Positions 1 to 64,000 of a stretch of 64,000 bases of DNA are shown in pieces. Where the stretch lies: the IMG/VR virus record IMGVR_UViG_3300023112_001138, positions 1-64,000 of that record. The stretch is one strand, 5' to 3'. The position numbers and the translations under genes are program-made. The number at the start of each line of letters is the position of its first letter. Within the stretch, counting starts at the first letter, position 1. The notes beneath the pieces were generated by a model. The model ran no database searches. It was given only the letters and a program-made list of their open reading frames with translations, and was not told the DNA's origin. The stretch is from a virus.

Positions 1-120
1 CATTGTAGAGATGTATATGGGTTAACAACTGATGAGATGAATTATGTGTGGGATCAATATGAATCCATGATTAAAAAATACCATAGAAGTAATAATTTCG
101 GTGGTAAACTTGATTTATAA
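1..120 (+). CDS. 3' end of a gene (partial) with a YGLxxxExxxVWxxY-type module
   Basis: Frame 1 reads HCRDVYGLTTDEMNYVWDQYESMIKKYHRSNNFGGKLDL*; the motif matches YGLTTDEIKGVWLKY in the 4890..9197 protein. Confidence 0.65.
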   Translation, partial: HCRDVYGLTTDEMNYVWDQYESMIKKYHRSNNFGGKLDL

Positions 121-212
121 GTATTTTAATTAATCTATTGATTAACTGAAGGACCCAAATCCACTTTAACTTTTTTACCATATCTTTATATTTATATAAT
201 AAATTATATATT

Positions 213-1022
213 ATGAGACCAAGAAATGTATTAACAGAAACAAACAATATGAGAAAGTTAATGGGATTACCATTGCTTAATGAGGACACAGGATCAACTG
301 CTGAGGACGTTAAAAAGAAAGTTTTAAATGAATCTACGATAGAATATGAAAATAACCAATGGTTGGTTATAGAAAAAGAAGATGAGGAACAAGAAGAAGA
401 TGAGGAACAAGAAGAAGATGAGGAACAAGAAGAAGATGAGGAACAAGAAGAAGAAGATGAGGATGTGGTTGAAGAACAAGAAGATTTAGGTGATGGTGAA
501 GATGGTATGGGAGAATCTCCATTGGATCAGGTTGTCGCAGAAGGTAGTTTCGCTAAATATAACATTTCTTTAGGGGATAAAGTTGGTTTACTGAGTGAAC
601 AAGAAACTGAAGTACAAACGTTGAATCGGCATGCAAGAGAATTAGATGATATACTGGACATAGAGGAAGAAAATAGAGAATTAGATGATATACTGGACAT
701 ATTGGAATATGAGGTGGAACAAGCAAAAAATAAAAAATCCGCTCGTAAATCAGAGATAAAAGGAATATTAAAAAAAATAAGAGGAAATAGAAAATTAAAA
801 AAAGTAATTAATAAGAAAGGTAAAAAATTAAATCAATTAGCAAACCAACTAGATGATTTAGAAGATACGGAGGCGTTTAAAGAAAAAAGAAAAAAAATTA
901 TTAGGGATATCTTCTTATCATTATATATGGGTATTGGTGCAATTGTGGTAGGATCTAGTGCTGAGGATATAAAAAATAAAATTAAATTTGGTAGGGAGAA
1001 GGTAAATAAACTTTTTAACTAG
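213..1022 (+). CDS. Acidic putative internal head protein with MRKLMG-type leader
   Basis: 269-aa ORF; leader MRPRNVLTETNNMRKLMGLPLLNE; E/D-rich tract; ATATTTATA at 188-196. Confidence 0.6.
   Translation: MRPRNVLTETNNMRKLMGLPLLNEDTGSTAEDVKKKVLNESTIEYENNQWLVIEKEDEEQEEDEEQEEDEEQEEDEEQEEEDEDVVEEQEDLGDGEDGMGESPLDQVVAEGSFAKYNISLGDKVGLLSEQETEVQTLNRHARELDDILDIEEENRELDDILDILEYEVEQAKNKKSARKSEIKGILKKIRGNRKLKKVINKKGKKLNQLANQLDDLEDTEAFKEKRKKIIRDIFLSLYMGIGAIVVGSSAEDIKNKIKFGREKVNKLFN
378..449 (+). repeat. 18-bp tandem repeat x4 (GAAGATGAGGAACAAGAA; EDEEQE)
   Basis: Four perfect in-frame copies; also a 27-bp duplication (RELDDILDI) at 636-662 and 675-701. Confidence 0.9.
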
Positions 1023-1035
1023 AAAAATAACCAAC

Positions 1036-1239
1036 ATGAAAATCAAAGAACATTTAAAGGAACATAACCTATCTTACTTTGGTCATATGAAAGTAGCCTT
1101 ATGGTTTGCGTGGACATTTACACAAGTTGTAATGGCGGCATTATGTCATGGGATAATCCCATCGACATATAAAACATATTGCAGTGACAAAGTTAAAGAA
1201 GTATATAAAAAAATAACCCAAGATAAAGAAAATGATTAA
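1036..1239 (+). CDS. Small protein, DUF6356-like
   Basis: EHLKEHNLSYFGHMKVA...HGIIP pattern recognised by eye. Confidence 0.55.
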   Translation: MKIKEHLKEHNLSYFGHMKVALWFAWTFTQVVMAALCHGIIPSTYKTYCSDKVKEVYKKITQDKEND

Positions 1240-1284
1240 AACTTTTAATCATTTTAATATATTTATATAATAAATTTACTATAC

Positions 1285-2157
1285 ATGAAAAAAATCATAA
1301 AATTAACCGAAAACCAGCTTAATAAAATTGTTAAGAGGGTATTATCCGAATCATATGAAGGTGGAGCAATACAACAACAAGATAAACCTTGTGATATATG
1401 GTGTAAAATAAAATTGGCAAAAACAGGATCAAATGGTGATGTTGTTAAAATGATACAACATTTATTATCACATGGTGGGTATAATAACAAGTACCTTGGT
1501 GGTGGTATGGAAGGTGGATGTGGAAAAGAATGGCAAAAATGTGATGGTAAATATAGAAAACACACCAAAGATGCGGTATTAGAATTTCAGAGAGATAATA
1601 ATTTAAAACCTGACGGTGTTGTTGGGTATGATACATTATCTAAAATATGTGAAGTATTAAAAGTAGCAAATAGTGCCGATAATAGTAAACAGATATTATG
1701 TACTAAACAGTGTAATTGTGATGATAAACAAAGTCAAAAAGATAATCCACCATTATCAGGTGACCCTGTTCGTAAGCGACCTAGAATTGGTGATGAGTTT
1801 CCACCAGAAAAATTCGTTGATGATGGTAACTGGTGGGATGTTATAACTGACCCTTTAGAAGATATATGGGATTGGATAATTACACCAGCTCCTGGTGATG
1901 GAAATAGTGAAGGGAAAAATTGTGATAAAGTGAATGATTGTGTAAAATACGCAATGGGTAAAGATATTAAAAATTGGGAATTCTTTCTTGCTTGTATAGG
2001 TAAAAAAATTAAAAACCCAATCACCGATCAACCATCCAAAGAAAATTGTAAAGGTTGCCCTTCATGGACTAATCGAATGCCTGGTCCGGGACAGAAACCA
2101 ATGACTCCATTCATTGAATCGTGTGTTAGGAGGGGTTGTACTAAAATGGCGTTTTAA
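1285..2157 (+). CDS. Peptidoglycan-binding (PG_binding_1-like) Cys-rich protein with LTE-type leader
   Basis: GSNGDVVKMIQHLL...DGKYRKHTKDAVLEFQRDNNLKPDGVVGYDT; leader MKKIIKLTENQLNKIVKRVLSE; ATATTTATA at 1259-1267. Confidence 0.75.
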   Translation: MKKIIKLTENQLNKIVKRVLSESYEGGAIQQQDKPCDIWCKIKLAKTGSNGDVVKMIQHLLSHGGYNNKYLGGGMEGGCGKEWQKCDGKYRKHTKDAVLEFQRDNNLKPDGVVGYDTLSKICEVLKVANSADNSKQILCTKQCNCDDKQSQKDNPPLSGDPVRKRPRIGDEFPPEKFVDDGNWWDVITDPLEDIWDWIITPAPGDGNSEGKNCDKVNDCVKYAMGKDIKNWEFFLACIGKKIKNPITDQPSKENCKGCPSWTNRMPGPGQKPMTPFIESCVRRGCTKMAF

Positions 2158-2241
2158 TAATAGTGGTAATCTGAGGGGTTGGCAACATAGAAATACGTTA
2201 TTTGTTTAGATATTACTCAGTTACCTTTTTACTACATAGTA

Positions 2242-2400
2242 ATGTTAAAATTTAAAGAAGGGAATTTAGTTAAGTGGTGCGATTCCACATATTTTATAGT
2301 TGAGGTAAGAAATGATAAAGCAATATTAAAACAAAATTTTAGTATCGGAACAACATTGATACACCCAATATCTTTAAAAGAACTTTCATTAATAAAATAA
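2242..2400 (+). CDS. Small hypothetical protein (52 aa, SH3/KOW-like pattern), not in ORF track
   Basis: MLKFKEGNLVKWCDSTYFIVEVRNDKAILKQNFSIGTTLIHPISLKELSLIK*; fills the intergenic gap. Confidence 0.45.
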   Translation: MLKFKEGNLVKWCDSTYFIVEVRNDKAILKQNFSIGTTLIHPISLKELSLIK

Positions 2401-2443
2401 TTTTTTAATAAATCGTTATATTTATATAAAAAACAATGTACTA

Positions 2444-2842
2444 ATGGGAAGATTAGATAAATTAAAACGACAAGCGATACAAGAGTCAAACAAAAGAAAT
2501 CTTGGTATTATTAATGAAGATCAAATGGGTGGTAATATAGATGATCTAGAGGATGATATAGTTTCTTTAGAGGATGATATGGATTCTATAGTTATACCTG
2601 TGGAAGATGAATTTGTGGGGTTAGAGGATACTGTGGAGGTTGAAGTGGATCCCTATGAAATACCTGTAGAGATGCTATTTAATGGTATTGATACTGGTGA
2701 TGTAAGTCAAGTAGAATCTGGAATATCTCAGATAGATATGCCATTAGAAAAAGAATCTGCGATATTAAGATTCGCTAAATTGATCGATGCGGATTCATAT
2801 GATTTACATAGGGTTGCAGATAAATTAGATTTAGAATTATAA
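2444..2842 (+). CDS. Acidic hypothetical protein with MGRLDKLKRQ leader
   Basis: 132-aa ORF; leader ends GIINE; ATATTTATA at 2418-2426. Confidence 0.65.
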   Translation: MGRLDKLKRQAIQESNKRNLGIINEDQMGGNIDDLEDDIVSLEDDMDSIVIPVEDEFVGLEDTVEVEVDPYEIPVEMLFNGIDTGDVSQVESGISQIDMPLEKESAILRFAKLIDADSYDLHRVADKLDLEL

Positions 2843-2846
2843 TATT

Positions 2847-3002
2847 ATGGGAAGATTAGATAAGTTAAAACGACAATCAATGAGAGAAGCCAATAAAAGG
2901 AATTTGGGTATCATCAAAGAAGAGGGTGATAAAGATATCACTGTTGGTAAAAGTGATATGGATAAACACCTAAGAAGTGATAAAGGAATAGGTGGACTAT
3001 AA
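2847..3002 (+). CDS. 51-aa paralog sharing only the leader of 2444..2842, not in ORF track
   Basis: MGRLDKLKRQSMREANKRNLGIIKEEGDKDITVGKSDMDKHLRSDKGIGGL*; first ~25 codons closely match the upstream gene. Confidence 0.7.
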   Translation: MGRLDKLKRQSMREANKRNLGIIKEEGDKDITVGKSDMDKHLRSDKGIGGL

Positions 3003-3079
3003 AAATTAAAAATATGCACGATAGATATTATGATCAAGATATTTATGATCAATATGACAAAGAAAGTAAATAAAAAATT

Positions 3080-3391
3080 ATGAAAATCAAGAAAAACGGT
3101 AAAACAGTTAACTTATCAGAAACAGAAGTTAAAAAAATTGTTACCAAACATAAGATAAATAAATTTCTTAACGAGCAATACAAAAAATCTATGAGGGATA
3201 AAGTTCATGATTTATGTCAGCAATATGAAAATTTTGTTAAACATAACGTTGGTGATATTAGTAAGATAAATGATTCTAAGTTAGAGAGTATTTTTAGTAA
3301 AGTTAAAACCGCAATGTTATCTAACGTTGAGGAGGTACAAAAAGAAATTGCAAGAGAAATAGATGAACCAAGAAATGAAAAAAGTAATTAA
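3080..3391 (+). CDS. Hypothetical protein with KKNGK..LSE leader
   Basis: MKIKKNGKTVNLSETEVKKIV...FLNE; ATATTTAT at 3039-3046. Confidence 0.65.
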   Translation: MKIKKNGKTVNLSETEVKKIVTKHKINKFLNEQYKKSMRDKVHDLCQQYENFVKHNVGDISKINDSKLESIFSKVKTAMLSNVEEVQKEIAREIDEPRNEKSN

Positions 3392-3516
3392 GTTAATAAG
3401 TTTACTTAATTTTAATATATTTATTAAATAAAAATAAATCGATAACAAAAAAATAGGTATCACACACAGTAATAAAATGTAAAAACAGCTGGTGGGGTAG
3501 ATTAAAATAAAATACT

Positions 3517-4755
3517 ATGGAACATAAAAAAAGAATAAACGAAACGAATTTTATGCGGAGAATGATGGGGTTACAACCTATCAACGAAGGAATTGGTGTA
3601 GATGCTGTTGATCAAGAGCAAATGCAACTAGTAAGTAATGTAATGACACCGGATGGGGCTACTGTTGCTGGTATTAGTACAGTAGCATTTAAAGATTCTG
3701 ATGAAGGTAGAGAATGGATGTCAGGAGACAAAAAAGAATTATCTGGAGAAAGATTAAAAAATGCTACTCAGCAAACTTTAGACACTGATAAAAAAATAGG
3801 TGGTTGGAAAATTAAAGATCAGGGTGATGCGATAACTATTGAAGATAAAAGGGGTGTATTTTTCAGGGTAGATACAGTTACGAAGGGGAACCCTAACTGG
3901 GCATATGTTGCCACACCTTCATCAAATTACGATGGATATGATAATAAGGACGAAGATTTCATTGATGGTATCGGTCAATCATTTCAAACATATGAGGAAT
4001 ATGCAACTTGGATAAGAGAAATATTATCTAAATATTCACCTAGTGTTGTGGGAACTACAAAACCTAAAATAGGTAAATTTGTGTGTAAAAGAGATTTAGA
4101 TTTCAATTGGTTTTTTGATGAGTTAAAAATTGGTGAAGATTATCTAAAAAAAGGTGATTGTGGTGTAGCAGTTGAGGTGGCTCAAGATCATATAAACGAG
4201 TATGAAGGTTCTGAAGTAATAAAAGTTGATGGTAAATATGGTACCGATACTATTAGTCAAGTTAAAGTGGTACAAGCTGAATTAGACGATGTTAAAGCTG
4301 ATGGTTATTACGGACAAAAAACATACGAAGCAATAGTTAAAGCACTTTGGGATGATATGGAAAGAATAACCCCAAAACCACCTAAAATGATTGACACTGA
4401 TATTGACACTGATATTGACACTGATATTGACACTGATATTGACACTGATATTGACACTGATATTGAATCAGATTTTGATTTTGATAGAGATGTTAAAGGA
4501 GGCGGTGCTATCCCCAATATAGATATAGAAGATTTTGAAGCGGTTGAAGATGAGTTTGAGAAAAAAGCTAAGGCTAAGGCAGAAAAACGAAGTAAAAAAG
4601 GTAAACGAAAACTTAATAGAATAAATAAAAGAAGTTCTAAACTTAAGAAAAGGTATAATTTTGAAGAACAAAAAACTTTTAAAGTTAAAAAGAATGGTAA
4701 AGTAATTACATTAACTGAAAGTGATGTTAAAAAAATTATTAACCTAAAAAAATAA
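3517..4755 (+). CDS. Peptidoglycan-binding domain protein with an N-terminal leader and a C-terminal LTES tag
   Basis: LKKGDCGVAVEVAQ...VDGKYGTDT...ADGYYGQKT; N-terminus MRRMMGLQPINE; C-terminus KVKKNGKVITLTESDVKKII. Confidence 0.7.
   Translation: MEHKKRINETNFMRRMMGLQPINEGIGVDAVDQEQMQLVSNVMTPDGATVAGISTVAFKDSDEGREWMSGDKKELSGERLKNATQQTLDTDKKIGGWKIKDQGDAITIEDKRGVFFRVDTVTKGNPNWAYVATPSSNYDGYDNKDEDFIDGIGQSFQTYEEYATWIREILSKYSPSVVGTTKPKIGKFVCKRDLDFNWFFDELKIGEDYLKKGDCGVAVEVAQDHINEYEGSEVIKVDGKYGTDTISQVKVVQAELDDVKADGYYGQKTYEAIVKALWDDMERITPKPPKMIDTDIDTDIDTDIDTDIDTDIDTDIESDFDFDRDVKGGGAIPNIDIEDFEAVEDEFEKKAKAKAEKRSKKGKRKLNRINKRSSKLKKRYNFEEQKTFKVKKNGKVITLTESDVKKIINLKK
4390..4466 (+). repeat. 12-bp tandem repeat x6 (ATTGACACTGAT; IDTD)
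   Basis: Six perfect in-frame copies plus a partial copy. Confidence 0.95.
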
Positions 4756-4767
4756 TTTCAATAAATT

Positions 4768-4792
4768 AACCCTTTTTAGTAAGGGTTTTTTT
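4768..4792 (+). terminator. Rho-independent terminator
   Basis: AACCCTT-tttagt-AAGGGTT followed by a T run, just after the 4755 stop. Confidence 0.75.
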
Positions 4793-4889
4793 ATGCCCTA
4801 ATATTTTAAAAGTGGTGCGATGTAAATACCCCTAAAAATTTATACCCGTAACTATTTTCTTTTTAGTATTTATGGATATTTATCATTAA

Positions 4890-7800
4890 ATGAGTAAATC
4901 CGAAACCGTTAAAAATAAATTTGTTGATTATGTCGTAAGGGATATGATGAATGATATTACAATAGAAGAAGAGTTTATTCGGTTTGGAATGTCCTACAAC
5001 GGAACCCCGGAAGGTATATTCTACGATTACGAAGAATGGTTTGATTCGGGTGATCGATTTGATTATATGAATTATGAGGAAAGTTTTATTTCTGATTTAT
5101 CAATATTAATCCGAATACACCTAGCCAATGCTTATGGAATACCTTGGGAAGATAGTAAAACTGATGTTAGTGTTTCACCTATATTATTAAAGTTATATAA
5201 TATAATATTAAAAAAAGTGCATCACCTTTGGGGTCGCAACAAACGGTTAAATGAATCCAAAAAACATGCGGCAGATTCTATATTTATGAAAATAGATAAC
5301 CCTAAACAACATAAATTCTTTAATAGAATAGCAGATAAGGTTGTTGAATTGGTGGAAGTAAGAGAAAAGGAAGGATGGGGAAAATCTATATTTTTAACTG
5401 ATTTACTGGATCCTAGGTTTCCTGGTCAAGGGACTAGTTTACCCCGACGGGAAGGGGGTTATTCTGACTATCAAACATTCGTCTCAGATATGACACCAAC
5501 GATGCCCGATTTTTTTCCTATGTTAGAAAATTATTGGTCCATAGATGATGTATCTGTAAATATTTTTATTATAGTTAAATTTATATACCCTAAGTTATGG
5601 AATAATTTTTACAAAGGTGAAGATCGCCCAGAAGAGTCCACTGATTATGGGGAAAGGGCATTAGATTATGGGGAAAATAAGGAAGAGGTAAATGAATCCA
5701 CAAGTAAAGAACAAAAATTAATCGATGTAGTAACTAAAGACTTATTGAAAAATACTAGACTGTCAAAAAGTTATTCGTTTAACATTTCCCACAACAAAGG
5801 GGTTAGGACAGTTAAGTTACCTAATGGACTTTCGGACTGGAATTCTTATGATCTACAAACAACAGATGATGCACCCTATACGATAGGTCAATATATGGTA
5901 GATACATATGGATTAACTACCGATGAAATTAAGGGGGTATGGTTAAAATATAGAAATAAATTAATAAATACGTTAGAAGATAATGACCCAAACCCATCTA
6001 TTGTTATGGGTGAATCTGAATCTAAAAATAATCTTGAAAAATTAATTAATAAACTCTATAAAGAAATATGGGGTTATCTTATTACCAATAAAAATGAGGT
6101 ACATTTAGACTTACCTTATTTTAAAGATTTAAAGTCTGATGCCCAAATCACTTATGACCCTTATCGTCAAGATATTGGAAATTTTAATAGTAATTTTATA
6201 CGTGGGGAGTTAGAAAGATTTGTCGCGTATCACCTCTATAAAACTATGGATATTGGGGAGAAGTTACAATTCCGAAATTATGACCCCATGGTTAAACCCA
6301 TTGCAGAAAAACTAATTAAAAGTTTATATAAAGAAGTGGTTGATAAAGGTTTTGTGAAATCTAATCAGGTGGAAGAAAAAAAATACAATTTAAGTGAAAC
6401 TATAATGGATGATATTCCTTTAGAACAATTTAAAAAAGATAATCCGGAAGTAGTAGAAATTTTAAATAGGTTTCCCGAACCACTCCAAAGAGAATTAGCG
6501 GTAGAAAGAAAAAACCCAAAAGAATTTGTGGAAGAACATGGTAATTGGTATGTTAGAGATAAAGACCAACCCCTTAAAACTATGGAAATAAAAAACATCT
6601 TAGATGATGAAGAAACCAAAGGTATTGTTAGTAGAACCCCACAAGAAGTTGTAGATGCCATTAATACCCAATGGGGAACTAATTTTGTTGGTGGTGAGGT
6701 TTATGATCCAAATCCTGATAGATATTTTAAGTATGCTGATTTACCTGCCGAAACTGCCGATCCCTCAGTAATGGTAAATTATGATATTATCTATGGTGTT
6801 GGTAGATTGGTGGCGGCATTAATACGAGGAGATAAAACTATTAAGGTATGGGATATTGTAGATAAGAAAGAAAATTTAAACGAATCAGTAGATTGGTCAG
6901 ATAAAAAAGGTAATAAATACCATAGAAATGGTATGGTTAATAGAATTGTCGATGATTTCCTAAAAATGACTGAGATAATGGATGAGTCTATTAAATTTCA
7001 TATGAAACAACACATTATTAATAACCTACGTAGACATAGGGACCCTTACCTTATCTATGTTTATGATGAAAATGGGTTAAGTAAAGAAAGTAAAGATTTA
7101 CTTTATGAGGGACTTACTAATGGTGTGCAGTGGTACATGGAGCAAACCGGGTTAATAAATTATCACAACACATATGATAATACTCGACCACCTGAAGATA
7201 TAGAATTACTTAAAATGGTTGTAGATACTTTATACCCTATTATAGTAAAAGGGATAGTGGACTATAATGAAGATGAGGAATGGACAATGGATACATTATA
7301 TGATAGTAAATTTTTGGGGGAATCTACTGATAAACAAGTGCAATATGTAAATTATATAATAAAACATTTAATGGACAATACTAAGTGGTGGGATGCTTCT
7401 TTTAGTGTGCTACTTTTAAATAATGACACACCTATTACCACCTATATAAATTATGGAGATTTTGTATTGGTTAAACCGACACAGGTGGTAGATATATTGA
7501 AAGGGTTCGGGGTGACCGAACAAGAAGAGAAGAGGATTTGGACCACTTATAGTCGGTGGGTATTAGAAAAAGTTATGAGAGAAGGTAATATAGATTGGCC
7601 CAATAAAGAAACACATAAAAAGAGATACCCGTTTTTAGTCGAATCCACAGATATTACTACTAAGTTTGTAGAAAAAATACCGGATATAATCAGGGAGTCA
7701 TCAGTACCTAAATACTTAGATAAAATATTCAATAGTGTTGTTAAAGAAATTAGATTTGATGTTGATAAGTATGGGGCAGTTGTTATCCCATTTATTAGTA

Positions 7801-9197
7801 AGGAAAGGTATAGTAGTTCTACCGGAGGATTAGAAACCCAAGAATATACATTATCCAGACATGATAGGAATACAGAATTACGAGATGGGGGGATATTACA
7901 TAGTGAATTTAAATCTTATTTTCATAAAATTTATGGGTTATCAGAAGACGAATCTAATGAGTTATTTAGGTTAGTTAAACAATATATTAAAGATGAATTA
8001 TATTATAAATCTGTTTTAGATCAAATTTTACAATCAGTGCAAGATGACTATATTCAAGGGTATGGAACCACTATAGAGGTTACCCCTGAAATATCATTCG
8101 ATTTAAAAAAATATAGTGACTTCAAAGAATACGTATATTGGTGGCATAGTATAGTTGACCCCGATGATTATGGAGATGGTTCTGCAGATATTACTGATAA
8201 CATGGTTAAAAAGTTATATGATGATGTATGGGATACATTAAAAAATACTATTACTTTAAATGAAGGGTGGCCAGCAGATCCCGAATTAGATGAAGAAGGA
8301 AACGAAAAATGGGGTAGAATGTTTCCCGATAAGTTTTATCTAAAAATATTTAAGATGATAGATAAAGATCCGGAATTTTTTATGTCGGATACATTACTAA
8401 ACTTAGGTTTCGAAGGAGAGGAAGAGTACGACATACTTTATAATTATTTTGTTAACTATTCTGATAGAAAAGATTATTACATAGATTTTACAATTGATCC
8501 AGACGATATCGCTTCGTTTTTTGATGATAGTGATTATGATTTGGAGAAAATGGTTAAGGGTTTATTAGAAGGTGACTGGGATTATCATGGGTGGTATAAT
8601 GAATCCTTTCCATTTGATGATTATATGTTGGATTATATAGATGATAGAAGTTGGGGAGAAATTGCAAAAATATTAGAGGTAGATAATATTACAGATGCAA
8701 AAGAATTGATGAGTGGGGATATTGGAAGTGAACATTTAGAATCCCATTATGAATTAATGGAAATGAGAATCGATGATGTTCAGAGTATAATCGCTCAGTC
8801 CACGACCGAAGCACAAGCAGATGCGGATATCTCTTATTTACATGACGATATAATGGATGAAGTAAATGACTGGTTTAAACATGGGGAATTTAATTTTGGT
8901 GAAGGGGAGTTTGTAGGTAGAATAGAAGTAGGTGATGTAATGAGTGGAGAAAAAGGCTTATCACAATTAGAAGCTGATTTAACACAGGGTTACCCCACTT
9001 TTACGGAGTTAGTTCATGATGTACTCTCTGAGGAATTAAATGACTGGGGTTATACTGACGATTATATATTTGTAGGAAGTGAAAAACCCTACATTAATAC
9101 TGACAAACATTTTAGATATGGTGGTGCGGGAACTATAAATAACCAACATTTTAATGATATGTTAGTGGAAAGATTAAGTTGGGAATACTCGGAATAG
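4890..9197 (+). CDS. 1435-aa modular protein (putative polyprotein) including a ParB/Srx-like module
   Basis: Modules separated by LNES, VNES, MGES, LSET, LNES, LGES, LVES, IRES and LNEG; repeated (Y/F)G(L/I/V)xxxE motifs; PSVMVNYDIIYGVGRLVAALIRGDKTIKV; two TATTTAT boxes at 4866-4883. Confidence 0.7.
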   Translation: MSKSETVKNKFVDYVVRDMMNDITIEEEFIRFGMSYNGTPEGIFYDYEEWFDSGDRFDYMNYEESFISDLSILIRIHLANAYGIPWEDSKTDVSVSPILLKLYNIILKKVHHLWGRNKRLNESKKHAADSIFMKIDNPKQHKFFNRIADKVVELVEVREKEGWGKSIFLTDLLDPRFPGQGTSLPRREGGYSDYQTFVSDMTPTMPDFFPMLENYWSIDDVSVNIFIIVKFIYPKLWNNFYKGEDRPEESTDYGERALDYGENKEEVNESTSKEQKLIDVVTKDLLKNTRLSKSYSFNISHNKGVRTVKLPNGLSDWNSYDLQTTDDAPYTIGQYMVDTYGLTTDEIKGVWLKYRNKLINTLEDNDPNPSIVMGESESKNNLEKLINKLYKEIWGYLITNKNEVHLDLPYFKDLKSDAQITYDPYRQDIGNFNSNFIRGELERFVAYHLYKTMDIGEKLQFRNYDPMVKPIAEKLIKSLYKEVVDKGFVKSNQVEEKKYNLSETIMDDIPLEQFKKDNPEVVEILNRFPEPLQRELAVERKNPKEFVEEHGNWYVRDKDQPLKTMEIKNILDDEETKGIVSRTPQEVVDAINTQWGTNFVGGEVYDPNPDRYFKYADLPAETADPSVMVNYDIIYGVGRLVAALIRGDKTIKVWDIVDKKENLNESVDWSDKKGNKYHRNGMVNRIVDDFLKMTEIMDESIKFHMKQHIINNLRRHRDPYLIYVYDENGLSKESKDLLYEGLTNGVQWYMEQTGLINYHNTYDNTRPPEDIELLKMVVDTLYPIIVKGIVDYNEDEEWTMDTLYDSKFLGESTDKQVQYVNYIIKHLMDNTKWWDASFSVLLLNNDTPITTYINYGDFVLVKPTQVVDILKGFGVTEQEEKRIWTTYSRWVLEKVMREGNIDWPNKETHKKRYPFLVESTDITTKFVEKIPDIIRESSVPKYLDKIFNSVVKEIRFDVDKYGAVVIPFISKERYSSSTGGLETQEYTLSRHDRNTELRDGGILHSEFKSYFHKIYGLSEDESNELFRLVKQYIKDELYYKSVLDQILQSVQDDYIQGYGTTIEVTPEISFDLKKYSDFKEYVYWWHSIVDPDDYGDGSADITDNMVKKLYDDVWDTLKNTITLNEGWPADPELDEEGNEKWGRMFPDKFYLKIFKMIDKDPEFFMSDTLLNLGFEGEEEYDILYNYFVNYSDRKDYYIDFTIDPDDIASFFDDSDYDLEKMVKGLLEGDWDYHGWYNESFPFDDYMLDYIDDRSWGEIAKILEVDNITDAKELMSGDIGSEHLESHYELMEMRIDDVQSIIAQSTTEAQADADISYLHDDIMDEVNDWFKHGEFNFGEGEFVGRIEVGDVMSGEKGLSQLEADLTQGYPTFTELVHDVLSEELNDWGYTDDYIFVGSEKPYINTDKHFRYGGAGTINNQHFNDMLVERLSWEYSE

Positions 9198-9212
9198 ATA
9201 TATTTATAAATA

Positions 9213-9857
9213 ATGAGACATAGAGATAGGACAAACAATATTTTAAAATCTAATCTTCTTATACAAATGAGGGGTAGATTAATTACTGAAGCACCACCTT
9301 GGCATGATACTATGGGTGATCCTGTAGTTGCAAAAAAAGCACAACATGGTTATTTAGAAGGTGATGATGAAGAGTTAATAGGTAAAGAAGTTTGGTTTCA
9401 CACCAATCGACATAATATAAAATATAATAAGAATGGTGCATTTGGGATATATGGTAGATCCCCTAGAGGTAGAAAAGATGTTAAGGGTGGGGCATTAGGA
9501 TACACAAACGATATTTTATTGGGTGGTGTTATTAATTTTGATATTAGTCCGGGATATCATAATGTAATGAGGACAACAAGAGATGCTGGGGATATGGAAA
9601 AACGATCTCAAGTTGTTGGTGTTGGGGGAGTGGTTCAATCACTACCTAAAGATCCTGTAGATTTAAAGGGTGTAGGTGAGGAGATAAAGTATAATCCTTT
9701 TATCTCAGATTATTTTTATACTGCTGGTGGGGGAGAAAAAGTATTGGGGGCTGAATTTGTTTATGGTGAATATAGACCCGATGGTAGTTATTCTTTACAT
9801 GCCATTAATCCCGTAATAGAACCATTTAATTTAGGTGAATATAACCCCATAAGTTAA
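9213..9857 (+). CDS. Hypothetical phage protein with a leader ending LITE
   Basis: 214-aa ORF; ATATTTATA at 9200-9208. Confidence 0.6.
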   Translation: MRHRDRTNNILKSNLLIQMRGRLITEAPPWHDTMGDPVVAKKAQHGYLEGDDEELIGKEVWFHTNRHNIKYNKNGAFGIYGRSPRGRKDVKGGALGYTNDILLGGVINFDISPGYHNVMRTTRDAGDMEKRSQVVGVGGVVQSLPKDPVDLKGVGEEIKYNPFISDYFYTAGGGEKVLGAEFVYGEYRPDGSYSLHAINPVIEPFNLGEYNPIS

Positions 9858-9933
9858 CAAATTTTAGTTAGTCGTTAATTTTGGTGGATTTATCTATATT
9901 TATTAATAAATAACACTATATAAATTTTTTATA

Positions 9934-10053
9934 ATGAAAATTAGAAGAGGTTCTATTAGATTAACTGAACAAGACTTGTTAAACTTAGTTAAAAAATTAA
10001 ATGTTAAAGTAACACCCCAACAAAGTGAGTTAGTCTTGGAATCAAAAAAGTAA
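9934..10053 (+). CDS. 39-aa leader-only micropeptide, not in ORF track
   Basis: MKIRRGSIRLTEQDLLNLVKKLNVKVTPQQSELVLESKK*; has its own ATATTTATT box at 9896-9904. Confidence 0.6.
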   Translation: MKIRRGSIRLTEQDLLNLVKKLNVKVTPQQSELVLESKK

Positions 10054-10144
10054 TAGTTTCGTATATGTAATAAAGTTATATATCATGTTTAATATATATT
10101 AAATAATGTTATTAGTTTGCAATATTCCTTATATTTATAAACAT

Positions 10145-10669
10145 ATGGAAATTATCATTAGAAAAATACTTAAAGAAGAAACCCAAAAACCTAAACTTAA
10201 TGATATCATATTAAAAGATTTATTAAAATCTTTTAATAAAAATACAATGCTACGAGATAATATCAGTGGAGATATTAATGGTATGTTATTAAAAGATGTT
10301 GATTTTTATCAATATGAAAGATTACTAGATATGGTAAATAGCGTATTACTACCACATATTGATAAAACTTATGATTTAAACATTGGAAAAGATAATGATC
10401 TTTTACAACCAATTTATTTAAAGTGGATAAGGGAAATGTATGGTGATGGAAGTTATCCACTACCTGGAGATTTGATAGAAATGGTAGAGATGGCGGGGGA
10501 TGACTTAAACCCAATCCCTACTGGAACTAAAGGGGTTGTAACTTCGATTAAGAGTCATAATTTTAATGGTGTAGCCGAAGAACATTTAGATGTCAATTGG
10601 GAAAATAAAAGGTCATTAAGAGTTTTACTCCCACACGACAAAATAAAAATTATTAGTAGAAATATATGA
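10145..10669 (+). CDS. Protein with IRKILKEE leader and C-terminal DUF4314-like domain
   Basis: Start moved to the ATG at 10145, after ATATTTATA at 10131-10139; GDLIEMVEM...PIPTGTKGVV...VNWENKRSLRVL. Confidence 0.65.
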   Translation: MEIIIRKILKEETQKPKLNDIILKDLLKSFNKNTMLRDNISGDINGMLLKDVDFYQYERLLDMVNSVLLPHIDKTYDLNIGKDNDLLQPIYLKWIREMYGDGSYPLPGDLIEMVEMAGDDLNPIPTGTKGVVTSIKSHNFNGVAEEHLDVNWENKRSLRVLLPHDKIKIISRNI

Positions 10670-11148
10670 GGTTCCTTATTAAAAAAATATTAAGAGAGGG
10701 GTATAGTGAAGGTATTAATGACTATAAAAAAGTACAATCACAAGAACACGAAGAATATTTCACCAACAAAAAAATATTACCTTTAATAATAAAATATTTA
10801 GATAGTATCATTAATATAGATATGATCGTTAAATCGAATGAAAATTCTACAACATATACTGTTTATTTTGATGATGTAGAACCTATCGCTAAACATTATT
10901 GTTATGGGTGTAGTGGTACATTCCATTACCCTACAGGTACACACGATATATACACTATGTCACATGCGGAAGATAATGATCAATTTACTAGTGCAGTAGA
11001 AGGTGCGTTAATAGATATGTTCGGTGGTGAACTAAGTAACATGGAATTTTATAGTTTAATTTATAAATATTTATTCGATATAATAAAAAAATATATGGAT
11101 AATGATATGGTTATCAATTATCCTGAAGAACACGATATGGATTGGTAA
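10666..11148 (+). CDS. Hypothetical protein with IKKILRE leader
   Basis: MRFLIKKILREG; ATGA overlap with the upstream gene. Confidence 0.65.
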   Translation: MRFLIKKILREGYSEGINDYKKVQSQEHEEYFTNKKILPLIIKYLDSIINIDMIVKSNENSTTYTVYFDDVEPIAKHYCYGCSGTFHYPTGTHDIYTMSHAEDNDQFTSAVEGALIDMFGGELSNMEFYSLIYKYLFDIIKKYMDNDMVINYPEEHDMDW

Positions 11149-12245
11149 TGAAAAGATTAATTAAAAAAATATTAAAGGAGGAAATATCTAATCCTAAACA
11201 AGAGAAATATTACGAGTATATTATTAATAATATAATGAAAGATATCTCAGTAACACCGGAGAAAGTATTTTATACCAGTATGGACACGGCATTAGATAAC
11301 ACTGAATTAAGAGTTTATGTGGAAAATATTATGGACGACTGGAGAGAAATGGATAGAAGAGGGTGGAGAGTAAGTGATGTTGACAATACATCAACGGATT
11401 TCGATGTCGATAGATTTATTTTCGATAAACAAGGGTATAGTAGGAAAGAAGGTTATACTAACCCAATAACTAACATATTACCACATAAACAAATGCCACA
11501 TTCATGGGCAATGGAAGAAGTTACATATGAAGTATTAAAAGAATTAGAAGAAAAGGGTGTAATGGTTCAGTTGGGGGGGTTCGAAGAGTTTGAACAATTT
11601 TTACCAGACTACCTAATAGAAATTGGTACATCACATAATTACAATAATCAAATTTTCAGAATTCCTTTATATTATAATATAATAACCCTTAATTACTATT
11701 TTACTATATCAGGAAAAGAGGCTATTATAAACATGCTATTACATAGATTAAAATATTTTTATGGTTTAAATGATGATGAGTCTAAAAAAATAGTTGGTAA
11801 ACTAATATTAAAAATAGTGGGGGAATTAGAAAACGAGTATTCCTTAAAAATAGAAAAAATAGAGCCAGAGTATTATACCTTTGATGTTGGTAGGGTGGAT
11901 GAGTCTACTATATCTGATTTTATAAGTTTTACCAAGGATGAATTAGGGTTAGATAATGATTTTAGTGTAGAATTAGAAGATGATGGGGATGAATTGGAAA
12001 CCTTAGCGAGTTATGATATAGAAGATAATAAAGTAAAAGTGTTATCTAAAAATAGATCATTACCTGATATTATAAGGTCTATTGCACATGAATTGGTGCA
12101 CCATAAGCAAAATCAAGAAGGGGTATTAACTGGGGATGAAGATGAAGGTGCTGATGGGTCCCCACAAGAGAATGAAGCCAATGCGAGGGCGGGAAAAATA
12201 GTTAGAAGATTCGGAAAGAGATATCCAGAGATTTATGACTTATAA
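11148..12245 (+). CDS. IKKILKEE-leader protein with C-terminal zincin-like (HExxH) metallopeptidase module
   Basis: Start at ATG 11148; after VDES comes RSIAHELVHHKQ...ENEANARAG. Confidence 0.7.
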   Translation: MKRLIKKILKEEISNPKQEKYYEYIINNIMKDISVTPEKVFYTSMDTALDNTELRVYVENIMDDWREMDRRGWRVSDVDNTSTDFDVDRFIFDKQGYSRKEGYTNPITNILPHKQMPHSWAMEEVTYEVLKELEEKGVMVQLGGFEEFEQFLPDYLIEIGTSHNYNNQIFRIPLYYNIITLNYYFTISGKEAIINMLLHRLKYFYGLNDDESKKIVGKLILKIVGELENEYSLKIEKIEPEYYTFDVGRVDESTISDFISFTKDELGLDNDFSVELEDDGDELETLASYDIEDNKVKVLSKNRSLPDIIRSIAHELVHHKQNQEGVLTGDEDEGADGSPQENEANARAGKIVRRFGKRYPEIYDL

Positions 12246-12634
12246 ATTTTATCACCTACCTGTATACCATTATTTTCACAAAAATCTAGATTAACCTCTA
12301 AATTAGAATCTGCAGTTAGATTATTAGAAATGTTTGTAACGTCATTTGGATTAGCGGGTATTATTTCTGATATCTCATCTCCGTTAATGAAAACCATTTC
12401 TAAGGGTATTTCTACGTCCTTCATCCAAAAACCATTATCTACTGAATCAAAAAACATTCCACTATTTTTACCCAAATTATCTCTATACATTAACCCCTGA
12501 GCTCGTTCTTCAACGGATGTTGGAACTTCACAATTAACATTTATTTCCTCACCTTTACCATTAATAATGGTGATGTTACATCTATTTGGGAATGGTATTC
12601 CTAAGTTCTCTAATAATAATTCATTTAATTTCAT
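12233..12634 (-). CDS. DUF192 family protein
   Basis: ERAQGLMYRDNLGKNSGMFF...FWMKDVEIPLEMVFI; leader MKLNELLLE; box (minus strand) at 12638-12646. Confidence 0.8.
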   Translation of the reverse strand: MKLNELLLENLGIPFPNRCNITIINGKGEEINVNCEVPTSVEERAQGLMYRDNLGKNSGMFFDSVDNGFWMKDVEIPLEMVFINGDEISEIIPANPNDVTNISNNLTADSNLEVNLDFCENNGIQVGDKIYKS

Positions 12635-12646
12635 ACTTATAAATAT

Positions 12647-12675
12647 TTGACATTTGTATTAAATATAAGTATAAT
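12647..12675 (+). promoter_or_regulatory. Perfect sigma70-type promoter TTGACA-N17-TATAAT
   Basis: TTGACA at 12647-12652 and TATAAT at 12670-12675, upstream of the 12710 ORF. Confidence 0.7.
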
Positions 12676-12709
12676 TTAATTATTAATAAAATAAATAAAA
12701 AAATATATT

Positions 12710-12925
12710 ATGCCAAAAAGTAGACATAGAAAAAACCAGAAGAAAAAATCCAGAGCAAGAACAGAAAAAGTGTTATCACAACAGAAAGCATTTCAAAAGA
12801 AAATGGAGGTGGAATTCATGAAGAAAATGGAAGAAGCTCAAAATAAAAATACTGAAATTCATGAGGTTACCGATGGTGACACACCAGATGGGGGTAGTGT
12901 TGCTTTTGATGAAATTAAAAAATAG
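12710..12925 (+). CDS. Small protein with a basic N-terminus
   Basis: 71-aa ORF MPKSRHRKNQKKKSRAR... Confidence 0.65.
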   Translation: MPKSRHRKNQKKKSRARTEKVLSQQKAFQKKMEVEFMKKMEEAQNKNTEIHEVTDGDTPDGGSVAFDEIKK

Positions 12926-12963
12926 TTTTATATCTTTCATTATATTTATATGAAAAGGTTTAA

Positions 12964-13902
12964 ATGAAAATTATATTAACAGAGTCACAGTTAAAAGAAT
13001 TATATAAGTCTACTTATAATAGTGCTGCGGCCAAGTCGGTAGAACAGGGGAACGATGAATTAGCTTTAGACTTCCTTCACCACTCAAATGAAATGGGGAT
13101 ACCTGAATTAAATGGTGTTTATCCACCTGACGTAGATAACGATGGAGATACTGATGCTGACGATGCAAAACATTGTACATATTCTGACCATTGTGATTAC
13201 GATATGGATGGTTCTATAGATGACACTGGAGAACCAACAAGAGACTATGATTTTTATGGTGTTGGTACTTCTGATATGGACGCTGATGGTATTCCTGACG
13301 ATGAAGATGATGAATTATCTGTAGATAGGTTTGACATTAGACAAAGGATACAAAGTGAATTAAATACTATGTTAAATGAGGTAGGCGGTTATGATTCTCA
13401 GGATATAATGGGGATTCATGGTGGTAGAGTTCATGGTGAAATAACTAGAATAGTTACCGATACAGTGGGGTTAATAAAACACTTTAGCGAACATTTAGTT
13501 AGTGGTTCCTTATCTAAGAATGATATAATGCTCGGAATTTTTAATTTTTCTGAAAAAGTTCAACATGATATAAAACGATTAAAAGAATTATCAAGTGAAA
13601 TTTATATAGATGACGATTTTAAGTCATTAATGGTAAATTATATACGAGCACTACAAAAAGTTTTAAAATATTTTAAATTATTAAGCAATTTAAGTTCAGG
13701 AATAGTGGGTAGGAAACCACAAATGTTTAGTGCTGGATTAGGTGTGGATATGAGCCATAGTGAGTTATCTTTAAAAATTGCAGAGAAATTATCTAGCTTG
13801 GGTGAACACATAGAATCTTTAGGTGAAATGTTCCAAACAATTATGGGTAGATTTAGTAGTCGAATGCAGGGTAATCACGATGATAGTGAGGATATATTTT
13901 AG
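12964..13902 (+). CDS. LTESQL-leader protein with DxDxDG (Ca2+-binding-like) repeats
   Basis: MKIILTESQLKEL; DVDNDGD, DYDMDG, DMDADGIPD; internal MLNE; ATATTTATA at 12942-12950. Confidence 0.65.
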   Translation: MKIILTESQLKELYKSTYNSAAAKSVEQGNDELALDFLHHSNEMGIPELNGVYPPDVDNDGDTDADDAKHCTYSDHCDYDMDGSIDDTGEPTRDYDFYGVGTSDMDADGIPDDEDDELSVDRFDIRQRIQSELNTMLNEVGGYDSQDIMGIHGGRVHGEITRIVTDTVGLIKHFSEHLVSGSLSKNDIMLGIFNFSEKVQHDIKRLKELSSEIYIDDDFKSLMVNYIRALQKVLKYFKLLSNLSSGIVGRKPQMFSAGLGVDMSHSELSLKIAEKLSSLGEHIESLGEMFQTIMGRFSSRMQGNHDDSEDIF

Positions 13903-13954
13903 ATACCCTTTAAAATTAACTACATTAACATTACTTTTATTAAAATAAAGAATT

Positions 13955-14152
13955 ATGAACAACGATCAAAAAGCAGAATTATACCATTCTTATCTATTAA
14001 GACATGATAGATTAGAATCTCAGATAGCAGATATTAAATCTGAGGCAGCAGGAAGAGATTTAAACAAAGAGCAAAAAAATAAGATTAATCTTATAGAATC
14101 TCAGAAGGCAGAAATTGTTACTGAAACTCAGAAACTTTTCGAGTCATACTAG
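13955..14152 (+). CDS. Small coiled-coil hypothetical protein
   Basis: 65-aa ORF with an A-rich start context. Confidence 0.6.
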   Translation: MNNDQKAELYHSYLLRHDRLESQIADIKSEAAGRDLNKEQKNKINLIESQKAEIVTETQKLFESY

Positions 14153-14165
14153 TATTTATAATAGT

Positions 14166-14960
14166 ATGTCGATAAGAACTACTATTAAAAAAATACTTTT
14201 AGAAAATAATAAACGTTATAATAAATTCGCTTATAACGTAATTAAATATGCGTATAATAATATTCGCATTAATCAGTACAGTGGTAAAGAAGGTGAATTT
14301 AAATCTAAATTTGGGAGTGTTGATAATTGGATTAGAAATATTAAGTTGTATTTTTTTGAGCCGATGGAAAAACAAAAATCTATGTATAGTTTAGATAAGG
14401 CTATTGATTATGGAAACAACCCACTCATTGACGGAATCAAACAAACAGATATAATAAAAATGTTATCAGAATTTATAGTGAATTTTGAGGAGTCTGGTGA
14501 AAAAATAGAAGTGGACGTAATTAGTGGGTTTAATTTTGATGTATACTTGGAAAAAAATTATTTTAAGTGTACTAATGAATTTTTTGAATTTGTATGGGAC
14601 GTTTATTTAAAAGATGCTAGAAATCATTGGAACGAGAGTCCAAAAGATAAGTATTGGGAAGAAATAAAAGATGGTGTCATCGAAAAAATGGAAGATGTGG
14701 AGTGGCAAGAGGAAAACGGTGTTTCATTTGATCAATTAAATAACGAAAAGGAATATTTTATGTCATATTGGCATTACCCAATGGACTCTTTGGGTTGGGA
14801 TAGGGATGATTTATGTGAATTTTATAAAGATATGTTATCTGAAAGGGGAGATGAAAAATTAAGAAAAGTAATCGAGTATCACGATAACCAATTTATAAAT
14901 ACAACTATAATAGACCATAACCTTTATTATGTAATTGACAGGGATAAGTTCCTATTTTAA
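14166..14960 (+). CDS. Hypothetical protein with IKKILLE leader
   Basis: Start moved to ATG 14166 (MSIRTTIKKILLEN), after TATTTATA at 14153-14160. Confidence 0.65.
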   Translation: MSIRTTIKKILLENNKRYNKFAYNVIKYAYNNIRINQYSGKEGEFKSKFGSVDNWIRNIKLYFFEPMEKQKSMYSLDKAIDYGNNPLIDGIKQTDIIKMLSEFIVNFEESGEKIEVDVISGFNFDVYLEKNYFKCTNEFFEFVWDVYLKDARNHWNESPKDKYWEEIKDGVIEKMEDVEWQEENGVSFDQLNNEKEYFMSYWHYPMDSLGWDRDDLCEFYKDMLSERGDEKLRKVIEYHDNQFINTTIIDHNLYYVIDRDKFLF

Positions 14961-15374
14961 CCTTTTTATACGTCTTAATGCGTTTTTTGACTCATTTGTT
15001 ACCTTACTACCCTTACTTAAGTTCTCCTCATAGGGTATAAACCTTAAATTTTTGATGTTTCCTACCTTTTCTGGTGGGATTTTCTCTTTAAAACCCATCG
15101 CAATAGGGTAAATGTGATCTAAATGATGGTTTTTCCATCCTCTTTTGTCAGAATTCTCCAATAAATAGAGTTTTTGTCCTTCTGTAACCTCCCAAACCAT
15201 AGCATAATACAATTTCTTCTCTAAATCCTTAATTTTTTTGATTTTTTGTTTGATTTTAGGGTGTTTTTTGGTAATTTTACGTATTTTATACCTATTTTTA
15301 TCCCTTTTTCGTTGATTTAAGGGTGTTTTAGGGGTATTTTTACCTTTTTTAGTATTTTTGGGTGGAATATTCAT
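14952..15374 (-). CDS. HNH endonuclease-like protein
   Basis: HHLDHIYPI...NIKNLRFIPYEENLSKGSK; very basic N-terminus. Confidence 0.65.
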   Translation of the reverse strand: MNIPPKNTKKGKNTPKTPLNQRKRDKNRYKIRKITKKHPKIKQKIKKIKDLEKKLYYAMVWEVTEGQKLYLLENSDKRGWKNHHLDHIYPIAMGFKEKIPPEKVGNIKNLRFIPYEENLSKGSKVTNESKNALRRIKRLK

Positions 15375-15404
15375 ATATTTAAATAAATAACTATATTTAT
15401 AAAT

Positions 15405-16244
15405 ATGAAGATAATAATTACCGAAAACCAGTTAAAAAAAATACTTTTAAATGAAAATCAATATACAAAAAGTAATGTAACTTTTAATGATATATGGTTT
15501 TGTAATAAAGTAGTTAAATGTGATGAAAATCAAGATAGGGATGATAGCCCACTTTATTTAGTACAACAAAGATTAATAGAAGAGTTAAATAAAAATCCGG
15601 AAACAAAAAAATGGGTGATAAAAAAGAACTTCACAGCAGATAAATCTTTTGGTCCAACTACCGCTAAGGCAATTGGGATGTATTATACTAATGGTGAAAG
15701 TGAATTTGAGTGTCCAGTTAATATCGGACCAAAATTATTAAAAAAGTTAGGTTTTGAACCACCAGAAGAATTAACAGAAGATGAAAAAATATTGGCAGTT
15801 ACATTAACTATGGAAATGTCTAGTTACAATGAAAATGAAATTAAAGCAATATCTAATGTAATTGCAAATAGATCATATATACGTAATAAATCTGTGGTAG
15901 ATATAGTTAAATCTTGTAATAAGAAAAACATTTGTCAATTCTCTGGGTGGAATGATTATAAAGGTGAGGATGTCGACACTGTTATATGTAAAGAAAGATC
16001 GTATGAGGATGATTCTTGGGAAACTGCGGTAAAGTATGCGAAGTTATTGTTGTCGGGTGCAAACTTTTCAGATAATACTAATGGTGCAACACATTATTAT
16101 AACCCTAACAATCCAGACGTTAAAAAAAACCCACCTAATTGGGGTGAAGGATTTGATACTTGGGTACCACATATTAAATTAATTCATTCATATGGTAGGG
16201 ATACTACAACTAATTGGGCAAAAAATCCAGTTATAAGAAAATAA
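15405..16244 (+). CDS. SleB/Hydrolase_2-family cell wall hydrolase with ITENQL leader
   Basis: LTMEM...AISNVIANR...QFSGWN...DNTNGATHYYNP; degenerate PG-binding segment (ADKSFGPTT); ATATTTATA at 15393-15401. Confidence 0.8.
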   Translation: MKIIITENQLKKILLNENQYTKSNVTFNDIWFCNKVVKCDENQDRDDSPLYLVQQRLIEELNKNPETKKWVIKKNFTADKSFGPTTAKAIGMYYTNGESEFECPVNIGPKLLKKLGFEPPEELTEDEKILAVTLTMEMSSYNENEIKAISNVIANRSYIRNKSVVDIVKSCNKKNICQFSGWNDYKGEDVDTVICKERSYEDDSWETAVKYAKLLLSGANFSDNTNGATHYYNPNNPDVKKNPPNWGEGFDTWVPHIKLIHSYGRDTTTNWAKNPVIRK

Positions 16245-16248
16245 TAAA

Positions 16249-16506
16249 ATGGAAAGGGAATTAGATTACGCCTATAAGATATTCGTTTTTGAACAAATAC
16301 ACAATGCAACTGCAAGTGTAAAAAAAAGATGGATAATATACGATAGTATTTTAGGTGTCTTAAATGATATGAGGGAAATGGAATTAATAGATGAAATAAA
16401 ATATAGAATAACTGACAATGAAAATGATGTAAAAGTGTTCAAGTCTTCTCTAAAGAAGATAAAAAATAAAAATGATACTTTAAATTTGTTAATTAATTCA
16501 ATTTAG
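16249..16506 (+). CDS. Hypothetical protein
   Basis: 85-aa ORF closely following the upstream gene. Confidence 0.55.
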   Translation: MERELDYAYKIFVFEQIHNATASVKKRWIIYDSILGVLNDMREMELIDEIKYRITDNENDVKVFKSSLKKIKNKNDTLNLLINSI

Positions 16507-16534
16507 TATATATTTATAAATAAAAGTTAAGAGT

Positions 16535-18160
16535 ATGAAATATATAATTAGTGAAAACCAATATAAGATATTATTAAAAGAAGATAGGGTTACATTTTTA
16601 AAGACAAATAATGTAATTACAAAAGATGACCTTAAAAAATACCTTAAAGGTGAAAAAGAAGTATCCCAAGATCACCCAGAAGGTGGGATGAAGAAAAGAA
16701 TTAAGCTTGAACCTATTCAAGGTCATGATGGTATCGATATAGGTTATATCGTAACAAACAAAAAAGGTAAGGTGAGTATTAAAGTCACAGAGGAGGTTTT
16801 TGATAACATGGTTGACTCTGACCCAACAAATAATAAATCATTTGTCCAGTGGATGCTAGGGGTGTTTAGTCGACACCTTAAAGATGGTGATACTGATCAA
16901 GCAGTTAGATTTTTATCTGAAGATTTACCTGAAGCTAATGAATATCTTGAAGTTTTTGAAAGGGTTAGAAAGAAAAAAGTATTTAAAACTGGTGCACCTA
17001 ATAGACCTAACGCACCCGATAATGTTACCGACATAAATCAATATAAAGATTTGGCACATCTCTACTCCATTGTTAGCCCATTTATCGGCGCTGATGAAGA
17101 AGATGAGGATGATGGAGTAAGCCCTATATGGAAAAAAATGAAAAAGTATATTGATCTTGGACATGCTAGGTTAGCGTATAGAGATAATGACGTATTAGTT
17201 TATATTCCAGATACTATAGAATCTAGTTGTGACCCATTAGGTAATTTAGCTTCATGGTGTACGAGAAGAGAAGGGAATTCTTATTTTAAATCTTACCGAG
17301 AAGGGAATAAAAAACCAGATGGTAGTAATTCAGATTTATATGTAGTTATACCTAAAGAAGTTTTTGAAGGTGATGACGTTGGTGGGAGGTTTCCATTACA
17401 ATTCCATTTTGAAACTGGACAATTACATGATAAAAACAATTCATCTATAGAAAATGATTTTAATAATTTAATGAGTAATTATAGTGGGGCAAAGGAATTC
17501 TTTAAAAGAGAGTTAGGGGTATTAGCAACTGGAGATATTGAGCAAGGATCTGGATTAATGGATAGTAGGTATTTAAAGTACCTTAATAAGTTCGGTGGTA
17601 AAGCAAAAGATGTAATGACTGATGCTACATATAAAAAAGGTGTAGAATCTATTAGAAAATTAGCATCAGAACAAACAGGACAACTTCAAAATAATAAGTA
17701 TTTAAAGTGGTTAATGGAAAATACTGATGGTGTGCAAATAACGGATTATTTGGATCCTAGTGTGGAGGTATTAGATTTTAGTAATATGGAATTAACAGAG
17801 CTTCCAGACATCTCGAACTTCGTCAAGGTAACTAGACTTTCAGCTAATCAGTGTGGGTTAGTTAAATTACCACCTGTTAATTATTTACCTAAAAGTATTG
17901 AGGTTTTAACTATGACAGGAAATCAAATTAAAGAGGTTCCACTGAAAGATTATGGGACATTAACTAATTGTTTTGTAATGAATTTTGGTGACAACCCAGT
18001 TACAAAAATAAATGTGGAGGTACTGGAGAAATTGGTTAGGGAGGCGTTAGCTAGATTTGTATTAGCAAGTGTTAACTTAGATAATCTTTCACCTGAAAAT
18101 CTTGCACAATATAGGAGGTTTGAGGAAGATCCCGATAGTATAGGATATTTAGTGGCGTAA
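16535..18160 (+). CDS. Leucine-rich repeat protein with ISENQ leader and a WCT-motif domain
   Basis: LDFSNMELTELP, LSANQCGLVKLP, LTMTGNQIKEVP, MNFGDNPVTKI; LASWCT; ATATTTATA at 16510-16518. Confidence 0.7.
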   Translation: MKYIISENQYKILLKEDRVTFLKTNNVITKDDLKKYLKGEKEVSQDHPEGGMKKRIKLEPIQGHDGIDIGYIVTNKKGKVSIKVTEEVFDNMVDSDPTNNKSFVQWMLGVFSRHLKDGDTDQAVRFLSEDLPEANEYLEVFERVRKKKVFKTGAPNRPNAPDNVTDINQYKDLAHLYSIVSPFIGADEEDEDDGVSPIWKKMKKYIDLGHARLAYRDNDVLVYIPDTIESSCDPLGNLASWCTRREGNSYFKSYREGNKKPDGSNSDLYVVIPKEVFEGDDVGGRFPLQFHFETGQLHDKNNSSIENDFNNLMSNYSGAKEFFKRELGVLATGDIEQGSGLMDSRYLKYLNKFGGKAKDVMTDATYKKGVESIRKLASEQTGQLQNNKYLKWLMENTDGVQITDYLDPSVEVLDFSNMELTELPDISNFVKVTRLSANQCGLVKLPPVNYLPKSIEVLTMTGNQIKEVPLKDYGTLTNCFVMNFGDNPVTKINVEVLEKLVREALARFVLASVNLDNLSPENLAQYRRFEEDPDSIGYLVA

Positions 18161-18231
18161 ATAAAATTTTTTTATTAATAACACTATATTTATAATATAA
18201 AATAACATACTTTATAAAAAACATTAATAAT

Positions 18232-18396
18232 ATGTCAAAAAGAAAGAAAAAAGTGGTTAGGTTAACAGAAACAGAAATGGTTAGCTTAATTGAAAACATC
18301 GTTAACGAAGTAAAAAGAGAAAAGAAAAGAGAAATTACAGAATCTAGAAATAGAAAACCTGTAAGTAGAAAACCAGTATCTAGAAGAAGAAGATAA
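18232..18396 (+). CDS. 54-aa leader plus protamine-like peptide, not in ORF track
   Basis: MSKRKKKVVRLTETEMVSLIENIVNEVKREKKREITESRNRKPVSRKPVSRRRR*; ATATTTATA at 18186-18194. Confidence 0.7.
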   Translation: MSKRKKKVVRLTETEMVSLIENIVNEVKREKKREITESRNRKPVSRKPVSRRRR

Positions 18397-18415
18397 TCCA
18401 AAGTTAAAAAAACGT

Positions 18416-19798
18416 ATGTCTAAAAATTTATCAGAAGAAAGAATTAGGATGAGAAAACTTATGGGGTTTACCTATGAGGATAATTCTCATGATGTATTGG
18501 CGGAACAGAATATTGGTAAATCTATAATTTCTGAACAGGGGGAAAAAGAAGAAGTTGGAGGAGAAGATTGTGTCACTATTAGTCATGTAGGGAGATTCCC
18601 AGTGGATGGTATTGCAGGGTCCGGTGCATTTACAACGTTTATGGATAAAATAGAGACCACTATTAAAGGTAATGCTAAATTAGCGGATAAAATTACAAAA
18701 GGTTTTGTATATGTAACAGATTTTAGTCTTATTGGTGGCGCAAGTAATCATTATGAGGGTCATTCTGTGACACCTGAAAAAAATAATGACCGTAAAAGTG
18801 ATTATAGTGGACAAGATTATACTGAAGATAATAAGTCATCTCACTTTAAGAAAAATAAAGAATTATCAGTAAATCGAGCTAAAGGTTTGGCAGATGAATT
18901 AAACGGGGAGGATGGATTAAAACGTATTAATGTTCAATTCGATGAGGGTATTTTAGATAATGCTAAAAATAACGCACAAGGATATATTATAGATACAGGG
19001 GGAATTAATGATAAACCTAATAAATCAAGCTGGACAATTAATGGTGTAACATACCAACCCGGTCAAGTAGTTGAAGTTAGTATGACTATTTGTTACCAAT
19101 CAGAAAAACAGGAGGAAAATCCTGAAACAGGAACCACAGAAACGGTAATAACCAAAGAACAGGTAACAGTACTAAAAAAGTGTTTTAATGGTGCCACAAT
19201 TAAAGTAATTTATGACCCAAAAGATCTGAAGAAAAGAGGGCTTCCAGACCATAGTTGTAATAAAGCAGTTTATGATATATGGGCAAATGGTTATAAGATA
19301 AAAAGAACACCAACGTTAGATTACGCTAGTTTAAATAATAAAGGGTATTTAGATGATGCTGAGAAAGAAGGGCGGAAAAGGATAAATACGTTTACTTTAG
19401 AGATAGATGGGGTAAATAGTGAGTTCTTTAATGAGGATATTATAGGTAAACATAGTGGAAGATTAGTGATTACGGCAGCATGTAGGAAGACAAAAGCAGG
19501 GAAATGGAGATCAAAAACGTGGAAGTTAAATGGAAAGAAAATGGATCCAAGTGACTGTCATTATGGCGTAGGGAAAATAATAGTAGATACCGCTGAAGGA
19601 ACCGACTCTAAAGTAGTGGTAACACCTAGTATGTGGGGAGTAGAGAAAAATGTTGCAGAATTTCCAGCTTGTGAAAATATAATTACTGAGTTAATGACTG
19701 ATAAACCTAAAGTTATAGAAAAAATAAAAACTTGGTGGAAAAAAATAAATAGTAAATCGGATAAGGAAGAAACAAAAAAAGAAGTAACAAGATTCTAA
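18416..19798 (+). CDS. MRKLMG-leader protein with an OmpA-like peptidoglycan-binding motif
   Basis: MSKNLSEERIRMRKLMG; GGASN...NKELSVNRAKGL resembles the OmpA_C motif N-x2-LS-x2-RA. Confidence 0.55.
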   Translation: MSKNLSEERIRMRKLMGFTYEDNSHDVLAEQNIGKSIISEQGEKEEVGGEDCVTISHVGRFPVDGIAGSGAFTTFMDKIETTIKGNAKLADKITKGFVYVTDFSLIGGASNHYEGHSVTPEKNNDRKSDYSGQDYTEDNKSSHFKKNKELSVNRAKGLADELNGEDGLKRINVQFDEGILDNAKNNAQGYIIDTGGINDKPNKSSWTINGVTYQPGQVVEVSMTICYQSEKQEENPETGTTETVITKEQVTVLKKCFNGATIKVIYDPKDLKKRGLPDHSCNKAVYDIWANGYKIKRTPTLDYASLNNKGYLDDAEKEGRKRINTFTLEIDGVNSEFFNEDIIGKHSGRLVITAACRKTKAGKWRSKTWKLNGKKMDPSDCHYGVGKIIVDTAEGTDSKVVVTPSMWGVEKNVAEFPACENIITELMTDKPKVIEKIKTWWKKINSKSDKEETKKEVTRF

Positions 19799-20409
19799 TC
19801 AACTTTATTATATAACATTTTAATTATTTCTTTATCCAATTCCGAATATTCAGTTACGGTAGAATACCCTTGATAAAAAATACTATTATCGTACTGGTAT
19901 GTGTCATTCCCTAACCCTAAACATTGTGTTATTTCTTCGCGTAGTATATGTTTTTGTCTAATAGGGTTTTTTACTCTACCAATATCTACAAATGCCTCAC
20001 CCCCATAAATATTATTATGTCTACCACAATATATAACACCAAAACCTTGAGTATTACCCTTTGTATGTTCATCAAATTCCATATTAATTTTAGAGAATTC
20101 TTTTCGTGTCCCTAAAAATAGTAATAGATTAGATTCATCATTATTAGTAGTTATCGATATATTGATAGGGCTAATAATGTCATTTAGTTCAGATACAACC
20201 TTTTCTAATTCTTCAATTAAATAATCTATTTTTTCTCCCTTAACAAATATTTTAACGTCTTTTTTGAATTTTTTATGTGATTTGGCACTGGAAGAGTATT
20301 CTCCATAATGAACTATCGTATCATAATAATTTATTATAGTTAGAGAATCTATTTGTGAAACCCCATTTAAAGAGGTTAATACGATTAATAATGTGATTAA
20401 GTTTTTCAT
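19795..20409 (-). CDS. Secreted DUF2927-like protein
   Basis: Start moved to 20409; signal peptide MKNLITLLIVLTSLNGVS-Q; HILREEITQCLGLGND...SIFYQ. Confidence 0.7.
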   Translation of the reverse strand: MKNLITLLIVLTSLNGVSQIDSLTIINYYDTIVHYGEYSSSAKSHKKFKKDVKIFVKGEKIDYLIEELEKVVSELNDIISPINISITTNNDESNLLLFLGTRKEFSKINMEFDEHTKGNTQGFGVIYCGRHNNIYGGEAFVDIGRVKNPIRQKHILREEITQCLGLGNDTYQYDNSIFYQGYSTVTEYSELDKEIIKMLYNKVD

Positions 20410-20426
20410 AGTTGTTTGATTTAATA

Positions 20427-20458
20427 CAAATATACGAAAAAAATTTGACTTTACCAAA
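20427..20458 (-). promoter_or_regulatory. Bacteroidota primary-sigma promoter (-33 TTTG / -7 TAnnTTTG)
   Basis: Minus strand reads TTTG-N20-TATATTTG, just upstream of the DUF2927 gene. Confidence 0.75.
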
Positions 20459-20476
20459 TATTATGCGTAATAATCT

Positions 20477-22954
20477 CTATTCTACTACTTTTACCTCTAC
20501 CTTTTCCTTAACTTTACTATAAGAAATCATAATAGTTTGACCTTCCTTAACATTACCTTTTAATATTTCTTCCGATACAGGGTCTTCAACATACTTTTGT
20601 ATTGCTCTATTAAGTGGTCTTGCACCATATTCTTCATCATAACCCACTTTCGCTAGAAAATCTTTTATGGATTTGGTTAGTTTAAGTTTGTAACCTATTT
20701 CTACCATTCTTTCTTGTAGTTTAGCAATCTCTAGTTTTACTATTTGAGCTATTTCTTCTTGATTAAGTGAATTAAATATAACAACATCATCTAACCTATT
20801 TAAAAATTCTGGTGGAAAATGTTTTTTAAGTTCTTTCTTTAATACATTTTTTCTATTTTCATCTGAATCACCTTCTAACATTTTAGTTGTGAAACCTAAT
20901 CCAGTACCAAAATCTTGGAGTTTCTTTGCCCCCACATTTGATGTCATTATTATCACACAATTTTTAAAGTTAACTTTCCTACCTAAACTATCTGTTAATT
21001 GCCCATCATCCAAAAGTTGTAACAATACATTATATACATCTCTATTGGCTTTCTCGATTTCATCAAATAATAATATTGAGTAGGGCTTTCTTCTAACCTT
21101 TTCGGTTAATTGACCACCCTCATCGTGTCCTACATATCCTGGAGGTGCGCCAATTAATCTTGAAACTGTATGTTTTTCTTGATATTCCGACATATCAATT
21201 CTTATTAGTGATTCCTCATTACCGAACATATACTCCGCCAATTTTTTTGCTAAATGTGTTTTCCCAGTACCGGTCGGTCCTAAAAACATAAATGTCCCAA
21301 TAGGTTTCTTTGGGTTTCTAATACCTACCCTATTTCTTCTTAAAGATTGGGATATTTTAACAATGGCACTGTCTTGTCCAATTACACTACCTTTCATATC
21401 ACTTTCCATATTTAATAACCTCTTCCCTTCATCTTCACTTAATCTACTTAATGGTATCCCTGTCATAATGGAAACCACATCACTAATATCTTCTGGTGTT
21501 ATAATGGTTCTTTTTTTATTTAATTTATCTTTCCAAACCTCTTTCTCCTCTTCAAGTTTTTCAGTTACTTGTCTTTCTTTATCCCTAAGTTTTGCAGCCT
21601 CCTCATATTTTTGATTCCTAACCACATCATTTTTTTCTTCTTTTATGTTAGTAATTTCACCTTCTAATTTATTGATAACTTCAGGGGGTTTTGCGTTAAC
21701 TTGTGATCTAGCACCAGCTTCATCCATAAGATCAATTGCTTTATCAGGAAATTCTCTGTCAGTAATATATCTATCTGATAGTTTAACACATTGTACAATT
21801 GATTCTTCTAAATAAGTTGCCTTGTGATATTCTTCATAAGAATCTTTTATTCTATTTAATATTGTAATCGTATCTTCTACTGATGGTGGGTCAACTATCA
21901 CTTGTTGGAATCTTCTGGTGAGTGCACCATCCTTTTCAATGTGTTCCCTAAAATCATCTAATGTGGTTGCACCAATTATTTGTAAATCACCTCTAGATAG
22001 TGCTGGTTTAAATACATTTGCTGCATCCATTGATCCTGAAGCATTTCCTGCACCAACCATATTATGTAACTCATCAATGAATAATATAATATCATCAGTG
22101 TTCATTAATTCATCAACAACACCCTTAATTCGTTCTTCAAATTGACCCCTATATTTGGTTCCTGCAACTAATGAAGTTAAATCTAAAGAAATAATTCTTT
22201 TATCTAATAGTGTTCTTGGGGCATCTCCCTCATATATTTTTAAAGCTAAACCTTCAATGATTGTTGTTTTACCGACACCTGGGGGTCCAATTATAACAGG
22301 GTTATTCTTCTTTTTTCTTGAAAGTATTTGTGCAACTCTTTGTATTACATCATCTCTACCGATAACTGGGTCAATATTTCCTTCTGATGCTTTTTTTGTT
22401 ATATCATCAGAAAAATTATCTAGTATAGGTGTATTAGAAGTTGTTTTTCCTCTCTTCTTGGATGGTCTATTAAATATTTCTTCTGGGTCATTAGCAGATT
22501 CAAAAGCATTATCCATATTATCGATTAATGATTTTTTAATTGTATTTTTGTAGTTTTTATAGTTTACCCCCATAGAGTTTAAAATTTTTGTAACATTATT
22601 TTTTTCTTTTAGTGTGGATAATAAAATATGGGTGGTGTCTAAATAAGATTCTTTTAATTTATCACATTCATTTTCTGATCCCTTCATTATCTTTTCTGTA
22701 TGTGCGTTCATTGGAATGTGTTTGATTATCGTTCTACCATCATCTTTCTTTTTTACTATACCCTTCTCTAACTTTCTATGTAAATCATCAATATCTATGC
22801 CCATCTCTAAAAGAAATTTTATTGATTCATTGTTAAAATCGTTTATTAACGCAATGATAATATGTTCTATCTTTATTTCGCAATCATTATAAAGTTTGGC
22901 TTCATCGATTGACTTGTTTATTATTTTTTTTACTTTCGGTAATACTTTTCTCAT
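20477..22954 (-). CDS. clpC: ATP-dependent Clp protease ATP-binding subunit ClpC
   Basis: Clp N domain; Walker A motifs GPPGVGKT and GPTGTGKT; AGTKYRGQFEER; UVR/M domain KYEEAAKLRD; LGF ClpP-binding loop; YGARPL. Confidence 0.95.
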   Translation of the reverse strand: MRKVLPKVKKIINKSIDEAKLYNDCEIKIEHIIIALINDFNNESIKFLLEMGIDIDDLHRKLEKGIVKKKDDGRTIIKHIPMNAHTEKIMKGSENECDKLKESYLDTTHILLSTLKEKNNVTKILNSMGVNYKNYKNTIKKSLIDNMDNAFESANDPEEIFNRPSKKRGKTTSNTPILDNFSDDITKKASEGNIDPVIGRDDVIQRVAQILSRKKKNNPVIIGPPGVGKTTIIEGLALKIYEGDAPRTLLDKRIISLDLTSLVAGTKYRGQFEERIKGVVDELMNTDDIILFIDELHNMVGAGNASGSMDAANVFKPALSRGDLQIIGATTLDDFREHIEKDGALTRRFQQVIVDPPSVEDTITILNRIKDSYEEYHKATYLEESIVQCVKLSDRYITDREFPDKAIDLMDEAGARSQVNAKPPEVINKLEGEITNIKEEKNDVVRNQKYEEAAKLRDKERQVTEKLEEEKEVWKDKLNKKRTIITPEDISDVVSIMTGIPLSRLSEDEGKRLLNMESDMKGSVIGQDSAIVKISQSLRRNRVGIRNPKKPIGTFMFLGPTGTGKTHLAKKLAEYMFGNEESLIRIDMSEYQEKHTVSRLIGAPPGYVGHDEGGQLTEKVRRKPYSILLFDEIEKANRDVYNVLLQLLDDGQLTDSLGRKVNFKNCVIIMTSNVGAKKLQDFGTGLGFTTKMLEGDSDENRKNVLKKELKKHFPPEFLNRLDDVVIFNSLNQEEIAQIVKLEIAKLQERMVEIGYKLKLTKSIKDFLAKVGYDEEYGARPLNRAIQKYVEDPVSEEILKGNVKEGQTIMISYSKVKEKVEVKVVE

Positions 22955-22961
22955 GACTAAA

Positions 22962-22993
22962 TTTGTTTTTTTAAATAAATATTATTATGTTTG
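22962..22993 (+). promoter_or_regulatory. Bacteroidota primary-sigma promoter, overlapping the divergent TATTTAT box of clpC
   Basis: TTTG(22962)-N20-TATGTTTG(22986-22993); ATAAATAT at 22975-22982 reads ATATTTAT on the minus strand. Confidence 0.7.
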
Positions 22994-23022
22994 TTAATAA
23001 ATTCATATATAAAATATAAATA

Positions 23023-23946
23023 ATGAAAGACAAATATAAACTTTATTTAGGAGAAACAAAAGAAATAATTTCTAAAATGGTGGAAAAGAACGAATTAGTG
23101 GATATGATATTCACTTCACCACCCTATTATTCGTTCAGAAAAAATTATAGTGGTAACGGAGATGGATCTGTCGGATCCATACATGTGGACGAGTATGCAG
23201 ATTGGCTTTTAGAATTTACAGAAAAGTTTTTACAAGTATTAAAACCTAATGGTAGTTTTTTCCTAAATATTAACGACAAAATCGAAAATGGTGTTGTTCA
23301 CCCAGTATTAGATGAATTAAAATATAAGATGAGTAAACAAGGTTGGTACTTGGTTGCAAAACCTTATATATGGTTTAAAAAACAATCTATGCCCACTAAT
23401 TGTAAATACAGAGCAATTGATAGGTATGAGTATGTGTTCCATTTTTCAAACTCTACTAAACCAAAATTTAGAGCAACTAATTGTAGGACACCTCATTCTG
23501 AAGTTACAAAAAGAAGAATGAAGCGACCAGTACCAACAATCAATTCTAGAGATGGGGTTTATGAACACACAAAAATTAAATTAAATTCTGATGGGGCATT
23601 ACCACATAATGTTGTTATTACACCCGCAGAATCTAACCCCAGTGTATTACACCCAGCTCCTTTTCATGTGGATTTAGCTGAATGGTTTATTAAGGTAGGG
23701 TCAGATATCAACGACATTGTTTTAGATCCGTTTGCTGGGTCTTCAACCACAGGTGTGGCAGCAATTAAAAATGAAAGAAAATACGTTGGTATTGACTTAG
23801 TAGATTTTAATATTAACTTTGGGGAAAATAGAATAAAACATTTGTTAAAAACTGGAGATTGTTATATACCTAAAAATAAATTAACAACTTATGGTATTGA
23901 TGTAAACTATTATAAGGTAAAAGGTAAAAACATCAATAACCCATAA
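23023..23946 (+). CDS. DNA methyltransferase, N6/N4 family, beta class
   Basis: FTSPPY catalytic motif precedes HPAPF and VLDPFAGSSTTG SAM-binding motifs. Confidence 0.9.
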   Translation: MKDKYKLYLGETKEIISKMVEKNELVDMIFTSPPYYSFRKNYSGNGDGSVGSIHVDEYADWLLEFTEKFLQVLKPNGSFFLNINDKIENGVVHPVLDELKYKMSKQGWYLVAKPYIWFKKQSMPTNCKYRAIDRYEYVFHFSNSTKPKFRATNCRTPHSEVTKRRMKRPVPTINSRDGVYEHTKIKLNSDGALPHNVVITPAESNPSVLHPAPFHVDLAEWFIKVGSDINDIVLDPFAGSSTTGVAAIKNERKYVGIDLVDFNINFGENRIKHLLKTGDCYIPKNKLTTYGIDVNYYKVKGKNINNP

Positions 23947-23960
23947 TGTCATTTTGACAT
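23946..23960. promoter_or_regulatory. Inverted repeat ATGTCA-N3-TGACAT upstream of hsp20 (candidate operator)
   Basis: Perfect palindrome, plus a further TTTTGACA about 25 bp downstream. Confidence 0.4.
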
Positions 23961-24037
23961 AAAAACTAATATGGTATATGTTTTGACAATGGATTATTAA
24001 ATTTCAAATAATAATAAAAAAATAAATTAAATTAAAA

Positions 24038-24508
24038 ATGCGAAGAGATTTTAACGAAATAATAAAAGATTTGTTTACACATGACGATTACTTATGGAGT
24101 AACTCCACAATAACACCCTTTTTAAATAGGATCACTGAAAATAATCCTTTACGTAAGGATAGAGATTATGCTCAAAACCTACCACCTACCAACATTTATG
24201 AAGATGAGTGGTCGTATAGGTATGAGTTATCAACACCAGGGTTTATAAAAAACAATTTATCTGTGGAACTAGATAATAGTGTTCTTACAATAAGAGGTGA
24301 ACGAAAAAACACTAATAAAAAAGAAACTGGTGAATATATTGCTAAAGAATACCACTCCAATAAATTTTATAGGTCATTTAATTTACCTGAAAATATTGTT
24401 GCAGATGAGATACACGCAAAGGTAGATAATGGAATTACTACTTTATTTATACCAAAAGAAAAACCAACAAAGACCAAAAATTTAACAAAAACTATAGAGA
24501 TATCTTAG
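24038..24508 (+). CDS. Small heat shock protein, Hsp20/alpha-crystallin
   Basis: PPTNIYE...PGF...LTIRGER...FYRSFNLP...AKVDNGITTLFIPK...IEI. Confidence 0.92.
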   Translation: MRRDFNEIIKDLFTHDDYLWSNSTITPFLNRITENNPLRKDRDYAQNLPPTNIYEDEWSYRYELSTPGFIKNNLSVELDNSVLTIRGERKNTNKKETGEYIAKEYHSNKFYRSFNLPENIVADEIHAKVDNGITTLFIPKEKPTKTKNLTKTIEIS

Positions 24509-24536
24509 CGTATCTAATATATTTAAAATAATATTT

Positions 24537-24566
24537 AAGCCATACCTTTACAGGTGTGGCTTTTTT
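24537..24566 (+). terminator. Rho-independent terminator
   Basis: AAGCCATACCT-ttac-AGGTGTGGCTT followed by a T run. Confidence 0.75.
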
Positions 24567-24589
24567 ATTATATTTATTTTAACAAAAAT

Positions 24590-24618
24590 TTGATTTTTAA
24601 ATAAAAAAAATATATAAT
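24590..24618 (+). promoter_or_regulatory. sigma70-like promoter TTGATT-N17-TATAAT
   Basis: Upstream of the 24629 ORF; AT-rich context lowers certainty. Confidence 0.4.
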
Positions 24619-24628
24619 TATATAAGTT

Positions 24629-24871
24629 ATGATACCATCAGCACCAAAGTTTAAAAAAATAGTATTACTAATAAAAAATGAAAATAGTAGTGATCCAGAT
24701 ATAAAACCCACAATTAGGGTTGAGCATAGTGATTGTGCAATGATCATAACTGGAGATTATGTTATTATAACAGAAGATGAGACTGGTAACAATATTGATA
24801 CACCTTCAACAGTAAAGGGGAAAATATATGTATTAAAAGAAATAGACTCATATAAACTTTTTAAAAATTAA
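24629..24871 (+). CDS. Hypothetical protein
   Basis: 80-aa ORF. Confidence 0.6.
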   Translation: MIPSAPKFKKIVLLIKNENSSDPDIKPTIRVEHSDCAMIITGDYVIITEDETGNNIDTPSTVKGKIYVLKEIDSYKLFKN

Positions 24872-24874
24872 ATT

Positions 24875-25168
24875 ATGGTTTTAAATAAACACGAAGAGAA
24901 TGGAGCAATCGAAAACTTGTACGATTCAAGTAATATACTAGCTTCAAAGTACGATATCAGAGGTAAGAAGTTGGCAATAATTTTTAATAGTGGTAGACAA
25001 TATTTGTATCATGATGTATCAAGAAATGATTATGATGTATTTGAGGGTGCTGAAAGTCAAGGAAAAATTTTACATTCAACGATTAAAAAATATAAAGTAG
25101 AGAAAGTAGTGGACATTGTTGACACTACTTTAATTATCGAGCAGATACAAACACTGAAAAATTCATAA
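24875..25168 (+). CDS. KTSC domain protein
   Basis: SSNILASKYD...LAIIFNSGRQYLYHDV...AESQGK. Confidence 0.8.
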   Translation: MVLNKHEENGAIENLYDSSNILASKYDIRGKKLAIIFNSGRQYLYHDVSRNDYDVFEGAESQGKILHSTIKKYKVEKVVDIVDTTLIIEQIQTLKNS

Positions 25169-25336
25169 ATGGAATCAAATAAAAATCAGAGATTATTATC
25201 TAAACTATATGAATGTCAAGAAATAATTCTTGCATTGAGTGGTGACACTATTAGTGAACAACATATTTTAATGTCTGAAATAATAAAAGAATTAGAATGT
25301 GATATAATAGAAGATATTGGCTATATAGGGATTTAA
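25169..25336 (+). CDS. Small hypothetical protein (55 aa), not in ORF track
   Basis: MESNKNQRLLSKLYECQEIILALSGD...GYIGI*; abuts the KTSC gene stop. Confidence 0.5.
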   Translation: MESNKNQRLLSKLYECQEIILALSGDTISEQHILMSEIIKELECDIIEDIGYIGI

Positions 25337-25349
25337 AAAATAAATTAAA

Positions 25350-25754
25350 ATGAAAAATAATATAACAATAATATTAACACTACTATCTTTAAACCTAATA
25401 GGTCAGATAAACTATGATGTATATAGGGTAGTTGCTCACAGCAATGAAATGTATGTGCATTCAATTTCAAACACAATTAAAGTACCCCAAGAACATGCTA
25501 TATTTGTTCCAAATGTATTCTCACCTAATAATGACGGAATAAATGATTATTTCCGGGTGATGGGTAAAGGTTTAGATCATATTACAATCGAAATATATAA
25601 TAGATGGAGTCAACAAGTATTCGAAGCACCTCACTTAACAGAGATTTGGGATGGGACATACCGAGGTAAACAATGCCCCATCGGAACATATGTATACCAA
25701 CTTAAAATAGATAAAAAAATATCCCATTCAGGGACAGTAACATTAATAAGATGA
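25350..25754 (+). CDS. Signal peptide plus gliding-motility-associated (T9SS type B, CHU_C) C-terminal domain
   Basis: IFVPNVFSPNNDGINDYF...IYNRW...WDGT...GTYVY...GTVTLIR; signal peptide ends LIG-Q. Confidence 0.85.
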   Translation: MKNNITIILTLLSLNLIGQINYDVYRVVAHSNEMYVHSISNTIKVPQEHAIFVPNVFSPNNDGINDYFRVMGKGLDHITIEIYNRWSQQVFEAPHLTEIWDGTYRGKQCPIGTYVYQLKIDKKISHSGTVTLIR

Positions 25755-25843
25755 AAGAAGTAGTAATATTTAGTTGGGTATTTGCAGGTGTTATATGTGT
25801 TTATGCGTATTATGTTAAACATAAGAAAAACCAAAACAATTAA
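25751..25843 (+). CDS. 30-aa single-TM micropeptide, not in ORF track
   Basis: MKEVVIFSWVFAGVICVYAYYVKHKKNQNN*; ATGA overlap with the upstream gene. Confidence 0.45.
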   Translation: MKEVVIFSWVFAGVICVYAYYVKHKKNQNN

Positions 25844-25918
25844 ATCACCATTAAATAATTAATTTCCCCAATAACTTTAATTTAATAATTAATGTGAGTA
25901 TTTATTATAAAAATACTT

Positions 25919-26710
25919 ATGCGAATTAAAAGATTAAAAGAACAAGAGGTAAGTGATATAATCGCCAAAGAAAATATTGACTTATCATCCTTTAAAGTAA
26001 AAAAAACATTAAACCCAAAAGTATTCGACAAGGATAAAAAAATGCATAGTGATGTTCGATCTAGGTTACTGATGATTGCTGATGATTTTTTTGAAACTTT
26101 GGATATCGGTTGGGTTGATCTGGATGATGTTATATTAACTGGTAGTTTAGCTAATTATAATTGGTCAAAATTTTCAGATGTTGATCTACATATATTACTA
26201 CAATTTGAAGATGTGGATGAAAATGTGGATTTGGTTAGGGAATATTTTAACTCAAAAAAGAATTTATGGAATGAAAAACATTCTATTACCATAAAAGGTT
26301 ATGATGTGGAATTATATTTACAAGATACTCATGAATCACATGTTTCTAGTGGTGTGTATTCTGTAATGTGGGATGGATGGGTTGTTAAACCAGAAAGAGG
26401 TGATAAGAAAATAGATGCGAAAAAAGTAAGTGAAAAAGTTAATAGTATTGTTGATGCAATTAAACATGTTTATGAGATGTATAAAGATGGGGAGTATGAT
26501 AAAGTAATTAGAAGTATAAAAACACTTAAAGAGAAATTAAAGAAAATGCGACAAGCCGGATTGGATCGTGAAGGTGAATATTCTTTTGAGAATATTGCAT
26601 TTAAAGTTCTTAGAAGAAGTGAGTATCTAGATAAATTAACTACAATAGAAACTAGGGCGTATGATAATTCATTAACATTGGATGAATCTATAAAGCTTAT
26701 AAAGTATTAA
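25919..26710 (+). CDS. Nucleotidyltransferase, Pol-beta superfamily
   Basis: LTGSLANYNWSKFSDVDLHI...GYDVELY; GTATTTATT at 25898-25906. Confidence 0.85.
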   Translation: MRIKRLKEQEVSDIIAKENIDLSSFKVKKTLNPKVFDKDKKMHSDVRSRLLMIADDFFETLDIGWVDLDDVILTGSLANYNWSKFSDVDLHILLQFEDVDENVDLVREYFNSKKNLWNEKHSITIKGYDVELYLQDTHESHVSSGVYSVMWDGWVVKPERGDKKIDAKKVSEKVNSIVDAIKHVYEMYKDGEYDKVIRSIKTLKEKLKKMRQAGLDREGEYSFENIAFKVLRRSEYLDKLTTIETRAYDNSLTLDESIKLIKY

Positions 26711-26769
26711 TATATAACTATTTTATGTTTTTTTATTAAAAATGCAATATTTATTAATAAAATAAAAGA

Positions 26770-27090
26770 ATGGGAACATATTTAACGGGAACATATTCAG
26801 TAATTCATACTAGTGGTACTACAGATTTTAATAATTTCGTATATAGTGCGGTGTATTTTAATACTACAGGGCCATTTACAATAAATGGTACCAACGTAGT
26901 TGGGTCAATAGGTGAAACATTAGATATTGTTGTAGATGAAAATACTACAATATTATCTACAGATTTTCTTTTGTTAGGAAATCCAATTGCACCACAAACA
27001 AAAGTTCAAACTGGTTTAATATCTGGTGATTCACATAACGAAGTGTGGCAATTTGTAAATATAAAAACTGGATTACCAACAAACGGATAA
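26770..27090 (+). CDS. Small Thr/Gly-rich putative virion protein
   Basis: 106-aa beta-rich composition; ATATTTATT at 26747-26755. Confidence 0.55.
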   Translation: MGTYLTGTYSVIHTSGTTDFNNFVYSAVYFNTTGPFTINGTNVVGSIGETLDIVVDENTTILSTDFLLLGNPIAPQTKVQTGLISGDSHNEVWQFVNIKTGLPTNG

Positions 27091-27122
27091 AAATTAAAAT
27101 TAAAAATATAAAAAATAAAAAA

Positions 27123-29018
27123 ATGAGAAAATTTACAAACCCAAAAACTCTAAAAGGTCAAGATAAAATCAATAGGATTACTGATCTAATGAGTAGAATG
27201 ACAACACTAAATGAAAGTACTTCACTTTCAGAAATAGATTTCATAAAAAAGGGACCAAATGGAATTGTTTATGGTATTATTAGAGAAAATCATAACTACT
27301 TTATTAAAACAACTGAAAAAACATCTGGAACATTAATTGCAGAAGATTTTGAATACGTTGGTGGTGCTAAAAATAAATACATTGAAAGGTATAATACATA
27401 TACTGAAGCATTAAAACAATTAAATATGAAATTTGATATGTTGAATGAGTCATATGGTATTGAAGTGGGATCAAATCTTTTTGAATCCGATGGTCATGAG
27501 ATTCAGGTATCCAACGCTAGTGGGGTAGTAGTTAAAGAGACTAAGGTTTCTGACCCCGATAATGATGATGATGGTAAATTAGAGTTAATAAATGATGAAG
27601 AGGAAGATGTTGAAGAACAAAAGCAAGTAATTAGGGTAAAAACACCAAAAGCGCCAGTAGAAGATACAGTAGAGGTAGATGAATTTGCGATGGATGATAT
27701 GGAAACTGCTGAAGGTGGTGGAGAAGACCCATTCGCTGCTGAAGATGGTGGAGAAGGAATGGATGATGAAGGAATGGATGATGAAGGAATGGATGATGAA
27801 GATGGGGACGAAACAACCAAAAAGATACAAAAACTTACTGGAAAAGTCACACAACTAATGAGAGATATGGATGACCCTGATTCGGAGTTAGATAAATACG
27901 TCATTAACTCAGTTATTTCAGCAATTGATTTTGAAGAAATGGATGAGGAAGATGTTGAAGATGTTATTGCTAAGATTGAGGGTGAAGATGAAGAAGCTGG
28001 AGAAGGTGATGAATTTGATACGGAAGAGGTTGATGTTGATTTAGATGTAGAAGAAGTTCCTGAAGGTGAACCGTCAGAAGATCAAATTACTGAAGATTCT
28101 GAAGGTAGGGAAACTTTTGACTATGGTGAGGATGAAGGTCACGACCATAAAGAAGAAGAAGATTTAAAAGAGAAAGAAGAAATGTCACCACAAGATAGGA
28201 TTAGTGAAATAAAAAAACATCTTGAAGCCCTTGAGTCTGATATGTCTTATGATGAAGACCATGAAGATAGAGAAGAAGAAGGTACCGAATTTAACGAATC
28301 AAGGTCATTTTCCAAAAAACAATTAATGGAAACATTTTTAAGAAAAAATGTTAAAAATTCACTAAAAAAAGTTTTAAAAGAAAACCACTCAATGTGTGAA
28401 GAATGTTTGGGGGAAGGTTGTGAGTCTTGTATGGGAGAACATCATAATTTGTCAGATACTAATTATGGTAAATATAATAGAAATGAATATATGTTAGAAG
28501 ATGACGATATGGATATGTTGGCTGGGGATGATGTACATGAAGATATAGATTATATGGATACTGAAATGTTAGGACAAGATGTTTTATACCGAACCGGAGA
28601 AGAACCTAAATTTGATAGGGATGGTGATGGTATATCTAATGAGTATGATGTAGATAGTAACGATGATGGTAGTATAGATTACGGAATGGGTAATAAAATG
28701 TATGATTGGCCAGAACGCACTTTTGGTAGAAAGGGTGATAGGGATTCTGACGGTATCCCAAATACAAACGATGACAATCCTGGAACACCTAGTTGGGAAG
28801 ATGACGGAGATGATTTTATAGAAATAGATTTTGAATCGTTGATGGGAAATGCTCCGGTTAAAGAACCGGGTGTCGCACCACCAACAACTACACCAAGTAC
28901 CACACCAGGTAAACCAAGATGGAAAAAAATTAGGAAACCTGAACCAGGTACACAGGGAAAACCTAAAGCAGAAGTAGCAAGAAGAAAAGCTACTATACGA
29001 AAAGGAAGAATGTATTAA
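27123..29018 (+). CDS. Large acidic putative head core protein with DxDxDG repeats and a Pro-rich C-terminus
   Basis: Start moved to ATG 27123; leader ...KINRITDLMSRMTTLNES; DRDGDGISN, DRDSDGIPN; EGMDD x3; CEECLGEGCESC. Confidence 0.65.
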   Translation: MRKFTNPKTLKGQDKINRITDLMSRMTTLNESTSLSEIDFIKKGPNGIVYGIIRENHNYFIKTTEKTSGTLIAEDFEYVGGAKNKYIERYNTYTEALKQLNMKFDMLNESYGIEVGSNLFESDGHEIQVSNASGVVVKETKVSDPDNDDDGKLELINDEEEDVEEQKQVIRVKTPKAPVEDTVEVDEFAMDDMETAEGGGEDPFAAEDGGEGMDDEGMDDEGMDDEDGDETTKKIQKLTGKVTQLMRDMDDPDSELDKYVINSVISAIDFEEMDEEDVEDVIAKIEGEDEEAGEGDEFDTEEVDVDLDVEEVPEGEPSEDQITEDSEGRETFDYGEDEGHDHKEEEDLKEKEEMSPQDRISEIKKHLEALESDMSYDEDHEDREEEGTEFNESRSFSKKQLMETFLRKNVKNSLKKVLKENHSMCEECLGEGCESCMGEHHNLSDTNYGKYNRNEYMLEDDDMDMLAGDDVHEDIDYMDTEMLGQDVLYRTGEEPKFDRDGDGISNEYDVDSNDDGSIDYGMGNKMYDWPERTFGRKGDRDSDGIPNTNDDNPGTPSWEDDGDDFIEIDFESLMGNAPVKEPGVAPPTTTPSTTPGKPRWKKIRKPEPGTQGKPKAEVARRKATIRKGRMY

Positions 29019-29020
29019 AA

Positions 29021-29419
29021 ATGAAATTAGTATATATAAATAAAATAGGTCAAAACTGGAAAGGAAACTACATTTATGAGTTTCTTTTTTCAGATATAAT
29101 AAAAGATATTGACGGAGAGGGATGGGATTCGTACCCATCTTCAGGTAACCCTGAACCACCAGAAGTAAAATTTATTAAAGAGACTGGGGTGTTAAATACT
29201 ACATTAAAACTGGATTTGGTTCAAGAATCCGATTCATTTGCAATGTGGGACGCAGTTGATGGTGTTGTTTCTATGGCTTGGGAAAATATGGAAGGATATG
29301 ATGAATATCCAGAAAAAAGATTATTCTTTTCTTTCGGGGAGGATATTAAATCAGTAAACGATAAACTATATGAAAAAGATATAGTATTAAACTATAATAA
29401 AGAATTAATAAACACATAA
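29021..29419 (+). CDS. Hypothetical phage protein
   Basis: 132-aa ORF, tightly packed in the operon. Confidence 0.65.
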   Translation: MKLVYINKIGQNWKGNYIYEFLFSDIIKDIDGEGWDSYPSSGNPEPPEVKFIKETGVLNTTLKLDLVQESDSFAMWDAVDGVVSMAWENMEGYDEYPEKRLFFSFGEDIKSVNDKLYEKDIVLNYNKELINT

Positions 29420-29420
29420 A

Positions 29421-29939
29421 ATGAAAAAGAAAGTTAAGATATTTGGTAAGGAAATTAAGCGGGCAACCAGACGTAAATTAATGGAGAATGTTATGGAAAA
29501 CTGGGAAATGAAGGACACTTACAGTAAAAAGAAATATAAACAAACCCCTAGAGAAGGTGGTATTGAGAATGTATTTGGTCAATATGCTGAAGATATGGAT
29601 CCTGCGGTAATTAGATACATGAGAAAAAATCCCGATGCGATTCTAAGAAGAATGGCTAAGTTGTATCCAGAAATTTATATGAGACACCTACCAGAACAAT
29701 CACCAGTTATGGATGATTGGGAATTTGAAGAAAAAGGGGTAGACATAGTAGATGAAACATACTATGGTTTTGAAAACTCTGGAGATATACCTAGTAATTT
29801 CAAACCAGAACAAGATGACACAGTAAAAGTGGGTCCAAATGCAGTTAAAACAGAAAGTAAGATTAAAACTGTAACAGTTAATGAAATTAAAAAAATGTTA
29901 GGTAGAAAATCAAAAAAGAAGAATAAATTTAGAAGATAA
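29421..29939 (+). CDS. Hypothetical protein
   Basis: 172-aa ORF with basic termini; C-terminal VNEIKKMLG. Confidence 0.6.
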   Translation: MKKKVKIFGKEIKRATRRKLMENVMENWEMKDTYSKKKYKQTPREGGIENVFGQYAEDMDPAVIRYMRKNPDAILRRMAKLYPEIYMRHLPEQSPVMDDWEFEEKGVDIVDETYYGFENSGDIPSNFKPEQDDTVKVGPNAVKTESKIKTVTVNEIKKMLGRKSKKKNKFRR

Positions 29940-29940
29940 A

Positions 29941-30663
29941 ATGAAAAAAAAGGATATTATAAAAAGTTTAATATCTGAAAAGTTTGCATCCAAAGCACAA
30001 CAAGCTTATCTTTATGCAAATGAGCCCGATATTGCAGATGAATTTGCTTCTACAATGACCGATGAAGATTACGATGAATTACCCCAAAAAGTTAAGAAAA
30101 AAAAGAAAGGGAGTAAAAAATCTAAAAAAGAATCCATCAATCCCAGAATGAAAAAAAATGATTTACTGGAATATATAAAAAATTCATCAGTTAAAAAAAA
30201 AAGTAAGATAGTTGAGTCTCGGTATGATTTTCCTTACCTAAGAGAGGTAGACCCACAAGAACGAAGGGATATAATGAAATACTTTGAGATGATCCGACAA
30301 AGTGGGATTGTTAATATGTTTCAATCACCCCCAATACTTAATTGGGCAAAAGACGATCTACATAGATTTTTATATGGAGAAAGAAATGATCCAGAATCTA
30401 TTGAGAGGAGTATTGAGGAAGAAGAATATGATAATGAAGATGGGGAAAATGATACTACTATCTCCATATTAAAGGAAAGGTTAGTAACTATAAACTATTT
30501 ATTAGATAATAAACAAAAGATTAGAGATATATTAATCCGAGCTGCATTTAACAGAATAGATAATACCAATGGTAACCATGAAATGAGAAATGTACAACAT
30601 ATATTCGAAAAGATGGCTAAAGAATCTTGGCAGTTTTGGGTTGGTATACAAAGTATAAAATAA
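29941..30663 (+). CDS. Modular protein with a KFASKAQQ motif and an IRQSGIVNMF (DUF5049-like) module
   Basis: Leader MKKKDIIKSLISE; internal IVES site precedes the second module. Confidence 0.55.
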   Translation: MKKKDIIKSLISEKFASKAQQAYLYANEPDIADEFASTMTDEDYDELPQKVKKKKKGSKKSKKESINPRMKKNDLLEYIKNSSVKKKSKIVESRYDFPYLREVDPQERRDIMKYFEMIRQSGIVNMFQSPPILNWAKDDLHRFLYGERNDPESIERSIEEEEYDNEDGENDTTISILKERLVTINYLLDNKQKIRDILIRAAFNRIDNTNGNHEMRNVQHIFEKMAKESWQFWVGIQSIK

Positions 30664-30673
30664 AACAATAACT

Positions 30674-32086
30674 ATGAGAAAGAAAATAAATAGAATAAAC
30701 GAAATTACTAAACTAATAGTAAAGAAACATTTAAGAGAAGCAATAGAATACGACCCATCTCATAGAGAAAGAATGGATCAAAGTATTGAACAAAGTTTAG
30801 GTCAAGACACTCACCCATTTGGTGGTAGTCCTTCATTACCAGGTACTGGAACATCTCAAAAATATTCAGAAAAACTTGCTAGTAAAAGATTTAAAGATAT
30901 TGTTAATATGGTTAAAAGATATCATGGGGTAGAAAATATTGATATGGGGATGATGAGACAAATGATGCAAATTATGCAACAAGTTGGGGAAATTGAACAA
31001 TCAAAAAAAGCACAATTAGAGCAGTTGGCAATTGATATAGTAAGTGAGGAGTTTGATATACCGGAAGATATGTTAAGACCAAATCTAGTTCCACCCGGAT
31101 CAGAATTAAATTTAGATGATGATAATGAGGAAGAAGGAGAAGAGGGTGAAGAAGAAGAATTCAAACCTAAAAGTGCTGAAAGAATGAAAGAATTAGATTC
31201 TGAAGTTGCTAAAAGAAATTCACTTAATGCTATGATGCAAGGGGCAGCAAAGAAAGGTCACTATATATTCCATCAAGTTGCTGATGAATTAGATAAGATA
31301 GACCCTCGTTTAATGGGTCTTTATGGTAAATTAATGTCATTGGCAGATTACCAATATTGGTTAGTTCCAGAAAGTGCTATGGGTAGTGCTATTGGTGGAA
31401 CAGAAAAAATTAAATGGGAAAAACCAAAAAAACCTGAAGATGAAGAAGAAGAAGAAACAGGTATAAAGGAAGAGGAAGAACCTATAATAGAAGCTAAAGC
31501 GTGGATATTCCCTCTTTTAGTACATGAATTAATCAAAGGGGTTATGGAGTTAGCTGCAATGGATTGGGGGAGAAAACATATGGATTCCGATGAACTGAAA
31601 CATGTTATTGGTAGAGCTGATACTATTAGTGGTGAAATATGGGGAATGAGATTGGGTCCAGGAATGTGGGAGAAATTTCTTGAATGTATTAATGATGAGG
31701 ATTATAAGATAAAACATTGGTTATTCCAACAACTATCTCAGTTACCTGCAGATAAATTTCATAGTTTTATGAAAGAAATACTATCCTCTACTCATGAATG
31801 TGAAAAAGTAATTGACCACCTAAGAGAACTACATCAAGAAGATGAAAATGATAGCTTAGAAGATATTGTAACAGGCGATGAAAATACTTTCGATGCGGGA
31901 TTAGATGATTTATTAGATGATGTGGGTATTGCACCTTCACCACAAGAAGATACTCCCGAAGATACGGCAACACCAGAAGATGTCGATTATTCTGAAATGT
32001 CAAAATCTGAAATCCAGAAGTTAATAGATGATGCTTTAGATGCGGGTGATATTGATATGATGGATAAGTTATACAAGTATTTGTAA
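30674..32086 (+). CDS. Putative head protein with HELIKG motif and IDEAL-like C-terminal domain
   Basis: Leader ...LIVKKHLRE; FPLLVHELIKGVME; EIQKLIDDALDAGDIDMMDKL. Confidence 0.6.
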   Translation: MRKKINRINEITKLIVKKHLREAIEYDPSHRERMDQSIEQSLGQDTHPFGGSPSLPGTGTSQKYSEKLASKRFKDIVNMVKRYHGVENIDMGMMRQMMQIMQQVGEIEQSKKAQLEQLAIDIVSEEFDIPEDMLRPNLVPPGSELNLDDDNEEEGEEGEEEEFKPKSAERMKELDSEVAKRNSLNAMMQGAAKKGHYIFHQVADELDKIDPRLMGLYGKLMSLADYQYWLVPESAMGSAIGGTEKIKWEKPKKPEDEEEEETGIKEEEEPIIEAKAWIFPLLVHELIKGVMELAAMDWGRKHMDSDELKHVIGRADTISGEIWGMRLGPGMWEKFLECINDEDYKIKHWLFQQLSQLPADKFHSFMKEILSSTHECEKVIDHLRELHQEDENDSLEDIVTGDENTFDAGLDDLLDDVGIAPSPQEDTPEDTATPEDVDYSEMSKSEIQKLIDDALDAGDIDMMDKLYKYL

Positions 32087-32128
32087 ATTTTTAATACTAA
32101 AATAAAAAAACTGTAAAGATAATATTAG

Positions 32129-32153
32129 AATCCCATCAAGGTGGGATTTTTTT
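32129..32153 (+). terminator. Rho-independent terminator
   Basis: AATCCCAT-caag-GTGGGATT followed by a T run. Confidence 0.75.
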
Positions 32154-32201
32154 ATATACATAAGATATTTATATAAAAAATAGATAGGATACCCCAAAGG
32201 T

Positions 32202-33323
32202 GTGAAATTAACATTTAAAAATATAATTACAGAAGATATTAGGAAATCCCCTAAACTAGAGAATGCCATTTTTAAATTTCTTAAAAGGAAGGACGTTTGG
32301 CGAGGGAGAACAGAAGACGAAGATAAAAGTAGTTTGCAAGCTTCTGATGATGTAGAAAAAACATTTGGTTTGGATGAATGGGATGCTAAGTTTTTTACAT
32401 TTAAATGGTTAGTTAATAATGGTTACGACACTCTAGATAGTGATGGTGAGATTGATTATTGGGTTAAAAGTACTGATGACAAATATCAATTTTTAAAAGA
32501 TACTGGATGGTGGGGTAAATTTTATAAACCATATAAATTTATAGATGTAGTAGAGAAGGGTGAAGGTAATCAAAAATTTATCCTTGTAGATTCTTATTAT
32601 GAATTTAAACCATTATTTGATAATGAATGGATAAGTGATGCAATTTTTGGTGGCGATTATGTTGAGATATTTGGGTGGTATAACTACCCGCTAGAAGAAA
32701 TGTGGGATAGCCTTGATGATAAAGGGTTACAATCTATAATAGAAGTTCTCCCTTCATATACATCCGAAGATGATTTATTTCATAACGCCCCTGAATCGTT
32801 TTTAGATGTAGTTGACCCAGATACCGGTAGTATCCCAATGGATAGAAGAACAATAAATTTTATTAAAGATGGGGATACCTCTTCATTACTTTATGATTTG
32901 ATTAATGAGTTAGATGAATTTGATGAATTAAAAAGTGATATGGTAAATCTTTATAATGTAGCATATAATGATGCTGCACATTCAGAATTATTCAAGGGTG
33001 CAATGTCAGAGTTGGAAAGTTTTTTCGGGGGCAACCCAAAATGGGTGCAGGTTCCGGGTCCAGATAAAAATAATGAGTTAAATATGTTAGAAATCCCCAT
33101 CAAACAAGAAGATTATGACAATTTATATAAAGAATGGTTGGACACCTTTTCAGATTTCCCAGAACATTCTTATTCAGAGTATATAGAATCGTGGGGAGAG
33201 GTATTAAGAGAAAGTGGGGATGAGCTGAGATTTCCTGACTTACAATATTTTTATCCAGACCATAATATAGTGAATGATTATTTTAATGATTCATTACGAG
33301 ATAATTTATATGGTGGTAACTAA
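32202..33323 (+). CDS. Acidic hypothetical protein resembling the last module of the 4890..9197 protein
   Basis: GTG start; leader MKLTFKNIITE; shared GWYN and FND(S/M)L motifs; ATATTTATA at 32165-32173. Confidence 0.6.
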   Translation: MKLTFKNIITEDIRKSPKLENAIFKFLKRKDVWRGRTEDEDKSSLQASDDVEKTFGLDEWDAKFFTFKWLVNNGYDTLDSDGEIDYWVKSTDDKYQFLKDTGWWGKFYKPYKFIDVVEKGEGNQKFILVDSYYEFKPLFDNEWISDAIFGGDYVEIFGWYNYPLEEMWDSLDDKGLQSIIEVLPSYTSEDDLFHNAPESFLDVVDPDTGSIPMDRRTINFIKDGDTSSLLYDLINELDEFDELKSDMVNLYNVAYNDAAHSELFKGAMSELESFFGGNPKWVQVPGPDKNNELNMLEIPIKQEDYDNLYKEWLDTFSDFPEHSYSEYIESWGEVLRESGDELRFPDLQYFYPDHNIVNDYFNDSLRDNLYGGN

Positions 33324-33334
33324 TATTTATTAAT

Positions 33335-34180
33335 ATGAAGATTATAATAACAGAGTCACAACATAGGAGAATAGTAAAGGAAGAAACCAAACAGATGGAA
33401 TTGGCCAATAAAGTAAAACAAGGGTTGTCAAGTGCAGACCTAAAAACAACTATGTATGAAATCACTACCTTATATTCATATAGTGAAGAAGAAATTATTA
33501 ATAATTCAGTGTTAATGGAGTTAGTTAAAGAGAAAATGTTAAAAGAAATAAAGGATAATTACTATATATCTAAAGATTTAAGAGATAAGTATGGAAACTA
33601 TTTTGGTTTGGTTGGGCAAAGCGCAGCTAAAGAAATCGTTCAAGGTGGGTCAAACCCTTATTCTAAGTTTTTGCAATTAGATGCGGTTTTAAAAACTATA
33701 CCCCGTGGTTATTCTATAACAGAATCAAGTATAGAGATAGTAAAAGAAATGAGAGATGGGTTAACTTATGATGCGATACAATATCTTTTTGATAACTTTG
33801 AAGTCGCTGGTGCAATTAAAAGGGCATCAATTATGAAAGATAGGTCGGGTAATTATGATGAAATATACCCCTACGTTAAAGAATGGGCGATTAAACATGG
33901 TATAACCTTATTTGAGAAACATAGGGGATTAACATTTATAAAGAAAGATGGTATGATGCAGTCTTTGGTTAACTACCTAAAGGATGTTAACCCCAAAACG
34001 AAGTCGGGATTTTTGGATTATATTAACTCCAGGGGGAGATCAACAGGTCAACATGCGTATTTTTGGAAAGCAGCCCAAGAATCTGGAATTATTACCCCTG
34101 TTAGAAATGGTAGACAGATTACCTATCAGTTAGGTCCCAATTATGAAGCTTGGAAAAACGATAATTTAGTTGCATTTTAA
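33335..34180 (+). CDS. ITESQ-leader protein, possible C-terminal winged helix
   Basis: MKIIITESQHRRIVKEE; FWKAAQESGIITPVRNGRQITYQLG; ATATTTATT at 33323-33331. Confidence 0.6.
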   Translation: MKIIITESQHRRIVKEETKQMELANKVKQGLSSADLKTTMYEITTLYSYSEEEIINNSVLMELVKEKMLKEIKDNYYISKDLRDKYGNYFGLVGQSAAKEIVQGGSNPYSKFLQLDAVLKTIPRGYSITESSIEIVKEMRDGLTYDAIQYLFDNFEVAGAIKRASIMKDRSGNYDEIYPYVKEWAIKHGITLFEKHRGLTFIKKDGMMQSLVNYLKDVNPKTKSGFLDYINSRGRSTGQHAYFWKAAQESGIITPVRNGRQITYQLGPNYEAWKNDNLVAF

Positions 34181-34222
34181 TAGTTTTATTCACATTTTTA
34201 TATTTATTAGTAAACTAACCTT

Positions 34223-36019
34223 ATGGATAGAGCAGAAAAATTAAAAATATACGCACGTTGTTTAGGTGACCCTACATATGCAATTGAAACGTTTTTGAAA
34301 ACATATGATTTAACACAAAAAGGATTTGTTCCCTTTAAGTTATATATTAAACAAAAAAAAATAATAGAATCATATGAAAACCACAATAGAAATATTGTTA
34401 CTAAACCTCGTCAGGCAGGTGTATCTACTACTACTGCTGCATATATCGCAGTAAAAATTGCTTTCGGTGACCCTAATAACCCTTGGAAAGTATTGGTATT
34501 AGCAAATAAACAAACTTTAGCCCAAGAATTTCTTAAAAAAATAAAAGATTTTTTAGATCAAATGCCTGCATGGGTATGGGGAGTAAAAGAAGGTGACTCA
34601 TATTTAGATATTGAAGCTAAGGGACATATAAAAACAAAGGGCACAAAATGTGAGGTTAAAGCTTTGGCAACATCTAAAGATGCTCTTAGGGGGTATACCC
34701 CTACATTCTTAATAATGGATGAAGCTGCGTTTATCGATAATGGTGCTGAGGTATTTGGTGCTGCATTAACCTCTTTGGGTACTGGTGGTAAGGTAACGTT
34801 AATATCAACACCTAATGGGCAAGATGCGTTATATTATAGAACGTATGACGGTGCAAAGAAAGGGGACAATAATTTTAAAATTATTGAAATGAGGTGGCAT
34901 GAAGATATAAGATATAATAGAAATTTAAGGTGGTTAAGGGGTGAGGAAGAAATAATTGTTTGTGAAAGTATCGGTAGAGAAAAATTAAGATGGGAATATA
35001 GTGGTAACACATATGAAACTGATAGTATCCACATAGATGATTACACTATAATGGTTAAAGATGGATGGAAAGCATCCTCCCCATGGTATGAAGAAATGTG
35101 TAGGGATATGAATGGGGATAAAAAACAAATAGCCCAAGAATTAGATGTGTCATTTGTTAGTTCTGGTGGTAACGTTATAGATGATGAATATATCGAATAC
35201 CAAAACGATAATTATGTTAAAGAACCAAAATATATGGCAGAAATGGAAAAATCTATGTGGATATGGAAAGAACCAGAAGAGGGTCATAAATATATTATGG
35301 GTGTGGATGTATCTAGAGGAGATGGAAAAGATAGTTCCACTATAGTAATATTAGATTTTGATGGTTTAGAACAGGTTGCAGAATTTCAATATAAACTACC
35401 ACCTGATTTATTAGCGGAAATAGTTTATAAGTATGGTAATCTTTATCAAGCATATACTGTTGTAGATATAACTGGTGGTATGGGGGTTTCTACAGTAATG
35501 AAACTTCTAGAAATGGGTTATAAATATCTTCATTATGATGACCCTAAAAGTAGAAGCTTAAGTGAAAAATACGCAAAAAGTGTATATAAACAAGGTGATA
35601 AGGTTCCAGGTTATAATGTAGGGAACACAAGGTTACAAATGGTTAGTGATTTAGAAGAGCATGTAAGAGAAAGTAAAACAATTATTAGATCAGTTAGATT
35701 GATTTCTGAATTAAAGACTTTTGTGTATAGAAATGGTAGGCCAGATCATATGGATGGGTATCATGATGATATAATTATGGCATTGGCAATGCCAATATTT
35801 ATTGTACAAACAACATTTAAAAAATTAAAAGCCATAGAAAAACAAACAAAAGCAATGTTAGATAGTTGGGTTACTGTGTCTAGTGGTAATGAAACAGATA
35901 AAATAGATAAACCCCACGTTAACCCTTTTTATACTAACACCCCAACGTATCACCCAAAAGAGGCATCTAACGGAAATAATGATAAAGGTGAATTTAATTG
36001 GTTATTTGGGATTAGATAA
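34223..36019 (+). CDS. terL: Terminase large subunit (T4 gp17-like)
   Basis: KPRQAGVST Walker A; LIMDEAAF Walker B; ISTPNG; GVDVSRG and HDDIIMALA nuclease motifs. Confidence 0.95.
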   Translation: MDRAEKLKIYARCLGDPTYAIETFLKTYDLTQKGFVPFKLYIKQKKIIESYENHNRNIVTKPRQAGVSTTTAAYIAVKIAFGDPNNPWKVLVLANKQTLAQEFLKKIKDFLDQMPAWVWGVKEGDSYLDIEAKGHIKTKGTKCEVKALATSKDALRGYTPTFLIMDEAAFIDNGAEVFGAALTSLGTGGKVTLISTPNGQDALYYRTYDGAKKGDNNFKIIEMRWHEDIRYNRNLRWLRGEEEIIVCESIGREKLRWEYSGNTYETDSIHIDDYTIMVKDGWKASSPWYEEMCRDMNGDKKQIAQELDVSFVSSGGNVIDDEYIEYQNDNYVKEPKYMAEMEKSMWIWKEPEEGHKYIMGVDVSRGDGKDSSTIVILDFDGLEQVAEFQYKLPPDLLAEIVYKYGNLYQAYTVVDITGGMGVSTVMKLLEMGYKYLHYDDPKSRSLSEKYAKSVYKQGDKVPGYNVGNTRLQMVSDLEEHVRESKTIIRSVRLISELKTFVYRNGRPDHMDGYHDDIIMALAMPIFIVQTTFKKLKAIEKQTKAMLDSWVTVSSGNETDKIDKPHVNPFYTNTPTYHPKEASNGNNDKGEFNWLFGIR

Positions 36020-36072
36020 TATTTATTTTTAATAGATATTTATTATAATGGTAAAACAATATATAAGATAAG

Positions 36073-38010
36073 ATGGCAAAAAAAACAATATTTCAACAGT
36101 TAGGAGACTTATTTGGTCCTGAGATAAGTCAGAAACAAAGTAAATCCAGATATTCATTAGGTAATGAAGAATTACTTAAAACACAATCTAAAGAAGAATA
36201 CGATCATAAAAAGTTGCAAATGCAACAAAATAAATATCTTTCTGATATGTGGTCTAAGGTTGATAATGAGATATATCAGCACTCGATATATTATGAAACT
36301 ACACGATTAGCTTCATATGCAGATTTTGAAGGGATGGAATTTTTCCCAGAGATAGCAGCGGCATTAGACATTTTTATGGAAGAATCTACAACTCAAAACG
36401 GGGAAGGTAGAATTTTAAACATATTTTCAGAAAGTAAAAGAGTTAAAAGAATATTACAAGACCTATTTTTTAATAGGTTAGATATACACACAAATTTACC
36501 TATGTGGGTAAGAAACACATGTAAATACGGTGACAATTTTTTATTTTTAAATATAGATGGTGAAGAAGGTATAACCAACGTAAAACAATTACCCAATATA
36601 GAAGTAAGTAGAAAAGAGAATGATGGGTTCGGTGAAAATTCTAGTCTTGAAACTGAGGATAAATTTAACCCAGTTAAATTTGTATGGAGTAATAAGGATA
36701 TAGAATTTAATGCTTGGCAAATAGCACATTTTAGATTATTGGGTGATGATAGGAGATTACCTTATGGTACGTCAGTATTAGAAAAAGCGAGAAGAATTTG
36801 GAAACAATTACTTCTATCTGAAGATGCAATGTTAATATATAGAGTAACTAGGGCACCAGAAAGAAGGATATTTAAAATATTTGTTGGTAATATCGATGAG
36901 GCAGATGTTCCAGCATATATTAATAAAATTGCAGATAACTTTAAAAGAAGTCCAGTTATAGATCAAAAAACAGGTCAAATAGATACTAGATATAATCAAA
37001 TGGCTCAAGATCAGGATTATTTTATACCTGTTAGAGACCCTAACGCCCCTAGCCCCATAGATACTCTTCCTGGTGCAACTAACTTATCAGAAATTGCAGA
37101 TATACAATACCTACAGAAAAAATTGTTTACAGCTCTTAGAGTACCTAAACCATTTTTGGGTTTCGAGGAGGTGACTGGTGAAGGTAAAAATTTAGCACTA
37201 CAAGATATTAGATTTTCAAGGACAATAAATAGAGTACAACAATCGATAATACAAGAATTAAATAAAATCGCAATTATTCATTTATATGTTTTAGGATTAG
37301 AAGATGAATTAGAAAACTTTACGTTGTCACTTAACAACCCTTCTACTCAAGCGGATATGTTAAAAACTGAACAAACTCAATTGAAGGTAACTCTTTATAA
37401 GGATGCAGTATCAGATGCAGGTAACGGTTTTGGTGCGTATTCTATGACTAGAGCTAAAAGAGATATTTTAGGGATGAGTGAAGAAGAAATAAGAAATGAT
37501 TTAGAACAACAAAGAATGGAAAAAGCTGCATCTGCAGAAATGGAACAAACTTCTACTATAATTAAGAAGACTGGTATATTTGATAGGGTAGATACTTTAT
37601 ATGGTGAATTCGGTACAACACCAACTAACGCAGCTGGTGAAGAAGGTGGTGATGACATGTCCGGTGGAGATGAATCATTCGGTGGTGGGTCAGACTTTGG
37701 TGGTGGCGGGTCAGACTTTGGTGCTGAAATGGAAGGTGGTGCAACCGCAGAAGCGGGAGCTGAAGCTGGTGCAGCAGAAGCACCGGTAGAATCTACAAAT
37801 AAGAAAGGTGATTTAATAGTAGAGGAAAATAAATCCAAACTAACTAATAAAACCAAAAAATATCAAAACATTTATTTAAAAAGATTAATTGAGAGTATAG
37901 ATAACGATCAAAACATAATTAATGTGGATAATGGTGTAGAAAGCATAAATTCTAAGATCGAACAAATGTCAAAAGAGATAGATGGTTTAATACGAGACGA
38001 AGAAAAATAG
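36073..38010 (+). CDS. Portal protein (T4 gp20-like)
   Basis: PEIAAALDI; PYGTSVLE; EDAMLIYRVTRAPERRIFKIFVGN; IDTLPGATNL; YLQKKLFTALRVPK. Confidence 0.95.
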   Translation: MAKKTIFQQLGDLFGPEISQKQSKSRYSLGNEELLKTQSKEEYDHKKLQMQQNKYLSDMWSKVDNEIYQHSIYYETTRLASYADFEGMEFFPEIAAALDIFMEESTTQNGEGRILNIFSESKRVKRILQDLFFNRLDIHTNLPMWVRNTCKYGDNFLFLNIDGEEGITNVKQLPNIEVSRKENDGFGENSSLETEDKFNPVKFVWSNKDIEFNAWQIAHFRLLGDDRRLPYGTSVLEKARRIWKQLLLSEDAMLIYRVTRAPERRIFKIFVGNIDEADVPAYINKIADNFKRSPVIDQKTGQIDTRYNQMAQDQDYFIPVRDPNAPSPIDTLPGATNLSEIADIQYLQKKLFTALRVPKPFLGFEEVTGEGKNLALQDIRFSRTINRVQQSIIQELNKIAIIHLYVLGLEDELENFTLSLNNPSTQADMLKTEQTQLKVTLYKDAVSDAGNGFGAYSMTRAKRDILGMSEEEIRNDLEQQRMEKAASAEMEQTSTIIKKTGIFDRVDTLYGEFGTTPTNAAGEEGGDDMSGGDESFGGGSDFGGGGSDFGAEMEGGATAEAGAEAGAAEAPVESTNKKGDLIVEENKSKLTNKTKKYQNIYLKRLIESIDNDQNIINVDNGVESINSKIEQMSKEIDGLIRDEEK

Positions 38011-38050
38011 ACCTTTTTATAAAATCTTAATATTTATTAATAAAAAAAGT

Positions 38051-38824
38051 ATGAATAACTTTGGAAAAATAAAAGATACCTTTAACTTAATTCTAACAGA
38101 ATCTATCATTAAAAAAGATAGTGAAGGTAAAAAATTATTTATTAGTTACTTGAAAGAACTAAAAGAAAACAAATCATTAAAATCACAATTTTTACTATAT
38201 AAGAATTTAAGTGATAAAAAATTTATTAATGAGTCTGATGCCAAATACTATATTAAAGAAAATATCGAACTATTAAAAAAATTAGATAAAAAAGAAATTA
38301 ATAGTGGGTCAAAAAAATTAGTATCTTTATTAGAGGGTAAAGAATTAGTTAAAGAAAATATAGAATTATATAACCATATTAATGTATTAGTAGAAACTAA
38401 AAAAACAGCTTCCTCTATAGATAAAATTCAAGAGTCAATTAATTTCATCACAAGAAAGATGATGGAAGTAGATGAAGAAGAAGTTGAACAATATGAATCT
38501 CTAAATTTACCACCTAGTGTATTAACTAAATTGGCAATTAATAGATTTAATTTAAAATATTCAGATATTACAGAAAGTGAAAAAAAAATAATCAAATCAG
38601 TTTTAAACGGCACAGATGAAAACAAAGAAGATGTGTACGTAAACCTTAAAAAAGAATGTATTGATTTAATCGATAGTAAATTAAATGAAAATACTGATTT
38701 GGATATGAAAGATAAGTTACTCAGAGTAAAAGACAAACTATTGAGTATGGCTTATAATCCAGATGAATATGTTGGTGACATCGATAAGGTTTACCAACTT
38801 AAACAATCAGTGGCCACTGATTAG
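38051..38824 (+). CDS. Hypothetical helical protein of the head module
   Basis: 257 aa between portal and protease; LTES, INES, IQES, ITES sites; ATATTTATT at 38030-38038. Confidence 0.65.
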   Translation: MNNFGKIKDTFNLILTESIIKKDSEGKKLFISYLKELKENKSLKSQFLLYKNLSDKKFINESDAKYYIKENIELLKKLDKKEINSGSKKLVSLLEGKELVKENIELYNHINVLVETKKTASSIDKIQESINFITRKMMEVDEEEVEQYESLNLPPSVLTKLAINRFNLKYSDITESEKKIIKSVLNGTDENKEDVYVNLKKECIDLIDSKLNENTDLDMKDKLLRVKDKLLSMAYNPDEYVGDIDKVYQLKQSVATD

Positions 38825-38854
38825 AACCAATAACAATTATATAAAAACGTGATT

Positions 38855-39256
38855 ATGAAACAATTAATTTTAATGTTTGCGCTATTTGTTTGTTCTTTTG
38901 CAGGTTTTTCTCAAGAAAAGGGATCAACTCAATTAAGTACTTTATCAATATCTTCAACAGAAAATGTTATTAATGTTTCCTCTCCTAGTATTACTCATTT
39001 TTTCTTTGAAAATGTGGGAATTACTTTAGGTATGGCAAACTTTGATGATATCAATGTTGGTGCGAGGTATTATGTTAAAGATAACAATTTTGCATTCGCT
39101 GGTTATGGTACCAGTTCAGAATCTTTTGATTTAGGTCTAGGTAAGACCTATAAATGGAAAGATCATGTAAACATAGAACCAAGATTAACCCTTTCGGATG
39201 TTTTAAACGATGAAAGAAATCTAGGTCTAAGTATACATTTAAACTTAGTATTTTAA
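38855..39256 (+). CDS. Small outer-membrane beta-barrel protein
   Basis: Signal peptide MKQLILMFALFVCSFAGFS-Q; alternating beta strands (VGARYY, FDLGLG, NIEPRL); C-terminal Phe (LNLVF). Confidence 0.7.
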   Translation: MKQLILMFALFVCSFAGFSQEKGSTQLSTLSISSTENVINVSSPSITHFFFENVGITLGMANFDDINVGARYYVKDNNFAFAGYGTSSESFDLGLGKTYKWKDHVNIEPRLTLSDVLNDERNLGLSIHLNLVF

Positions 39257-39284
39257 CCAATAACAAAAATTAAAAAACAAAATT

Positions 39285-39509
39285 ATGGAAAAGATATTTG
39301 GAAGTATCAAAACATTTTTCTCTGGAGTTACGGATCTCTTAATGACATTCTTAACTGTAGGTATCTTAGTACAAGTACTCTTCGGTGAAGCAGTATTTGG
39401 AATGGATGTAGTAGGTAATGTTACCGCTCTAATTGAATCTTTAGGAAACTCAGGATTCGTTGGACTGTTAGCAGTTGTCTTACTAGTGAAATTGTTAGAT
39501 AAAAAATAG
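39285..39509 (+). CDS. Small membrane protein (about 2 TM segments)
   Basis: Hydrophobic segments LLMTFLTVGILVQVLFG and GFVGLLAVVLLV. Confidence 0.7.
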   Translation: MEKIFGSIKTFFSGVTDLLMTFLTVGILVQVLFGEAVFGMDVVGNVTALIESLGNSGFVGLLAVVLLVKLLDKK

Positions 39510-39537
39510 GTATATTTCAAAATAAACCAATGAGATT

Positions 39538-39564
39538 AAACCCACCCAATAAGGTGGGTTTTTT
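39538..39564 (+). terminator. Rho-independent terminator
   Basis: AAACCCACC-caataa-GGTGGGTTT followed by a T run. Confidence 0.8.
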
Positions 39565-39569
39565 CGTGG

Positions 39570-39598
39570 TTGACAAACCTATATATATTTAGTATATT
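39570..39598 (+). promoter_or_regulatory. sigma70-like promoter TTGACA-N17-TATATT
   Basis: Directly after the terminator and upstream of the 39634 ORF. Confidence 0.6.
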
Positions 39599-39633
39599 TT
39601 AATCATAAATAACATAAAAATAAAATATTATGA

Positions 39634-40074
39634 ATGAAAAAAAGAGGAAAAGAAATAACTTTAGATGTAGATTCAAGTTATAAAGTAAGATTAGGTACGG
39701 TTGACAATAAAAACCCAAAGAGTATATACATTAGTTTATGTGCTTGGGGTGAGCCAATGAAAGAAACAGAAAATATAAATTATAATAGCGTAATAAGTAA
39801 TTTAAGAAAACAAATAAAACATAATATAAATTCTACTATAGATGTAAATGACTTTCACACCGATAAATATATTGTAGATTTAGATATGAGATCTTCAGGT
39901 ATAAGTGATGGTAAAAGAAGTTTTATGTCATGTGAAATAACACTATTTCAAAAAAACAATATATCAGTTACTAAACCAAAGATGATAAACACCGCAACTG
40001 ACATCGTAAAAAATGTGATAGGTAGTTGTTTAGAAAAGCAAGAACATTTTACTTTTTATAAAACTAAAAAATAA
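39634..40074 (+). CDS. Hypothetical phage protein
   Basis: 146-aa ORF without a leader motif. Confidence 0.65.
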   Translation: MKKRGKEITLDVDSSYKVRLGTVDNKNPKSIYISLCAWGEPMKETENINYNSVISNLRKQIKHNINSTIDVNDFHTDKYIVDLDMRSSGISDGKRSFMSCEITLFQKNNISVTKPKMINTATDIVKNVIGSCLEKQEHFTFYKTKK

Positions 40075-40118
40075 AGTTTTTCTTAACATAGATATATTTA
40101 TTAGTAAAGTATGTCACT

Positions 40119-40811
40119 ATGTTAGAAATATTAAAGAGTAATGAAGTAAATAAAAAAGGTATTCTTGTAGAATACGATTCAGGATACATCTCTCCAAAAG
40201 ATAATAAACATTTTATTAATGAGGTAAATAAATTAACCAAGGGTGGAACAATAGTTGAAACTCCTTTGGTTGTTTATGCTGTAATGCAGAAATATGGTGT
40301 TGAGAATAAGAACGAAAGGATATACCCTGAAAATATTTTAAGAAGAGAAGCAGAAAACTACCTTAAACTAATTAACGAAAGAAGAGCAATGGGTGAGGCA
40401 GATCACCCGGAGAGTTCAATAGTATCGATAAGTAGGATTTCACATAATGTCACAGAATTATGGTGGGAGGGAAATGTCCTAATGGGGAAATTAGAAATTA
40501 TAATGTCACCAGGATTTGTCAACCAAGGGATTATTTCTTGTGAAGGAGATTTAGTTGCTAATTTACTACGTAATAATTTAAAGATGGGTGTATCTTCTAG
40601 AGGTGTAGGTTCCCTGGAGAAGGAGCATGGTAAAAATATAGTTCAAGATGACTTTGAATTAATATGTTGGGATGTGGTAACATCACCGTCAACTCCCGGT
40701 TCTTGGATATATAATAGAGAACCAAGTAAGGAAGAACAAATGGCAGAATCTAAAGATAATTCTGATAAGAATTTACTTATTGGTTCTTTAGATGATTTTT
40801 TATGTGACTAA
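40119..40811 (+). CDS. Prohead core protease (T4 gp21-like)
   Basis: NKNERIYP; GEADHP; RISH; GVSSRGVGS; WDVVTSPSTPG; ATATTTATT at 40094-40102. Confidence 0.93.
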   Translation: MLEILKSNEVNKKGILVEYDSGYISPKDNKHFINEVNKLTKGGTIVETPLVVYAVMQKYGVENKNERIYPENILRREAENYLKLINERRAMGEADHPESSIVSISRISHNVTELWWEGNVLMGKLEIIMSPGFVNQGIISCEGDLVANLLRNNLKMGVSSRGVGSLEKEHGKNIVQDDFELICWDVVTSPSTPGSWIYNREPSKEEQMAESKDNSDKNLLIGSLDDFLCD

Positions 40812-40922
40812 AATACCACAAAAATCATACTTTTCTAATTTTCTATATATTTATTAAAAAACATGGTACATTAGTGCCAAAATAAAATATTCTAATAATA
40901 TAAAATAAACAAAAAGAATTAA

Positions 40923-42251
40923 ATGGCTACAAAAAGAAAATCAATCATCGAAGAGGCTTTGCTAGAAGCTAAGTCTTTAGAGGATGCCTTAAAAGCCAAT
41001 ACGAAAGAAATACTTGCCACTCATATGAAGCAAGAAATTGAGAGTATCGTAGAGTCGTCTCTGAAAGAAGAAGACGAAGAATTTGAAATCGATATAGAAG
41101 GGTCCGATGAAAATGAGGATGGAATGTCAGTTGACGATGTTGTAACTGGAGATGATTCTGAAGAACTAATTAATTTAGATGCATTTACTGCAGATGAAGA
41201 AGGTGACGCAGAATTGGAATTAGATCTTGATCTTGATTTACCTGATGACGGTGAAGAGTCAGATATTGATGTTTTGGAATTACCTATGGATTTATTAGGT
41301 GGTGATGAAATAGATTTAACTGGTGCACCCGATGATGAAGTACTTAAAGTTTTCAAAGCAATGAGCGATGATGACGAAGTAGAAGTAATCAAAGATGAAT
41401 GTGGAATTCACTTAACAGATAACGAAACAGGTGCTGAGTATTACATTAAGGAAAGTATGGAAGAACTGGATGGAATGGCAGAAGGTTGTGATGACTCTTT
41501 GGAAGAAGGTTGTGAAGAATTGGAAGAAGAAACCATTTATGAAATAGAAATGGATGATCAAGGATACGATGATAAAGAAGATGAATCTTTAGGTATGAGG
41601 ACCGGTAAGGAACTTGAAGAAGAAGAATCATATTCAGATCGTAGAGAAGATTCTTACGGAAAATGGGGGGATCGTGACGATGAATCTTTGGAAGAAGATC
41701 ATACACTTGCTAGGACTAAAGGATACCAAAGAAAAGGTGGACATAGAAATAGGCAAGAAGAATCTCGTAAACCACGTAAACCAATCTCTGAAAGGAGAAA
41801 TTCACGTAAACCAATCTCTGAAAGGAGAAAAACACCTAAGAATGTAAGCAAAGTAGCTGACTCTAAAATAATGAAAGAATACAAAGAACTTAAGAGTAAA
41901 AATGAAGAATACAAAGGAGCTCTTAACGTATTCAAAGATAAACTTAATGAAGTTGCTTTATTCAATACAAATTTAGCATACGTAAATAGATTGTTTACTG
42001 AACACTCTACCACTAAAAAAGAAAAAATGAGCATCTTAAAGAGGTTCGATGAAGCTGATAGTGTTAAAGGTTCTAAATCTATTTATAAAACTATTAAATC
42101 AGAATTGGATCGTAAATCACCAATTACTGAATCAGTAGAGAAGAAAGTAAACAGAACTGTTAAGTCATCGGCTTCAGATTTAAACGAATCTACAGCATAT
42201 GTAGATCCACAAATCGTAGCGATTAAAGATTTAATGAAAAGGATATCATAA
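40923..42251 (+). CDS. Prohead core/scaffold protein (functional equivalent of gp22)
   Basis: Lies between protease and capsid genes; acidic and coiled-coil; many (I/L)-x-E sites; C-terminal DPQIVAIKDLMKRIS; ATATTTATT at 40847-40855. Confidence 0.8.
   Translation: MATKRKSIIEEALLEAKSLEDALKANTKEILATHMKQEIESIVESSLKEEDEEFEIDIEGSDENEDGMSVDDVVTGDDSEELINLDAFTADEEGDAELELDLDLDLPDDGEESDIDVLELPMDLLGGDEIDLTGAPDDEVLKVFKAMSDDDEVEVIKDECGIHLTDNETGAEYYIKESMEELDGMAEGCDDSLEEGCEELEEETIYEIEMDDQGYDDKEDESLGMRTGKELEEEESYSDRREDSYGKWGDRDDESLEEDHTLARTKGYQRKGGHRNRQEESRKPRKPISERRNSRKPISERRKTPKNVSKVADSKIMKEYKELKSKNEEYKGALNVFKDKLNEVALFNTNLAYVNRLFTEHSTTKKEKMSILKRFDEADSVKGSKSIYKTIKSELDRKSPITESVEKKVNRTVKSSASDLNESTAYVDPQIVAIKDLMKRIS
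41774..41830 (+). repeat. 27-bp direct repeat (RKPISERR x2) in the scaffold gene
   Basis: ACGTAAACCAATCTCTGAAAGGAGAAA twice, 30-bp period. Confidence 0.85.
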
Positions 42252-42283
42252 TAATAATAATATAAATTAAAACTCAAAAAAAA

Positions 42284-44035
42284 ATGGGACATTTATTAAA
42301 CTCAGGTGAAGTCGGAAATATCGGACTTGAACACTTGAAACAAATAAGATCTAAAACTATTTCGAAGTGGAACAAAATTGGTTTCCTAGAAGGTTTAAAA
42401 GGTCACGTAAGAGAGAACATTGCTCAGTTATATGAAAACCAAGCATCGGCTCTTTTAAACGAATCTACGAGTTCAAACTCATCAGGTTCATTCGAAACAG
42501 TTGTTTTTCCAATTGTAAGGAGAGTATTCTCTAAATTATTGGCTAATGACATCGTTTCAGTACAAGCTATGAATATGCCGATTGGTAAATTATTCTTCTT
42601 TGTACCGAAAACAACTGGTAGGAATCATGCAGCCTTAAACGGACCAGCATTGTCAAATCAGGAATGTGTATTTTCAGCTTGTGGTGGTAACACACTATCA
42701 GTATTTCAAGAAAAGAATCTTTATGATATCTTTTATAATGATGGATTATTTGATGCGTCTAAAGGACAATCAACACTATTTTCGGATGGTGGAATTGATC
42801 CAGTTATCTTAAGTGCAAACGGAGAATCCGTTTCAACAATATTTGCTGATCAACCTTTAGCGGCTGATGGTAGTATGAGAAATTTAACTTTCTGTATTAC
42901 TGGATTTACTGGTACAGGTGCTGGTAGAATGGTTGGTGCAGATGGTAATGAAATGGATACTGAGGCTTTCTTAGCTTCATTACACATAGTAAATGGTTCT
43001 GACCCAATTATGGCTGGTGACGGTAGTGGTAATGTAGTTATTGCAGCCAATGCTAACGTACCATTTAGATTAGTAGCACAAAAATATGGAAAAGGTATTG
43101 TCGATTACGGTGATATTTGTACTCCAGCAGGTTGTTTACTAGTTGAAGTGGATCTTACAACACCAGCTTGTGTTAGTTGTAGTGCTAATACCTTCGATGG
43201 TTACATTGGTGGTAGTGACGCAACAACATCAGCGGCAACATTCAGTGTAAACTGGATGACATATGCATCTTTAGAATATGCAACTGAAATGGGTGAGGTA
43301 TCATTCGAACTTGATGAAGTTGTTGTTTCTGTAACAGAGAGAAAGTTGAGAGCAACTTGGTCTCCTGAACTAGCACAAGATGTTAGTGCATTCCATAACA
43401 TTGATGCTGAAGCTGAATTAACGGCTTTATTATCTGAACAAGTAGCAGCTGAAATCGACAGAGAGATTCTTAGAGATTTAAGAGTAGGTGCAGCTTGGCA
43501 ATTGAGATGGGATTACAATGGTTGGAAACGAACTGCTAGTGGTGGTTTCAACGCTTACACTCAAAAAGAGTGGAATCAAACGTTGATTACTAAAATTAAT
43601 CAGTTATCAGCTCAAATTCATAAATCAACTCTAAGGGGTGGTGCTAACTTCGTAGTAGTATCTTCTGAGATATCAGCTATTTTTGATGACTTAGAATACT
43701 TCCACGTATCAAATGCGGCTCCAGAGCAAGATCAATACAACATGGGTATTGAGAAAGTAGGTTCATTAGGAGGACGTTACACAGTGTATCGTGACCCTTA
43801 CGCACCAGCTAACTCAATAATTGTTGGACATAAAGGAAAATCGTTATTGGATACTGGGTACATTTATGCACCTTACGTACCATTACAATTGACTCCAACG
43901 TTACAAAACCCATTCAACTTCGCACCAACGAAGGGGATAATGACAAGATACGCTAAGAAAATGGTTAATAACCGTTTCTACGGAGCGTTGACTGTTGATG
44001 GTGTTGTTACATTTGACATCAATGAGTTGAGATAG
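42284..44035 (+). CDS. Major capsid protein (T4 gp23-like)
   Basis: PIVRRVF...VSVQAM; RKLRATWSPELAQD...AFHNIDAEAEL; EIDREI; YAPYVPL; GIMTRY. Confidence 0.97.
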   Translation: MGHLLNSGEVGNIGLEHLKQIRSKTISKWNKIGFLEGLKGHVRENIAQLYENQASALLNESTSSNSSGSFETVVFPIVRRVFSKLLANDIVSVQAMNMPIGKLFFFVPKTTGRNHAALNGPALSNQECVFSACGGNTLSVFQEKNLYDIFYNDGLFDASKGQSTLFSDGGIDPVILSANGESVSTIFADQPLAADGSMRNLTFCITGFTGTGAGRMVGADGNEMDTEAFLASLHIVNGSDPIMAGDGSGNVVIAANANVPFRLVAQKYGKGIVDYGDICTPAGCLLVEVDLTTPACVSCSANTFDGYIGGSDATTSAATFSVNWMTYASLEYATEMGEVSFELDEVVVSVTERKLRATWSPELAQDVSAFHNIDAEAELTALLSEQVAAEIDREILRDLRVGAAWQLRWDYNGWKRTASGGFNAYTQKEWNQTLITKINQLSAQIHKSTLRGGANFVVVSSEISAIFDDLEYFHVSNAAPEQDQYNMGIEKVGSLGGRYTVYRDPYAPANSIIVGHKGKSLLDTGYIYAPYVPLQLTPTLQNPFNFAPTKGIMTRYAKKMVNNRFYGALTVDGVVTFDINELR

Positions 44036-44060
44036 TCTTAGTTAGATTATAAGTAACTTT

Positions 44061-44093
44061 AAAAGGGGTGGATTTATTTCTACCCCTTTTTTT
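44061..44093 (+). terminator. Rho-independent terminator after the major capsid gene
   Basis: AAAAGGGGTGGA-tttatt-TCTACCCCTTTT followed by a T run. Confidence 0.8.
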
Positions 44094-44129
44094 GTTTTAT
44101 AAGATATTTATTATTAAATTAGAACCAAT

Positions 44130-44942
44130 ATGAGGATTAAGAAAAAAGATGTGTTATTAGAAGCTCAATTAATAGATACTACTTCCGAATTTACCCCACA
44201 AGAAAAAAGATTGTTAAAAACATTAAAAAAGAAGTTTGGTAAGGGGGGTTATGACTCTGATTATGACAGATTTGTTGGTGCAGCATTTTTAATTGAGGAC
44301 ATGGGGATTCCTTATGATCAAGCATATGACTTATCTTTAACTCATTGGTGGCATGGAGATAAATTATATCAAGAAGTTGATCCAATCTATAAAAAAGAAG
44401 ATAGAGGGTGGCTTTATAGAAAATTAATACATCAGCTATTATCACCATATATAGAAGGTAGGGGTGAAACAATTGGCGATGCCACCATAACATGGGAAGA
44501 TCCTAACCATATAATTTCACAAAAAGATTTATTTACTGTTAAAGAAAGTGTTACATTATGGTCCGGAACTTTGGGGTTTACTTTATACATCCCTTTTAGG
44601 GGGAATATTTTGGGGATACCATCAAGTGACGTGATTCACGGCGTGAGGCACCGTTACGATATCTCAGATAAAAATACTCTGATGGTGTATATTAAATTTA
44701 TACCATACGATGAAAAAGGTCACCCTAAAATGGGTACACATGTTAAGTTTGATGTAAAATATGTTGTTGGGGATTCCACGATGAGGCATGAAAATAATAA
44801 TGAAAAAAATATGATGAGTTTTGATATTCCTATTCCCTCCCCATTAGATAAAGATAATATGTATAAAATTTTTACTGACTCTTTAAAGGATGTATTGGAG
44901 AAAATAGAAAGTATGACTTTTACTTTAAACCCACCTGAATAA
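44130..44942 (+). CDS. Hypothetical protein with a leader ending VLLE
   Basis: MRIKKKDVLLEAQ; ATATTTATT at 44104-44112. Confidence 0.6.
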   Translation: MRIKKKDVLLEAQLIDTTSEFTPQEKRLLKTLKKKFGKGGYDSDYDRFVGAAFLIEDMGIPYDQAYDLSLTHWWHGDKLYQEVDPIYKKEDRGWLYRKLIHQLLSPYIEGRGETIGDATITWEDPNHIISQKDLFTVKESVTLWSGTLGFTLYIPFRGNILGIPSSDVIHGVRHRYDISDKNTLMVYIKFIPYDEKGHPKMGTHVKFDVKYVVGDSTMRHENNNEKNMMSFDIPIPSPLDKDNMYKIFTDSLKDVLEKIESMTFTLNPPE

Positions 44943-44947
44943 CCAAC

Positions 44948-46378
44948 TTAATGTAATTGATCCACTTGGTTAACTATATTAAATTTAATGGCGTCTGTGA
45001 GTGTTTTAACTTGTAAATTAGAGGTTAACTTGATATCTATATGGTATTCGTTAGGTATCATCCAAGAAGTGTCTAAAACGAAGTAATTTTTAAGATAAGC
45101 CCTATTAATATCTTCCCACTCAATAACGTTAACTTGTGTGTTCCCTTCCCTCACCCATAACCTATATTGTAAACCATCAATAACTTCACTTTGATTAATG
45201 GTGAATGGTATTCTTGCTGAAACTAATATTTTTCTTTTGTCTCCTCTTTTAATCTTTTCGTCCCTTTTAACACCACTTAATGATATTGCGTATTCTATTG
45301 GTAGTGATTCATTATCACCGATATTGTAATAATCAGTGTCATCCTTAATTTCAAACTCTAATGATACATTTGGTCGATTAACCCCCCCTATATTAATATC
45401 ACCCCAAGTATCCATAAATAAACAACCATCCTCTTGCGTTATTGGAACAAATACTTCAGCATAATAAATACCTGTGGTTACATGTACTGTTTGTGCGGTT
45501 GTTATTGATGAAAATACGTTACCAGATTCATCATAAATGGTAACACTAGGATTATTATCGAGATTAGTTGGTTCACCACCTAAATTACTATAAAGGTATA
45601 ACTTATTTGTTTTACCCCTATAAAAGTTTTTTCTATCATCTATAACCGTATCGTTATAAGTAGTTTCTAAAAATGGTTCGTAATACGTTTGGGTATGTCT
45701 ACTGAAAAACCCAACGAATTGTGCGGGATTTTTAATAAGTATTTCTAAATCTCTCTCAAATGCGATACCATAACCATAATTTGTTGTCCCACCAGTAATT
45801 AAACTATTAACCTCATCGGACATATCCATTTCAATATTTTCATTACCTTTATCAAAATGTTGTGTGGTTATCGTAATTGCTGATGGTGACCCCGAATAAA
45901 CACCTCCACTATCCCAAGGAGTTGTTGTTGTCGCATTTAACCAATTACTAGCACCTTCAACAAAAGTTATGTTATCTGAAGATTCAACTACACCCCTATC
46001 TTTATCTCCCGATTTAAATATTCTTTGGTAATCGTATCCACATCCCTCATCCCATGATTTATTAACTCTAAATAATACCAGATCAAATGAGAAAGTTCTT
46101 CGTTTACTATCTAATAATTCTTGTGCTTGTAGATCCGCATCAAAAAAAGAACTATTACACATTTTAAGTGTGTGAACCACATTAGATAAATCACCTAGCT
46201 CACCATTATTATATTGTGTTTGTAATGTATCAATATCGAAATATAATAAATGTCTAGTATAATTAGTGGCCGATTCACTTCCACCATAATATAATTCAGT
46301 GATAGGGTTTCTACCAGTATTAATAATAGTATCCTTAATTAATGTGTTGTTTTTATCTATGTATGTTCTAGTTACCAT
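44948..46378 (-). CDS. Putative virion structural protein (beta-rich)
   Basis: 476 aa; LFRVNKSWDEG...SNW...PW motif; box (minus strand) at 46386-46394; next to the spike-like gene. Confidence 0.55.
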   Translation of the reverse strand: MVTRTYIDKNNTLIKDTIINTGRNPITELYYGGSESATNYTRHLLYFDIDTLQTQYNNGELGDLSNVVHTLKMCNSSFFDADLQAQELLDSKRRTFSFDLVLFRVNKSWDEGCGYDYQRIFKSGDKDRGVVESSDNITFVEGASNWLNATTTTPWDSGGVYSGSPSAITITTQHFDKGNENIEMDMSDEVNSLITGGTTNYGYGIAFERDLEILIKNPAQFVGFFSRHTQTYYEPFLETTYNDTVIDDRKNFYRGKTNKLYLYSNLGGEPTNLDNNPSVTIYDESGNVFSSITTAQTVHVTTGIYYAEVFVPITQEDGCLFMDTWGDINIGGVNRPNVSLEFEIKDDTDYYNIGDNESLPIEYAISLSGVKRDEKIKRGDKRKILVSARIPFTINQSEVIDGLQYRLWVREGNTQVNVIEWEDINRAYLKNYFVLDTSWMIPNEYHIDIKLTSNLQVKTLTDAIKFNIVNQVDQLH

Positions 46379-46395
46379 TTTTATATATAAATATA

Positions 46396-47733
46396 CTAAT
46401 TACTGTTAATGTTTTTATTTAATATACTATCTAAGTCAAAATTTAAAACATTTATCTTATTAGGTAAATCTGTGGAAGGCATACCATGATAATTATGTAT
46501 ATGTAATGATACATATCTTTTCATTAATTCTAAAAATTCTACTAGTTTATCCCCATACACTAAGGGGTGAGCTTCATTATTTATTTTTTCTTGAACTTCA
46601 TCAGTAATTAAACTTTCTGGATTAGTTAAATCAAACGTATGGTTACCATCGTGACTTATTAAATTAATTTTACTAGCTACCACATTCAATACACTAGATT
46701 TTTTATCTTTATCTGGTATTAATTTAATAACTTTAATGGTTTTTTTAACTTCTTTTTTTGCGCCTTTAAAAAATGCGACTTGATTTAAAACTCCTTCGTC
46801 ACCCCCATAATTCTTCAACACTTCATTAGCGTTAGATTTTAGTTTCCATTTTCCAGTTTTATATGGTAATATCCAAGCATAAGCAGCAATTAACGCTGCC
46901 TCTCTATTGGGGAAGGTGGTGGGTGTCATTGATGCAATATTCACCTTTGTTGTTATATCTGTAACCTTTATTTCTACAATAGTATCCCCAACATTTAAAA
47001 TATATTCGTTAGGTGTTAAATCCCCAGCTAATGTATTTGGGTCAGTTCCTTGTGTTTGTGTATTAATTTTAACATTTATTAATGTTTTTGCATCATCATA
47101 TACGTAATTAGTTATTACTTTTTCCTCTGTTGTCCTTTTTAATTGTTCACCACCATATTTAAGTTGTATATACCCAAGATCTTTATTATTAAATTCATTT
47201 CTTTCGGGCGTATCTATAAATTTACCAGCTCTTATCCATATTTCACCATTCTCATTTTGTTCCCCCTTATCTTTAAAAATTATATCAGCATTATTTCTAC
47301 CTTGTAAACTTATGTCTAATTTATCTGGATATGACCCCTTAAAATCCTTACCTACGGGATTACTTAATTTTAGTTGCCCGTCTGCCATTAATGACCTAGC
47401 ACTTTTTTTAGGGTCAAAATTTAATTTAGTTATTTCAGATACAACAGGTCCAATCCAGAATCTTTGGGTTTGGTATTCTGCATACTTTGCAATGTGTCTA
47501 CTCTCGTATTGGAAAAGGAAAACTATCTCACCTTCTTTTGGTAATATATTTAAGTATTTTGGTAGTAGGGGTACACAATATGGTAAATTTGCATCGGACA
47601 CATCTTTATCTATCCCTTCTATTCTACATTGTATTCTTCCAGTTCTTTTCGAGTCTACCGCACTAATAACCTCACCAACCCTTATCATTGGTATAGTTTT
47701 ATTATCTCTACTATCTTTATATCTATCTCCCAT
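46396..47733 (-). CDS. Baseplate hub/central spike protein (gp5/VgrG-like OB fold)
   Basis: GEVISAVDSKRTGRIQCRI...PLLP...LPKEGEIV OB fold; QGRNNADI; C-terminal HIH metal-binding tip motif. Confidence 0.7.
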   Translation of the reverse strand: MGDRYKDSRDNKTIPMIRVGEVISAVDSKRTGRIQCRIEGIDKDVSDANLPYCVPLLPKYLNILPKEGEIVFLFQYESRHIAKYAEYQTQRFWIGPVVSEITKLNFDPKKSARSLMADGQLKLSNPVGKDFKGSYPDKLDISLQGRNNADIIFKDKGEQNENGEIWIRAGKFIDTPERNEFNNKDLGYIQLKYGGEQLKRTTEEKVITNYVYDDAKTLINVKINTQTQGTDPNTLAGDLTPNEYILNVGDTIVEIKVTDITTKVNIASMTPTTFPNREAALIAAYAWILPYKTGKWKLKSNANEVLKNYGGDEGVLNQVAFFKGAKKEVKKTIKVIKLIPDKDKKSSVLNVVASKINLISHDGNHTFDLTNPESLITDEVQEKINNEAHPLVYGDKLVEFLELMKRYVSLHIHNYHGMPSTDLPNKINVLNFDLDSILNKNINSN

Positions 47734-47931
47734 TTATTCTATACCTTTATGTCGTTTGTTTAATATTGTATTCCCTAAATAATATTCTTTTTCTATATCC
47801 ATTAAATTTTCTAAAAGGGTATCTATTTTATTTTTAAGGGCAATATGACCATGTTTTAAAGATTCTAATTCTTCTTTTATTTTTTTATTAGATTTATTAC
47901 CCCAATCCATATGCTCTACTTTAATATCCAT
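47734..47931 (-). CDS. Small coiled-coil hypothetical protein
   Basis: 65-aa ORF abutting its neighbours. Confidence 0.6.
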   Translation of the reverse strand: MDIKVEHMDWGNKSNKKIKEELESLKHGHIALKNKIDTLLENLMDIEKEYYLGNTILNKRHKGIE

Positions 47932-48335
47932 TACCTTATAATACCGTAACCTTTTATTGTCGCAAAAGGTGGTGTATCATTAACACCGATTCCTATTGGT
48001 GGTGATTGACCTGGAACACCTGCATAAACAGTAACTTGAAGCGCATTGGGTGGGATCACTATATCTACTTTTGCGTTGGCAATTAATTCATTTAATATTG
48101 CTTCTACCCTAATTCTTTCCATCCTTAAATCTTCTTCTGATGGTACATTAGGAACACCCGCTTGAGTTTTTCTAGTTTTAATCTCATTATACACTCTCGA
48201 TGGACTAATACCAGTTTTATTAATTGGGACACCCTTCCGTATAATTTCTTTATTTATAGGTATAGGTGGCGTGTATAGTGTCATTAACCCCTTAAAAAAT
48301 CCAAGTACTGTTTTTATACTTTGTATTGCTGCCAT
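47931..48335 (-). CDS. Hypothetical protein, possibly baseplate-associated
   Basis: 134-aa ORF in the same operon as the spike-like gene. Confidence 0.55.
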   Translation of the reverse strand: MAAIQSIKTVLGFFKGLMTLYTPPIPINKEIIRKGVPINKTGISPSRVYNEIKTRKTQAGVPNVPSEEDLRMERIRVEAILNELIANAKVDIVIPPNALQVTVYAGVPGQSPPIGIGVNDTPPFATIKGYGIIR

Positions 48336-48347
48336 AATTTCATATTT

Positions 48348-49985
48348 TTAATCACAAAATTTACCATCTTTAGTTTCACCCTTTTTAGAATTACCTAAAC
48401 CACCTGCTGGGACTGGTAAATTAACTTTATTTAGTGCGGTTCCTACTTTACCCGCAGCATCTTTTACGTTACCCATCGCTTTAGTTATTTTATCTTTAGT
48501 TTCCTCCCTTATATTAACATTAACTAATAAACTTTCCAAGGTTAACTTCTGAATTTTTAATTTCTCTTGTATAATCCATTTTAATGCACATATTATTATA
48601 GGTTTTAAATTTTTTAAAATAAAAGGGATCAAAAGTTCATATATTAGTTTTCTTAATAGTTCACCTAATATGTTACCGATAATACACGCATTAAACTTTA
48701 AAAATTCCCCAGTAGAGGCGTATCTACTTTTATTTTCAACTAAGTACCCCATCATAATTATAGGTACGTTAACCTTGGGTGATAGTGTTAATTTAGTTGT
48801 CACAATAGATAAACTATTTAAAAAATTACCAATAAAATCTCTTCTTGCCTTATCTACATCTCCAGAATTAACATTATTAGCGCTTTGTTCTGACATACTC
48901 CTCATAGACTTATCTATTTCTCCGGCCTTTTCAGAATTACTCATATTAGGGTCACTTAATTTTTCATTTAATTCTGTTAATGATTCTATACTAACTGATG
49001 CCGTTTTTTTACTACAACATTCAGTAAATGGTCTAACACCCTTTTTATTGTTTCTTACTGCCTCCTTTATATTTTTTAGTTCCGGGGTAGAGAATTCAAA
49101 AAATGAATCATCTACCACCACGTCTGCATCGTCAAGACCGTTATCTATCATTTTTTCCAAACCTTTCTCAAACTCAATTTTTTTAGTAACACACGCAGTG
49201 GACATGTCTACGTTACTAGTTATTGATCCATATAGTAAATCTATGGTTGCAGGAATAACTTTCGATATATCAAAGGGTGGGAACTGACTAGTTATATATT
49301 CATTAGTAAATGTGGTTAAAGACTTTCCACTATATGAGGGGTTAATTTTAATATTAAAAACATTATTTCTGGGGTCTTCGTTTTGTTGGGCTCCGGGGCT
49401 ATTGGTAGAAACATTTGCGGCTTGTTCAATAAATGTAACATCTACTATTGGGTTGTTACTTTTTGGGTCTTCCCATGTGGAAGATGTACCAGCATTTTGG
49501 ATTCTGTCATATAGAAATCTGTTCATATCATCTCCACCATCATATAAAAATTGACCCGCTATTGAGCTTGGTGCGGTTTTAAACATACAATCTCTATCTA
49601 TTTGTTCTAATTCTACATTAAACCCAACATCAAATAACCAACTAGGTATTTTAGGATTTATCTTACAAGTGTAACATTTTTTTATTGCTTCTTTTATAAT
49701 GTCCCCCAATCTTTCTAGTAGAGGTTGTAAATTATTAACTAACCAATCAACAATCAATGCTCTTATCTCATCTATTTTTAAATTACCTAAAACGGCCATA
49801 ATATCCCTAAGAAAATTAATAACCGCAAAATTTACATTAATAGATGGTAATGATGTATCAATATTTAAAAAAGGTGGTCCAGCACAAAAAGATTTGATGC
49901 CTTTTATTTGATCCAGAACTTCTTGTTTTGCTTTACGAATATCTTCTATAGTATCGCATATTCTATTTTGTTCTCCGTCACCCAT
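48348..49985 (-). CDS. Large helical Cys-containing hypothetical protein, probably virion/baseplate
   Basis: 545-aa ORF, operon context. Confidence 0.55.
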   Translation of the reverse strand: MGDGEQNRICDTIEDIRKAKQEVLDQIKGIKSFCAGPPFLNIDTSLPSINVNFAVINFLRDIMAVLGNLKIDEIRALIVDWLVNNLQPLLERLGDIIKEAIKKCYTCKINPKIPSWLFDVGFNVELEQIDRDCMFKTAPSSIAGQFLYDGGDDMNRFLYDRIQNAGTSSTWEDPKSNNPIVDVTFIEQAANVSTNSPGAQQNEDPRNNVFNIKINPSYSGKSLTTFTNEYITSQFPPFDISKVIPATIDLLYGSITSNVDMSTACVTKKIEFEKGLEKMIDNGLDDADVVVDDSFFEFSTPELKNIKEAVRNNKKGVRPFTECCSKKTASVSIESLTELNEKLSDPNMSNSEKAGEIDKSMRSMSEQSANNVNSGDVDKARRDFIGNFLNSLSIVTTKLTLSPKVNVPIIMMGYLVENKSRYASTGEFLKFNACIIGNILGELLRKLIYELLIPFILKNLKPIIICALKWIIQEKLKIQKLTLESLLVNVNIREETKDKITKAMGNVKDAAGKVGTALNKVNLPVPAGGLGNSKKGETKDGKFCD

Positions 49986-50369
49986 TTAATCTAAATCATA
50001 TTCTATATTATCTCTTGATTGTTTTTCATTAAATAACTCTCTTAATGCGTCTTTGTCTTTATCTGAAAATGATTTATCACTAACATTTTCATCGTTAGAT
50101 GACCTATTATCTGATACTATTTGACTTTGTAACTTTGCTAGTGATAATTTCTTATCAATAGTAGAATCAATTAATTTTAATGTATCATTATTAACCTTCC
50201 CAATCATAGATTCATCGTTAACGTCATCTATATCTACTCTATTTTTTCTTTCATTTAATTCTTTACGAGCACTATTCATCATATTACTACAATCATTATA
50301 AATTTCTTGCATAAATTCACGCAAACTATCCTTATCTAAATGTATCTTAGTTTTTTTTGGTCTCGCCAT
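49986..50369 (-). CDS. Hypothetical protein, weakly resembling T4-type small terminase
   Basis: Helical 127 aa; KVNNDTLKLIDSTIDKKLSLAKL; box (minus strand) at 50384-50392. Confidence 0.4.
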   Translation of the reverse strand: MARPKKTKIHLDKDSLREFMQEIYNDCSNMMNSARKELNERKNRVDIDDVNDESMIGKVNNDTLKLIDSTIDKKLSLAKLQSQIVSDNRSSNDENVSDKSFSDKDKDALRELFNEKQSRDNIEYDLD

Positions 50370-50407
50370 AGGTTCCTTTTTACTATAAATATCAAAGATT
50401 AATATTT

Positions 50408-51148
50408 TTATAAAGATCCTTGATCTATCTTAATATTCTTTAACGCAGTATATATTTTTTTAAATCTCCTCATTGATACCCTAATATCTTTAGTAGATAA
50501 CCCAGATATCTCCCTTATATAGGACAATATTAAATTTTTGTTATATTTATTCCCACTTTCTACCTGCTCAAATATAGTTTCCCAGTCTTCTAACACTACA
50601 ATTAATGCATTACCTACACGCTTTTCATTTTCAGTAATTTTTAACCCAGATAATTCTTCTTTAATGTTAGAGGATATTTCTAATATGAAAACATCTAGCG
50701 GTGTTTTATCTTCATCTTCTAAGTTATATATATAATCATCCATCTTCTCCACTGTTGAGTACATGTCTTCGTATGATAAATCAGATTTCATCTTTTTATC
50801 GGATTTTAATAATTGACCCAATAGATAATTTTTACAAATGGTACCAAAATAGGAGTATGCTTTTTTATTTTTAGATGGTTGAAACTTTTCCATCTTTGTG
50901 GCTAAAAAAGAAAGGGTGTCGGAATGAATATCTTCATAAGTGTAATCTTTCCTATATAATTTATACCGCCTAATGATTGACTCAATCATCTTATTTAGTG
51001 GTGCCTTTAAAAATGTATTATATATTTTATTTCTTTCTTCGTAATCGTCAGAGGTTAAAAATTCAACAACAGCTTTTTCTTGTTCAGGGCCAAAGTATAA
51101 ATTAGTTGTCCTTTTTCTACCCCTCTTGTTGGTGGGTTTTTCGGACAT
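50408..51148 (-). CDS. Phage sigma factor (gp55-like, late transcription)
   Basis: Sigma region 2-like KMEKFQPSKNKKAYSYFGTICKNYL; N-terminal YF motif; C-terminal helix-turn-helix-like IREISGLSTKDI. Confidence 0.65.
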   Translation of the reverse strand: MSEKPTNKRGRKRTTNLYFGPEQEKAVVEFLTSDDYEERNKIYNTFLKAPLNKMIESIIRRYKLYRKDYTYEDIHSDTLSFLATKMEKFQPSKNKKAYSYFGTICKNYLLGQLLKSDKKMKSDLSYEDMYSTVEKMDDYIYNLEDEDKTPLDVFILEISSNIKEELSGLKITENEKRVGNALIVVLEDWETIFEQVESGNKYNKNLILSYIREISGLSTKDIRVSMRRFKKIYTALKNIKIDQGSL

Positions 51149-51945
51149 TAATTTGTTTCTAATTCATATGTTATTTCTCTATCTTCAGTGAAAAAATATT
51201 CTTTTTTAGCTTTATTAACCCAAAACTTACTTTCCATTACATCTACAGTGTTTTTATAGTGATCAAACAATGAATCTTTTCTATTGTTAGTATGTTTATA
51301 CCCTAGTTTTGGTATTACCATAATTGGTATGGATAAGTAACTCATTCTTAATAGGAATTCATATGTAAACGTTAACTTCATATGTGTTTTAATACCACCA
51401 TGTTCCTCATATAATGATTTATTAACAATCATTCCATCGAAATTAAAATTCTGAATCCTCTGGAGTGTGTTATTATCTAATAACCCCATTTCTTCACTTA
51501 CATTTTTACCCCATATAGTTTCATTTGTAAAAGAAATAAATTGACCATTTTCATCACATTCAAATACTATAGGTAGGAAAACGCCAACTTCAGGGTATGC
51601 ATTTACATACTCTACCCCATTTTTGATCCATATTTGGGACATTTCATCATCATACTCTAAAAATGTAAAATACTCAGTATCGCATTTACTAACACCAAAA
51701 TTCATTTGTGATGGAAACCCATAGTCTCCATTTGTATTCTCAACCACCCTAGTTATTTCTTTTATCTCACCGTAATCAAACTTATCAAGTAGTGTTTTAA
51801 GTTTTTTATCTTTAGACCTAACTATTAATAATTCTTTAGGTTTAACTGATTGTGTTGCGATACTAGTTATTGCTCTTTTTAATAAAGTTTCTGTATTTTC
51901 TTGTACCTCATGTATTGGTAATATTACTGTAATATTATTGGACAT
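51148..51945 (-). CDS. Glycosyltransferase family 2
   Basis: ITVILPIH...SIATQ...NFGV...YFTFLEYDD. Confidence 0.85.
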   Translation of the reverse strand: MSNNITVILPIHEVQENTETLLKRAITSIATQSVKPKELLIVRSKDKKLKTLLDKFDYGEIKEITRVVENTNGDYGFPSQMNFGVSKCDTEYFTFLEYDDEMSQIWIKNGVEYVNAYPEVGVFLPIVFECDENGQFISFTNETIWGKNVSEEMGLLDNNTLQRIQNFNFDGMIVNKSLYEEHGGIKTHMKLTFTYEFLLRMSYLSIPIMVIPKLGYKHTNNRKDSLFDHYKNTVDVMESKFWVNKAKKEYFFTEDREITYELETN

Positions 51946-51957
51946 ATTTAATTATTT

Positions 51958-53103
51958 TTATTTTTTGTTATTTTCAATTTGTAATTCAGGGGTAGTATTT
52001 AATTTCTCCTGTTCTTTTTCCCCAATGGTTTGCAACTCAACTATCCTTCTACCAAAAATTCTATTATATACTTCTTTAATAGAATTTTTCATCTCATCTT
52101 CAGTATATTTAGATTTATATTCTTCCATTGATTCTAATAAATTAGTAGGGATAGCATCCTCTAAATATAATCCAACTACGGTTGCAATTATATCTGGTAT
52201 TGCATTTAAATTTGCTGTCCATATACCATTATCATTTAAATTTAAATTACCATTTTCATCCACAGCTCCCATCCATTCAGGAACCATTCTAGGTATCTTA
52301 CCAACAACAGGTGTTCCACATTTCATAGATTCTATTGGGAATGTACCAAAACTAGATAATTCGTCAACCCACACACTTAAAAAGGATTTGGATAATTCCT
52401 TAGCGAATTCTTCTCTAGGTAATCCAGACATATCTCTAAATGTGATGAACTGATATTGTGGGTATTTTTGATAAAATATTTTAACTATTTTTAACACTTC
52501 TCTTTTATCTCTAGCTGATAATGCAACTGTAGGTATCTTTGGTTTTTCATTCTCTTTGAAATACTCTGGAATTGCCACAGGAACGATTTCAGTAGATAAA
52601 TTCCTAAATATCGATTCTATATAATTTTTAAGATTTTCATTTGTGGTTATAACCTCATTAATACCAAAATTTTGCCAATTCTCACCAATTTCTAACATCT
52701 CAAACACATATTCATATGATTGTAGAAAAACTAATCGTTTACAAGGAAATTTAGATGTTTGTTTCATAACACTAGCGAATGCTTCAGGTATAACAACAAA
52801 ATCTGATGGTCCAACTTGCAATGTTTGCGATTCGATAGAAACGTGTGGTAAATTGGCGTATTCTTCACCTAACCACTCAGCAATACCAATCCCAGTTTCA
52901 TCTTCTCTAAGTTTATAATCATTTTTATCATGTAGAATTTGGGCATTAAATCCTAATTCTCTTAATACCTTAACATGTTCATATATAGTTGCAACACCAG
53001 CAGTGGGGTTACCTTTCGTATCAAGGGTAAAAAAATAAATACCGAAGTCCTTATCGGTTATTTTTTTTATTGATTCATTTATTGCGTTAATTTGTTCACT
53101 CAT
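51958..53103 (-). CDS. Glycosyltransferase, GT-B/GT4-like
   Basis: AGVATIYEHVKVLRELG; DFVVIPE; SFGTFPIESMKCGTPVVG. Confidence 0.8.
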   Translation of the reverse strand: MSEQINAINESIKKITDKDFGIYFFTLDTKGNPTAGVATIYEHVKVLRELGFNAQILHDKNDYKLREDETGIGIAEWLGEEYANLPHVSIESQTLQVGPSDFVVIPEAFASVMKQTSKFPCKRLVFLQSYEYVFEMLEIGENWQNFGINEVITTNENLKNYIESIFRNLSTEIVPVAIPEYFKENEKPKIPTVALSARDKREVLKIVKIFYQKYPQYQFITFRDMSGLPREEFAKELSKSFLSVWVDELSSFGTFPIESMKCGTPVVGKIPRMVPEWMGAVDENGNLNLNDNGIWTANLNAIPDIIATVVGLYLEDAIPTNLLESMEEYKSKYTEDEMKNSIKEVYNRIFGRRIVELQTIGEKEQEKLNTTPELQIENNKK

Positions 53104-53115
53104 ATTTTTATTTTT

Positions 53116-53421
53116 TTATAATTCTTTTATTATTCCTTTCATTAGTAATGTATTAAAAGATAATTTAAAGGGTATCGGTAACGAATTTAATGCCATAATC
53201 CCCATTTTATCATCTATTATTTCACCACAACCTAATAATGTCCCCACAAGATCTCGATACATTTCGTATTTTGCAACATCTATTTGTAAGGTATTTTGTA
53301 TGATATTTTCCGATGATTCAACAACTGTAACAGGTTCATTATCTACTTTAACTGCTTCTGACATCGCATCAATGTCTAAGTAAAATTCTTTTCCCCCAAT
53401 TTCTAATAAAATATTATCCAT
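53116..53421 (-). CDS. Hypothetical protein
   Basis: Start moved to ATG 53421 (MDNILLEIGG). Confidence 0.6.
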   Translation of the reverse strand: MDNILLEIGGKEFYLDIDAMSEAVKVDNEPVTVVESSENIIQNTLQIDVAKYEMYRDLVGTLLGCGEIIDDKMGIMALNSLPIPFKLSFNTLLMKGIIKEL

Positions 53422-53482
53422 ATGCTTTTTTAAAAAATGTAAAATAAGTATCCCCTTAAGTAAACACTTAAAAATTATTAAT

Positions 53483-54112
53483 TTATATATCCTCAAATTC
53501 AACAGTTTCCGTACTTAGTACCTTTTCTAAAGTATTTCTATCGTCTAATAGCTCTTTTAAATCGACTAATGTGTAATCAGAATCTATATTTTTATTATAT
53601 TCGTTTATTACCTTTATTGATATCTTACCCGATGGTTTAATTTTTAACGTTTCAGGGTTGGCGGTTATTAATATATCAACATGATCCCATTTTTTATCAT
53701 AATCTCTAACAAATATTATATTATTTATTTTAGAGGATAATTTAGATAAAAAGAATAAAGTTGCTGGTTTGCTATTATTTAACTCTTTGCTAATAACAAT
53801 TGGTGTATGACCTAAATCTTCAATTATATTATGTAGTTGGTTTAGATGTTCCACACTATTTAATTTAACTTCACCTGCGTGACCGAAAATCTCTAACGCA
53901 GCGTCTACATACATAAACTCATTAAGTTCCTTTGTACCACCTGAAAATTCAAAATAGTCTAATAAATCTAAAGTTTTTATATCTCTTTCTGGTAATTCTT
54001 CTGTTTCTTCTTCCGATTCATCTATATCCACTGGGTAATATTTATCATAAACTGACTCAAACTTTGTTATGAAATCTCTTATAACACCATCTATTGTAAT
54101 ACCTACTTTCAT
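53483..54112 (-). CDS. HAD-superfamily 5'(3')-nucleotidase-like protein, degenerate motif I
   Basis: KVGITIDGVIRDF; KWDHVDILITANP. Confidence 0.6.
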   Translation of the reverse strand: MKVGITIDGVIRDFITKFESVYDKYYPVDIDESEEETEELPERDIKTLDLLDYFEFSGGTKELNEFMYVDAALEIFGHAGEVKLNSVEHLNQLHNIIEDLGHTPIVISKELNNSKPATLFFLSKLSSKINNIIFVRDYDKKWDHVDILITANPETLKIKPSGKISIKVINEYNKNIDSDYTLVDLKELLDDRNTLEKVLSTETVEFEDI

Positions 54113-54258
54113 ACCTTTTCTATTTTATAAATTTTGAATATCTCTTTCTTAGGTAATTGTTTAACTTTAGAAAAATATTCTATAGCTAATTCCAATGAAC
54201 TCTGTTTAGTGGTGTTTATTACTTCACCAGACATATTTTTTAATACATATTTATACAT
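54109..54258 (-). CDS. Small hypothetical protein (49 aa), not in ORF track
   Basis: MYKYVLKNMSGEVINTTKQSSLELAIEYFSKVKQLPKKEIFKIYKIEKV*; ATGA overlap with the next gene. Confidence 0.55.
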   Translation of the reverse strand: MYKYVLKNMSGEVINTTKQSSLELAIEYFSKVKQLPKKEIFKIYKIEKV

Positions 54259-54262
54259 AAAT

Positions 54263-55018
54263 TTACCCTTCTAACTCTTCAAAAACCTTTTCGATTATTT
54301 TGATTACTGGGTTTCTAACTACATCGTCAGGGTTTCTAAGTGAAACACAACCAAAACCATCTATACCTTCAAACTTATCAATTACAACTTCTAATGAACT
54401 ATTCTTAGGGTTCTTAATATCTTTTTGTTTAATATCACCAAGAATAACCATCTTGGAGTTATCACCTATCCTCGTCATAAGGGTTCTCATATTCTGTATA
54501 GATATGTTTTGTGCCTCATCAATAATGATAATAGTATTATCTATACTTCTTCCCCTAACAAATGCTAGTGGTTGTATCTGTATTAACCCCAACTCACGTA
54601 ATTTATTAGTTAACGACTCACCAATAATCTTTTCAAAGTTATCAATAAATGATATCATATAAGGATCCAACTTATCTTTCAAATCACCTGGTAAAAAACC
54701 TAATTCTTCACCTGGTAACTGTATAACAGATTTAACCAATAAAATCTTTTTATATTTAGGTTTTGTTTTAATTAGTTTAAGTGCTTCAGCACAGGCCAAA
54801 AACGTCTTTCCAGTACCTGGAAGTCCCGAAACTATAGTGATTTCATTATTTTTAATAGACTCTATTACTAACTTTTGGTTTTCATTCTTACATTTAATAT
54901 TTACAGACATCGACTTTAGGAATTTATCCTCCTCAGCGTTTTTCTTATAAACAAAATTTTGTACTTCCTCTAATTCTTCTTCTGAGAGTTTACCTCGTCT
55001 TCTACTTGTTTTTGACAT
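54263..55018 (-). CDS. phoH: PhoH family ATPase
   Basis: GLPGTGKT; LGFLPGDL; FVRGRS; IIDEAQN; TRIG; VVRNP. Confidence 0.95.
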   Translation of the reverse strand: MSKTSRRRGKLSEEELEEVQNFVYKKNAEEDKFLKSMSVNIKCKNENQKLVIESIKNNEITIVSGLPGTGKTFLACAEALKLIKTKPKYKKILLVKSVIQLPGEELGFLPGDLKDKLDPYMISFIDNFEKIIGESLTNKLRELGLIQIQPLAFVRGRSIDNTIIIIDEAQNISIQNMRTLMTRIGDNSKMVILGDIKQKDIKNPKNSSLEVVIDKFEGIDGFGCVSLRNPDDVVRNPVIKIIEKVFEELEG

Positions 55019-55055
55019 ATATTAATAATAGCGTATTAATTAAATATTGTGAATG

Positions 55056-55988
55056 TTATTTTCTAATATTATCATAATTAGATTCGAACCATTCTATTGT
55101 TTCTTTCAAACCATCATATAAAGGGGTAAATTTAAAGTTAGGTAAGTAATGTTTAATTTTACTATTATCACTTGGTTTTCTAAATTGACCGTCTGGTTTA
55201 TTTTTATCGTATATAACTTCCCCTTTGAAATCCATTAACTCAACAATAACCCCTACTACTTCTTTTATTGATATTTCTTCTGATGTTGATAATATAATTG
55301 GTTCATCTTCATTATAATTATCTAATACCCATTCTGTTAATTTAGCCACATCTTTATTATAGATAAATTCTCTTAATGGTTTACCACTTCCCCATATCAT
55401 TAGTGGTGTGTTGGTTTCTCTAGCGATATAACATTTATGAATTAATGAGGGTACGACATGTCCGTTTTCTATATCAAAGTTATCATTAATACCATATATA
55501 TTTGTTGGGATAACTGATTTATAGTTTAAACCATATTGTTCTCTATAAGCCCTGATTTGAACATCAGCCATTCTTTTAGCGTAGGCGTAAGCGTCATTTG
55601 AAAAGTGTGGTGGACCTAAATGTATTTTATCTTCCGTAAGTGGATATTCTACATTATCTGGAAAAACACATGTTGATAAAAAACAAACTAGATTTTCTAT
55701 CCCGTATTTTCTTGCGGATTCAATAACATTAGTATTGATCATAATATTGTCATAAAAAAATTCACCTTTATAATTCATATTACCACCTAACCCACCTACT
55801 TTGGCGGCACAATGAATAACCGACCCCCAATCTGTAGAATTAATATTATTAACATAGTTATTAAAAATATTTTTTGTTTCACCAATATTTCTAAGATCAC
55901 AATCTGAAGAACTAAAATAACTATATTTTTCTCCCCTAAATTGTGACCCAACTAAACCGTTGCCCCCAGTTACTAATATTTTACGCAT
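55056..55988 (-). CDS. fcl: GDP-L-fucose synthase
   Basis: TGGNGLVG; HCAAKVGGLGGN; LSTCVFP; YAYAKR; WGSGKPLREF; KPDGQ. Confidence 0.93.
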   Translation of the reverse strand: MRKILVTGGNGLVGSQFRGEKYSYFSSSDCDLRNIGETKNIFNNYVNNINSTDWGSVIHCAAKVGGLGGNMNYKGEFFYDNIMINTNVIESARKYGIENLVCFLSTCVFPDNVEYPLTEDKIHLGPPHFSNDAYAYAKRMADVQIRAYREQYGLNYKSVIPTNIYGINDNFDIENGHVVPSLIHKCYIARETNTPLMIWGSGKPLREFIYNKDVAKLTEWVLDNYNEDEPIILSTSEEISIKEVVGVIVELMDFKGEVIYDKNKPDGQFRKPSDNSKIKHYLPNFKFTPLYDGLKETIEWFESNYDNIRK

Positions 55989-57015
55989 ATATAATATCTT
56001 TTTCTTTATAGTATTCTAACCAATACTCAATCATTTCATCTAACATAGTTTCAAATGTATATTTAGGTTGCCAATCCAGTTCACTTCTTAATTTAGTGGA
56101 ATCGCCCTTTAAATCGGTTAATTCTTCTGGTCTCATATGTTTACCTGAAATGGCAACATAATTTATATAGTTTAAATCTAATTTTTTAAAAACATATTCA
56201 CAAAGTTCTCTAACTGAGTGTGAAACACCAGTGGAACAAACATAATCATCTGGATTATCTGTCTGTAACATTAACCACATAGCTTCAATATAATCTTTAG
56301 CGTGTCCCCAATCTCTAGTTGCATCTAAATTACCTAAATGTAAGTTATTTTGTAAACCTAATTTTATTTTAACTGCCGCCTTAACTACTTTATTGGTTAC
56401 AAAATTAGTTCCACGTCTTGGTGATTCGTGATTGAACAATATCCCATTCCATATTTTCATATTATAAGAATTTCTATAATTCCTACAAATATTATATGAA
56501 AATACCTTAGCACACCCATAAGGTGAAACTGGTGTCATCGGTGTGGTTTCTCTTTGATACCCATCAGCATCGATATTGTTACCAAACATTTCTGATGAAC
56601 TTGCTTGATATATTTTTGAATGTGGAGATACCATTCTAACTGACTCTAATAAATTAAGTGTTCCCAATCCTGTTACATTGGCAGTGTATATTGGTTGATC
56701 GAAACTAACTTTTACGTGAGATTGAGCAGCTAAATTATATATCTCATCTGGTTGTACCATTTGTAATACCCTCACTAGTGATGCCATATCTGTAAGATCG
56801 GCATATTCTAAATTAATTTTACCTGATGAACGAAGGTGTTCTATTCTTGTTGATTGTGTTTCTGATACAGAGTTTCTTTTTACTGTACCCCATACTTCGT
56901 AATTTTTTTCTAATAAAAACTCTGCAAGGTATGAACCATCTTGTCCGTTAATTCCAGTGATGAGACATTTACGACCCTTATAAACACCATTTTCTTTTTT
57001 CACTTCTTTTCCCAT
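55981..57015 (-). CDS. gmd: GDP-mannose 4,6-dehydratase
   Basis: LITGINGQDGSYLAE; YNLAAQSHVKVSF; QASSSE; SPYGCAK; FNHESPRRG; RDWGHAKDY. Confidence 0.97.
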   Translation of the reverse strand: MGKEVKKENGVYKGRKCLITGINGQDGSYLAEFLLEKNYEVWGTVKRNSVSETQSTRIEHLRSSGKINLEYADLTDMASLVRVLQMVQPDEIYNLAAQSHVKVSFDQPIYTANVTGLGTLNLLESVRMVSPHSKIYQASSSEMFGNNIDADGYQRETTPMTPVSPYGCAKVFSYNICRNYRNSYNMKIWNGILFNHESPRRGTNFVTNKVVKAAVKIKLGLQNNLHLGNLDATRDWGHAKDYIEAMWLMLQTDNPDDYVCSTGVSHSVRELCEYVFKKLDLNYINYVAISGKHMRPEELTDLKGDSTKLRSELDWQPKYTFETMLDEMIEYWLEYYKEKDIIYA

Positions 57016-57050
57016 TTGTATTTATATTGTTTATTTATATTTACTTGTAA

Positions 57051-58304
57051 TTATAATTTAATTGCTTCTAAATTCAAACTCATTAATGTTCCATTTTTTT
57101 TATCCATATGTGGGAGATAGGCTTGGCTATAATCATCTATTTCTCTATGTGATGTTTTTCGCCAATCCCATTCTTTTACTTTATAAAATCCAACATCCAA
57201 CAATGATTTAGTTAGATTTTCTTTAGTAAAAATCATTCCATGATAATCATATTTATTTCTTTGTCCACCTACTAATAATCCAGTTATTAAAGATAAATCA
57301 TGGGTTTTATTATAATGTTCAATTATTTTATCTAAATCGGGCACTGCCAACCTTAAAATACCGCCAGGTCTTAATTTTTTAAACCATGTTTTTAAAACGT
57401 CTTTATATTCATATCTACCAAAATGTTCTAAAATGTGACTTCCATAGATTATATCATAAGAATCATCTTCAATGGAAGAAAGATGTTTAACGTCTTCTAT
57501 TTTATCTACCCTTTCTTTATTATCAATATCTATATTTTCCCATCCCTCCATATATCTTTTACCGCACCCCACATGTAATTTTTTAATTTTACTAATAGGT
57601 GGATTAATGATTAAACTTTTTTCTTGGGTTTTTGTCATGGGAGGATGGTGATGTTTAGACACATGAAACCCTGTTGTAATATCTAAGACTGGAAAATTTT
57701 CCTTATTATAATTTTTATCAATAAAAATCAAATTTACATTAGGGATATGAGCAATTAATTCATATCCTCGTTCATTTGCTAATTTAGTTAATGCTAACCC
57801 ACTAGCTCCGTAAAATTGTGTATTATCCCATTCATGTTCCGGATTATAAGGAACAGTTGTAGATTTTTCCCAATTGGAATTATATTCTACAATAACTACT
57901 TTGGGTTTAAATCGTAAATTATCCCATATCCAATAATCACACCCATCTAAATCTAAGGACAAAATATCAAAGTCTATGGGGGTATTAGTCTTTATTAAAA
58001 TTTCATCTAAAGTATCACCTTTTTCTAATGATACCATTTTATTAATACAGGATATATTATTATATGGTTTCATATTCTTAAGTAGTGTAGAATATTTTTC
58101 TTTATCACCCTCTATTAACGTAGCTGACCACCCTTTGGTAATGAGATTATATACATTACTATATTTTATTCCGTCCCAAGCACCTAATTCTACTGAATGC
58201 CCATTTTTTATATTTAAAGTATTAAATATTGCTTCTATGATGCCATCCTCTCCTCTTTGACTCCATACTTTCTTTTTATATTCATTTAAGTTTTCCATAA
58301 TCAA
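57051..58304 (-). CDS. Fused double SAM-dependent methyltransferase (FkbM-like plus class I)
   Basis: SQRGEDG...VELGAWDG...LSLDLDGCDYW; second domain KLHVGCG...SHILEH...LRPGGILRLAVPD. Confidence 0.8.
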   Translation of the reverse strand: MIMENLNEYKKKVWSQRGEDGIIEAIFNTLNIKNGHSVELGAWDGIKYSNVYNLITKGWSATLIEGDKEKYSTLLKNMKPYNNISCINKMVSLEKGDTLDEILIKTNTPIDFDILSLDLDGCDYWIWDNLRFKPKVVIVEYNSNWEKSTTVPYNPEHEWDNTQFYGASGLALTKLANERGYELIAHIPNVNLIFIDKNYNKENFPVLDITTGFHVSKHHHPPMTKTQEKSLIINPPISKIKKLHVGCGKRYMEGWENIDIDNKERVDKIEDVKHLSSIEDDSYDIIYGSHILEHFGRYEYKDVLKTWFKKLRPGGILRLAVPDLDKIIEHYNKTHDLSLITGLLVGGQRNKYDYHGMIFTKENLTKSLLDVGFYKVKEWDWRKTSHREIDDYSQAYLPHMDKKNGTLMSLNLEAIKL

Positions 58305-58307
58305 TTT

Positions 58308-59177
58308 TTATATTTTTTTATATTTAGGTGTAATTAAAGTAGGATAAAAATTAGGGTGCCATCCATGCCAATGTAGACCTAATCGAGGGTGAATCATTTT
58401 TTTACCTTGACCAGCTCTTTTATGATAAAATATTTTTTCACTAAAAAAAGAAAATAATCCAATCATAAAACTAAAGCTACCACTAGAAATAATTACATAT
58501 TTACAAGTACTACCAAAAAGTATTGTATCTATTTTATTTTCAACAAAAGGAATAATTTTATATTTTTTAATTAATCCTTGACAAATTTTATGTTCTATGT
58601 TATCTGAAGACATATAAATATTACTATATTCATCATTTAAAGAATCTATAATACCTTCATAAAAAGCCTGATCTGGTAATACAATATTTCTTAATGGGTG
58701 ACTATCTGGATACATATGGTTTGCTCGTATATGAATAAACATATCATTATTATTTTTATATCTATCTTTATATTTATTACGGGAAATAATATTATCACAT
58801 AATTCATTTTCACTATTTGCAAAATAGTGGGTAATATGTTTAACAATACCACTATCTTGACACCAACATGGTGGATTAAAAATATATTTAGTAGATTTAT
58901 CTATAGATAAATCACCATCTAAAAACTGTTTTATTTGAGTATCAGTTATTTGTTGGCTATTTTTTATTGGGTGTATATTTTCATCTTTAAATTCTACCCC
59001 TAATTCTAAAAAATCATCGGTTTTCCACTGATAGTGGGGTGGTAAATCATAGTGTTTTGGAATTTTTTCGTACTCACTTCCTGTGTTATATTTAATAGAT
59101 AACAAATAAGTTATCATATTACGAAAGAACACATTAGCAAATAATCCTCCTTGATTGTTATTTTTACATGAAAACAT
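58308..59177 (-). CDS. Alpha-1,2-fucosyltransferase-like protein (GT11)
   Basis: GGLFANVFF; FIHIR; MSSDN; IISSGSFSFMIG. Confidence 0.65.
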   Translation of the reverse strand: MFSCKNNNQGGLFANVFFRNMITYLLSIKYNTGSEYEKIPKHYDLPPHYQWKTDDFLELGVEFKDENIHPIKNSQQITDTQIKQFLDGDLSIDKSTKYIFNPPCWCQDSGIVKHITHYFANSENELCDNIISRNKYKDRYKNNNDMFIHIRANHMYPDSHPLRNIVLPDQAFYEGIIDSLNDEYSNIYMSSDNIEHKICQGLIKKYKIIPFVENKIDTILFGSTCKYVIISSGSFSFMIGLFSFFSEKIFYHKRAGQGKKMIHPRLGLHWHGWHPNFYPTLITPKYKKI

Positions 59178-59183
59178 ATATTT

Positions 59184-59825
59184 TTATATTTTTTTATTTA
59201 AGAATTTAAAATCAAAAAGCTCAATCTCTTTTGAATACCTATTTTGAATCTCGTCAATTAATTTTTTATCATAATAATAAGAATAATGGTTGTGGGTAGT
59301 TTTATTTATATGAATTAAATTTTTATTAAAATTAAATTTTTTATTTAGGTTATCATATTCTTCTTTTAAATCTTTTAAATCTATTATTTTATCTATTATA
59401 ATATTCCCTTCTAAATCACAGAGATATTTTTCTGCACCCCACGTTGGTCTTATAAGAGGAGATTTTAAATCATTAAGAAATAAGTCGCGATTAAATTTAT
59501 CATTATTTTTCCATAAATGTAAGGATAATAGGCGCTCATAGGTATTTCTAACGATAGAAATTTTATAATATTCATTAAATTTTTTAGGGTATAATTTTCT
59601 CATTTCTAAAGCAGTTGCATGCTTATAATTAAGTGCAAACGAATCCATTTTACTAAATTTATTATAGATATCACCACCTTCTTTTAAATTAACCATAGTA
59701 TTAAGACCCTTTCTATTAAAAGTACTTATTTTATCTACCGAAAAATCTTTCCACATTACTTCTAAAGAAGATCCTCCTGTTTTGGGAATATGAATAAATA
59801 TTATTTTTTTAGTATCAGATATCAT
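59184..59825 (-). CDS. Sulfotransferase family 2
   Basis: FIHIPKTGGSS and VRNTYERLLS PAPS-binding motifs. Confidence 0.85.
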   Translation of the reverse strand: MISDTKKIIFIHIPKTGGSSLEVMWKDFSVDKISTFNRKGLNTMVNLKEGGDIYNKFSKMDSFALNYKHATALEMRKLYPKKFNEYYKISIVRNTYERLLSLHLWKNNDKFNRDLFLNDLKSPLIRPTWGAEKYLCDLEGNIIIDKIIDLKDLKEEYDNLNKKFNFNKNLIHINKTTHNHYSYYYDKKLIDEIQNRYSKEIELFDFKFLNKKI

Positions 59826-60379
59826 TTTTCTATTGTTATAATTAACCTATCATCTACTATAAAGTTATTAGTTATATTAAGTGTTTTAAAACATTCATAA
59901 ATATTAGTGGTGGATATGTTACCCCAGTCCTCATATTTAGTTGTACCAAATAATCTAAAATCATCAATAATTATTATACCATGAGATGATTTATAATGCT
60001 TATCTATATGTTTACATTCTTTTATAATGGGAACCTCATAGATTCCTTTACTTGTTATACCACCAGACCAATGACCATCTAACCAAAATACAGTGTTATC
60101 AGGTATTTCACTAATTACTTTATCTAAGAGTGTTGCACTATCACCTAATATAAATTCTACATTATTTAAATAACTTAATTTTTTTCTAGTTTTTTTATAT
60201 ATTAACTCAGACACCTCGACAGTATAAATTTTTTTAAATAAAGAATACATCTCCATAACTGTTTCTCCTTGATATGTTCCCGTTTCTACAAAATAAGGAT
60301 ATTTAATATTTTCTAATTTATAATTTTTATTATTAATTATTTTTCTAATCTGATTATATTGTAGGTGAGTTAATTTCAT
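59822..60379 (-). CDS. Putative SAM-dependent methyltransferase
   Basis: FVETGTYQG...GDS...FWLDGHWSGG...IIIDDFRLF. Confidence 0.75.
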   Translation of the reverse strand: MKLTHLQYNQIRKIINNKNYKLENIKYPYFVETGTYQGETVMEMYSLFKKIYTVEVSELIYKKTRKKLSYLNNVEFILGDSATLLDKVISEIPDNTVFWLDGHWSGGITSKGIYEVPIIKECKHIDKHYKSSHGIIIIDDFRLFGTTKYEDWGNISTTNIYECFKTLNITNNFIVDDRLIITIEK

Positions 60380-60380
60380 T

Positions 60381-61148
60381 TCATCTATTCGTTAATACTA
60401 CAACTGGTTGTAATATCGCAGCTTTTCCAGTATCTTTTTCTAATGCATGATGTGAGAATCCGGAGGAATAAAGAATATCAAAATCCTCTATAAGTTTTCC
60501 CCATCTTTTTTTACCATAAATCCTGTGAGCATTCCATATTATTTTATCTCTCCCAATAGGTACAGATAAAAATAATTTCCCACCCTTCTTTAAAATATTT
60601 TTTTTAACATTTTTCATCGCTTTTAAATCCCCATCTGGGTCAATATTGTCACCATATCTCCCTAATCCGTCATGTTCAAATGAAGAAATAGAAAATACCA
60701 TATCAAACTTTGTTGGGTTTTTATCATATTCTGACACAGTTAATAATTTAAGTCTGTTATCGTTAGTAGTGATAGTATTATATTCTATAGTGGTAGGGTA
60801 TCCTCCATACGCTATACAAACAGATTCATACCATGGTTCTACTGACCCTAAAATGGCTACCGTTTTATTTTTAATGGGGTATTTGGATAAACAATCATAT
60901 AAAAATTTATCTGTTTCCCCATAATAATTAACTTGTTTTTTTAACGCTTTTTTTATAAGGGCATCAATCTCTTCTTTATCATAATAATTATTTTTTTTAT
61001 CATTAAGATAATCACTATTAATAAACCAATCTAATTTAGGTATAGTATTATTCATGGTAAATTTATTTTTATCATCTATCGACAAGTTCACCCAATTAAG
61101 TGGTACTTTTCTAAAATTATTAATTTTATCAGAAGGATTACTATTCAT
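60381..61148 (-). CDS. DUF268-like methyltransferase-fold protein
   Basis: GSVEPWYE...SISSFEHDGLGRYGDNIDPDGD...WNAHRIYG. Confidence 0.8.
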   Translation of the reverse strand: MNSNPSDKINNFRKVPLNWVNLSIDDKNKFTMNNTIPKLDWFINSDYLNDKKNNYYDKEEIDALIKKALKKQVNYYGETDKFLYDCLSKYPIKNKTVAILGSVEPWYESVCIAYGGYPTTIEYNTITTNDNRLKLLTVSEYDKNPTKFDMVFSISSFEHDGLGRYGDNIDPDGDLKAMKNVKKNILKKGGKLFLSVPIGRDKIIWNAHRIYGKKRWGKLIEDFDILYSSGFSHHALEKDTGKAAILQPVVVLTNR

Positions 61149-61208
61149 AATTTAACACTATTGTAGGTATATTAATATTTTTAATGTCTATTATTTTCAT
61201 AAGTTATA

Positions 61209-61901
61209 TTATATATTATAAATACTCTTTAAGTTATTTTTTTCTTCATTACCAATGGATTTTCTGGTGTTAGTTGACACCCACCAGTTAGGTAAAATTT
61301 TACCCCTTTTAAATATGTGTATGTAATCGGTTACTGTTGGAGTTGTGCAACATACCCCCCATTCATCATTAATCTTTAGTGTTTCCCAGTCCCATAAATT
61401 ATTACATTCTGGTAAGTATTTTAAAAAGTAATCCTTATCCCAAAGTGACATAGTTATAGATAAAAAATGATTTTCACCTTTTAAAGTTTCGTTAACACTA
61501 AAATTTTTATGGAACTCAATTATTTTATGTTTTCTATTGTTATTATCTGGTGTTAATCCTATCCTACCAATCTTATCATTCTTTATTTTTTCAATTAAAA
61601 AATCTAATATTTCATAATTAAAACTTTTAACTATTGGTTTATCATCCACCTCAATTATAAAATATTTTTCCTCTTTTTTAGAAAAATATTCATATAATTG
61701 TTGACATACTTTATCCACACCTTGATCTTCACCTAAACTTTCAAACCTGCAAAATAATGGTTTTACTTTAGGGTTAGAATAACCTAATACACAAACATCA
61801 CTTTTAGGGTGATATTTTTTATAAAAAGTATCCGCCATTTGTATAGTTGAGTTTACTAATTTATCAGATGTTAAAATGTAAGTCACAATATTTTGTCCCA
61901 T
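61209..61901 (-). CDS. Putative glycosyltransferase (GT-A-like)
   Basis: YFIIEVDD; SLWDKDYF; W-x-x-E motif; glycan-cluster context. Confidence 0.5.
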   Translation of the reverse strand: MGQNIVTYILTSDKLVNSTIQMADTFYKKYHPKSDVCVLGYSNPKVKPLFCRFESLGEDQGVDKVCQQLYEYFSKKEEKYFIIEVDDKPIVKSFNYEILDFLIEKIKNDKIGRIGLTPDNNNRKHKIIEFHKNFSVNETLKGENHFLSITMSLWDKDYFLKYLPECNNLWDWETLKINDEWGVCCTTPTVTDYIHIFKRGKILPNWWVSTNTRKSIGNEEKNNLKSIYNI

Positions 61902-61903
61902 AA

Positions 61904-62623
61904 TTAATTTAAAAGTTCTTTATAGTAATTTTTAGCTTGTTGGGTGGTTGGTTGTCCCCATCTAGTATTACCAACTATTAAAGAATCAAATCCACTACCA
62001 ATATCTAATAATGTAATGTTATTTTTAAATTTATGAATATCACTAATTAAACCAGGAGATTGCAAACCAACACTAAATAATATTATACAATCATCAGTTA
62101 TCGCATTTTTTATTTCTTCATAAATTTTATCCTTTTCATCATAAGCGTTTACTAATGGTATTGTAATGTAATCATCTATTTTTAGATAATTACAAATACC
62201 CTTTAATCTTTCTGGGCCAACATATATTTTTTTTCTTTTAGAGTTCGTAATACTTCTATAAAATTCTAATAAAGATTTATCACCTAATTTATTTTTTTGT
62301 ATCATTAACACTTCAAATGGTGAAATAAAATTAGGTTTTATGTTATTTTCATTATTAAAATGATTAAAAAACTTAAAGTTAGGGAAATCATGCGGGTTTT
62401 TTGGTGGATTGCTAGAATACCAATCAGATATGTAAGCACCAATAGATGATAGATATTTATACCCCTCTATATTATCATTACCTAAATCTTTACTGTATTT
62501 ATGTCCGTCAATATTTTCACCTTCTTTAAATTGCATAGAAATTATTTCCCCATCACCAATTTTAAGAAATACAAAATTGTCGTTATTACTAATTTTATCC
62601 GTAAAAAGTTCTATACTCATCAT
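61904..62623 (-). CDS. GT-D fold glycosyltransferase-like protein
   Basis: FLKIGDGE and LLDIGSGFD motifs. Confidence 0.65.
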   Translation of the reverse strand: MMSIELFTDKISNNDNFVFLKIGDGEIISMQFKEGENIDGHKYSKDLGNDNIEGYKYLSSIGAYISDWYSSNPPKNPHDFPNFKFFNHFNNENNIKPNFISPFEVLMIQKNKLGDKSLLEFYRSITNSKRKKIYVGPERLKGICNYLKIDDYITIPLVNAYDEKDKIYEEIKNAITDDCIILFSVGLQSPGLISDIHKFKNNITLLDIGSGFDSLIVGNTRWGQPTTQQAKNYYKELLN

Positions 62624-63303
62624 CTATTTGCACTTTTATAAACACCTGTCATTGATCCTTGTTTAACTAATCCGGGTTCTAACCAGTAACAATTAGTATT
62701 TAATTTATTAAAAAAATAATTTAATTCGAAATCAAAAGGTAAAACAATTTCTTTTATTTCTTCATAAAGTTTTTTAGCAAATTCTTTTTTTACAACATAC
62801 CCATCCACACATCTAGTTTTGGCTGGTGTTTTTTTATATATATTATTTTTTATTTTAATAGTTTTTGATAGGTTTGATTTATCTAAATTAAAAATATTAA
62901 ATGACGAACCAAAAAATATAACATCAAAATCTTCAGGGGTTTGTTTTATTAAATTTTCTAATCTACCATTAAAATCATTATTAAAAATAACATCATCCTC
63001 AATAATAATTGAGTAATCTTCTTTTGATTCTGATATTTTTTTTAATGCATCTAAATGGGATAAAGAATTACAAATTTCACTTAATTTTAGTTCTCTAAAT
63101 CCTATATTATTTATGTATAACCCTTTAGTTCTTTTTTCCCATAATTCTGGGTTTACCTTATAAAATTTATTTATCAAATTGGTGCTAATGGTTTCTCTTT
63201 CGTATTGTTCAATAAAACGATATTCTAAATTAAAACTATTTAATTTATTTATTAGATATTCCTTTCTATCTGTTAATTTTTTATAGTGTATAATATAGAT
63301 CAT
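62620..63303 (-). CDS. Glycosyltransferase family 25
   Basis: YIIHYKKLTDRK; EICNSLSH; IIIEDD; PFDFEL; VKQGS. Confidence 0.85.
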   Translation of the reverse strand: MIYIIHYKKLTDRKEYLINKLNSFNLEYRFIEQYERETISTNLINKFYKVNPELWEKRTKGLYINNIGFRELKLSEICNSLSHLDALKKISESKEDYSIIIEDDVIFNNDFNGRLENLIKQTPEDFDVIFFGSSFNIFNLDKSNLSKTIKIKNNIYKKTPAKTRCVDGYVVKKEFAKKLYEEIKEIVLPFDFELNYFFNKLNTNCYWLEPGLVKQGSMTGVYKSANR

Positions 63304-63308
63304 TTTAT

Positions 63309-63932
63309 TTAATTTATGTTATATAATAATAAAGATTTATCGGTATAGTTAGGGTAGTCTTCTGCGCAATTTTCAATAATAATATCTATAGGGTTAGTTA
63401 ACTTATATGGTTCTATTTCTAGATTTATTGGTCTCCATCCACCATCAGGTATATTTGCATTTAAAACAGATTTTCTCCAGTCATGACCCAAATTTTTATC
63501 TGTAAAGGAAGTTGTTAAAAGATATTTAACATTGCTATTTTTTACATTTTCTATAAATTTTAATATGTTATCATTACTTAAATGAACCAAACAATCTCTA
63601 ACTAATAATAAATCCACATCAGGTATTTTATCTGTTATGATATTTATAACTTTAAAATCAAAATTGTAGAGACTTTTGTTTTTTTCTATGATTTCAGGGA
63701 CAATATCTCCACCAATATATTCTATATTAGATAAATCCATTTCTTTCACCCAATTAAAATCACCACATGGCGCATCTAACATTGTTTTTATATTATATTT
63801 TTTTAAAAGATTTTGTAATCCTATTCTTAAATCTTTTGTGGTATCTAATTCTGATCCAGCCCCACTAACACTTTCTTTAGATGACCAAGCATTATTTTTA
63901 AATTTACTATGAAATATATTTGTTAAACTCAT
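63309..63932 (-). CDS. Class I SAM-dependent methyltransferase
   Basis: ESVSGAGS; LDAPCGDFNW; YIGGDIV; RDCLVHL. Confidence 0.85.
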   Translation of the reverse strand: MSLTNIFHSKFKNNAWSSKESVSGAGSELDTTKDLRIGLQNLLKKYNIKTMLDAPCGDFNWVKEMDLSNIEYIGGDIVPEIIEKNKSLYNFDFKVINIITDKIPDVDLLLVRDCLVHLSNDNILKFIENVKNSNVKYLLTTSFTDKNLGHDWRKSVLNANIPDGGWRPINLEIEPYKLTNPIDIIIENCAEDYPNYTDKSLLLYNIN

Positions 63933-64000
63933 CTAACCCTTTATTAGTTTTTCCCAATATGGAAATTTTAATTTTTCCATATTTTTATTTTCTTTAAAAT
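63933..64000 (-). CDS. 3' end of an upstream gene (partial), probably in the glycan cluster
   Basis: ...NMEKLKFPYWEKLIKG* ends directly before the ATG at 63932. Confidence 0.5.
   Translation of the reverse strand, partial: FKENKNMEKLKFPYWEKLIKG

Follow-up and report, generated by a model that had tools for sequence, protein, structure and literature searches.

We identified a set of short, portable N-terminal leaders in an uncultured T4-type jumbo phage, from a genome fragment of 74 kb whose first 64 kb constitute the window analyzed here. Approximately 17–20 proteins, and not the more than 20 proposed in a preliminary description of this DNA, begin with one of four such leaders, which are 11–31 residues in length. 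Comparative analyses of the predicted proteins established that the leaders are common to unrelated cargo throughout a phage clade, are under protein-level selection and terminate at a protease-type motif. Because unrelated proteins share leaders ending in this motif, they are probably loaded into the head as in T4, and we see about an even chance that the leaders are an expanded, multi-class version of the T4 capsid-targeting sequence (CTS). In T4, the CTS is present on IPI, IPII, IPIII and Alt and is removed by gp21 (Mullaney and Black 1996, reviewed in PMC9026906, PMC3012670). The idea itself is not new, as the T4 CTS was already described as a loading route for varied proteins in T4-like phages (PMC9026906). 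By analogy, the leaders here would act as short, portable, CTS-like propeptides. Each leader would dock its protein on the scaffold or core (or the shell) of the assembling prohead, the gp21-type protease encoded at 40119–40811 would cut after the Glu of a hydrophobic-x-E (h-x-E) motif, probably with a preference for L/I-[NT]-E followed by S, A, T or N, and the mature cargo would be freed within the head and delivered with the DNA.

The type A consensus is M-K-I-K-L-T-E-x-Q-h-K-R-h-h-x-E, i.e., a short strand, LTE and then an amphipathic helix, and types B and C are amphipathic helices. The quoted N-termini were confirmed at their coordinates. Leader-bearing genes of the window are as follows (a slash within a motif marks the predicted cut).

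1285–1350, plus strand: type A leader of 22 aa, LTE at 6–8, ends VLSE (HMM, 22.7 bits); cargo, 290-aa PG_binding_1 protein (1285–2157, plus strand)
3080–3175, plus strand: type A' leader, KKNGKTVNLSE..., ends FLNE (7.1 bits; clear leader in the ortholog of relative G3); cargo, 103-aa protein (3080–3391, plus strand)
9934–10050, plus strand: mini-ORF of 39 aa, nearly all type A leader (IRLTE ... LVLE/SKK; 21.0 bits)
12964–12999, plus strand: type A leader of a 312-aa protein (12964–13902; 21.0 bits)
15405–15455, plus strand: type A leader of 17 aa, ends LLNE (HMM); cargo, 279-aa SleB-type hydrolase (15405–16244, plus strand)
16535–16582, plus strand: type A leader, ISE variant, ends LLKE (9.2 bits); cargo, 541-aa protein with a weak LRR match (16535–18160, plus strand)
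18232–18396, plus strand: 54-aa gene with a type A leader, four h-x-E sites and a very basic RKPVS-repeat tail (16.4 bits)
33335–33382, plus strand: type A leader of a conserved 281-aa protein (33335–34180; 25.8 bits)
10145–10177, plus strand: type B leader IIRKILKE of a 174-aa protein (10145–10669)
10666–10698, plus strand: type B leader LIKKILRE of a 160-aa protein (10666–11148)
11148–11180, plus strand: type B leader LIKKILKE of a 365-aa protein with a weak M78 peptidase match (11148–12245)
14166–14204, plus strand: type B leader IKKILLE of a 264-aa protein (14166–14960)
213–284, plus strand: type C leader MRKLMGLPLLNE of a 269-aa protein (213–1022)
3517–3588, plus strand: type C leader MRRMMGLQPINE of a 412-aa PG_binding_1 protein (3517–4755)
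18416–18478, plus strand: type C leader RMRKLMGFTYE of a 460-aa protein (18416–19798)
27123–27215, plus strand: type C-like leader RITDLMSRMTTLNE/ST of a conserved 631-aa protein (27123–29018)
2444–2921, plus strand: type D leaders, MGRLDKLKRQ ... IINE or IIKE, of tandem paralogs (2444–2842 and 2847–3002)
25919–25972, plus strand: degenerate type A leader (RLKEQEV ... AKE) of a 263-aa nucleotidyltransferase-like protein (orthologs, RRLTEEEV)
29421–29486, plus strand: degenerate type A leader of a 172-aa protein (orthologs, IRISESEIKR ... KLME)
30674–30739, plus strand: degenerate type A leader of a 470-aa protein (orthologs, IRITESQLKK)

The leaders are true N-termini, as the motif starts 2–21 residues into each stop-to-stop frame. 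The carriers had been described as otherwise unrelated, and indeed no mutual BLASTP match (E≤1e-3) was found past residue 35 among the tested carriers (>75 aa). Ungapped 10-mers shared between N-terminal 30-mers yielded 24 pairs scoring ≥30 and 8 pairs scoring ≥35, compared to 4.9 and 0.45 expected, with internal 30-mers as the control. All eight type A members that had been named (1285, 3080, 9934, 12964, 15405, 16535, 18232 and 33335) were recovered as N-terminal matches when all six frames of the 74-kb contig were scanned with a type A HMM, at 7–26 bits; reversed sequences scored 4.2 at most. Type B at 10145, 10666, 11148 and 14166, and type C at 213, 3517, 18416 and, via its orthologs, 27123, were found at N-termini exclusively. 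The type D leader is shared by the genes at 2444 and 2847, but these carriers form a tandem paralog pair; in one relative, this leader is found on a different cargo. More loosely assigned members did less well: those at 29941, 32202, 44130 and 12634 had no common leader, and those at 25919 and 30674 count only because their orthologs bear clear type A leaders. Glycan and host-type genes at 45 to 74 kb lacked leaders, as had been noted (type A HMM, six frames). The proposed cargo domains were also recovered (DUF192, PG_binding_1, SleB-type Hydrolase_2 and NTase), with weak LRR and M78 matches.

The same leaders were widespread in related phages. Among ~2,200 proteins of relatives, type A was present on 169 proteins in 54 cargo clusters, with 8 for type B, 4 for type C, 2 for type D and 3 for type E. 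A regular expression for type A had 55 N-terminal and 7 internal matches in the relatives, a 66-fold difference in density, and a scan of IMG/VR for the codons of the leader matched at least 120 stretches. We considered a DNA-level element (a translation or promoter element in the coding start, or gene conversion) and rejected it because leader codons differ synonymously. Leaders of the 33335 family hardly vary, whereas the 180 residues that follow them drift. One might still suppose that there is no system at all and that AT-rich codon bias at N-termini, the frequent use of a strand-cap-helix start or hidden paralogy produced the likeness. At 30% GC, MK(I/K) starts and helices rich in K, I, N and E are to be expected, S/T-x-x-E commonly caps helices, and generic h-x-E sites are at background. 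However, this supposition is extremely unlikely and already largely refuted by the HMM scores relative to reversed sequences, the N-terminal density, the synonymous codon variation, the 54 cargo clusters and the lack of carrier similarity past residue 35.

The preliminary description had used any (I/L/V)-x-E as the mark of a cleavage site; this generic motif was at chance level, with 22 per 1000 residues in late proteins and 19 per 1000 in others. L[NT]E[ST] was found 12 times in late plus-strand proteins versus 1.04 expected, and once in the remaining proteins versus 1.09 expected; in a 198-kb relative (G1), it was at background level (7 versus 7.7). A second hydrophobic-x-E followed the leader core in 95 of 98 distinct junctions, compared to 32 of 98 in a control window. 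Its commonest spacing, seen in 52 of the 95, was exactly 9 residues past the first (LTE) Glu, and the likeness between cargo families ends at this second site. For example, all forms of the 30674 family end in h-x-E/[AS] immediately before a conserved IEYDP. A site PSSM, trained solely on the capsid, scaffold and 38051 sites described below, matched at 2.7 times the density within the N-terminal 30 residues of other proteins, with leader ends as its top matches.

These observations bear on a rather doubtful alternative, in which the leaders are uncleaved docking helices to a common virion hub, in the head or tail, and the likeness to protease sites is incidental. Docking without cleavage leaves unexplained why hydrophobic-x-E is present at nearly all junctions and why leader ends are chosen by a site model that was trained on capsid and scaffold. 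Some residues do go beyond the protease consensus, in favor of this alternative and against the CTS reading. Thr at position 6 and Gln at position 9 of type A (LTExQ) are nearly invariant, yet the protease consensus needs only h-x-E, and therefore the leader appears to bind something further.

The window also contains a set of head genes, several with conserved sites of the same kind, and a long protein with similar motifs.

40119–40811, plus strand: prohead protease, Peptidase_S77 (T4 gp21 family; Pfam PF03420, 79 bits)
40923–42251, plus strand: acidic scaffold protein with conserved ITE/S (E403) and LNE/ST (E422)
42284–44035, plus strand: gp23-type major capsid protein with conserved LL[NT]E/[SAT]
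38051–38824, plus strand: 257-aa conserved helical protein between portal and protease, candidate prohead-core protein
4890–9197, plus strand: 1435-aa protein with LNE/S and LNE/G sites

When the protease was aligned to T4 gp21 (5JBL), the catalytic His (DHP) and Ser (GVSSRG) were present. Peptidase_S77 is a single gene per genome, and no relative with a completeness of 78% or more lacks it. In the capsid protein, E60 lies at 42461–42463 inside LLNE/S, as described previously, 10 residues ahead of the block that aligns to mature T4 gp23; two other N-terminal h-x-E sites of this protein are equally compatible with the T4 alignment. The capsid site stays h-x-E in 22 of 22 orthologs and the scaffold sites in 33 of 34, and in both proteins P2 and P1' vary. 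The 38051 protein has conserved h-x-E at residues 15–17, 173–175 and 211–213. No recognizable leader of its own was present in the 1435-aa protein, whose last module (aa 1147–1434) is a free-standing gene with a type B leader in a relative.

The same site evidence would serve a reading in which the protease cuts the leaders but these have no address function, e.g., as pro-sequences holding enzymes inactive until maturation, and the cargo does include cell-wall hydrolases that are potentially harmful to the producing cell. We nevertheless regard this as very unlikely. It is implausible that a 16-residue helix could inhibit 50 unrelated folds, and the T4 protease is active only inside proheads (PMC9026906), so that its substrates must reach proheads first.

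Compared to the T4 system, several features were alike: a protease of the gp21 family, a short N-terminal leader on unrelated proteins that ends in hydrophobic-x-E, the occurrence of the motif in the predicted capsid propeptide and in the scaffold, cargo that varies among related phages, small basic cargo (here 18232) and possible C-terminal propeptides, as on T4 Alt. Other features differed. The leaders appear unrelated in sequence to the T4 CTS (MKTYQEFIAE); at least 4–5 leader classes are present here versus one in T4; type A is longer and has two sites at a distance of 9 residues; and the cargo falls into dozens of families, among them large enzymes, which reach 1030 aa in relatives, and peptidoglycan-binding or hydrolase domains. 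For T4, the reviews document cleavage at L/I-x-E, a CTS of 10 residues, cargo that varies and propeptides at the C-terminus of Alt, and with regard to propeptide binding they go no further than affinity for the core (PMC9026906; PMC3012670). Propeptides are also found on head and ejection proteins of the giant phages phiKZ, 201phi2-1 and SPN3US, and the SPN3US paralogs gp53 and gp54 have identical N-terminal stretches; these propeptides are mostly >100 residues, with several sites of the S/A/G-x-E or A-x-E type (PMC5694885, PMC9026906). The present phage resembles them in that it, too, is a jumbo phage, many of whose head proteins a gp21-like protease presumably cleaves after Glu. However, phiKZ-type propeptides are not common to unrelated families, and the leaders identified here are 11–31 aa in length with a hydrophobic P3 as in T4, rather than >100 aa with S/A/G-x-E.

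We also analyzed the upstream regions of leader genes. A TATTTAT box was present within 60 nt upstream of all eight type A genes. The previously suggested link between this box and the leaders was moderate overall (9 of 14 leader genes versus 20 of 75 others, p=0.011), and in two relatives the enrichment fell short of significance (p=0.09 and p=0.17). The box also precedes TerL, portal, 38051 and the protease. The gene at 20477–22954 (minus strand) has the same upstream box; it codes for a conserved ATPase of the Clp type (825 aa, Clp_N domain) that is also present in G3. Such an ATPase would suit the idea that leaders are tags for another partner, such as a ClpB/ClpC-like AAA+ unfoldase, a modifying enzyme or a localization factor. 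This is distinctly unlikely in our view, as it leaves the sharing of the motif with the capsid and scaffold sites unaccounted for. A radical-SAM partner was dropped because no radical-SAM gene (PF04055) is present in the window's contig or four relatives.

All points of capsid cargo-addressing that could be tested on sequence fit addressing followed by clipping. What failed was the generic h-x-E criterion, and three further observations count against capsid addressing: leader genes in a tail module, the location of 33335 at the small-terminase position, and C-terminal copies of the leader. The 33335 protein is the sole universally conserved type A carrier and is encoded directly upstream of TerL, where a small terminase is expected. 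It consists of a helical domain and a C-terminal winged helix. In its AF2 model, and in favor of a CTS-like leader, the first 20 residues had pLDDT ~64 versus ~90 for the body. Foldseek on this model recognized only the C-terminal winged helix. The family profile gave nothing significant against PDB sequences and solely unnamed metagenomic orthologs among 5.8 billion proteins; ESM Atlas was uninformative on the 33335 and 27123 proteins, and gp16-type TerS (PF11053) was absent from the five genomes searched. In G3, leader genes occupy the interval from the sheath gene to the tube gene and also follow the latter directly. One of them codes for a protein of 1030 aa, a possible tape measure containing hydrophobic, glycine-rich segments. 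The leaders had been described as N-terminal, which is correct but not strictly so, since the gene at 3517–4755 also ends with a copy.

4678–4755, plus strand: C-terminal type-A-like copy KKNGKVITLTESDVKKII at the end of gene 3517–4755 (10.2 bits)

This copy may be a fossil, the remaining start of a leader gene that was lost, or else a propeptide at the C-terminus. The plain fossil explanation lost ground because one G3 protein has two tandem C-terminal copies of the motif. The tail-module genes, including the possible tape measure, and the C-terminal copies (4678–4755 and the tandem pair in G3) would also be accommodated by uncleaved docking helices; however, gene position in a jumbo genome is weak functional evidence.

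Short terminal helices recruit proteins into HK97-fold shells in other systems, namely the C-terminal coat-binding helices of scaffolds such as that of P22 and the cargo-loading peptides of encapsulins; both are C-terminal and are not clipped off. The leaders described here differ in being N-terminal, but the type C leaders resemble the C-terminus of the phage's own scaffold, specifically its helix IKDLMKRIS. The likeness is marginal (9.7 bits versus 7.3 in a reversed control, from effectively one family). In addition, LNE/ST parts both the type C helix and the extreme C-terminus of the scaffold from the protein body. The leader classes might represent an address code with more than one destination, in which the same clip site releases all cargo, although we consider this code, together with its components below, fairly unlikely. 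Type C and the related type E would copy the scaffold C-terminal helix and ride on a scaffold–shell or scaffold–scaffold contact, types A and B would dock on the 38051-type core protein, some carriers encoded near sheath and tube genes would go into the tail, and the L/I-[NT]-E clip would also free cargo from polyproteins and C-terminal tags.

If true, such an address code would be a general, programmable virion-loading system for at least 50 enzyme families in marine jumbo phages. Should head loading by an expanded CTS hold, the whole clade would carry dozens of enzymes in the head, marked by a readable sequence tag: cell-wall binders and hydrolases, a nucleotidyltransferase, peptidase-like proteins and small basic DNA binders. 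Injected take-over or anti-defense candidates would then be predictable from sequence alone, the recognition motif of a gp21-type protease would be refined, and foreign proteins could be loaded into capsids with new short tags. The possible link between type C and the scaffold C-terminus also offers a concrete hypothesis on the binding partner of a CTS.

We further checked the occurrence of the leaders in other phages. Searches with the 33335 and 15405 leader proteins (tblastn) gave no match among 50,697 cultured phage records, and the type A HMM detected nothing convincing in Flavobacterium phage immuto, Microcystis phage Mel-JY01 and two huge-phage genomes. The type A leader is clade-specific, since immuto and Mel-JY01, the cultured T4-like phages closest to this one, lack it, as does a huge phage of 595 kb. 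The host of the phage is probably a member of the Bacteroidota. Complete genomes of relatives are 322–353 kb. The relatives are abundant uncultured jumbo phages of marine and freshwater metagenomes.

The short N-terminal leaders that the preliminary description had assigned to otherwise unrelated late proteins were found at the positions quoted and represent true N-termini, starting 2–21 residues into stop-to-stop frames. Once the first 35 residues were trimmed, the proteins tested (>75 aa) showed no mutual match at E<=1e-3, in line with the claim that they are otherwise unrelated. Strong ungapped 10-mers were common to 24 pairs of N-terminal 30-mers at a score >=30 (4.9 expected) and to 8 pairs at >=35 (0.45 expected), the expectation being derived from internal 30-mers of the same proteins. 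A few high-scoring pairs were ordinary domain starts (Rossmann, sulfotransferase), and the remainder matched the proposed classes. Type A (core LTE) had 8 N-terminal copies scoring 7–26 bits, compared with a reversed-sequence maximum of 4.2; a further copy forms the C-terminal end of gene 3517-4755. Type B (IKKILxE) had 4 copies; type C (MRKLMG) had 3, plus 27123 (proteins are named by the start coordinates of their genes), whose orthologues show the motif clearly. The shared start of type D is present, but its two carriers are a tandem paralogue pair. Among the loosely assigned members, 25919 and 30674 were recognized through their orthologues as degenerate type A, as was 29421, whereas 29941, 32202, 44130 and 12634 had no shared leader. 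Generic (I/L/V)-x-E failed as a criterion, as it occurred at background level (22 vs 19 per 1000 residues).

The first 64 kb of one virus contig (74,146 bp, ~30% G+C) make up the window, which has a T4-type head module:
34223-36019, large terminase (TerL)
36073-38010 (+), portal (Portal_T4)
40119-40811, prohead protease (Peptidase_S77, gp21-type)
40923-42251 (+), acidic scaffold
42284-44035, major capsid protein (Gp23-type)
Alignment to T4 gp21 (5JBL) showed that the catalytic His (DHP) and Ser (GVSSRG) are kept in the protease. Cultured phages are distant relatives only, the capsid protein having ~42% identity to that of Flavobacterium phage immuto over the C-terminal half. Relatives in IMG/VR are many (80 loci, TerL identity 54–100%) and are jumbo phage fragments; CheckV rated 198 kb as 60% complete, and two complete relatives have 322 and 353 kb. 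Synteny with the window was seen for one 127-kb contig, G3 (loci L081-L087). Glycosyltransferase, sulfotransferase, methyltransferase and GDP-sugar genes form a long minus-strand run (51148-64000 and on to 74 kb), and no leaders were detected in this run from 51148 to 74 kb.

In TerL-flanking loci, the type A regular expression gave 55 N-terminal vs 7 internal matches, a 66-fold difference in density. One internal match is explained by a 586-aa protein (L023:5751-7511), in which two leader genes are naturally fused: one type A leader opens the protein, and another, also complete, lies at residue 309 and links the first part to the orthologue of the 33335 protein. Codons of MKIKLTExQ were present in at least 120 stretches in IMG/VR. 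Among ~2,200 non-identical clade proteins, a sample partly enriched through a codon pattern scan, type A occurred on 169 proteins in 54 cargo clusters, and types B, C, D and E occurred in 8, 4, 2 and 3 clusters, respectively. Type E is a fifth class, not present in the window (M-E-K-x-I-x-E-E-I-x-R-I-K-S-L-F-x-E-E-R-L-Y-G-N, core EIERIKSLF), whose carriers (L086:13285-13728, L086:17509-18390 and 76498-77355 of the relative G1) are unrelated proteins adjoining tail sheath and tube genes. Each complete or large relative had 3–16 type A genes, in places in runs of small genes (36-44 kb in G006) that recall the variable internal-protein region of T-even phages. The leaders differ from one another in synonymous codons, and selection therefore acts on the peptide. 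Members of the 33335 family have almost the same leader (near-invariant positions M1, K2, I3, L5, T6, E7, Q9, E16), followed by 180 residues that drift. The shared leaders are real, occur widely and are subject to selection. An HMM search found no type A leader in immuto, Mel-JY01 or one 595-kb huge phage.

Leader-like segments were also detected away from N-termini. Gene 3517-4755 ends in a type-A-like segment (4678-4755, +), with similarity to the beginning of gene 3080 at the DNA level as well, and a type C leader protein of G3 (L081:2390-3226) ends in two tandem type-A-like copies, so the motif can occupy the C-terminus, a position like that of the propeptide of T4 Alt. In addition, the last module (aa 1147-1434) of a 1435-aa protein (4890-9197, +) stands alone in G3 as a 292-aa gene that starts with a type B leader (L081:8014-8892; 35% identity, E=2e-37). 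In the window, ...TLNE|G (the bar marks the presumed cut) precedes this module, 21 residues upstream of the homology start, and the arrangement looks like a polyprotein or gene fusion.

Four lines of sequence evidence connect the leaders to the prohead protease. First, a second hydrophobic-x-E followed the LTE core in 95 of 98 distinct leader-cargo junctions (32 of 98 in a control window of equal size), in 52 of them exactly 9 residues past the first glutamate, and past the second glutamate the cargo families diverge. Two homologues in the SleB-like family have unrelated N-termini, yet these end in LIFE|Q and WINE|N directly ahead of the conserved cargo. Second, late proteins of the plus strand contain a sharper motif, L-[NT]-E-[ST], 12 times (composition predicts 1.04), and the other genes contain it once (1.09 predicted); it was at background in the 198-kb relative G1, which is mostly non-structural (7 vs 7.7). 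Third, head-protein sites were kept as hydrophobic-x-E, with varying P2 and P1': capsid LL[NT]E|[SAT] in 22 of 22 orthologues, scaffold ITE|S and LNE|ST in 33 of 34, and three sites in the 38051 protein. Capsid E60 lies 10 residues ahead of a block aligning to residues 27-62 of mature T4 gp23; E44 and E51, in two further hydrophobic-x-E sites of the capsid N-terminus, are possible alternatives. Fourth, a site matrix trained solely on capsid, scaffold and 38051 sites gave 2.7-fold denser scores over the N-terminal 30 residues of unrelated proteins, and its best matches were leader ends, e.g., TLNE|STS (27123 family) and RLTE|AIEYDP (30674 family). The portal (36073-38010, +) also has a conserved YLKRL[IT]E|S with a high matrix score at residues ~603-610. 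Processing of the portal does not occur in T4.

T4 gp21 cleaves after L/I-x-E; internal proteins are brought into the core by a 10-residue capsid-targeting sequence, which is later cut off, and Alt is trimmed at the C-terminus too (PMC9026906; PMC3012670; PMC5694885). The best explanation, with about an even chance of being correct in our estimate, is that the leaders form a T4-type "address and clip" system, enlarged and with several classes. An uncleaved helix that docks proteins to the virion ranks next and appears rather improbable. The address-and-clip principle is already known from T4; what sets the present case apart is a type A leader with two sites, a refined L/I-[NT]-E motif and what may be mimicry of the scaffold's tail.

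This likeness involves the scaffold end, ...LNE|STAYVDPQIVAIKDLMKRIS, and the 27123 family start, ...RIKDLMGKMSTLNE|STS. A loose helix pattern for scaffold tail and type C leader had 43 matches in 1,314 proteins (23 scaffold C-termini, 19 N-terminal leaders and one protein with a mis-called start) and was never truly internal in this set. In an unbiased search, an HMM of the 13-residue scaffold C-terminus ranked the 27123-family leader first of 2,150 other proteins (only 8.8–9.7 bits vs 7.3 reversed). As a hint to the receptor, this resemblance is suggestive, not established. If real, type C cargo would use the same contact as the scaffold's own tail, and the same LNE|ST cut would free both. 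A 54-aa leader protein (18232-18396, +) has terminal RKPVS repeats that echo RKPIS(ERR) repeats of the scaffold (40923-42251, +); its predicted clipping would leave a very basic 17-residue peptide.

The leaders had also been proposed to be coupled to a late promoter. A TATTTAT box precedes 29 of 89 genes at <=60 nt (188-50392, both strands), compared with ~4% expected per oriented 60-nt stretch, among them TerL, portal, 38051 and protease; none was found ahead of glycan genes, and capsid and scaffold are preceded by a variant form (ATATAAAWTAAA). The promoter-like box is thus real, but its association with leaders is only moderate.

Loading into the head had been proposed for more than 20 proteins. 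That the head is the sole destination is called into question by G3, where some leader genes are flanked by the genes for tail sheath and tube and others follow the tube gene directly; there, a 1030-aa type A protein with hydrophobic glycine-rich segments and a helical tail could, judged by these features, be a tape measure or ejection protein. It is also called into question by the 33335 protein (33335-34180, +; 281 aa), the only type A carrier conserved universally, whose gene immediately precedes that of TerL. The AF2 model of this carrier (pLDDT 86.5) has a helical repeat domain and a C-terminal winged helix (ArsR/HxlR-like), and it could be a packaged DNA-binding head protein or small terminase; no gp16-type TerS was found elsewhere in five genomes searched. 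With regard to other partners, no radical-SAM partner was detected in the window's contig and four relatives. A conserved phage Clp-type ATPase is a candidate alternative partner of the leaders: gene 20477-22954 (-) codes for an 825-aa ClpB/ClpC-like double AAA+ ATPase with Clp_N and UVR motifs, is kept in G3 and has a TATTTAT box upstream.

What the first reader, a model, noticed from the sequence alone, without database searches (positions are those of the whole stretch)
4890..9197. 1435-aa putative polyprotein of ~100-310 aa modules punctuated by protease-type sites
Seen: x-x-E-(S/T/G) junctions at 5247 (LNES), 5688 (VNES), 6006 (MGES), 6390 (LSET), 6876 (LNES), 7314 (LGES), 7635 (LVES), 7689 (IRES) and 8256 (LNEG). 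Several are followed by a similar opening helix (KEQKLIDVVTKDLLKNT, KQVQYVNYIIKHLMDNT, PKYLDKIFNSVVKEI; compare the N-terminal KNKFVDYVVRDMMNDI). One module is ParB/Srx-like and the last resembles the stand-alone gene 32202..33323. Inference: a string of fused cargo genes that the head protease cuts into separate proteins, a polyprotein strategy that is unusual in dsDNA phages.
Basis: partly seen in the sequence, partly recalled or inferred. Interest (0 to 1): 0.8.

Follow-up and report, generated by a model that had tools for sequence, protein, structure and literature searches.

The report
Protease-jointed phage head-cargo polyprotein
An uncultured marine T4-like phage strings ten small protein modules into one 1435-residue chain whose joints carry the cutting motif of the phage's own head protease, so the chain is probably cut into separate proteins inside the capsid, although no cut has been measured.

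Summary
They are true module boundaries. In 15 homologues, modules are dropped, added or reordered at these sites (38 of 48 alignment breakpoints lie within 12 aa; 7 expected). All nine fall in coil of the AlphaFold models, eight of them at pLDDT below 50. The four extra motif matches sit in confident helices or strands.

The motif, hydrophobic-x-E|S, equals T4 gp21's L/I-x-E rule. The phage encodes a gp21-type protease with its catalytic His and Ser. Its gp23-like capsid protein has one such site (LNE|ST), in the position of T4's maturation cut.

Decisive comparison: in a 74%-identical relative the last module is a free gene starting MKKLIKNMLNE|GWP, whereas here it follows ...TITLNE|GWP. All 26 distinct free copies carry such a leader.

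Module 5 has a ParB/sulfiredoxin-like fold. Modules 1/4 and 3/7 are paralogue pairs, and most modules share one topology. Resemblance to gene 32202-33323 is not supported.

Cleavage and packaging remain inferred, and this chain lacks an N-terminal leader. This scan has noted similar polyproteins in other uncultured T4-like phages. I found no published description.

The parts
4890..9197 (+). Polyprotein ORF, 1435 aa, 168.6 kDa, pI 4.6, no cysteine
   Evidence: no Pfam, PHROG or NCBIfam hit
4768..4884 (+). Hairpin plus T-run (about 4768-4795) ending the upstream gene, then two TATTTAT cores (4866-4874, 4876-4884) within 25 nt of the ATG. The same box precedes terL, portal, protease and scaffold genes.
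   Evidence: RTATTTATW: 50 matches vs 26.7 expected, 0 of 100 shuffles reach 50. Promoter function is inferred.
4890..5255 (+). Module M1 (aa 1-122), ends RLNE|S. Paralogue of M4. No N-terminal leader.
5256..5696 (+). Module M2 (aa 123-269), ends EVNE|S
5697..6014 (+). Module M3 (aa 270-375), ends VMGE|S. Paralogue of M7.
6015..6398 (+). Module M4 (aa 376-503), ends NLSE|T. It is the first module, behind the leader MQIIQE|S, in P0007, P0008, P0010 and P0020.
6399..6884 (+). Module M5 (aa 504-665), ends NLNE|S. Its C-terminal half has a ParB/sulfiredoxin-like fold with a conserved NGEIxWGxGRFxAALxRGD motif. It is the most widespread module, often a free 140-200 aa gene.
6885..7322 (+). Module M6 (aa 666-811), ends FLGE|S
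7323..7643 (+). Module M7 (aa 812-918), ends FLVE|S
7644..7697 (+). M8, an 18-aa stub (aa 919-936) between LVE|S and IRE|S. It keeps the first 12 and last 6 residues of a module of about 130-140 aa (module X) that is intact in P0005 and P0007-P0015. Predicted disordered.
7698..8264 (+). Module M9 (aa 937-1125), ends TLNE|G. A free gene next to M10 in L004 and L005.
8265..9194 (+). Module M10 (aa 1126-1435), net charge -56, pI 4.05, invariant C-terminal motif NTDKHFRYGGAG, pLDDT 85-95, no known fold. A free gene with a leader in 26 distinct loci.
40119..40811 (+). T4 gp21-type prohead protease (Peptidase_S77), the presumed cutting enzyme. His in ADHPES and Ser in GVSSRG are conserved.
42455..42466 (+). 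LNE|S (aa 58-61) of the gp23-like major capsid protein (ORF 42284-44035). It is the protein's only [LIVM]xE[STGA] site and lies 14 aa before the FPIVRR segment that aligns with T4 gp23 VMGMVRR.
11142..12245 (+). Neighbouring gene with leader MVMKRLIKKILKE|, a module-type opening helix and a C-terminal HELVH zincin-like domain. An alternative candidate protease.

Best explanation
ORF 4890-9197 is a precursor polyprotein of head-internal (ejection or cargo) proteins of a distant T4-like myovirus. Shown: it is a string of ten autonomous modules (12-36 kDa plus an 18-aa stub) joined by flexible linkers. Each linker ends in hydrophobic-x-Glu followed by Ser, Thr or Gly. Shown: relatives gain, lose and reorder modules at exactly these joints. 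Shown: the same modules occur elsewhere as free genes in which a short N-terminal leader ending in the same motif replaces the upstream module. Inferred: the gene is expressed with the head genes, since it shares their promoter-like box. Inferred: the chain is built into the prohead core, and the gp21-type serine protease (40119-40811) cuts after each joint Glu, as it cuts the capsid protein at LNE|ST. Inferred: the released acidic proteins stay in the head with the DNA and enter the host at infection. These include a ParB/Srx-like module that may be a nuclease or NTPase, several copies of one alpha-beta-beta-alpha-alpha domain, and the very acidic M10. A polyprotein fixes equal copy numbers of all modules. 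It also lets one address serve many cargos and lets modules be swapped as cassettes.
For: The sites are real and enriched. They are module boundaries: alignments of each module start at its residue 1 in the homologues, and 38 of 48 breakpoints lie within 12 aa of a site against 7.1 expected. Over 84 distinct joints, P3 is L or I in 59, P1 is E in 65 and P1' is S in 49, whichever module lies upstream. Structure models: five of five joints in aa 1-811 and three of four in aa 666-1435 lie in segments with pLDDT below 50; the ninth lies in coil at about 60. pTM is 0.30 and 0.43. Protease: Pfam S77 at 3.8e-22, 31% identity to T4 gp21, PDB 5jbl at 1e-16, catalytic His and Ser conserved. The gene order matches T4 genes 20-67-68-21-22-23. 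The capsid protein's single site LNE|ST corresponds to T4 gp23 LTE|A. T4 gp21 cuts after L/I-x-E (PMC9026906). Fused versus free: L020 M10 starts MKKLIKNMLNE|GWPEEP, whereas the window has TITLNE|GWPADP. All 26 distinct free M10 genes have such a leader. Many free M5 genes and at least one free M9 gene have one too. About 20 neighbouring genes carry the same type of leader. The core and scaffold-like genes beside the protease have the highest density of sites.
Against: No proteomic or biochemical data exist, and the phage is uncultured. P0001 and its closest relatives start MSKSETVKNKF, without the leader that every free module carries, so how the chain reaches the prohead is unexplained. The motif is only three to four residues long in a Glu-rich protein, and plain [LIVM]xE is not enriched. 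The gene lies 25 kb from the head module. All modules are acidic and M10 has net charge -56, whereas the abundant T4 internal proteins are basic (my own knowledge). Homologues share ancestry, so the breakpoint counts are not independent events.
Confidence: 0.65

Rival explanations
1. An uncleaved polyvalent protein. The chain is packaged, or acts in the cell, as one 168-kDa multidomain protein. The hydrophobic-x-E-S strings are only conserved linker ends left from gene fusions and have no proteolytic role.
For: Polyvalent phage proteins with 2-15 domains are known, and some, such as N4 vRNAP, are packaged unprocessed (PMC5512222). P0001 has no N-terminal leader. No cut has been observed.
Against: Relic linkers would drift, yet P3 and P1 are kept at 84 distinct joints regardless of the neighbouring module. 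The motif matches the capsid maturation site and the ends of the leaders. The 18-aa stub M8 keeps both flanking sites. The mature N-terminus GWP is the same after a leader and after a module.
Confidence: 0.15
2. The chain is cut at the joints by another protease. Candidates are the co-encoded leader-bearing zincin-like protein (11142-12245, HELVH) or a host protease, acting in the head or after ejection.
For: Zincin-like metallopeptidases are the hub domain of polyvalent proteins and are proposed to release their domains (PMC5512222). Gene 11142-12245 has a leader, a module-type opening helix and an HELVH motif, and it is syntenic in L004 and L005.
Against: Glu at P1 with Leu or Ile at P3 is the documented gp21-family rule (PMC9026906), and the same motif is at the capsid protein's maturation site. 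The zincin match is weak (Pfam M78 E 0.002, below cut-off), and its specificity is unknown.
Confidence: 0.08
3. A disposable core or scaffold component. The chain helps build the prohead, like T4 gp22, gp67 and gp68, and is cut up so that the pieces leave the head. It would not be cargo for the host.
For: T4 core proteins are cut at many L/I-x-E sites (PMC9026906, PMC5694885). The modules are acidic, as scaffolds often are.
Against: The modules are folded alpha/beta domains with high pLDDT and conserved motifs. They include a ParB/Srx-like fold and are kept as free genes across distant phages. Module content varies freely between close relatives, which is unlike an assembly-critical scaffold. 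A separate scaffold-like gene sits in the gp22 position.
Confidence: 0.07

Closest known systems
Phage T4 internal proteins IPI, IPII, IPIII and Alt: capsid targeting sequence (CTS) plus gp21 processing
   Same: Non-structural proteins addressed to the prohead and trimmed by a gp21-family serine protease after L/I-x-E. The loci are variable. The free versions of these modules have 8-19-aa leaders ending in that motif, like the 10-20-aa T4 CTS (PMC9026906, PMC3012670, PMC5694885).
   Different: In T4 each protein is a separate gene with one N-terminal cut. Here up to ten modules sit in one chain with internal cuts predicted to release several mature folded proteins, and the chain itself has no N-terminal leader. 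There is no sequence similarity to any T4 IP.
Polyvalent proteins of phages and conjugative elements (Iyer, Burroughs, Anand, de Souza, Aravind 2017, PMC5512222)
   Same: Large mosaic phage proteins of many unrelated, rapidly shuffled domains. They sit in late or virion gene contexts, are proposed to be delivered with the DNA, often include ParB/Srx-type domains, and are proposed to be released by proteolysis.
   Different: Those proteins usually carry their own peptidase domain (a zincin MPTase in 36%) and named LPD domains. P0001 has no Pfam-recognisable domain at all and no peptidase in cis. Instead every joint carries the site of the trans-acting prohead protease.
phiKZ, 201phi2-1 and SPN3US inner-body or ejection proteins
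   Same: Many head proteins are cut after Glu by a gp21-related protease at a short motif, with Ser preferred at P1' in SPN3US. Several cuts occur per substrate, and paralogue families are found among the cargo (PMC5694885, PMC10052503, PMC9026906).
   Different: There the multiple cuts lie within long N-terminal propeptides that are discarded, leaving one mature protein per gene. Here the cuts are predicted to separate several mature domains.
African swine fever virus polyproteins pp220 and pp62 (from my own knowledge, not checked here)
   Same: A dsDNA virus makes internal virion proteins as polyproteins that a viral protease cuts at a short consensus during maturation, which gives equimolar products.
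   Different: Eukaryotic virus, cysteine protease, Gly-Gly-X sites, structural core-shell products, no module shuffling. Unrelated in sequence.

Membership tests
Substrates of T4 gp21-type (Peptidase S77) prohead proteases | Cut sites of the form L/I-x-E, C-terminal to Glu | tested here: met
   All nine joints are [LIVM]-x-E. Over 84 distinct joints in the family, P3 is L or I in 59 and P1 is E in 65. Rule from PMC9026906.
Substrates of T4 gp21-type (Peptidase S77) prohead proteases | A cognate protease with catalytic His and Ser is encoded by the same phage | tested here: met
   ORF 40119-40811: Pfam PF03420 at 3.8e-22 (79 bits, cut-off 27), 31% identity to T4 gp21, PDB 5jbl at 1.2e-16. His (ADHPES) and Ser (GVSSRG) align with the two positions replaced by Ala in the 5jbl sequence.
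Substrates of T4 gp21-type (Peptidase S77) prohead proteases | Sites accessible to the protease | tested here: met
   Eight of nine joints lie in segments with pLDDT below 50 and the ninth in coil at about 60. The four non-joint motif matches lie in confident secondary structure.
Substrates of T4 gp21-type (Peptidase S77) prohead proteases | Observed cleavage and presence in proheads or virions | not testable with these tools
   Uncultured phage with no proteome. Needs mass spectrometry or in vitro digestion.
T4-type CTS-addressed internal proteins | Short N-terminal targeting leader that is removed at an L/I-x-E site | tested here: not met
   P0001 and its closest relatives (L011-L014, L018) start MSKSETVKNKF or MDKSKKNK, with no hydrophobic-x-E in the first 25 residues. 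The feature is met by all 26 free M10 genes, by many free M5 genes and by polyproteins that begin with M4 (MQIIQE|S).
Polyvalent proteins (Iyer et al. 2017) | Two or more unrelated domains in one phage polypeptide, with mosaic architectures among relatives | tested here: met
   Ten modules. Content and order vary among 15 homologues. M5 also occurs in otherwise unrelated large proteins (P0016, P0066, P0111).
Polyvalent proteins (Iyer et al. 2017) | Hub or signature domains (zincin MPTase, LPD families, ArdC-N, DdrB-like ParB) recognisable in the protein | tested here: not met
   Pfam finds only a sub-threshold HTH_70 match in P0001 and no family with E-value up to 0.01 in five homologues. A zincin-like HELVH protein is a separate neighbouring gene.
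ParB/sulfiredoxin superfamily (module M5) | ParB/Srx alpha+beta core fold | tested here: met
ParB/sulfiredoxin superfamily (module M5) | Sequence-profile membership and the conserved active-site Arg | tested here: inconclusive
   No Pfam ParB_N hit in 20 family members and no PDB profile hit. A nearly invariant GxGR...R.D motif exists, but I did not map its Arg onto the ParB/Srx active site. The ESM Atlas gives only a weak ParB_N lead.
T4 scaffold and core proteins (gp22, gp67, gp68) | Helical assembly proteins degraded to small peptides, with fixed content | tested here: not met
   The modules are alpha/beta domains with pLDDT up to 95, are kept as free genes in distant phages, and vary between close relatives.

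The most novel reading that the evidence does not exclude
Leader and joint are one interchangeable element. The last 8-10 residues of each module (for example ...TLKNTITLNE) would act both as an internal capsid-targeting sequence and as the protease site, equivalent to the free-gene leader (MKKLIKNMLNE). Genes could then fuse into or split from a polyprotein by simple recombination without losing packaging or maturation. That would make a plug-in cartridge system for equimolar loading of changeable anti-host cargo, and it would explain how a chain with no N-terminal leader is packaged.
Probability: 0.3. Interest if true: 0.75.

Novelty: new variant of a known kind. Interest (0 to 1): 0.62.

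Why it matters
Proteins packed in phage heads and injected with the DNA are front-line weapons against host defences. Outside T4 and a few giant phages, little is known about which proteins are loaded or how. A polyprotein whose joints are prohead-protease sites would be a new logic for tailed phages. One gene and one promoter would yield many mature head proteins in fixed ratio, and modules could be exchanged as cassettes. This locus offers a clear natural experiment: the same module occurs fused or free with the same predicted mature N-terminus. It also gives nine exact, testable cut sites. It points to unexplored protein families as candidate injected effectors in abundant marine phages: the roughly 100-aa YGLxxxE domain, the very acidic M10, and a divergent ParB/Srx-like domain. 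The short address-and-cut element could also serve for loading foreign proteins into capsids, as the T4 CTS already does.

Tried and rejected
- Family searches of P0001 (Pfam, PHROGs, NCBIfam) gave nothing usable. Pfam on five homologues gave nothing.
- tblastn of P0001 against 50,697 phage records found no match. A single-protein scan of IMG/VR found none either; the alignment-based scan did.
- BLASTP among modules and against all ORFs of the contig found nothing significant. Paralogy appears only at profile level.
- Last module versus gene 32202-33323: rejected.
- Hits shorter than the query looked like free modules, but most are contig-end or frameshift fragments that start at internal Met. 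I did not count them as free genes.
- Profile searches of M5 and M10 against PDB sequences found nothing significant: four chance-level rows (E about 0.8-0.9) for M5 and none for M10. The ESM Atlas gave no usable hit for M10.
- Direct DNA repeats at the joints are only 11-15-nt microhomologies such as TAAATGAATCC. That is too short to claim a recombination cassette.
- Literature searches for a phage polyprotein cut by a prohead protease returned only the polyvalent-protein paper and the T4 and giant-phage maturation papers.
Full report
**What is there.** The window belongs to a 74-kb linear contig with 30% G+C. It encodes a large terminase (34223-36019), a portal (36073-38010), a T4 gp21-type prohead protease (40119-40811; Pfam Peptidase_S77 at 3.8e-22) and a gp23-like major capsid protein (42284-44035; Pfam Gp23 at 4.5e-72). 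The order portal, small core genes, protease, scaffold-like gene, capsid protein matches T4 genes 20-67-68-21-22-23. The nearest cultured capsid proteins are only about 42% identical over part of their length: Flavobacterium phage immuto and Microcystis phage Mel-JY01. This is an uncultured, distant T4-like myovirus. ORF 4890-9197 is a single 1435-codon frame. It has no Pfam, PHROG or NCBIfam match and no tblastn match in 50,697 phage records.

**The observation.** All nine listed sites are at the stated coordinates. [LIVM]-x-E-[STG] occurs 13 times against 5.1 expected (P = 0.002). Plain [LIVM]-x-E is not enriched (34 vs 30.5), so what is unusual is Ser/Thr/Gly at P1' and where the sites lie. 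I name the pieces M1 to M10: aa 1-122, 123-269, 270-375, 376-503, 504-665, 666-811, 812-918, 919-936, 937-1125 and 1126-1435.

**The sites are module boundaries.**
- A search of 5.8 billion proteins found 15 homologues of 905-1747 aa from marine metagenomes.
- When each module is used as a BLAST query, the alignments start at its residue 1 and end at its last residue, and the composition differs between homologues.
- P0003 lacks M5. P0004 lacks M5 and M7. P0010 starts with M4 and carries M1 further in. P0005 and P0007-P0015 carry an extra module of about 130-140 aa (module X). P0009, P0011 and P0012 end in a different module that is a 24%-identical paralogue of M9. P0016, otherwise unrelated, carries M5 between LNE|T and NLNE|H.
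- The 18-residue M8 keeps the first 12 and last 6 residues of module X. It is therefore the remnant of an in-frame deletion that retained both flanking sites.
- Of 48 internal alignment breakpoints, 38 lie within 12 residues of a listed site, against 7.1 expected. The homologues are related, so these are not independent events.
- Over 84 distinct joints, P3 is L or I in 59, P1 is E in 65 and P1' is S in 49, whichever module lies upstream.

**Structure.** Two AlphaFold2 models built with homologue alignments cover aa 1-811 and 666-1435.
- The first has mean pLDDT 71 and pTM 0.30. Its segments below pLDDT 50 (116-136, 254-271, 365-380, 493-508, 661-666) contain all five joints of that half.
- The second has mean pLDDT 76 and pTM 0.43. 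Its low segments 253-275 and 455-461 correspond to protein residues 918-940 and 1120-1126. They contain the joints on both sides of M8 and the M9|M10 joint. The M6|M7 joint lies in coil at pLDDT about 60.
- Only 19% and 9% of residues in the two models are below pLDDT 50.
It fails.

**Why the head protease is the likely cutter.**
- T4 gp21 cuts after Glu in L/I-x-E (PMC9026906).
- The protease here is 31% identical to gp21 and matches its crystal structure sequence 5jbl at 1e-16. It keeps the His and Ser that are replaced by Ala in that inactive crystal form.
- The capsid protein has exactly one [LIVM]xE[STGA] site, LNE|ST at residues 58-61. It lies 14 residues before the segment that aligns with T4 gp23 VMGMVRR. 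The T4 maturation site LTE|A lies 30 residues before that segment.
- The densest clusters of such sites on the contig are in the core-like gene 38051-38824 and the scaffold-like gene 40923-42251.

**Fused and free forms.**
- Scans of IMG/VR and of metagenome contigs returned 62 loci.
- In L020 the proteins are about 74% identical to P0001. There the polyprotein ends in the alternative C-terminal module. M10 follows as a separate 326-codon gene with its own TATTTAT box, and it begins MKKLIKNMLNE|GWPEEP. In the window M10 follows ...TITLNE|GWPADP. A cut after LNE would give the same mature N-terminus in both.
- All 26 distinct free M10 genes begin with a leader of 8-19 residues that ends in hydrophobic-x-E, typically MKKxIRKILRE.
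- In the syntenic loci L004 (a 166-kb contig) and L005, M9 and M10 are two adjacent genes, and in L005 each starts with such a leader. In other loci they are fused into proteins of about 490 aa joined by LIE|S.
- A search of 1.8 billion representative proteins shows M5 to be the most widespread module. It is often a free 140-200-aa protein behind a leader, or it is embedded in other large proteins after LNE|S.
- That search also found other polyproteins made of tandem M3-like modules, each preceded by LNE|ST.

**What the modules are.**
- In relatives the same slot holds another module with a DGNHR string, which Pfam did not recognise.
- The "similar opening helices" reflect paralogy. Orthologue-only profile comparison gives M1~M4 (94%) and M3~M7 (88%). 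An iterated HMM joins M1, M3, M7 and the first half of M9.
- M1-M4, M6, M7 and M9 share a predicted helix, hairpin, helix, helix topology. A YGLxxxE..W..Y motif recurs at the same relative position in M3, M6, M7 and M9.
- M10 is confidently folded (pLDDT 85-95) and very acidic (net -56). It has an invariant NTDKHFRYGGAG motif and no detectable relative of known structure or function.
- It does not resemble gene 32202-33323 beyond a 16-residue tail.

**Context.** About 20 of 30 plus-strand genes between 213 and 34180 start with similar leaders, against 10 loosely matching cases among 34 minus-strand genes. Earlier notes on this genome describe this leader system. A box RTATTTATW is enriched (50 vs 26.7 expected). 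It precedes terL, portal, protease and scaffold genes, and two cores lie just upstream of P0001. Co-expression with the head genes is an inference from this.

**Mechanism and its weak points.**
- Shown: a modular chain with exposed, conserved gp21-type sites at every joint, and a cognate protease in the same phage.
- Shown: an N-terminal leader and an upstream module are interchangeable in front of the same domain.
- Inferred: incorporation into the prohead, cutting into nine proteins and one peptide, retention in the head, and ejection into the host.
- The main gap is that P0001 has no N-terminal leader. The tail of M9 (LKNTITLNE) resembles the free-gene leader (IKNMLNE), which suggests that joints may double as internal addresses. 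That is speculation.
- The rivals are an uncleaved polyvalent protein, cutting by the neighbouring leader-bearing HELVH zincin (11142-12245), and a disposable core protein. All are less well supported.

**Comparison and novelty.** It works like the T4 CTS-addressed internal proteins. In mosaic architecture it resembles the polyvalent proteins of Iyer et al. 2017 (PMC5512222). It fails one defining feature of each. Unlike the first, it has no N-terminal CTS on this chain and several mature products per gene. Unlike the second, it has no signature or peptidase domain in cis. In phiKZ-like phages the multiple cuts trim propeptides that are discarded (PMC5694885, PMC10052503). I found no paper that describes a prohead-protease-jointed polyprotein. 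Several other windows of this scan, from other uncultured T4-like phages, carry the same kind of architecture. I did not check those. I rate it a new variant of a known kind.

Noticed in passing
window 213-34180 (+ strand genes): About 20 of 30 genes start with short basic amphipathic leaders ending in hydrophobic-x-E, often with two sites (MKKIIKLTE|NQLNKIVKRVLSE|S, MKIIITE|S, MxxLIKKILKE|E). They look like T4 capsid-targeting sequences attached to unrelated proteins, including two with peptidoglycan-binding domains (1285-2157, 3517-4755).
   Followed up: partly
window 11142-12245: A leader-bearing protein with a module-type opening helix and a C-terminal HELVH zincin-like domain. It is syntenic in L004 and L005. 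It may be a co-packaged metallopeptidase, as in polyvalent-protein systems.
   Followed up: partly
window 27045-29018 and 38051-38824: Two further multi-site proteins. The 657-aa ORF has TTLNE|STS at residue 55 and MLNE|SYG at 133. The 257-aa gene between portal and protease has six sites (15.6 [LIVM]xES per 1000 aa), like the T4 core proteins gp67 and gp68.
   Followed up: no
window 42284-44035: The gp23-like capsid protein is 583 aa. A stretch of about 230 residues (roughly aa 105-335) has no counterpart in the BLAST alignment to T4 gp23.
   Followed up: no
window 40119-40811 (aa 208-211): The protease has QMAE|S near its C-terminus, aligned with the EITE|S region of T4 gp21. This fits C-terminal self-processing as reported for gp21-type proteases.
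   Followed up: no
window 4890-9197: There is not a single cysteine in 1435 residues. Every module except M4 and M7 is acidic.
   Followed up: no
P0016 (1747-aa homologue carrying M5): Some internal joints keep a whole leader-like peptide between two sites (RLDE|SIKRILRE|Q, AITE|TIRQALRE|Q). They look like footprints of fused, formerly free genes.
   Followed up: no
L020 2883-3473 (-), L004 8655-9095 (-), L005 8628-9029 (-): A conserved opposite-strand gene of about 130-200 aa sits inside the cargo locus in relatives, between the polyprotein and free M10 in L020. Function unknown.
   Followed up: no
window, 50 sites, e.g. 34200, 36036, 40094, 40847: The box (A/G)TATTTAT(A/T) is enriched (50 vs 26.7 expected) and lies just upstream of head and cargo genes. 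It reads as the reverse complement of the T4 late promoter TATAAATA.
   Followed up: partly
window 9213-9857: The gene just downstream of the polyprotein is strongly conserved and syntenic in L004 and L005 (LIGKEVWFHTNRHNIK...). Its leader ends LITE|A. A loosely similar EVIGKEFWFEYHC module is inside the polyproteins P0013-P0015 (BLAST E 0.2 only).
   Followed up: partly

Follow-up and report, generated by a model that had tools for sequence, protein, structure and literature searches.

In phage T4, the capsid targeting sequences (CTS) of IPI-III and Alt, which are removed by gp21, are short N-terminal leaders on unrelated proteins that are followed by an (L/I)-x-E site, and they serve to bring variable cargo into the prohead. 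Reviews of T4 ascribe to these leaders an affinity for core proteins and not for the shell (PMC9026906, PMC3012670), and core affinity is all that they offer on how the leaders are targeted. The herpesvirus scaffold and protease precursor have a common tail that binds the major capsid protein (MCP) and is cut at the M site (PMC12474303). This tail, like the one described here, comprises ~20-25 terminal residues after the final protease site, where assemblin cleavage releases the herpesvirus scaffold; the herpesvirus protease carries it as its ticket into the procapsid, and is thus a second tagged protein of the kind also found here. We take the gp21-like protease and the herpesvirus protease to belong to the same broad assemblin-like group. 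However, the herpesvirus tail is shared through in-frame gene overlap and is always C-terminal, whereas the sequences described here lie on separate, unrelated genes and are mostly N-terminal.

The 80alpha scaffold SP and the SaPI1 protein CpmB have in common a C-terminal helix-and-hook that sits on the capsid N-arm, and the two compete for one site (PMC5644958). As here, a short, conserved, terminal amphipathic helix is found on two different proteins; but CpmB, a size-redirecting scaffold of the satellite, is no cargo protein and lacks an N-terminal version, and its helix is not released by an adjoining cut. Encapsulin cargo proteins, which are unrelated to one another, dock inside an HK97-fold shell through a short terminal peptide. 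These peptides are not known to be cleaved, and encapsulins are not known to possess a scaffold protein or a protease.

The DNA analysed here (the window) is a stretch of 64 kb out of a 74-kb IMG/VR contig, with 30% G+C. The source virus is an uncultured T4-like phage, and the estimated completeness of the contig, 23%, implies that it is a giant one. An S77 gp21-type protease, a gp20-like protein and a gp23-like protein are all encoded in the window, as in the T4 setting in which CTS operate, and leaders of the class that we call type C stand, like the CTS, at the N-termini of unrelated proteins before an (L/I)-x-E site. The type C leaders bore no sequence likeness to the T4 leader and would therefore be CTS-like in their working, not homologues of the CTS. 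A further difference from T4 is that the leader here repeats the C-terminal helix of the scaffold, which points to a receptor, and that the motif occurs at C-termini as well; in T4, the tails of gp22 and gp21 resembled no N-terminus. It is new that natural N-terminal cargo leaders repeat a scaffold C-terminal helix and co-vary with it, and our literature search found no paper describing such leaders.

The scaffold protein and its C-terminal tail

A Pfam search of the head module of the window returned a T4-like gene set. Besides a terminase (34223-36019), it comprises a gp20-like portal (36073-38010; Portal_T4, E 1.7e-75), a gp21-like prohead protease of the T4 type (40119..40811, + strand; Peptidase_S77, E 3.8e-22) and a gp23-like major capsid protein (42284..44035, + strand; Gp23, E 4.5e-72), the latter being the candidate receptor discussed below. 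The last 13 residues of the protease form a conserved C-terminal tail (nt 40770-40808, + strand). Reading of the N-terminus of the capsid protein gave a presumed propeptide of residues 1-60 (nt 42284-42463) ending in ALLNE↓S (arrows mark the predicted cut), where by analogy to T4 gp23 it is probably cleaved.

Between the protease and capsid genes lies the gene for an acidic protein of 442 aa (40923..42251, + strand), which we called the prohead scaffold (core) protein because of its position, synteny, composition, many (L/I)-x-E sites, homologues and fold model. It had no match in Pfam, PHROG or PDB, so that no homologue of solved structure was available, and its comparison with T4 gp22 by hhalign was not significant. 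We found 78 syntenic scaffold homologues, and residues 325-401 matched the product of the gene that directly precedes the capsid gene in Flavobacterium phage vB_FspM_immuto_3-5A (hereafter immuto) with an E-value of 1.3e-9.

In the AlphaFold2 model of the scaffold, computed from an input alignment of 40 sequences, an N-terminal helix (residues 3-52) is followed by disordered acidic stretches and a small beta unit, and then by a conserved and confidently predicted C-terminal helical domain (residues 306-397, pLDDT > 90). Residues 398-428 (42114..42206, + strand) are modelled as a disordered linker (pLDDT < 50 for residues 403-421) that contains two sites of the protease type, ITE↓S and LNE↓S, and E403, E422 and S423 are invariant or nearly so among the 40 scaffolds. 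The stretch 42180..42251 (+ strand) runs from the last predicted cut site, LNE↓S, through the 20-aa tail STAYVDPQIVAIKDLMKRIS to the stop codon, with LNE↓S and TAYVDPQIVAIKDLMKRIS at nt 42180-42248 and the stop at 42249-42251. According to the model, the tail is an amphipathic terminal helix (residues 429-441; 42207..42245, + strand; pLDDT ~82) tethered by the disordered linker, and we propose it as a docking helix.

The tail was kept in all 78 related scaffolds, most of which read R-M-K-D-L-M-(S/G)-K, and each of the 78 carries a protease-type site, [LIMVT]-x-E↓(S/N/K), upstream of it. The tail is well conserved, and residues 337-387 are conserved more strongly. In distant relatives, whose capsid proteins are about 58-62% identical to that of the window, the tail reads L-I-E↓S-K-T-Y-E-N-P-Q-F-L-R-M-K-D-L-M-(S/T/G)-K-(I/L)-K and resembles the leader core R-M-R-K-L-M-G more than the window's own tail does; the latter has Ala where the relatives carry Arg and is without the Gly. 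A segment Y-x-(D/N)-P that is conserved at the start of the tail had no counterpart in the leaders.

Type C leaders and their resemblance to the tail

Four ORFs in the window, with bodies unrelated to one another, begin with such a leader, all on the + strand. The leaders of ORFs 213-1022 (213..284, core N-M-R-K-L-M-G) and 3517-4755 (3517..3588, core F-M-R-R-M-M-G) are both 24 aa long and end in LNE↓D and INE↓G, respectively; that of ORF 27123-29018 (27123..27215, core R-I-T-D-L-M-S-R) has 31 aa and ends in LNE↓S. In these three ORFs a canonical [LI]-x-E site follows the motif at a distance of 4-6 residues. ORF 18416-19798 has the core R-M-R-K-L-M-G in its leader (18416..18505), and the earliest canonical sites come 14 and 24 residues past the motif, LAE↓Q following residue 30 and ISE↓Q residue 40; no homologue of this protein was found in five related large contigs. 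The 27123 family is conserved (L10, G12 and R18 are invariant in 7 orthologues) and its body has an acidic, scaffold-like region. The body of the 3517-4755 protein contains a peptidoglycan-binding domain (a PG_binding_1 match, and matches to endolysin-type PHROGs).

The first-pass annotation, made from the window alone, had proposed that the scaffold ends in a helix similar to those that open these four ORFs, and the strings that it quoted (the scaffold end, the four N-terminal openings and one near the end of ORF 29421-29939) were all present. Within the window, however, the resemblance of tail to leaders was not significant. The overlap amounts to five or six residues, (I/M)-(K/R)-(D/K)-L-M. 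A hidden Markov model (HMM) of the tail, built from 45 distinct tails of the 78 related scaffolds, ranked the leaders of 27123, 213 and 18416 at 3, 6 and 15 among 127 window ORFs, with non-significant E-values of 0.2-7.5; a profile search of the kind suggested in that annotation thus placed three of the leaders high in the ranking, and missed that of ORF 3517, which was outside the top 30. The best N-terminal match was the leader of 27123 (10.0 bits), and the N-terminal segment of ORF 213 scored 5.1 bits. Within-genome BLAST searches with the last 16 residues of the scaffold in 11 contigs of this uncultured clade did not recover the leaders either, and their sole find was one C-terminal tag (G009, E 0.025). 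The same annotation had ORF 29421-29939 closed by a similar helix, NEIKKMLG (29880..29903, + strand); we rejected this doubtful member, as it scored only 4.6 bits and is followed by 11 more residues, which are basic.

The short overlap, these E-values and the BLAST result would also be expected if generic basic amphipathic helices in an AT-rich proteome happened to look alike, the leaders of the window lineage being independent of the tail. For comparison at the level of the family, ten related large contigs were fetched, one of them complete (296 kb). Several classes of leader occur on many proteins in these genomes, and type A, for example, comprises 63 distinct N-termini; leaders like type C, with E-E-I-x-R-M-K-x-L-(M/F)-G and then (L/I)-x-E, were found on many unrelated proteins of the related contigs.

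Our first leader profile was partly circular, in that its seed pattern also fits the tail, and a second was therefore regrown from N-termini only, starting from the three seeds of the first-pass annotation (strict HMM iteration from these seeds did not extend, and a relaxed first round was used). Against the regrown type C profile, the tail scored 12.8 bits, compared with 7.7 +/- 1.6 for column-shuffled tails (p = 0.01); in the same kind of comparison with type A leaders, p was 0.53. From the first profile to the regrown one, the p-value of the tail changed from 0.0005 to 0.01, and its rank among 24,264 windows of 85 family profiles from 2 to 5, the top window in both runs being the C-terminal tail of another family. 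With the first, partly circular profile, hhalign gave 82% probability over 13 columns for the match of tail and leaders, and the tail came first of 430 windows when the scaffold family profile was scanned with the leader core.

Enrichment at protein ends was found with both HMMs. The tail HMM was enriched in N-terminal 30-residue segments relative to interior ones (OR 4.3, p 2e-7, a p-value that, like the others for enrichment, is inflated by homologues across contigs, a redundancy that the reversed controls carry equally) and 3.7 to 10 times in C-terminal segments of non-scaffold proteins. The reversed tail HMM gave an OR of 1.6 at N-terminal segments, which was not significant, and a range of 1.2 to 2.1 times, not significant at thresholds of at least 4 bits. 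The leader HMM, trained on N-termini, was enriched 3 to 5.5 times at the C-termini of non-scaffold proteins, and its reversed form was not significant at thresholds of at least 5 bits. Enrichment at protein ends therefore depends on residue order. Taken together, the profile comparison, the window ranks and this enrichment over the reversed control place the family-level resemblance above chance.

These results make coincidence an improbable account of the leaders in the window lineage. With the regrown leader profile, which is free of the circularity, several unrelated windows reached scores close to that of the tail, and this speaks for coincidence; against it, the reversed profiles removed the enrichment, the match held for type C but not for type A leaders, the distant relatives carry R-M-K-D-L-M-G in the tail where the leader core has R-M-R-K-L-M-G, and related lineages have identical 9-mers at both places, as described below.

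Leaders and tails in related lineages

The strongest result of the analysis is the match of leader and tail across lineages. The cultured phage immuto has a capsid protein that is 42% identical to that of the window over the C-terminal half. Its scaffold ends SEQVSRWQKLAGIIK (I-I-S-E↓V-S-E-Q-V-S-R-W-Q-K-L-A-G-I-I-K), and two unrelated small proteins begin MKKQILSEQFRRMQKLAGIITE (M-K-K-Q-I-L-S-E-Q-F-(R/K)-R-M-Q-(K/F)-L-A-G-I-I-T-E↓S). In a search of all six-frame ORFs of the immuto genome with the last 20 aa of its scaffold, the N-terminus of an unrelated 154-aa protein came out as the best non-self match (11/14 identical, E 0.003), followed by the second leader. The record of this phage annotates the scaffold homologue as 'DNA polymerase phi-like'.

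We then searched IMG/VR with a degenerate DNA pattern for the 9-mer RMQKLAGII, which returned at least 120 stretches, of which 80 were read. Among these 80 loci, the exact 9-mer lay at a scaffold-type C-terminal end in 65 and in an N-terminal leader in 15, and never in the interior of a protein. At the 65 C-terminal ends, it stood 0-4 residues from the stop of ORFs mostly of 300-500 aa, and a gp23-like gene was present within 1.5 kb downstream in 56 of them. In the 15 leaders read, the 9-mer began 5-11 residues past an upstream Met (6-11 residues past the initiator in 14 of them; at the remaining locus the frame is open further upstream), and I-x-E followed it directly in every case. The 13 leader-bearing proteins from these loci that were long enough to be compared fell into 12 unrelated clusters.

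Leader and tail change together between lineages, since both have L-M-(G/S) in the window clade and both have L-A-G-I-I in immuto and the environmental loci. Such co-variation of tail and leader variants was not seen when sub-clades within the uncultured group were compared. In the cultured Microcystis phage Mel-JY01, the syntenic scaffold ORF ends L-N-E↓S-N-N-V-V-E-R-M-K-K-L-A-G-I-V-K, and across all Mel-JY01 proteins the leader HMM had its top match in this tail; we saw no clear type C leaders in this phage. The instance in the window is a weaker and diverged form of what related lineages show very clearly.

The similarity of tail and leaders claimed in the first-pass annotation, which was not significant in the window by itself, was in this way borne out above chance in the family and as near-identity in related lineages. 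Its further suggestion, that the leaders are a scaffold-like cleavable address tag, gained from the conservation of the tail after a protease-type site, from the modelled terminal helix and from the co-variation between lineages. The comparative data strongly support the view that one kind of cleavable address tag is present both in the type C leaders and in the C-terminal helix of the scaffold, and leader and tail very probably represent one shared tag.

A proposed docking site and its alternatives

We propose that the last 13-20 residues of the scaffold act as a tethered amphipathic docking helix with the core basic-(M/I)-(K/R/Q)-x-L-(M/A)-(G/S), and that copies of this helix, relocated to the N-termini of unrelated proteins, make up the type C leaders. 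During prohead assembly, tail and leaders would dock at one common site inside the shell, so that the tagged proteins would be built into the prohead with the scaffold. The gp21-like protease would then cut the adjoining [L/I/V]-x-E site, which follows the helix in leaders and precedes it in the scaffold; by severing body from anchor, the cut would allow the scaffold to leave and set the cargo free inside the head. The common site is most likely the inner face or the N-terminal arm of the gp23-like capsid protein. This receptor is proposed by analogy, on the precedent of P22, 80alpha and the herpesviruses; in T4, the N-terminal region of gp23 is thought to face the core (PMC9546572). For the whole statement, a shared cleavable docking tag with the capsid protein as its receptor, we estimate a probability of roughly 45%.

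The affinity for core proteins given to the T4 leaders in reviews (PMC9026906, PMC3012670) makes the scaffold core a serious rival as receptor of the same shared tag, one that we nevertheless hold to be somewhat unlikely. The tail would in that case link scaffold subunits to one another or to another core protein, and leaders entering the same groove would let cargo co-polymerise with the core, a route also assumed for the T4 CTS. Scaffold residues 306-397, highly conserved and confidently folded, could form such a receptor, and the 27123 family joins its leader to an acidic, scaffold-like body. However, the terminal helix of the scaffold contacts the capsid protein in every structurally resolved case cited above, which argues for the capsid protein.

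It was also considered whether the helix is an exosite for the prohead protease that guides the enzyme to the [L/I/V]-x-E site beside it and carries no packaging address. The distance from the motif to a protease-type site is always about 0-12 residues, and the protease itself bears a related C-terminal tail: in distant relatives this tail reads S-L-D-L-M-K-K-L-N-D-Y-L-G, with D-L-M-x-K-L common to the scaffold tail, and in the window's group N-L-L-I-G-S-L-D-D-F-L. Such a role is made a poor prospect by the placing of the helix, which precedes the scissile bond in leaders and follows it in tails, by its absence from the numerous other predicted sites of the scaffold body and the capsid propeptide, and by T4, in which the targeting and processing residues are separable.

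A docking tag that is shared by scaffold and cargo offers a concrete receptor candidate, namely whatever the scaffold tail binds, and this can be tested with peptides. Since the tag has its clearest form in immuto, a cultured phage, such experiments are feasible now. Phage cargo loading, the herpesvirus scaffold/protease tail, CpmB mimicry and encapsulin peptides would be linked as versions of one principle. More tentatively, the scaffold docking helix might double as a portable loading tag at either protein end across a large clade of far-T4 phages of Bacteroidota and cyanobacteria, with cargo, protease and scaffold competing for one site on the capsid protein; this broader statement is possible but doubtful, and, if it is true, one-site competition would make the kind and amount of cargo depend on the sequence and copy number of the tags. 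In that case, the receptor logic of T4-type capsid targeting sequences would be identified, and a minimal tag of 9-14 residues would be available for loading proteins into phage heads.

The proposed docking tag would function at either end of a protein, and several proteins other than the scaffold and protease end in a similar motif. An M23 peptidase ends L-N-E↓E-L-K-R-I-K-K-L-L, the neighbour of this tagged peptidase ends E-E-V-K-R-M-K-K-L-M-S-L, and the members of a conserved family of about 150 aa end (L/V)-T-E↓S-L-K-R-I-N-x-(I/L)-M-x-K. Two of the tagged proteins are cell-wall enzymes or binders. Their presence among the tagged proteins fits with cargo that is packaged and ejected, and suggests that giant environmental phages may carry large, swappable sets of packaged proteins, cell-wall enzymes included.

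Scaffold and a candidate scaffold-like family

The protein immuto35A_203 of the cultured Flavobacterium phage vB_FspM_immuto_3-5A (immuto; L157:3873-5114, which is MW353176.1 125582-126823) is annotated in its record as a 'DNA polymerase phi-like protein'. Because of its gene position and its homology to the window scaffold (E 1.3e-9), we assign it as the head scaffold of this phage. Within the disordered basic stretch of the window scaffold, the octamer R-K-P-I-S-E-R-R is tandemly duplicated (two copies, 41767-41832).

A conserved leader-bearing family, comprising window ORF 27123-29018 and its orthologues (alignment A2), joins an invariant leader (L10, G12 and R18) to a small conserved domain and to a long, acidic region of low complexity, a layout that may be that of a second core or scaffold-like protein.

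Further tag matches

Two ORFs of ~220 aa each, in the compared loci L197 and L199, have the C-terminal end S-I-N-E/S-F-T-R-M-Q-K-L-A-G-I-I-K (slashes mark protease-type cut sites), and no capsid gene is present downstream of either; here the exact scaffold tail is a C-terminal tag on proteins other than scaffolds. A strong internal match to the type C leader (17 bits) lies at residues 314-329 of a 423-aa ORF in the related contig G001 (117830-119101, L087), with K-K-K-M directly before it and L-N-E/Q after it. This arrangement could reflect an internal start, a gene fusion or the junction of a polyprotein.

Type A leaders and the protease tail

Type A leaders (M-K-K-I-I-R-L-T-E-S-D-L-T-R-I-V-K-R...) open the window ORFs at 1285, 12964, 15405, 16535 and 33335 and also occur in related contigs G001-G010, forming a far bigger family (63 distinct N-termini among the sequences compared). 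They did not resemble the scaffold tail (p 0.53), and therefore may have a different receptor.

The prohead protease ends in a conserved tail of its own (window 40770-40808; homologues in L002-L080), which reads L-L-x-x-L-D-x-F-L in the window's own group and S-L-D-L-M-K-K-L-N-D-Y-L-G in more distant relatives; T4 gp21 ends in A-E-A-M-K-K-A-L. This tail may be the protease's own ticket into the prohead.

Tagged cell-wall proteins and host

A peptidoglycan-binding domain protein (window 3517-4755) bears a leader at its N-terminal end, and an M23 peptidase (L154:3072-3716) bears a C-terminal tag after L-N-E/; both are likely to be packaged cell-wall enzymes.

A small window ORF (25350-25754) encodes a signal peptide together with a C-terminal sorting domain motif of the gliding type (F-x-P-N-x-F-S-P-N-x-D-G-x-N-D), with which a Bacteroidota host would be compatible.
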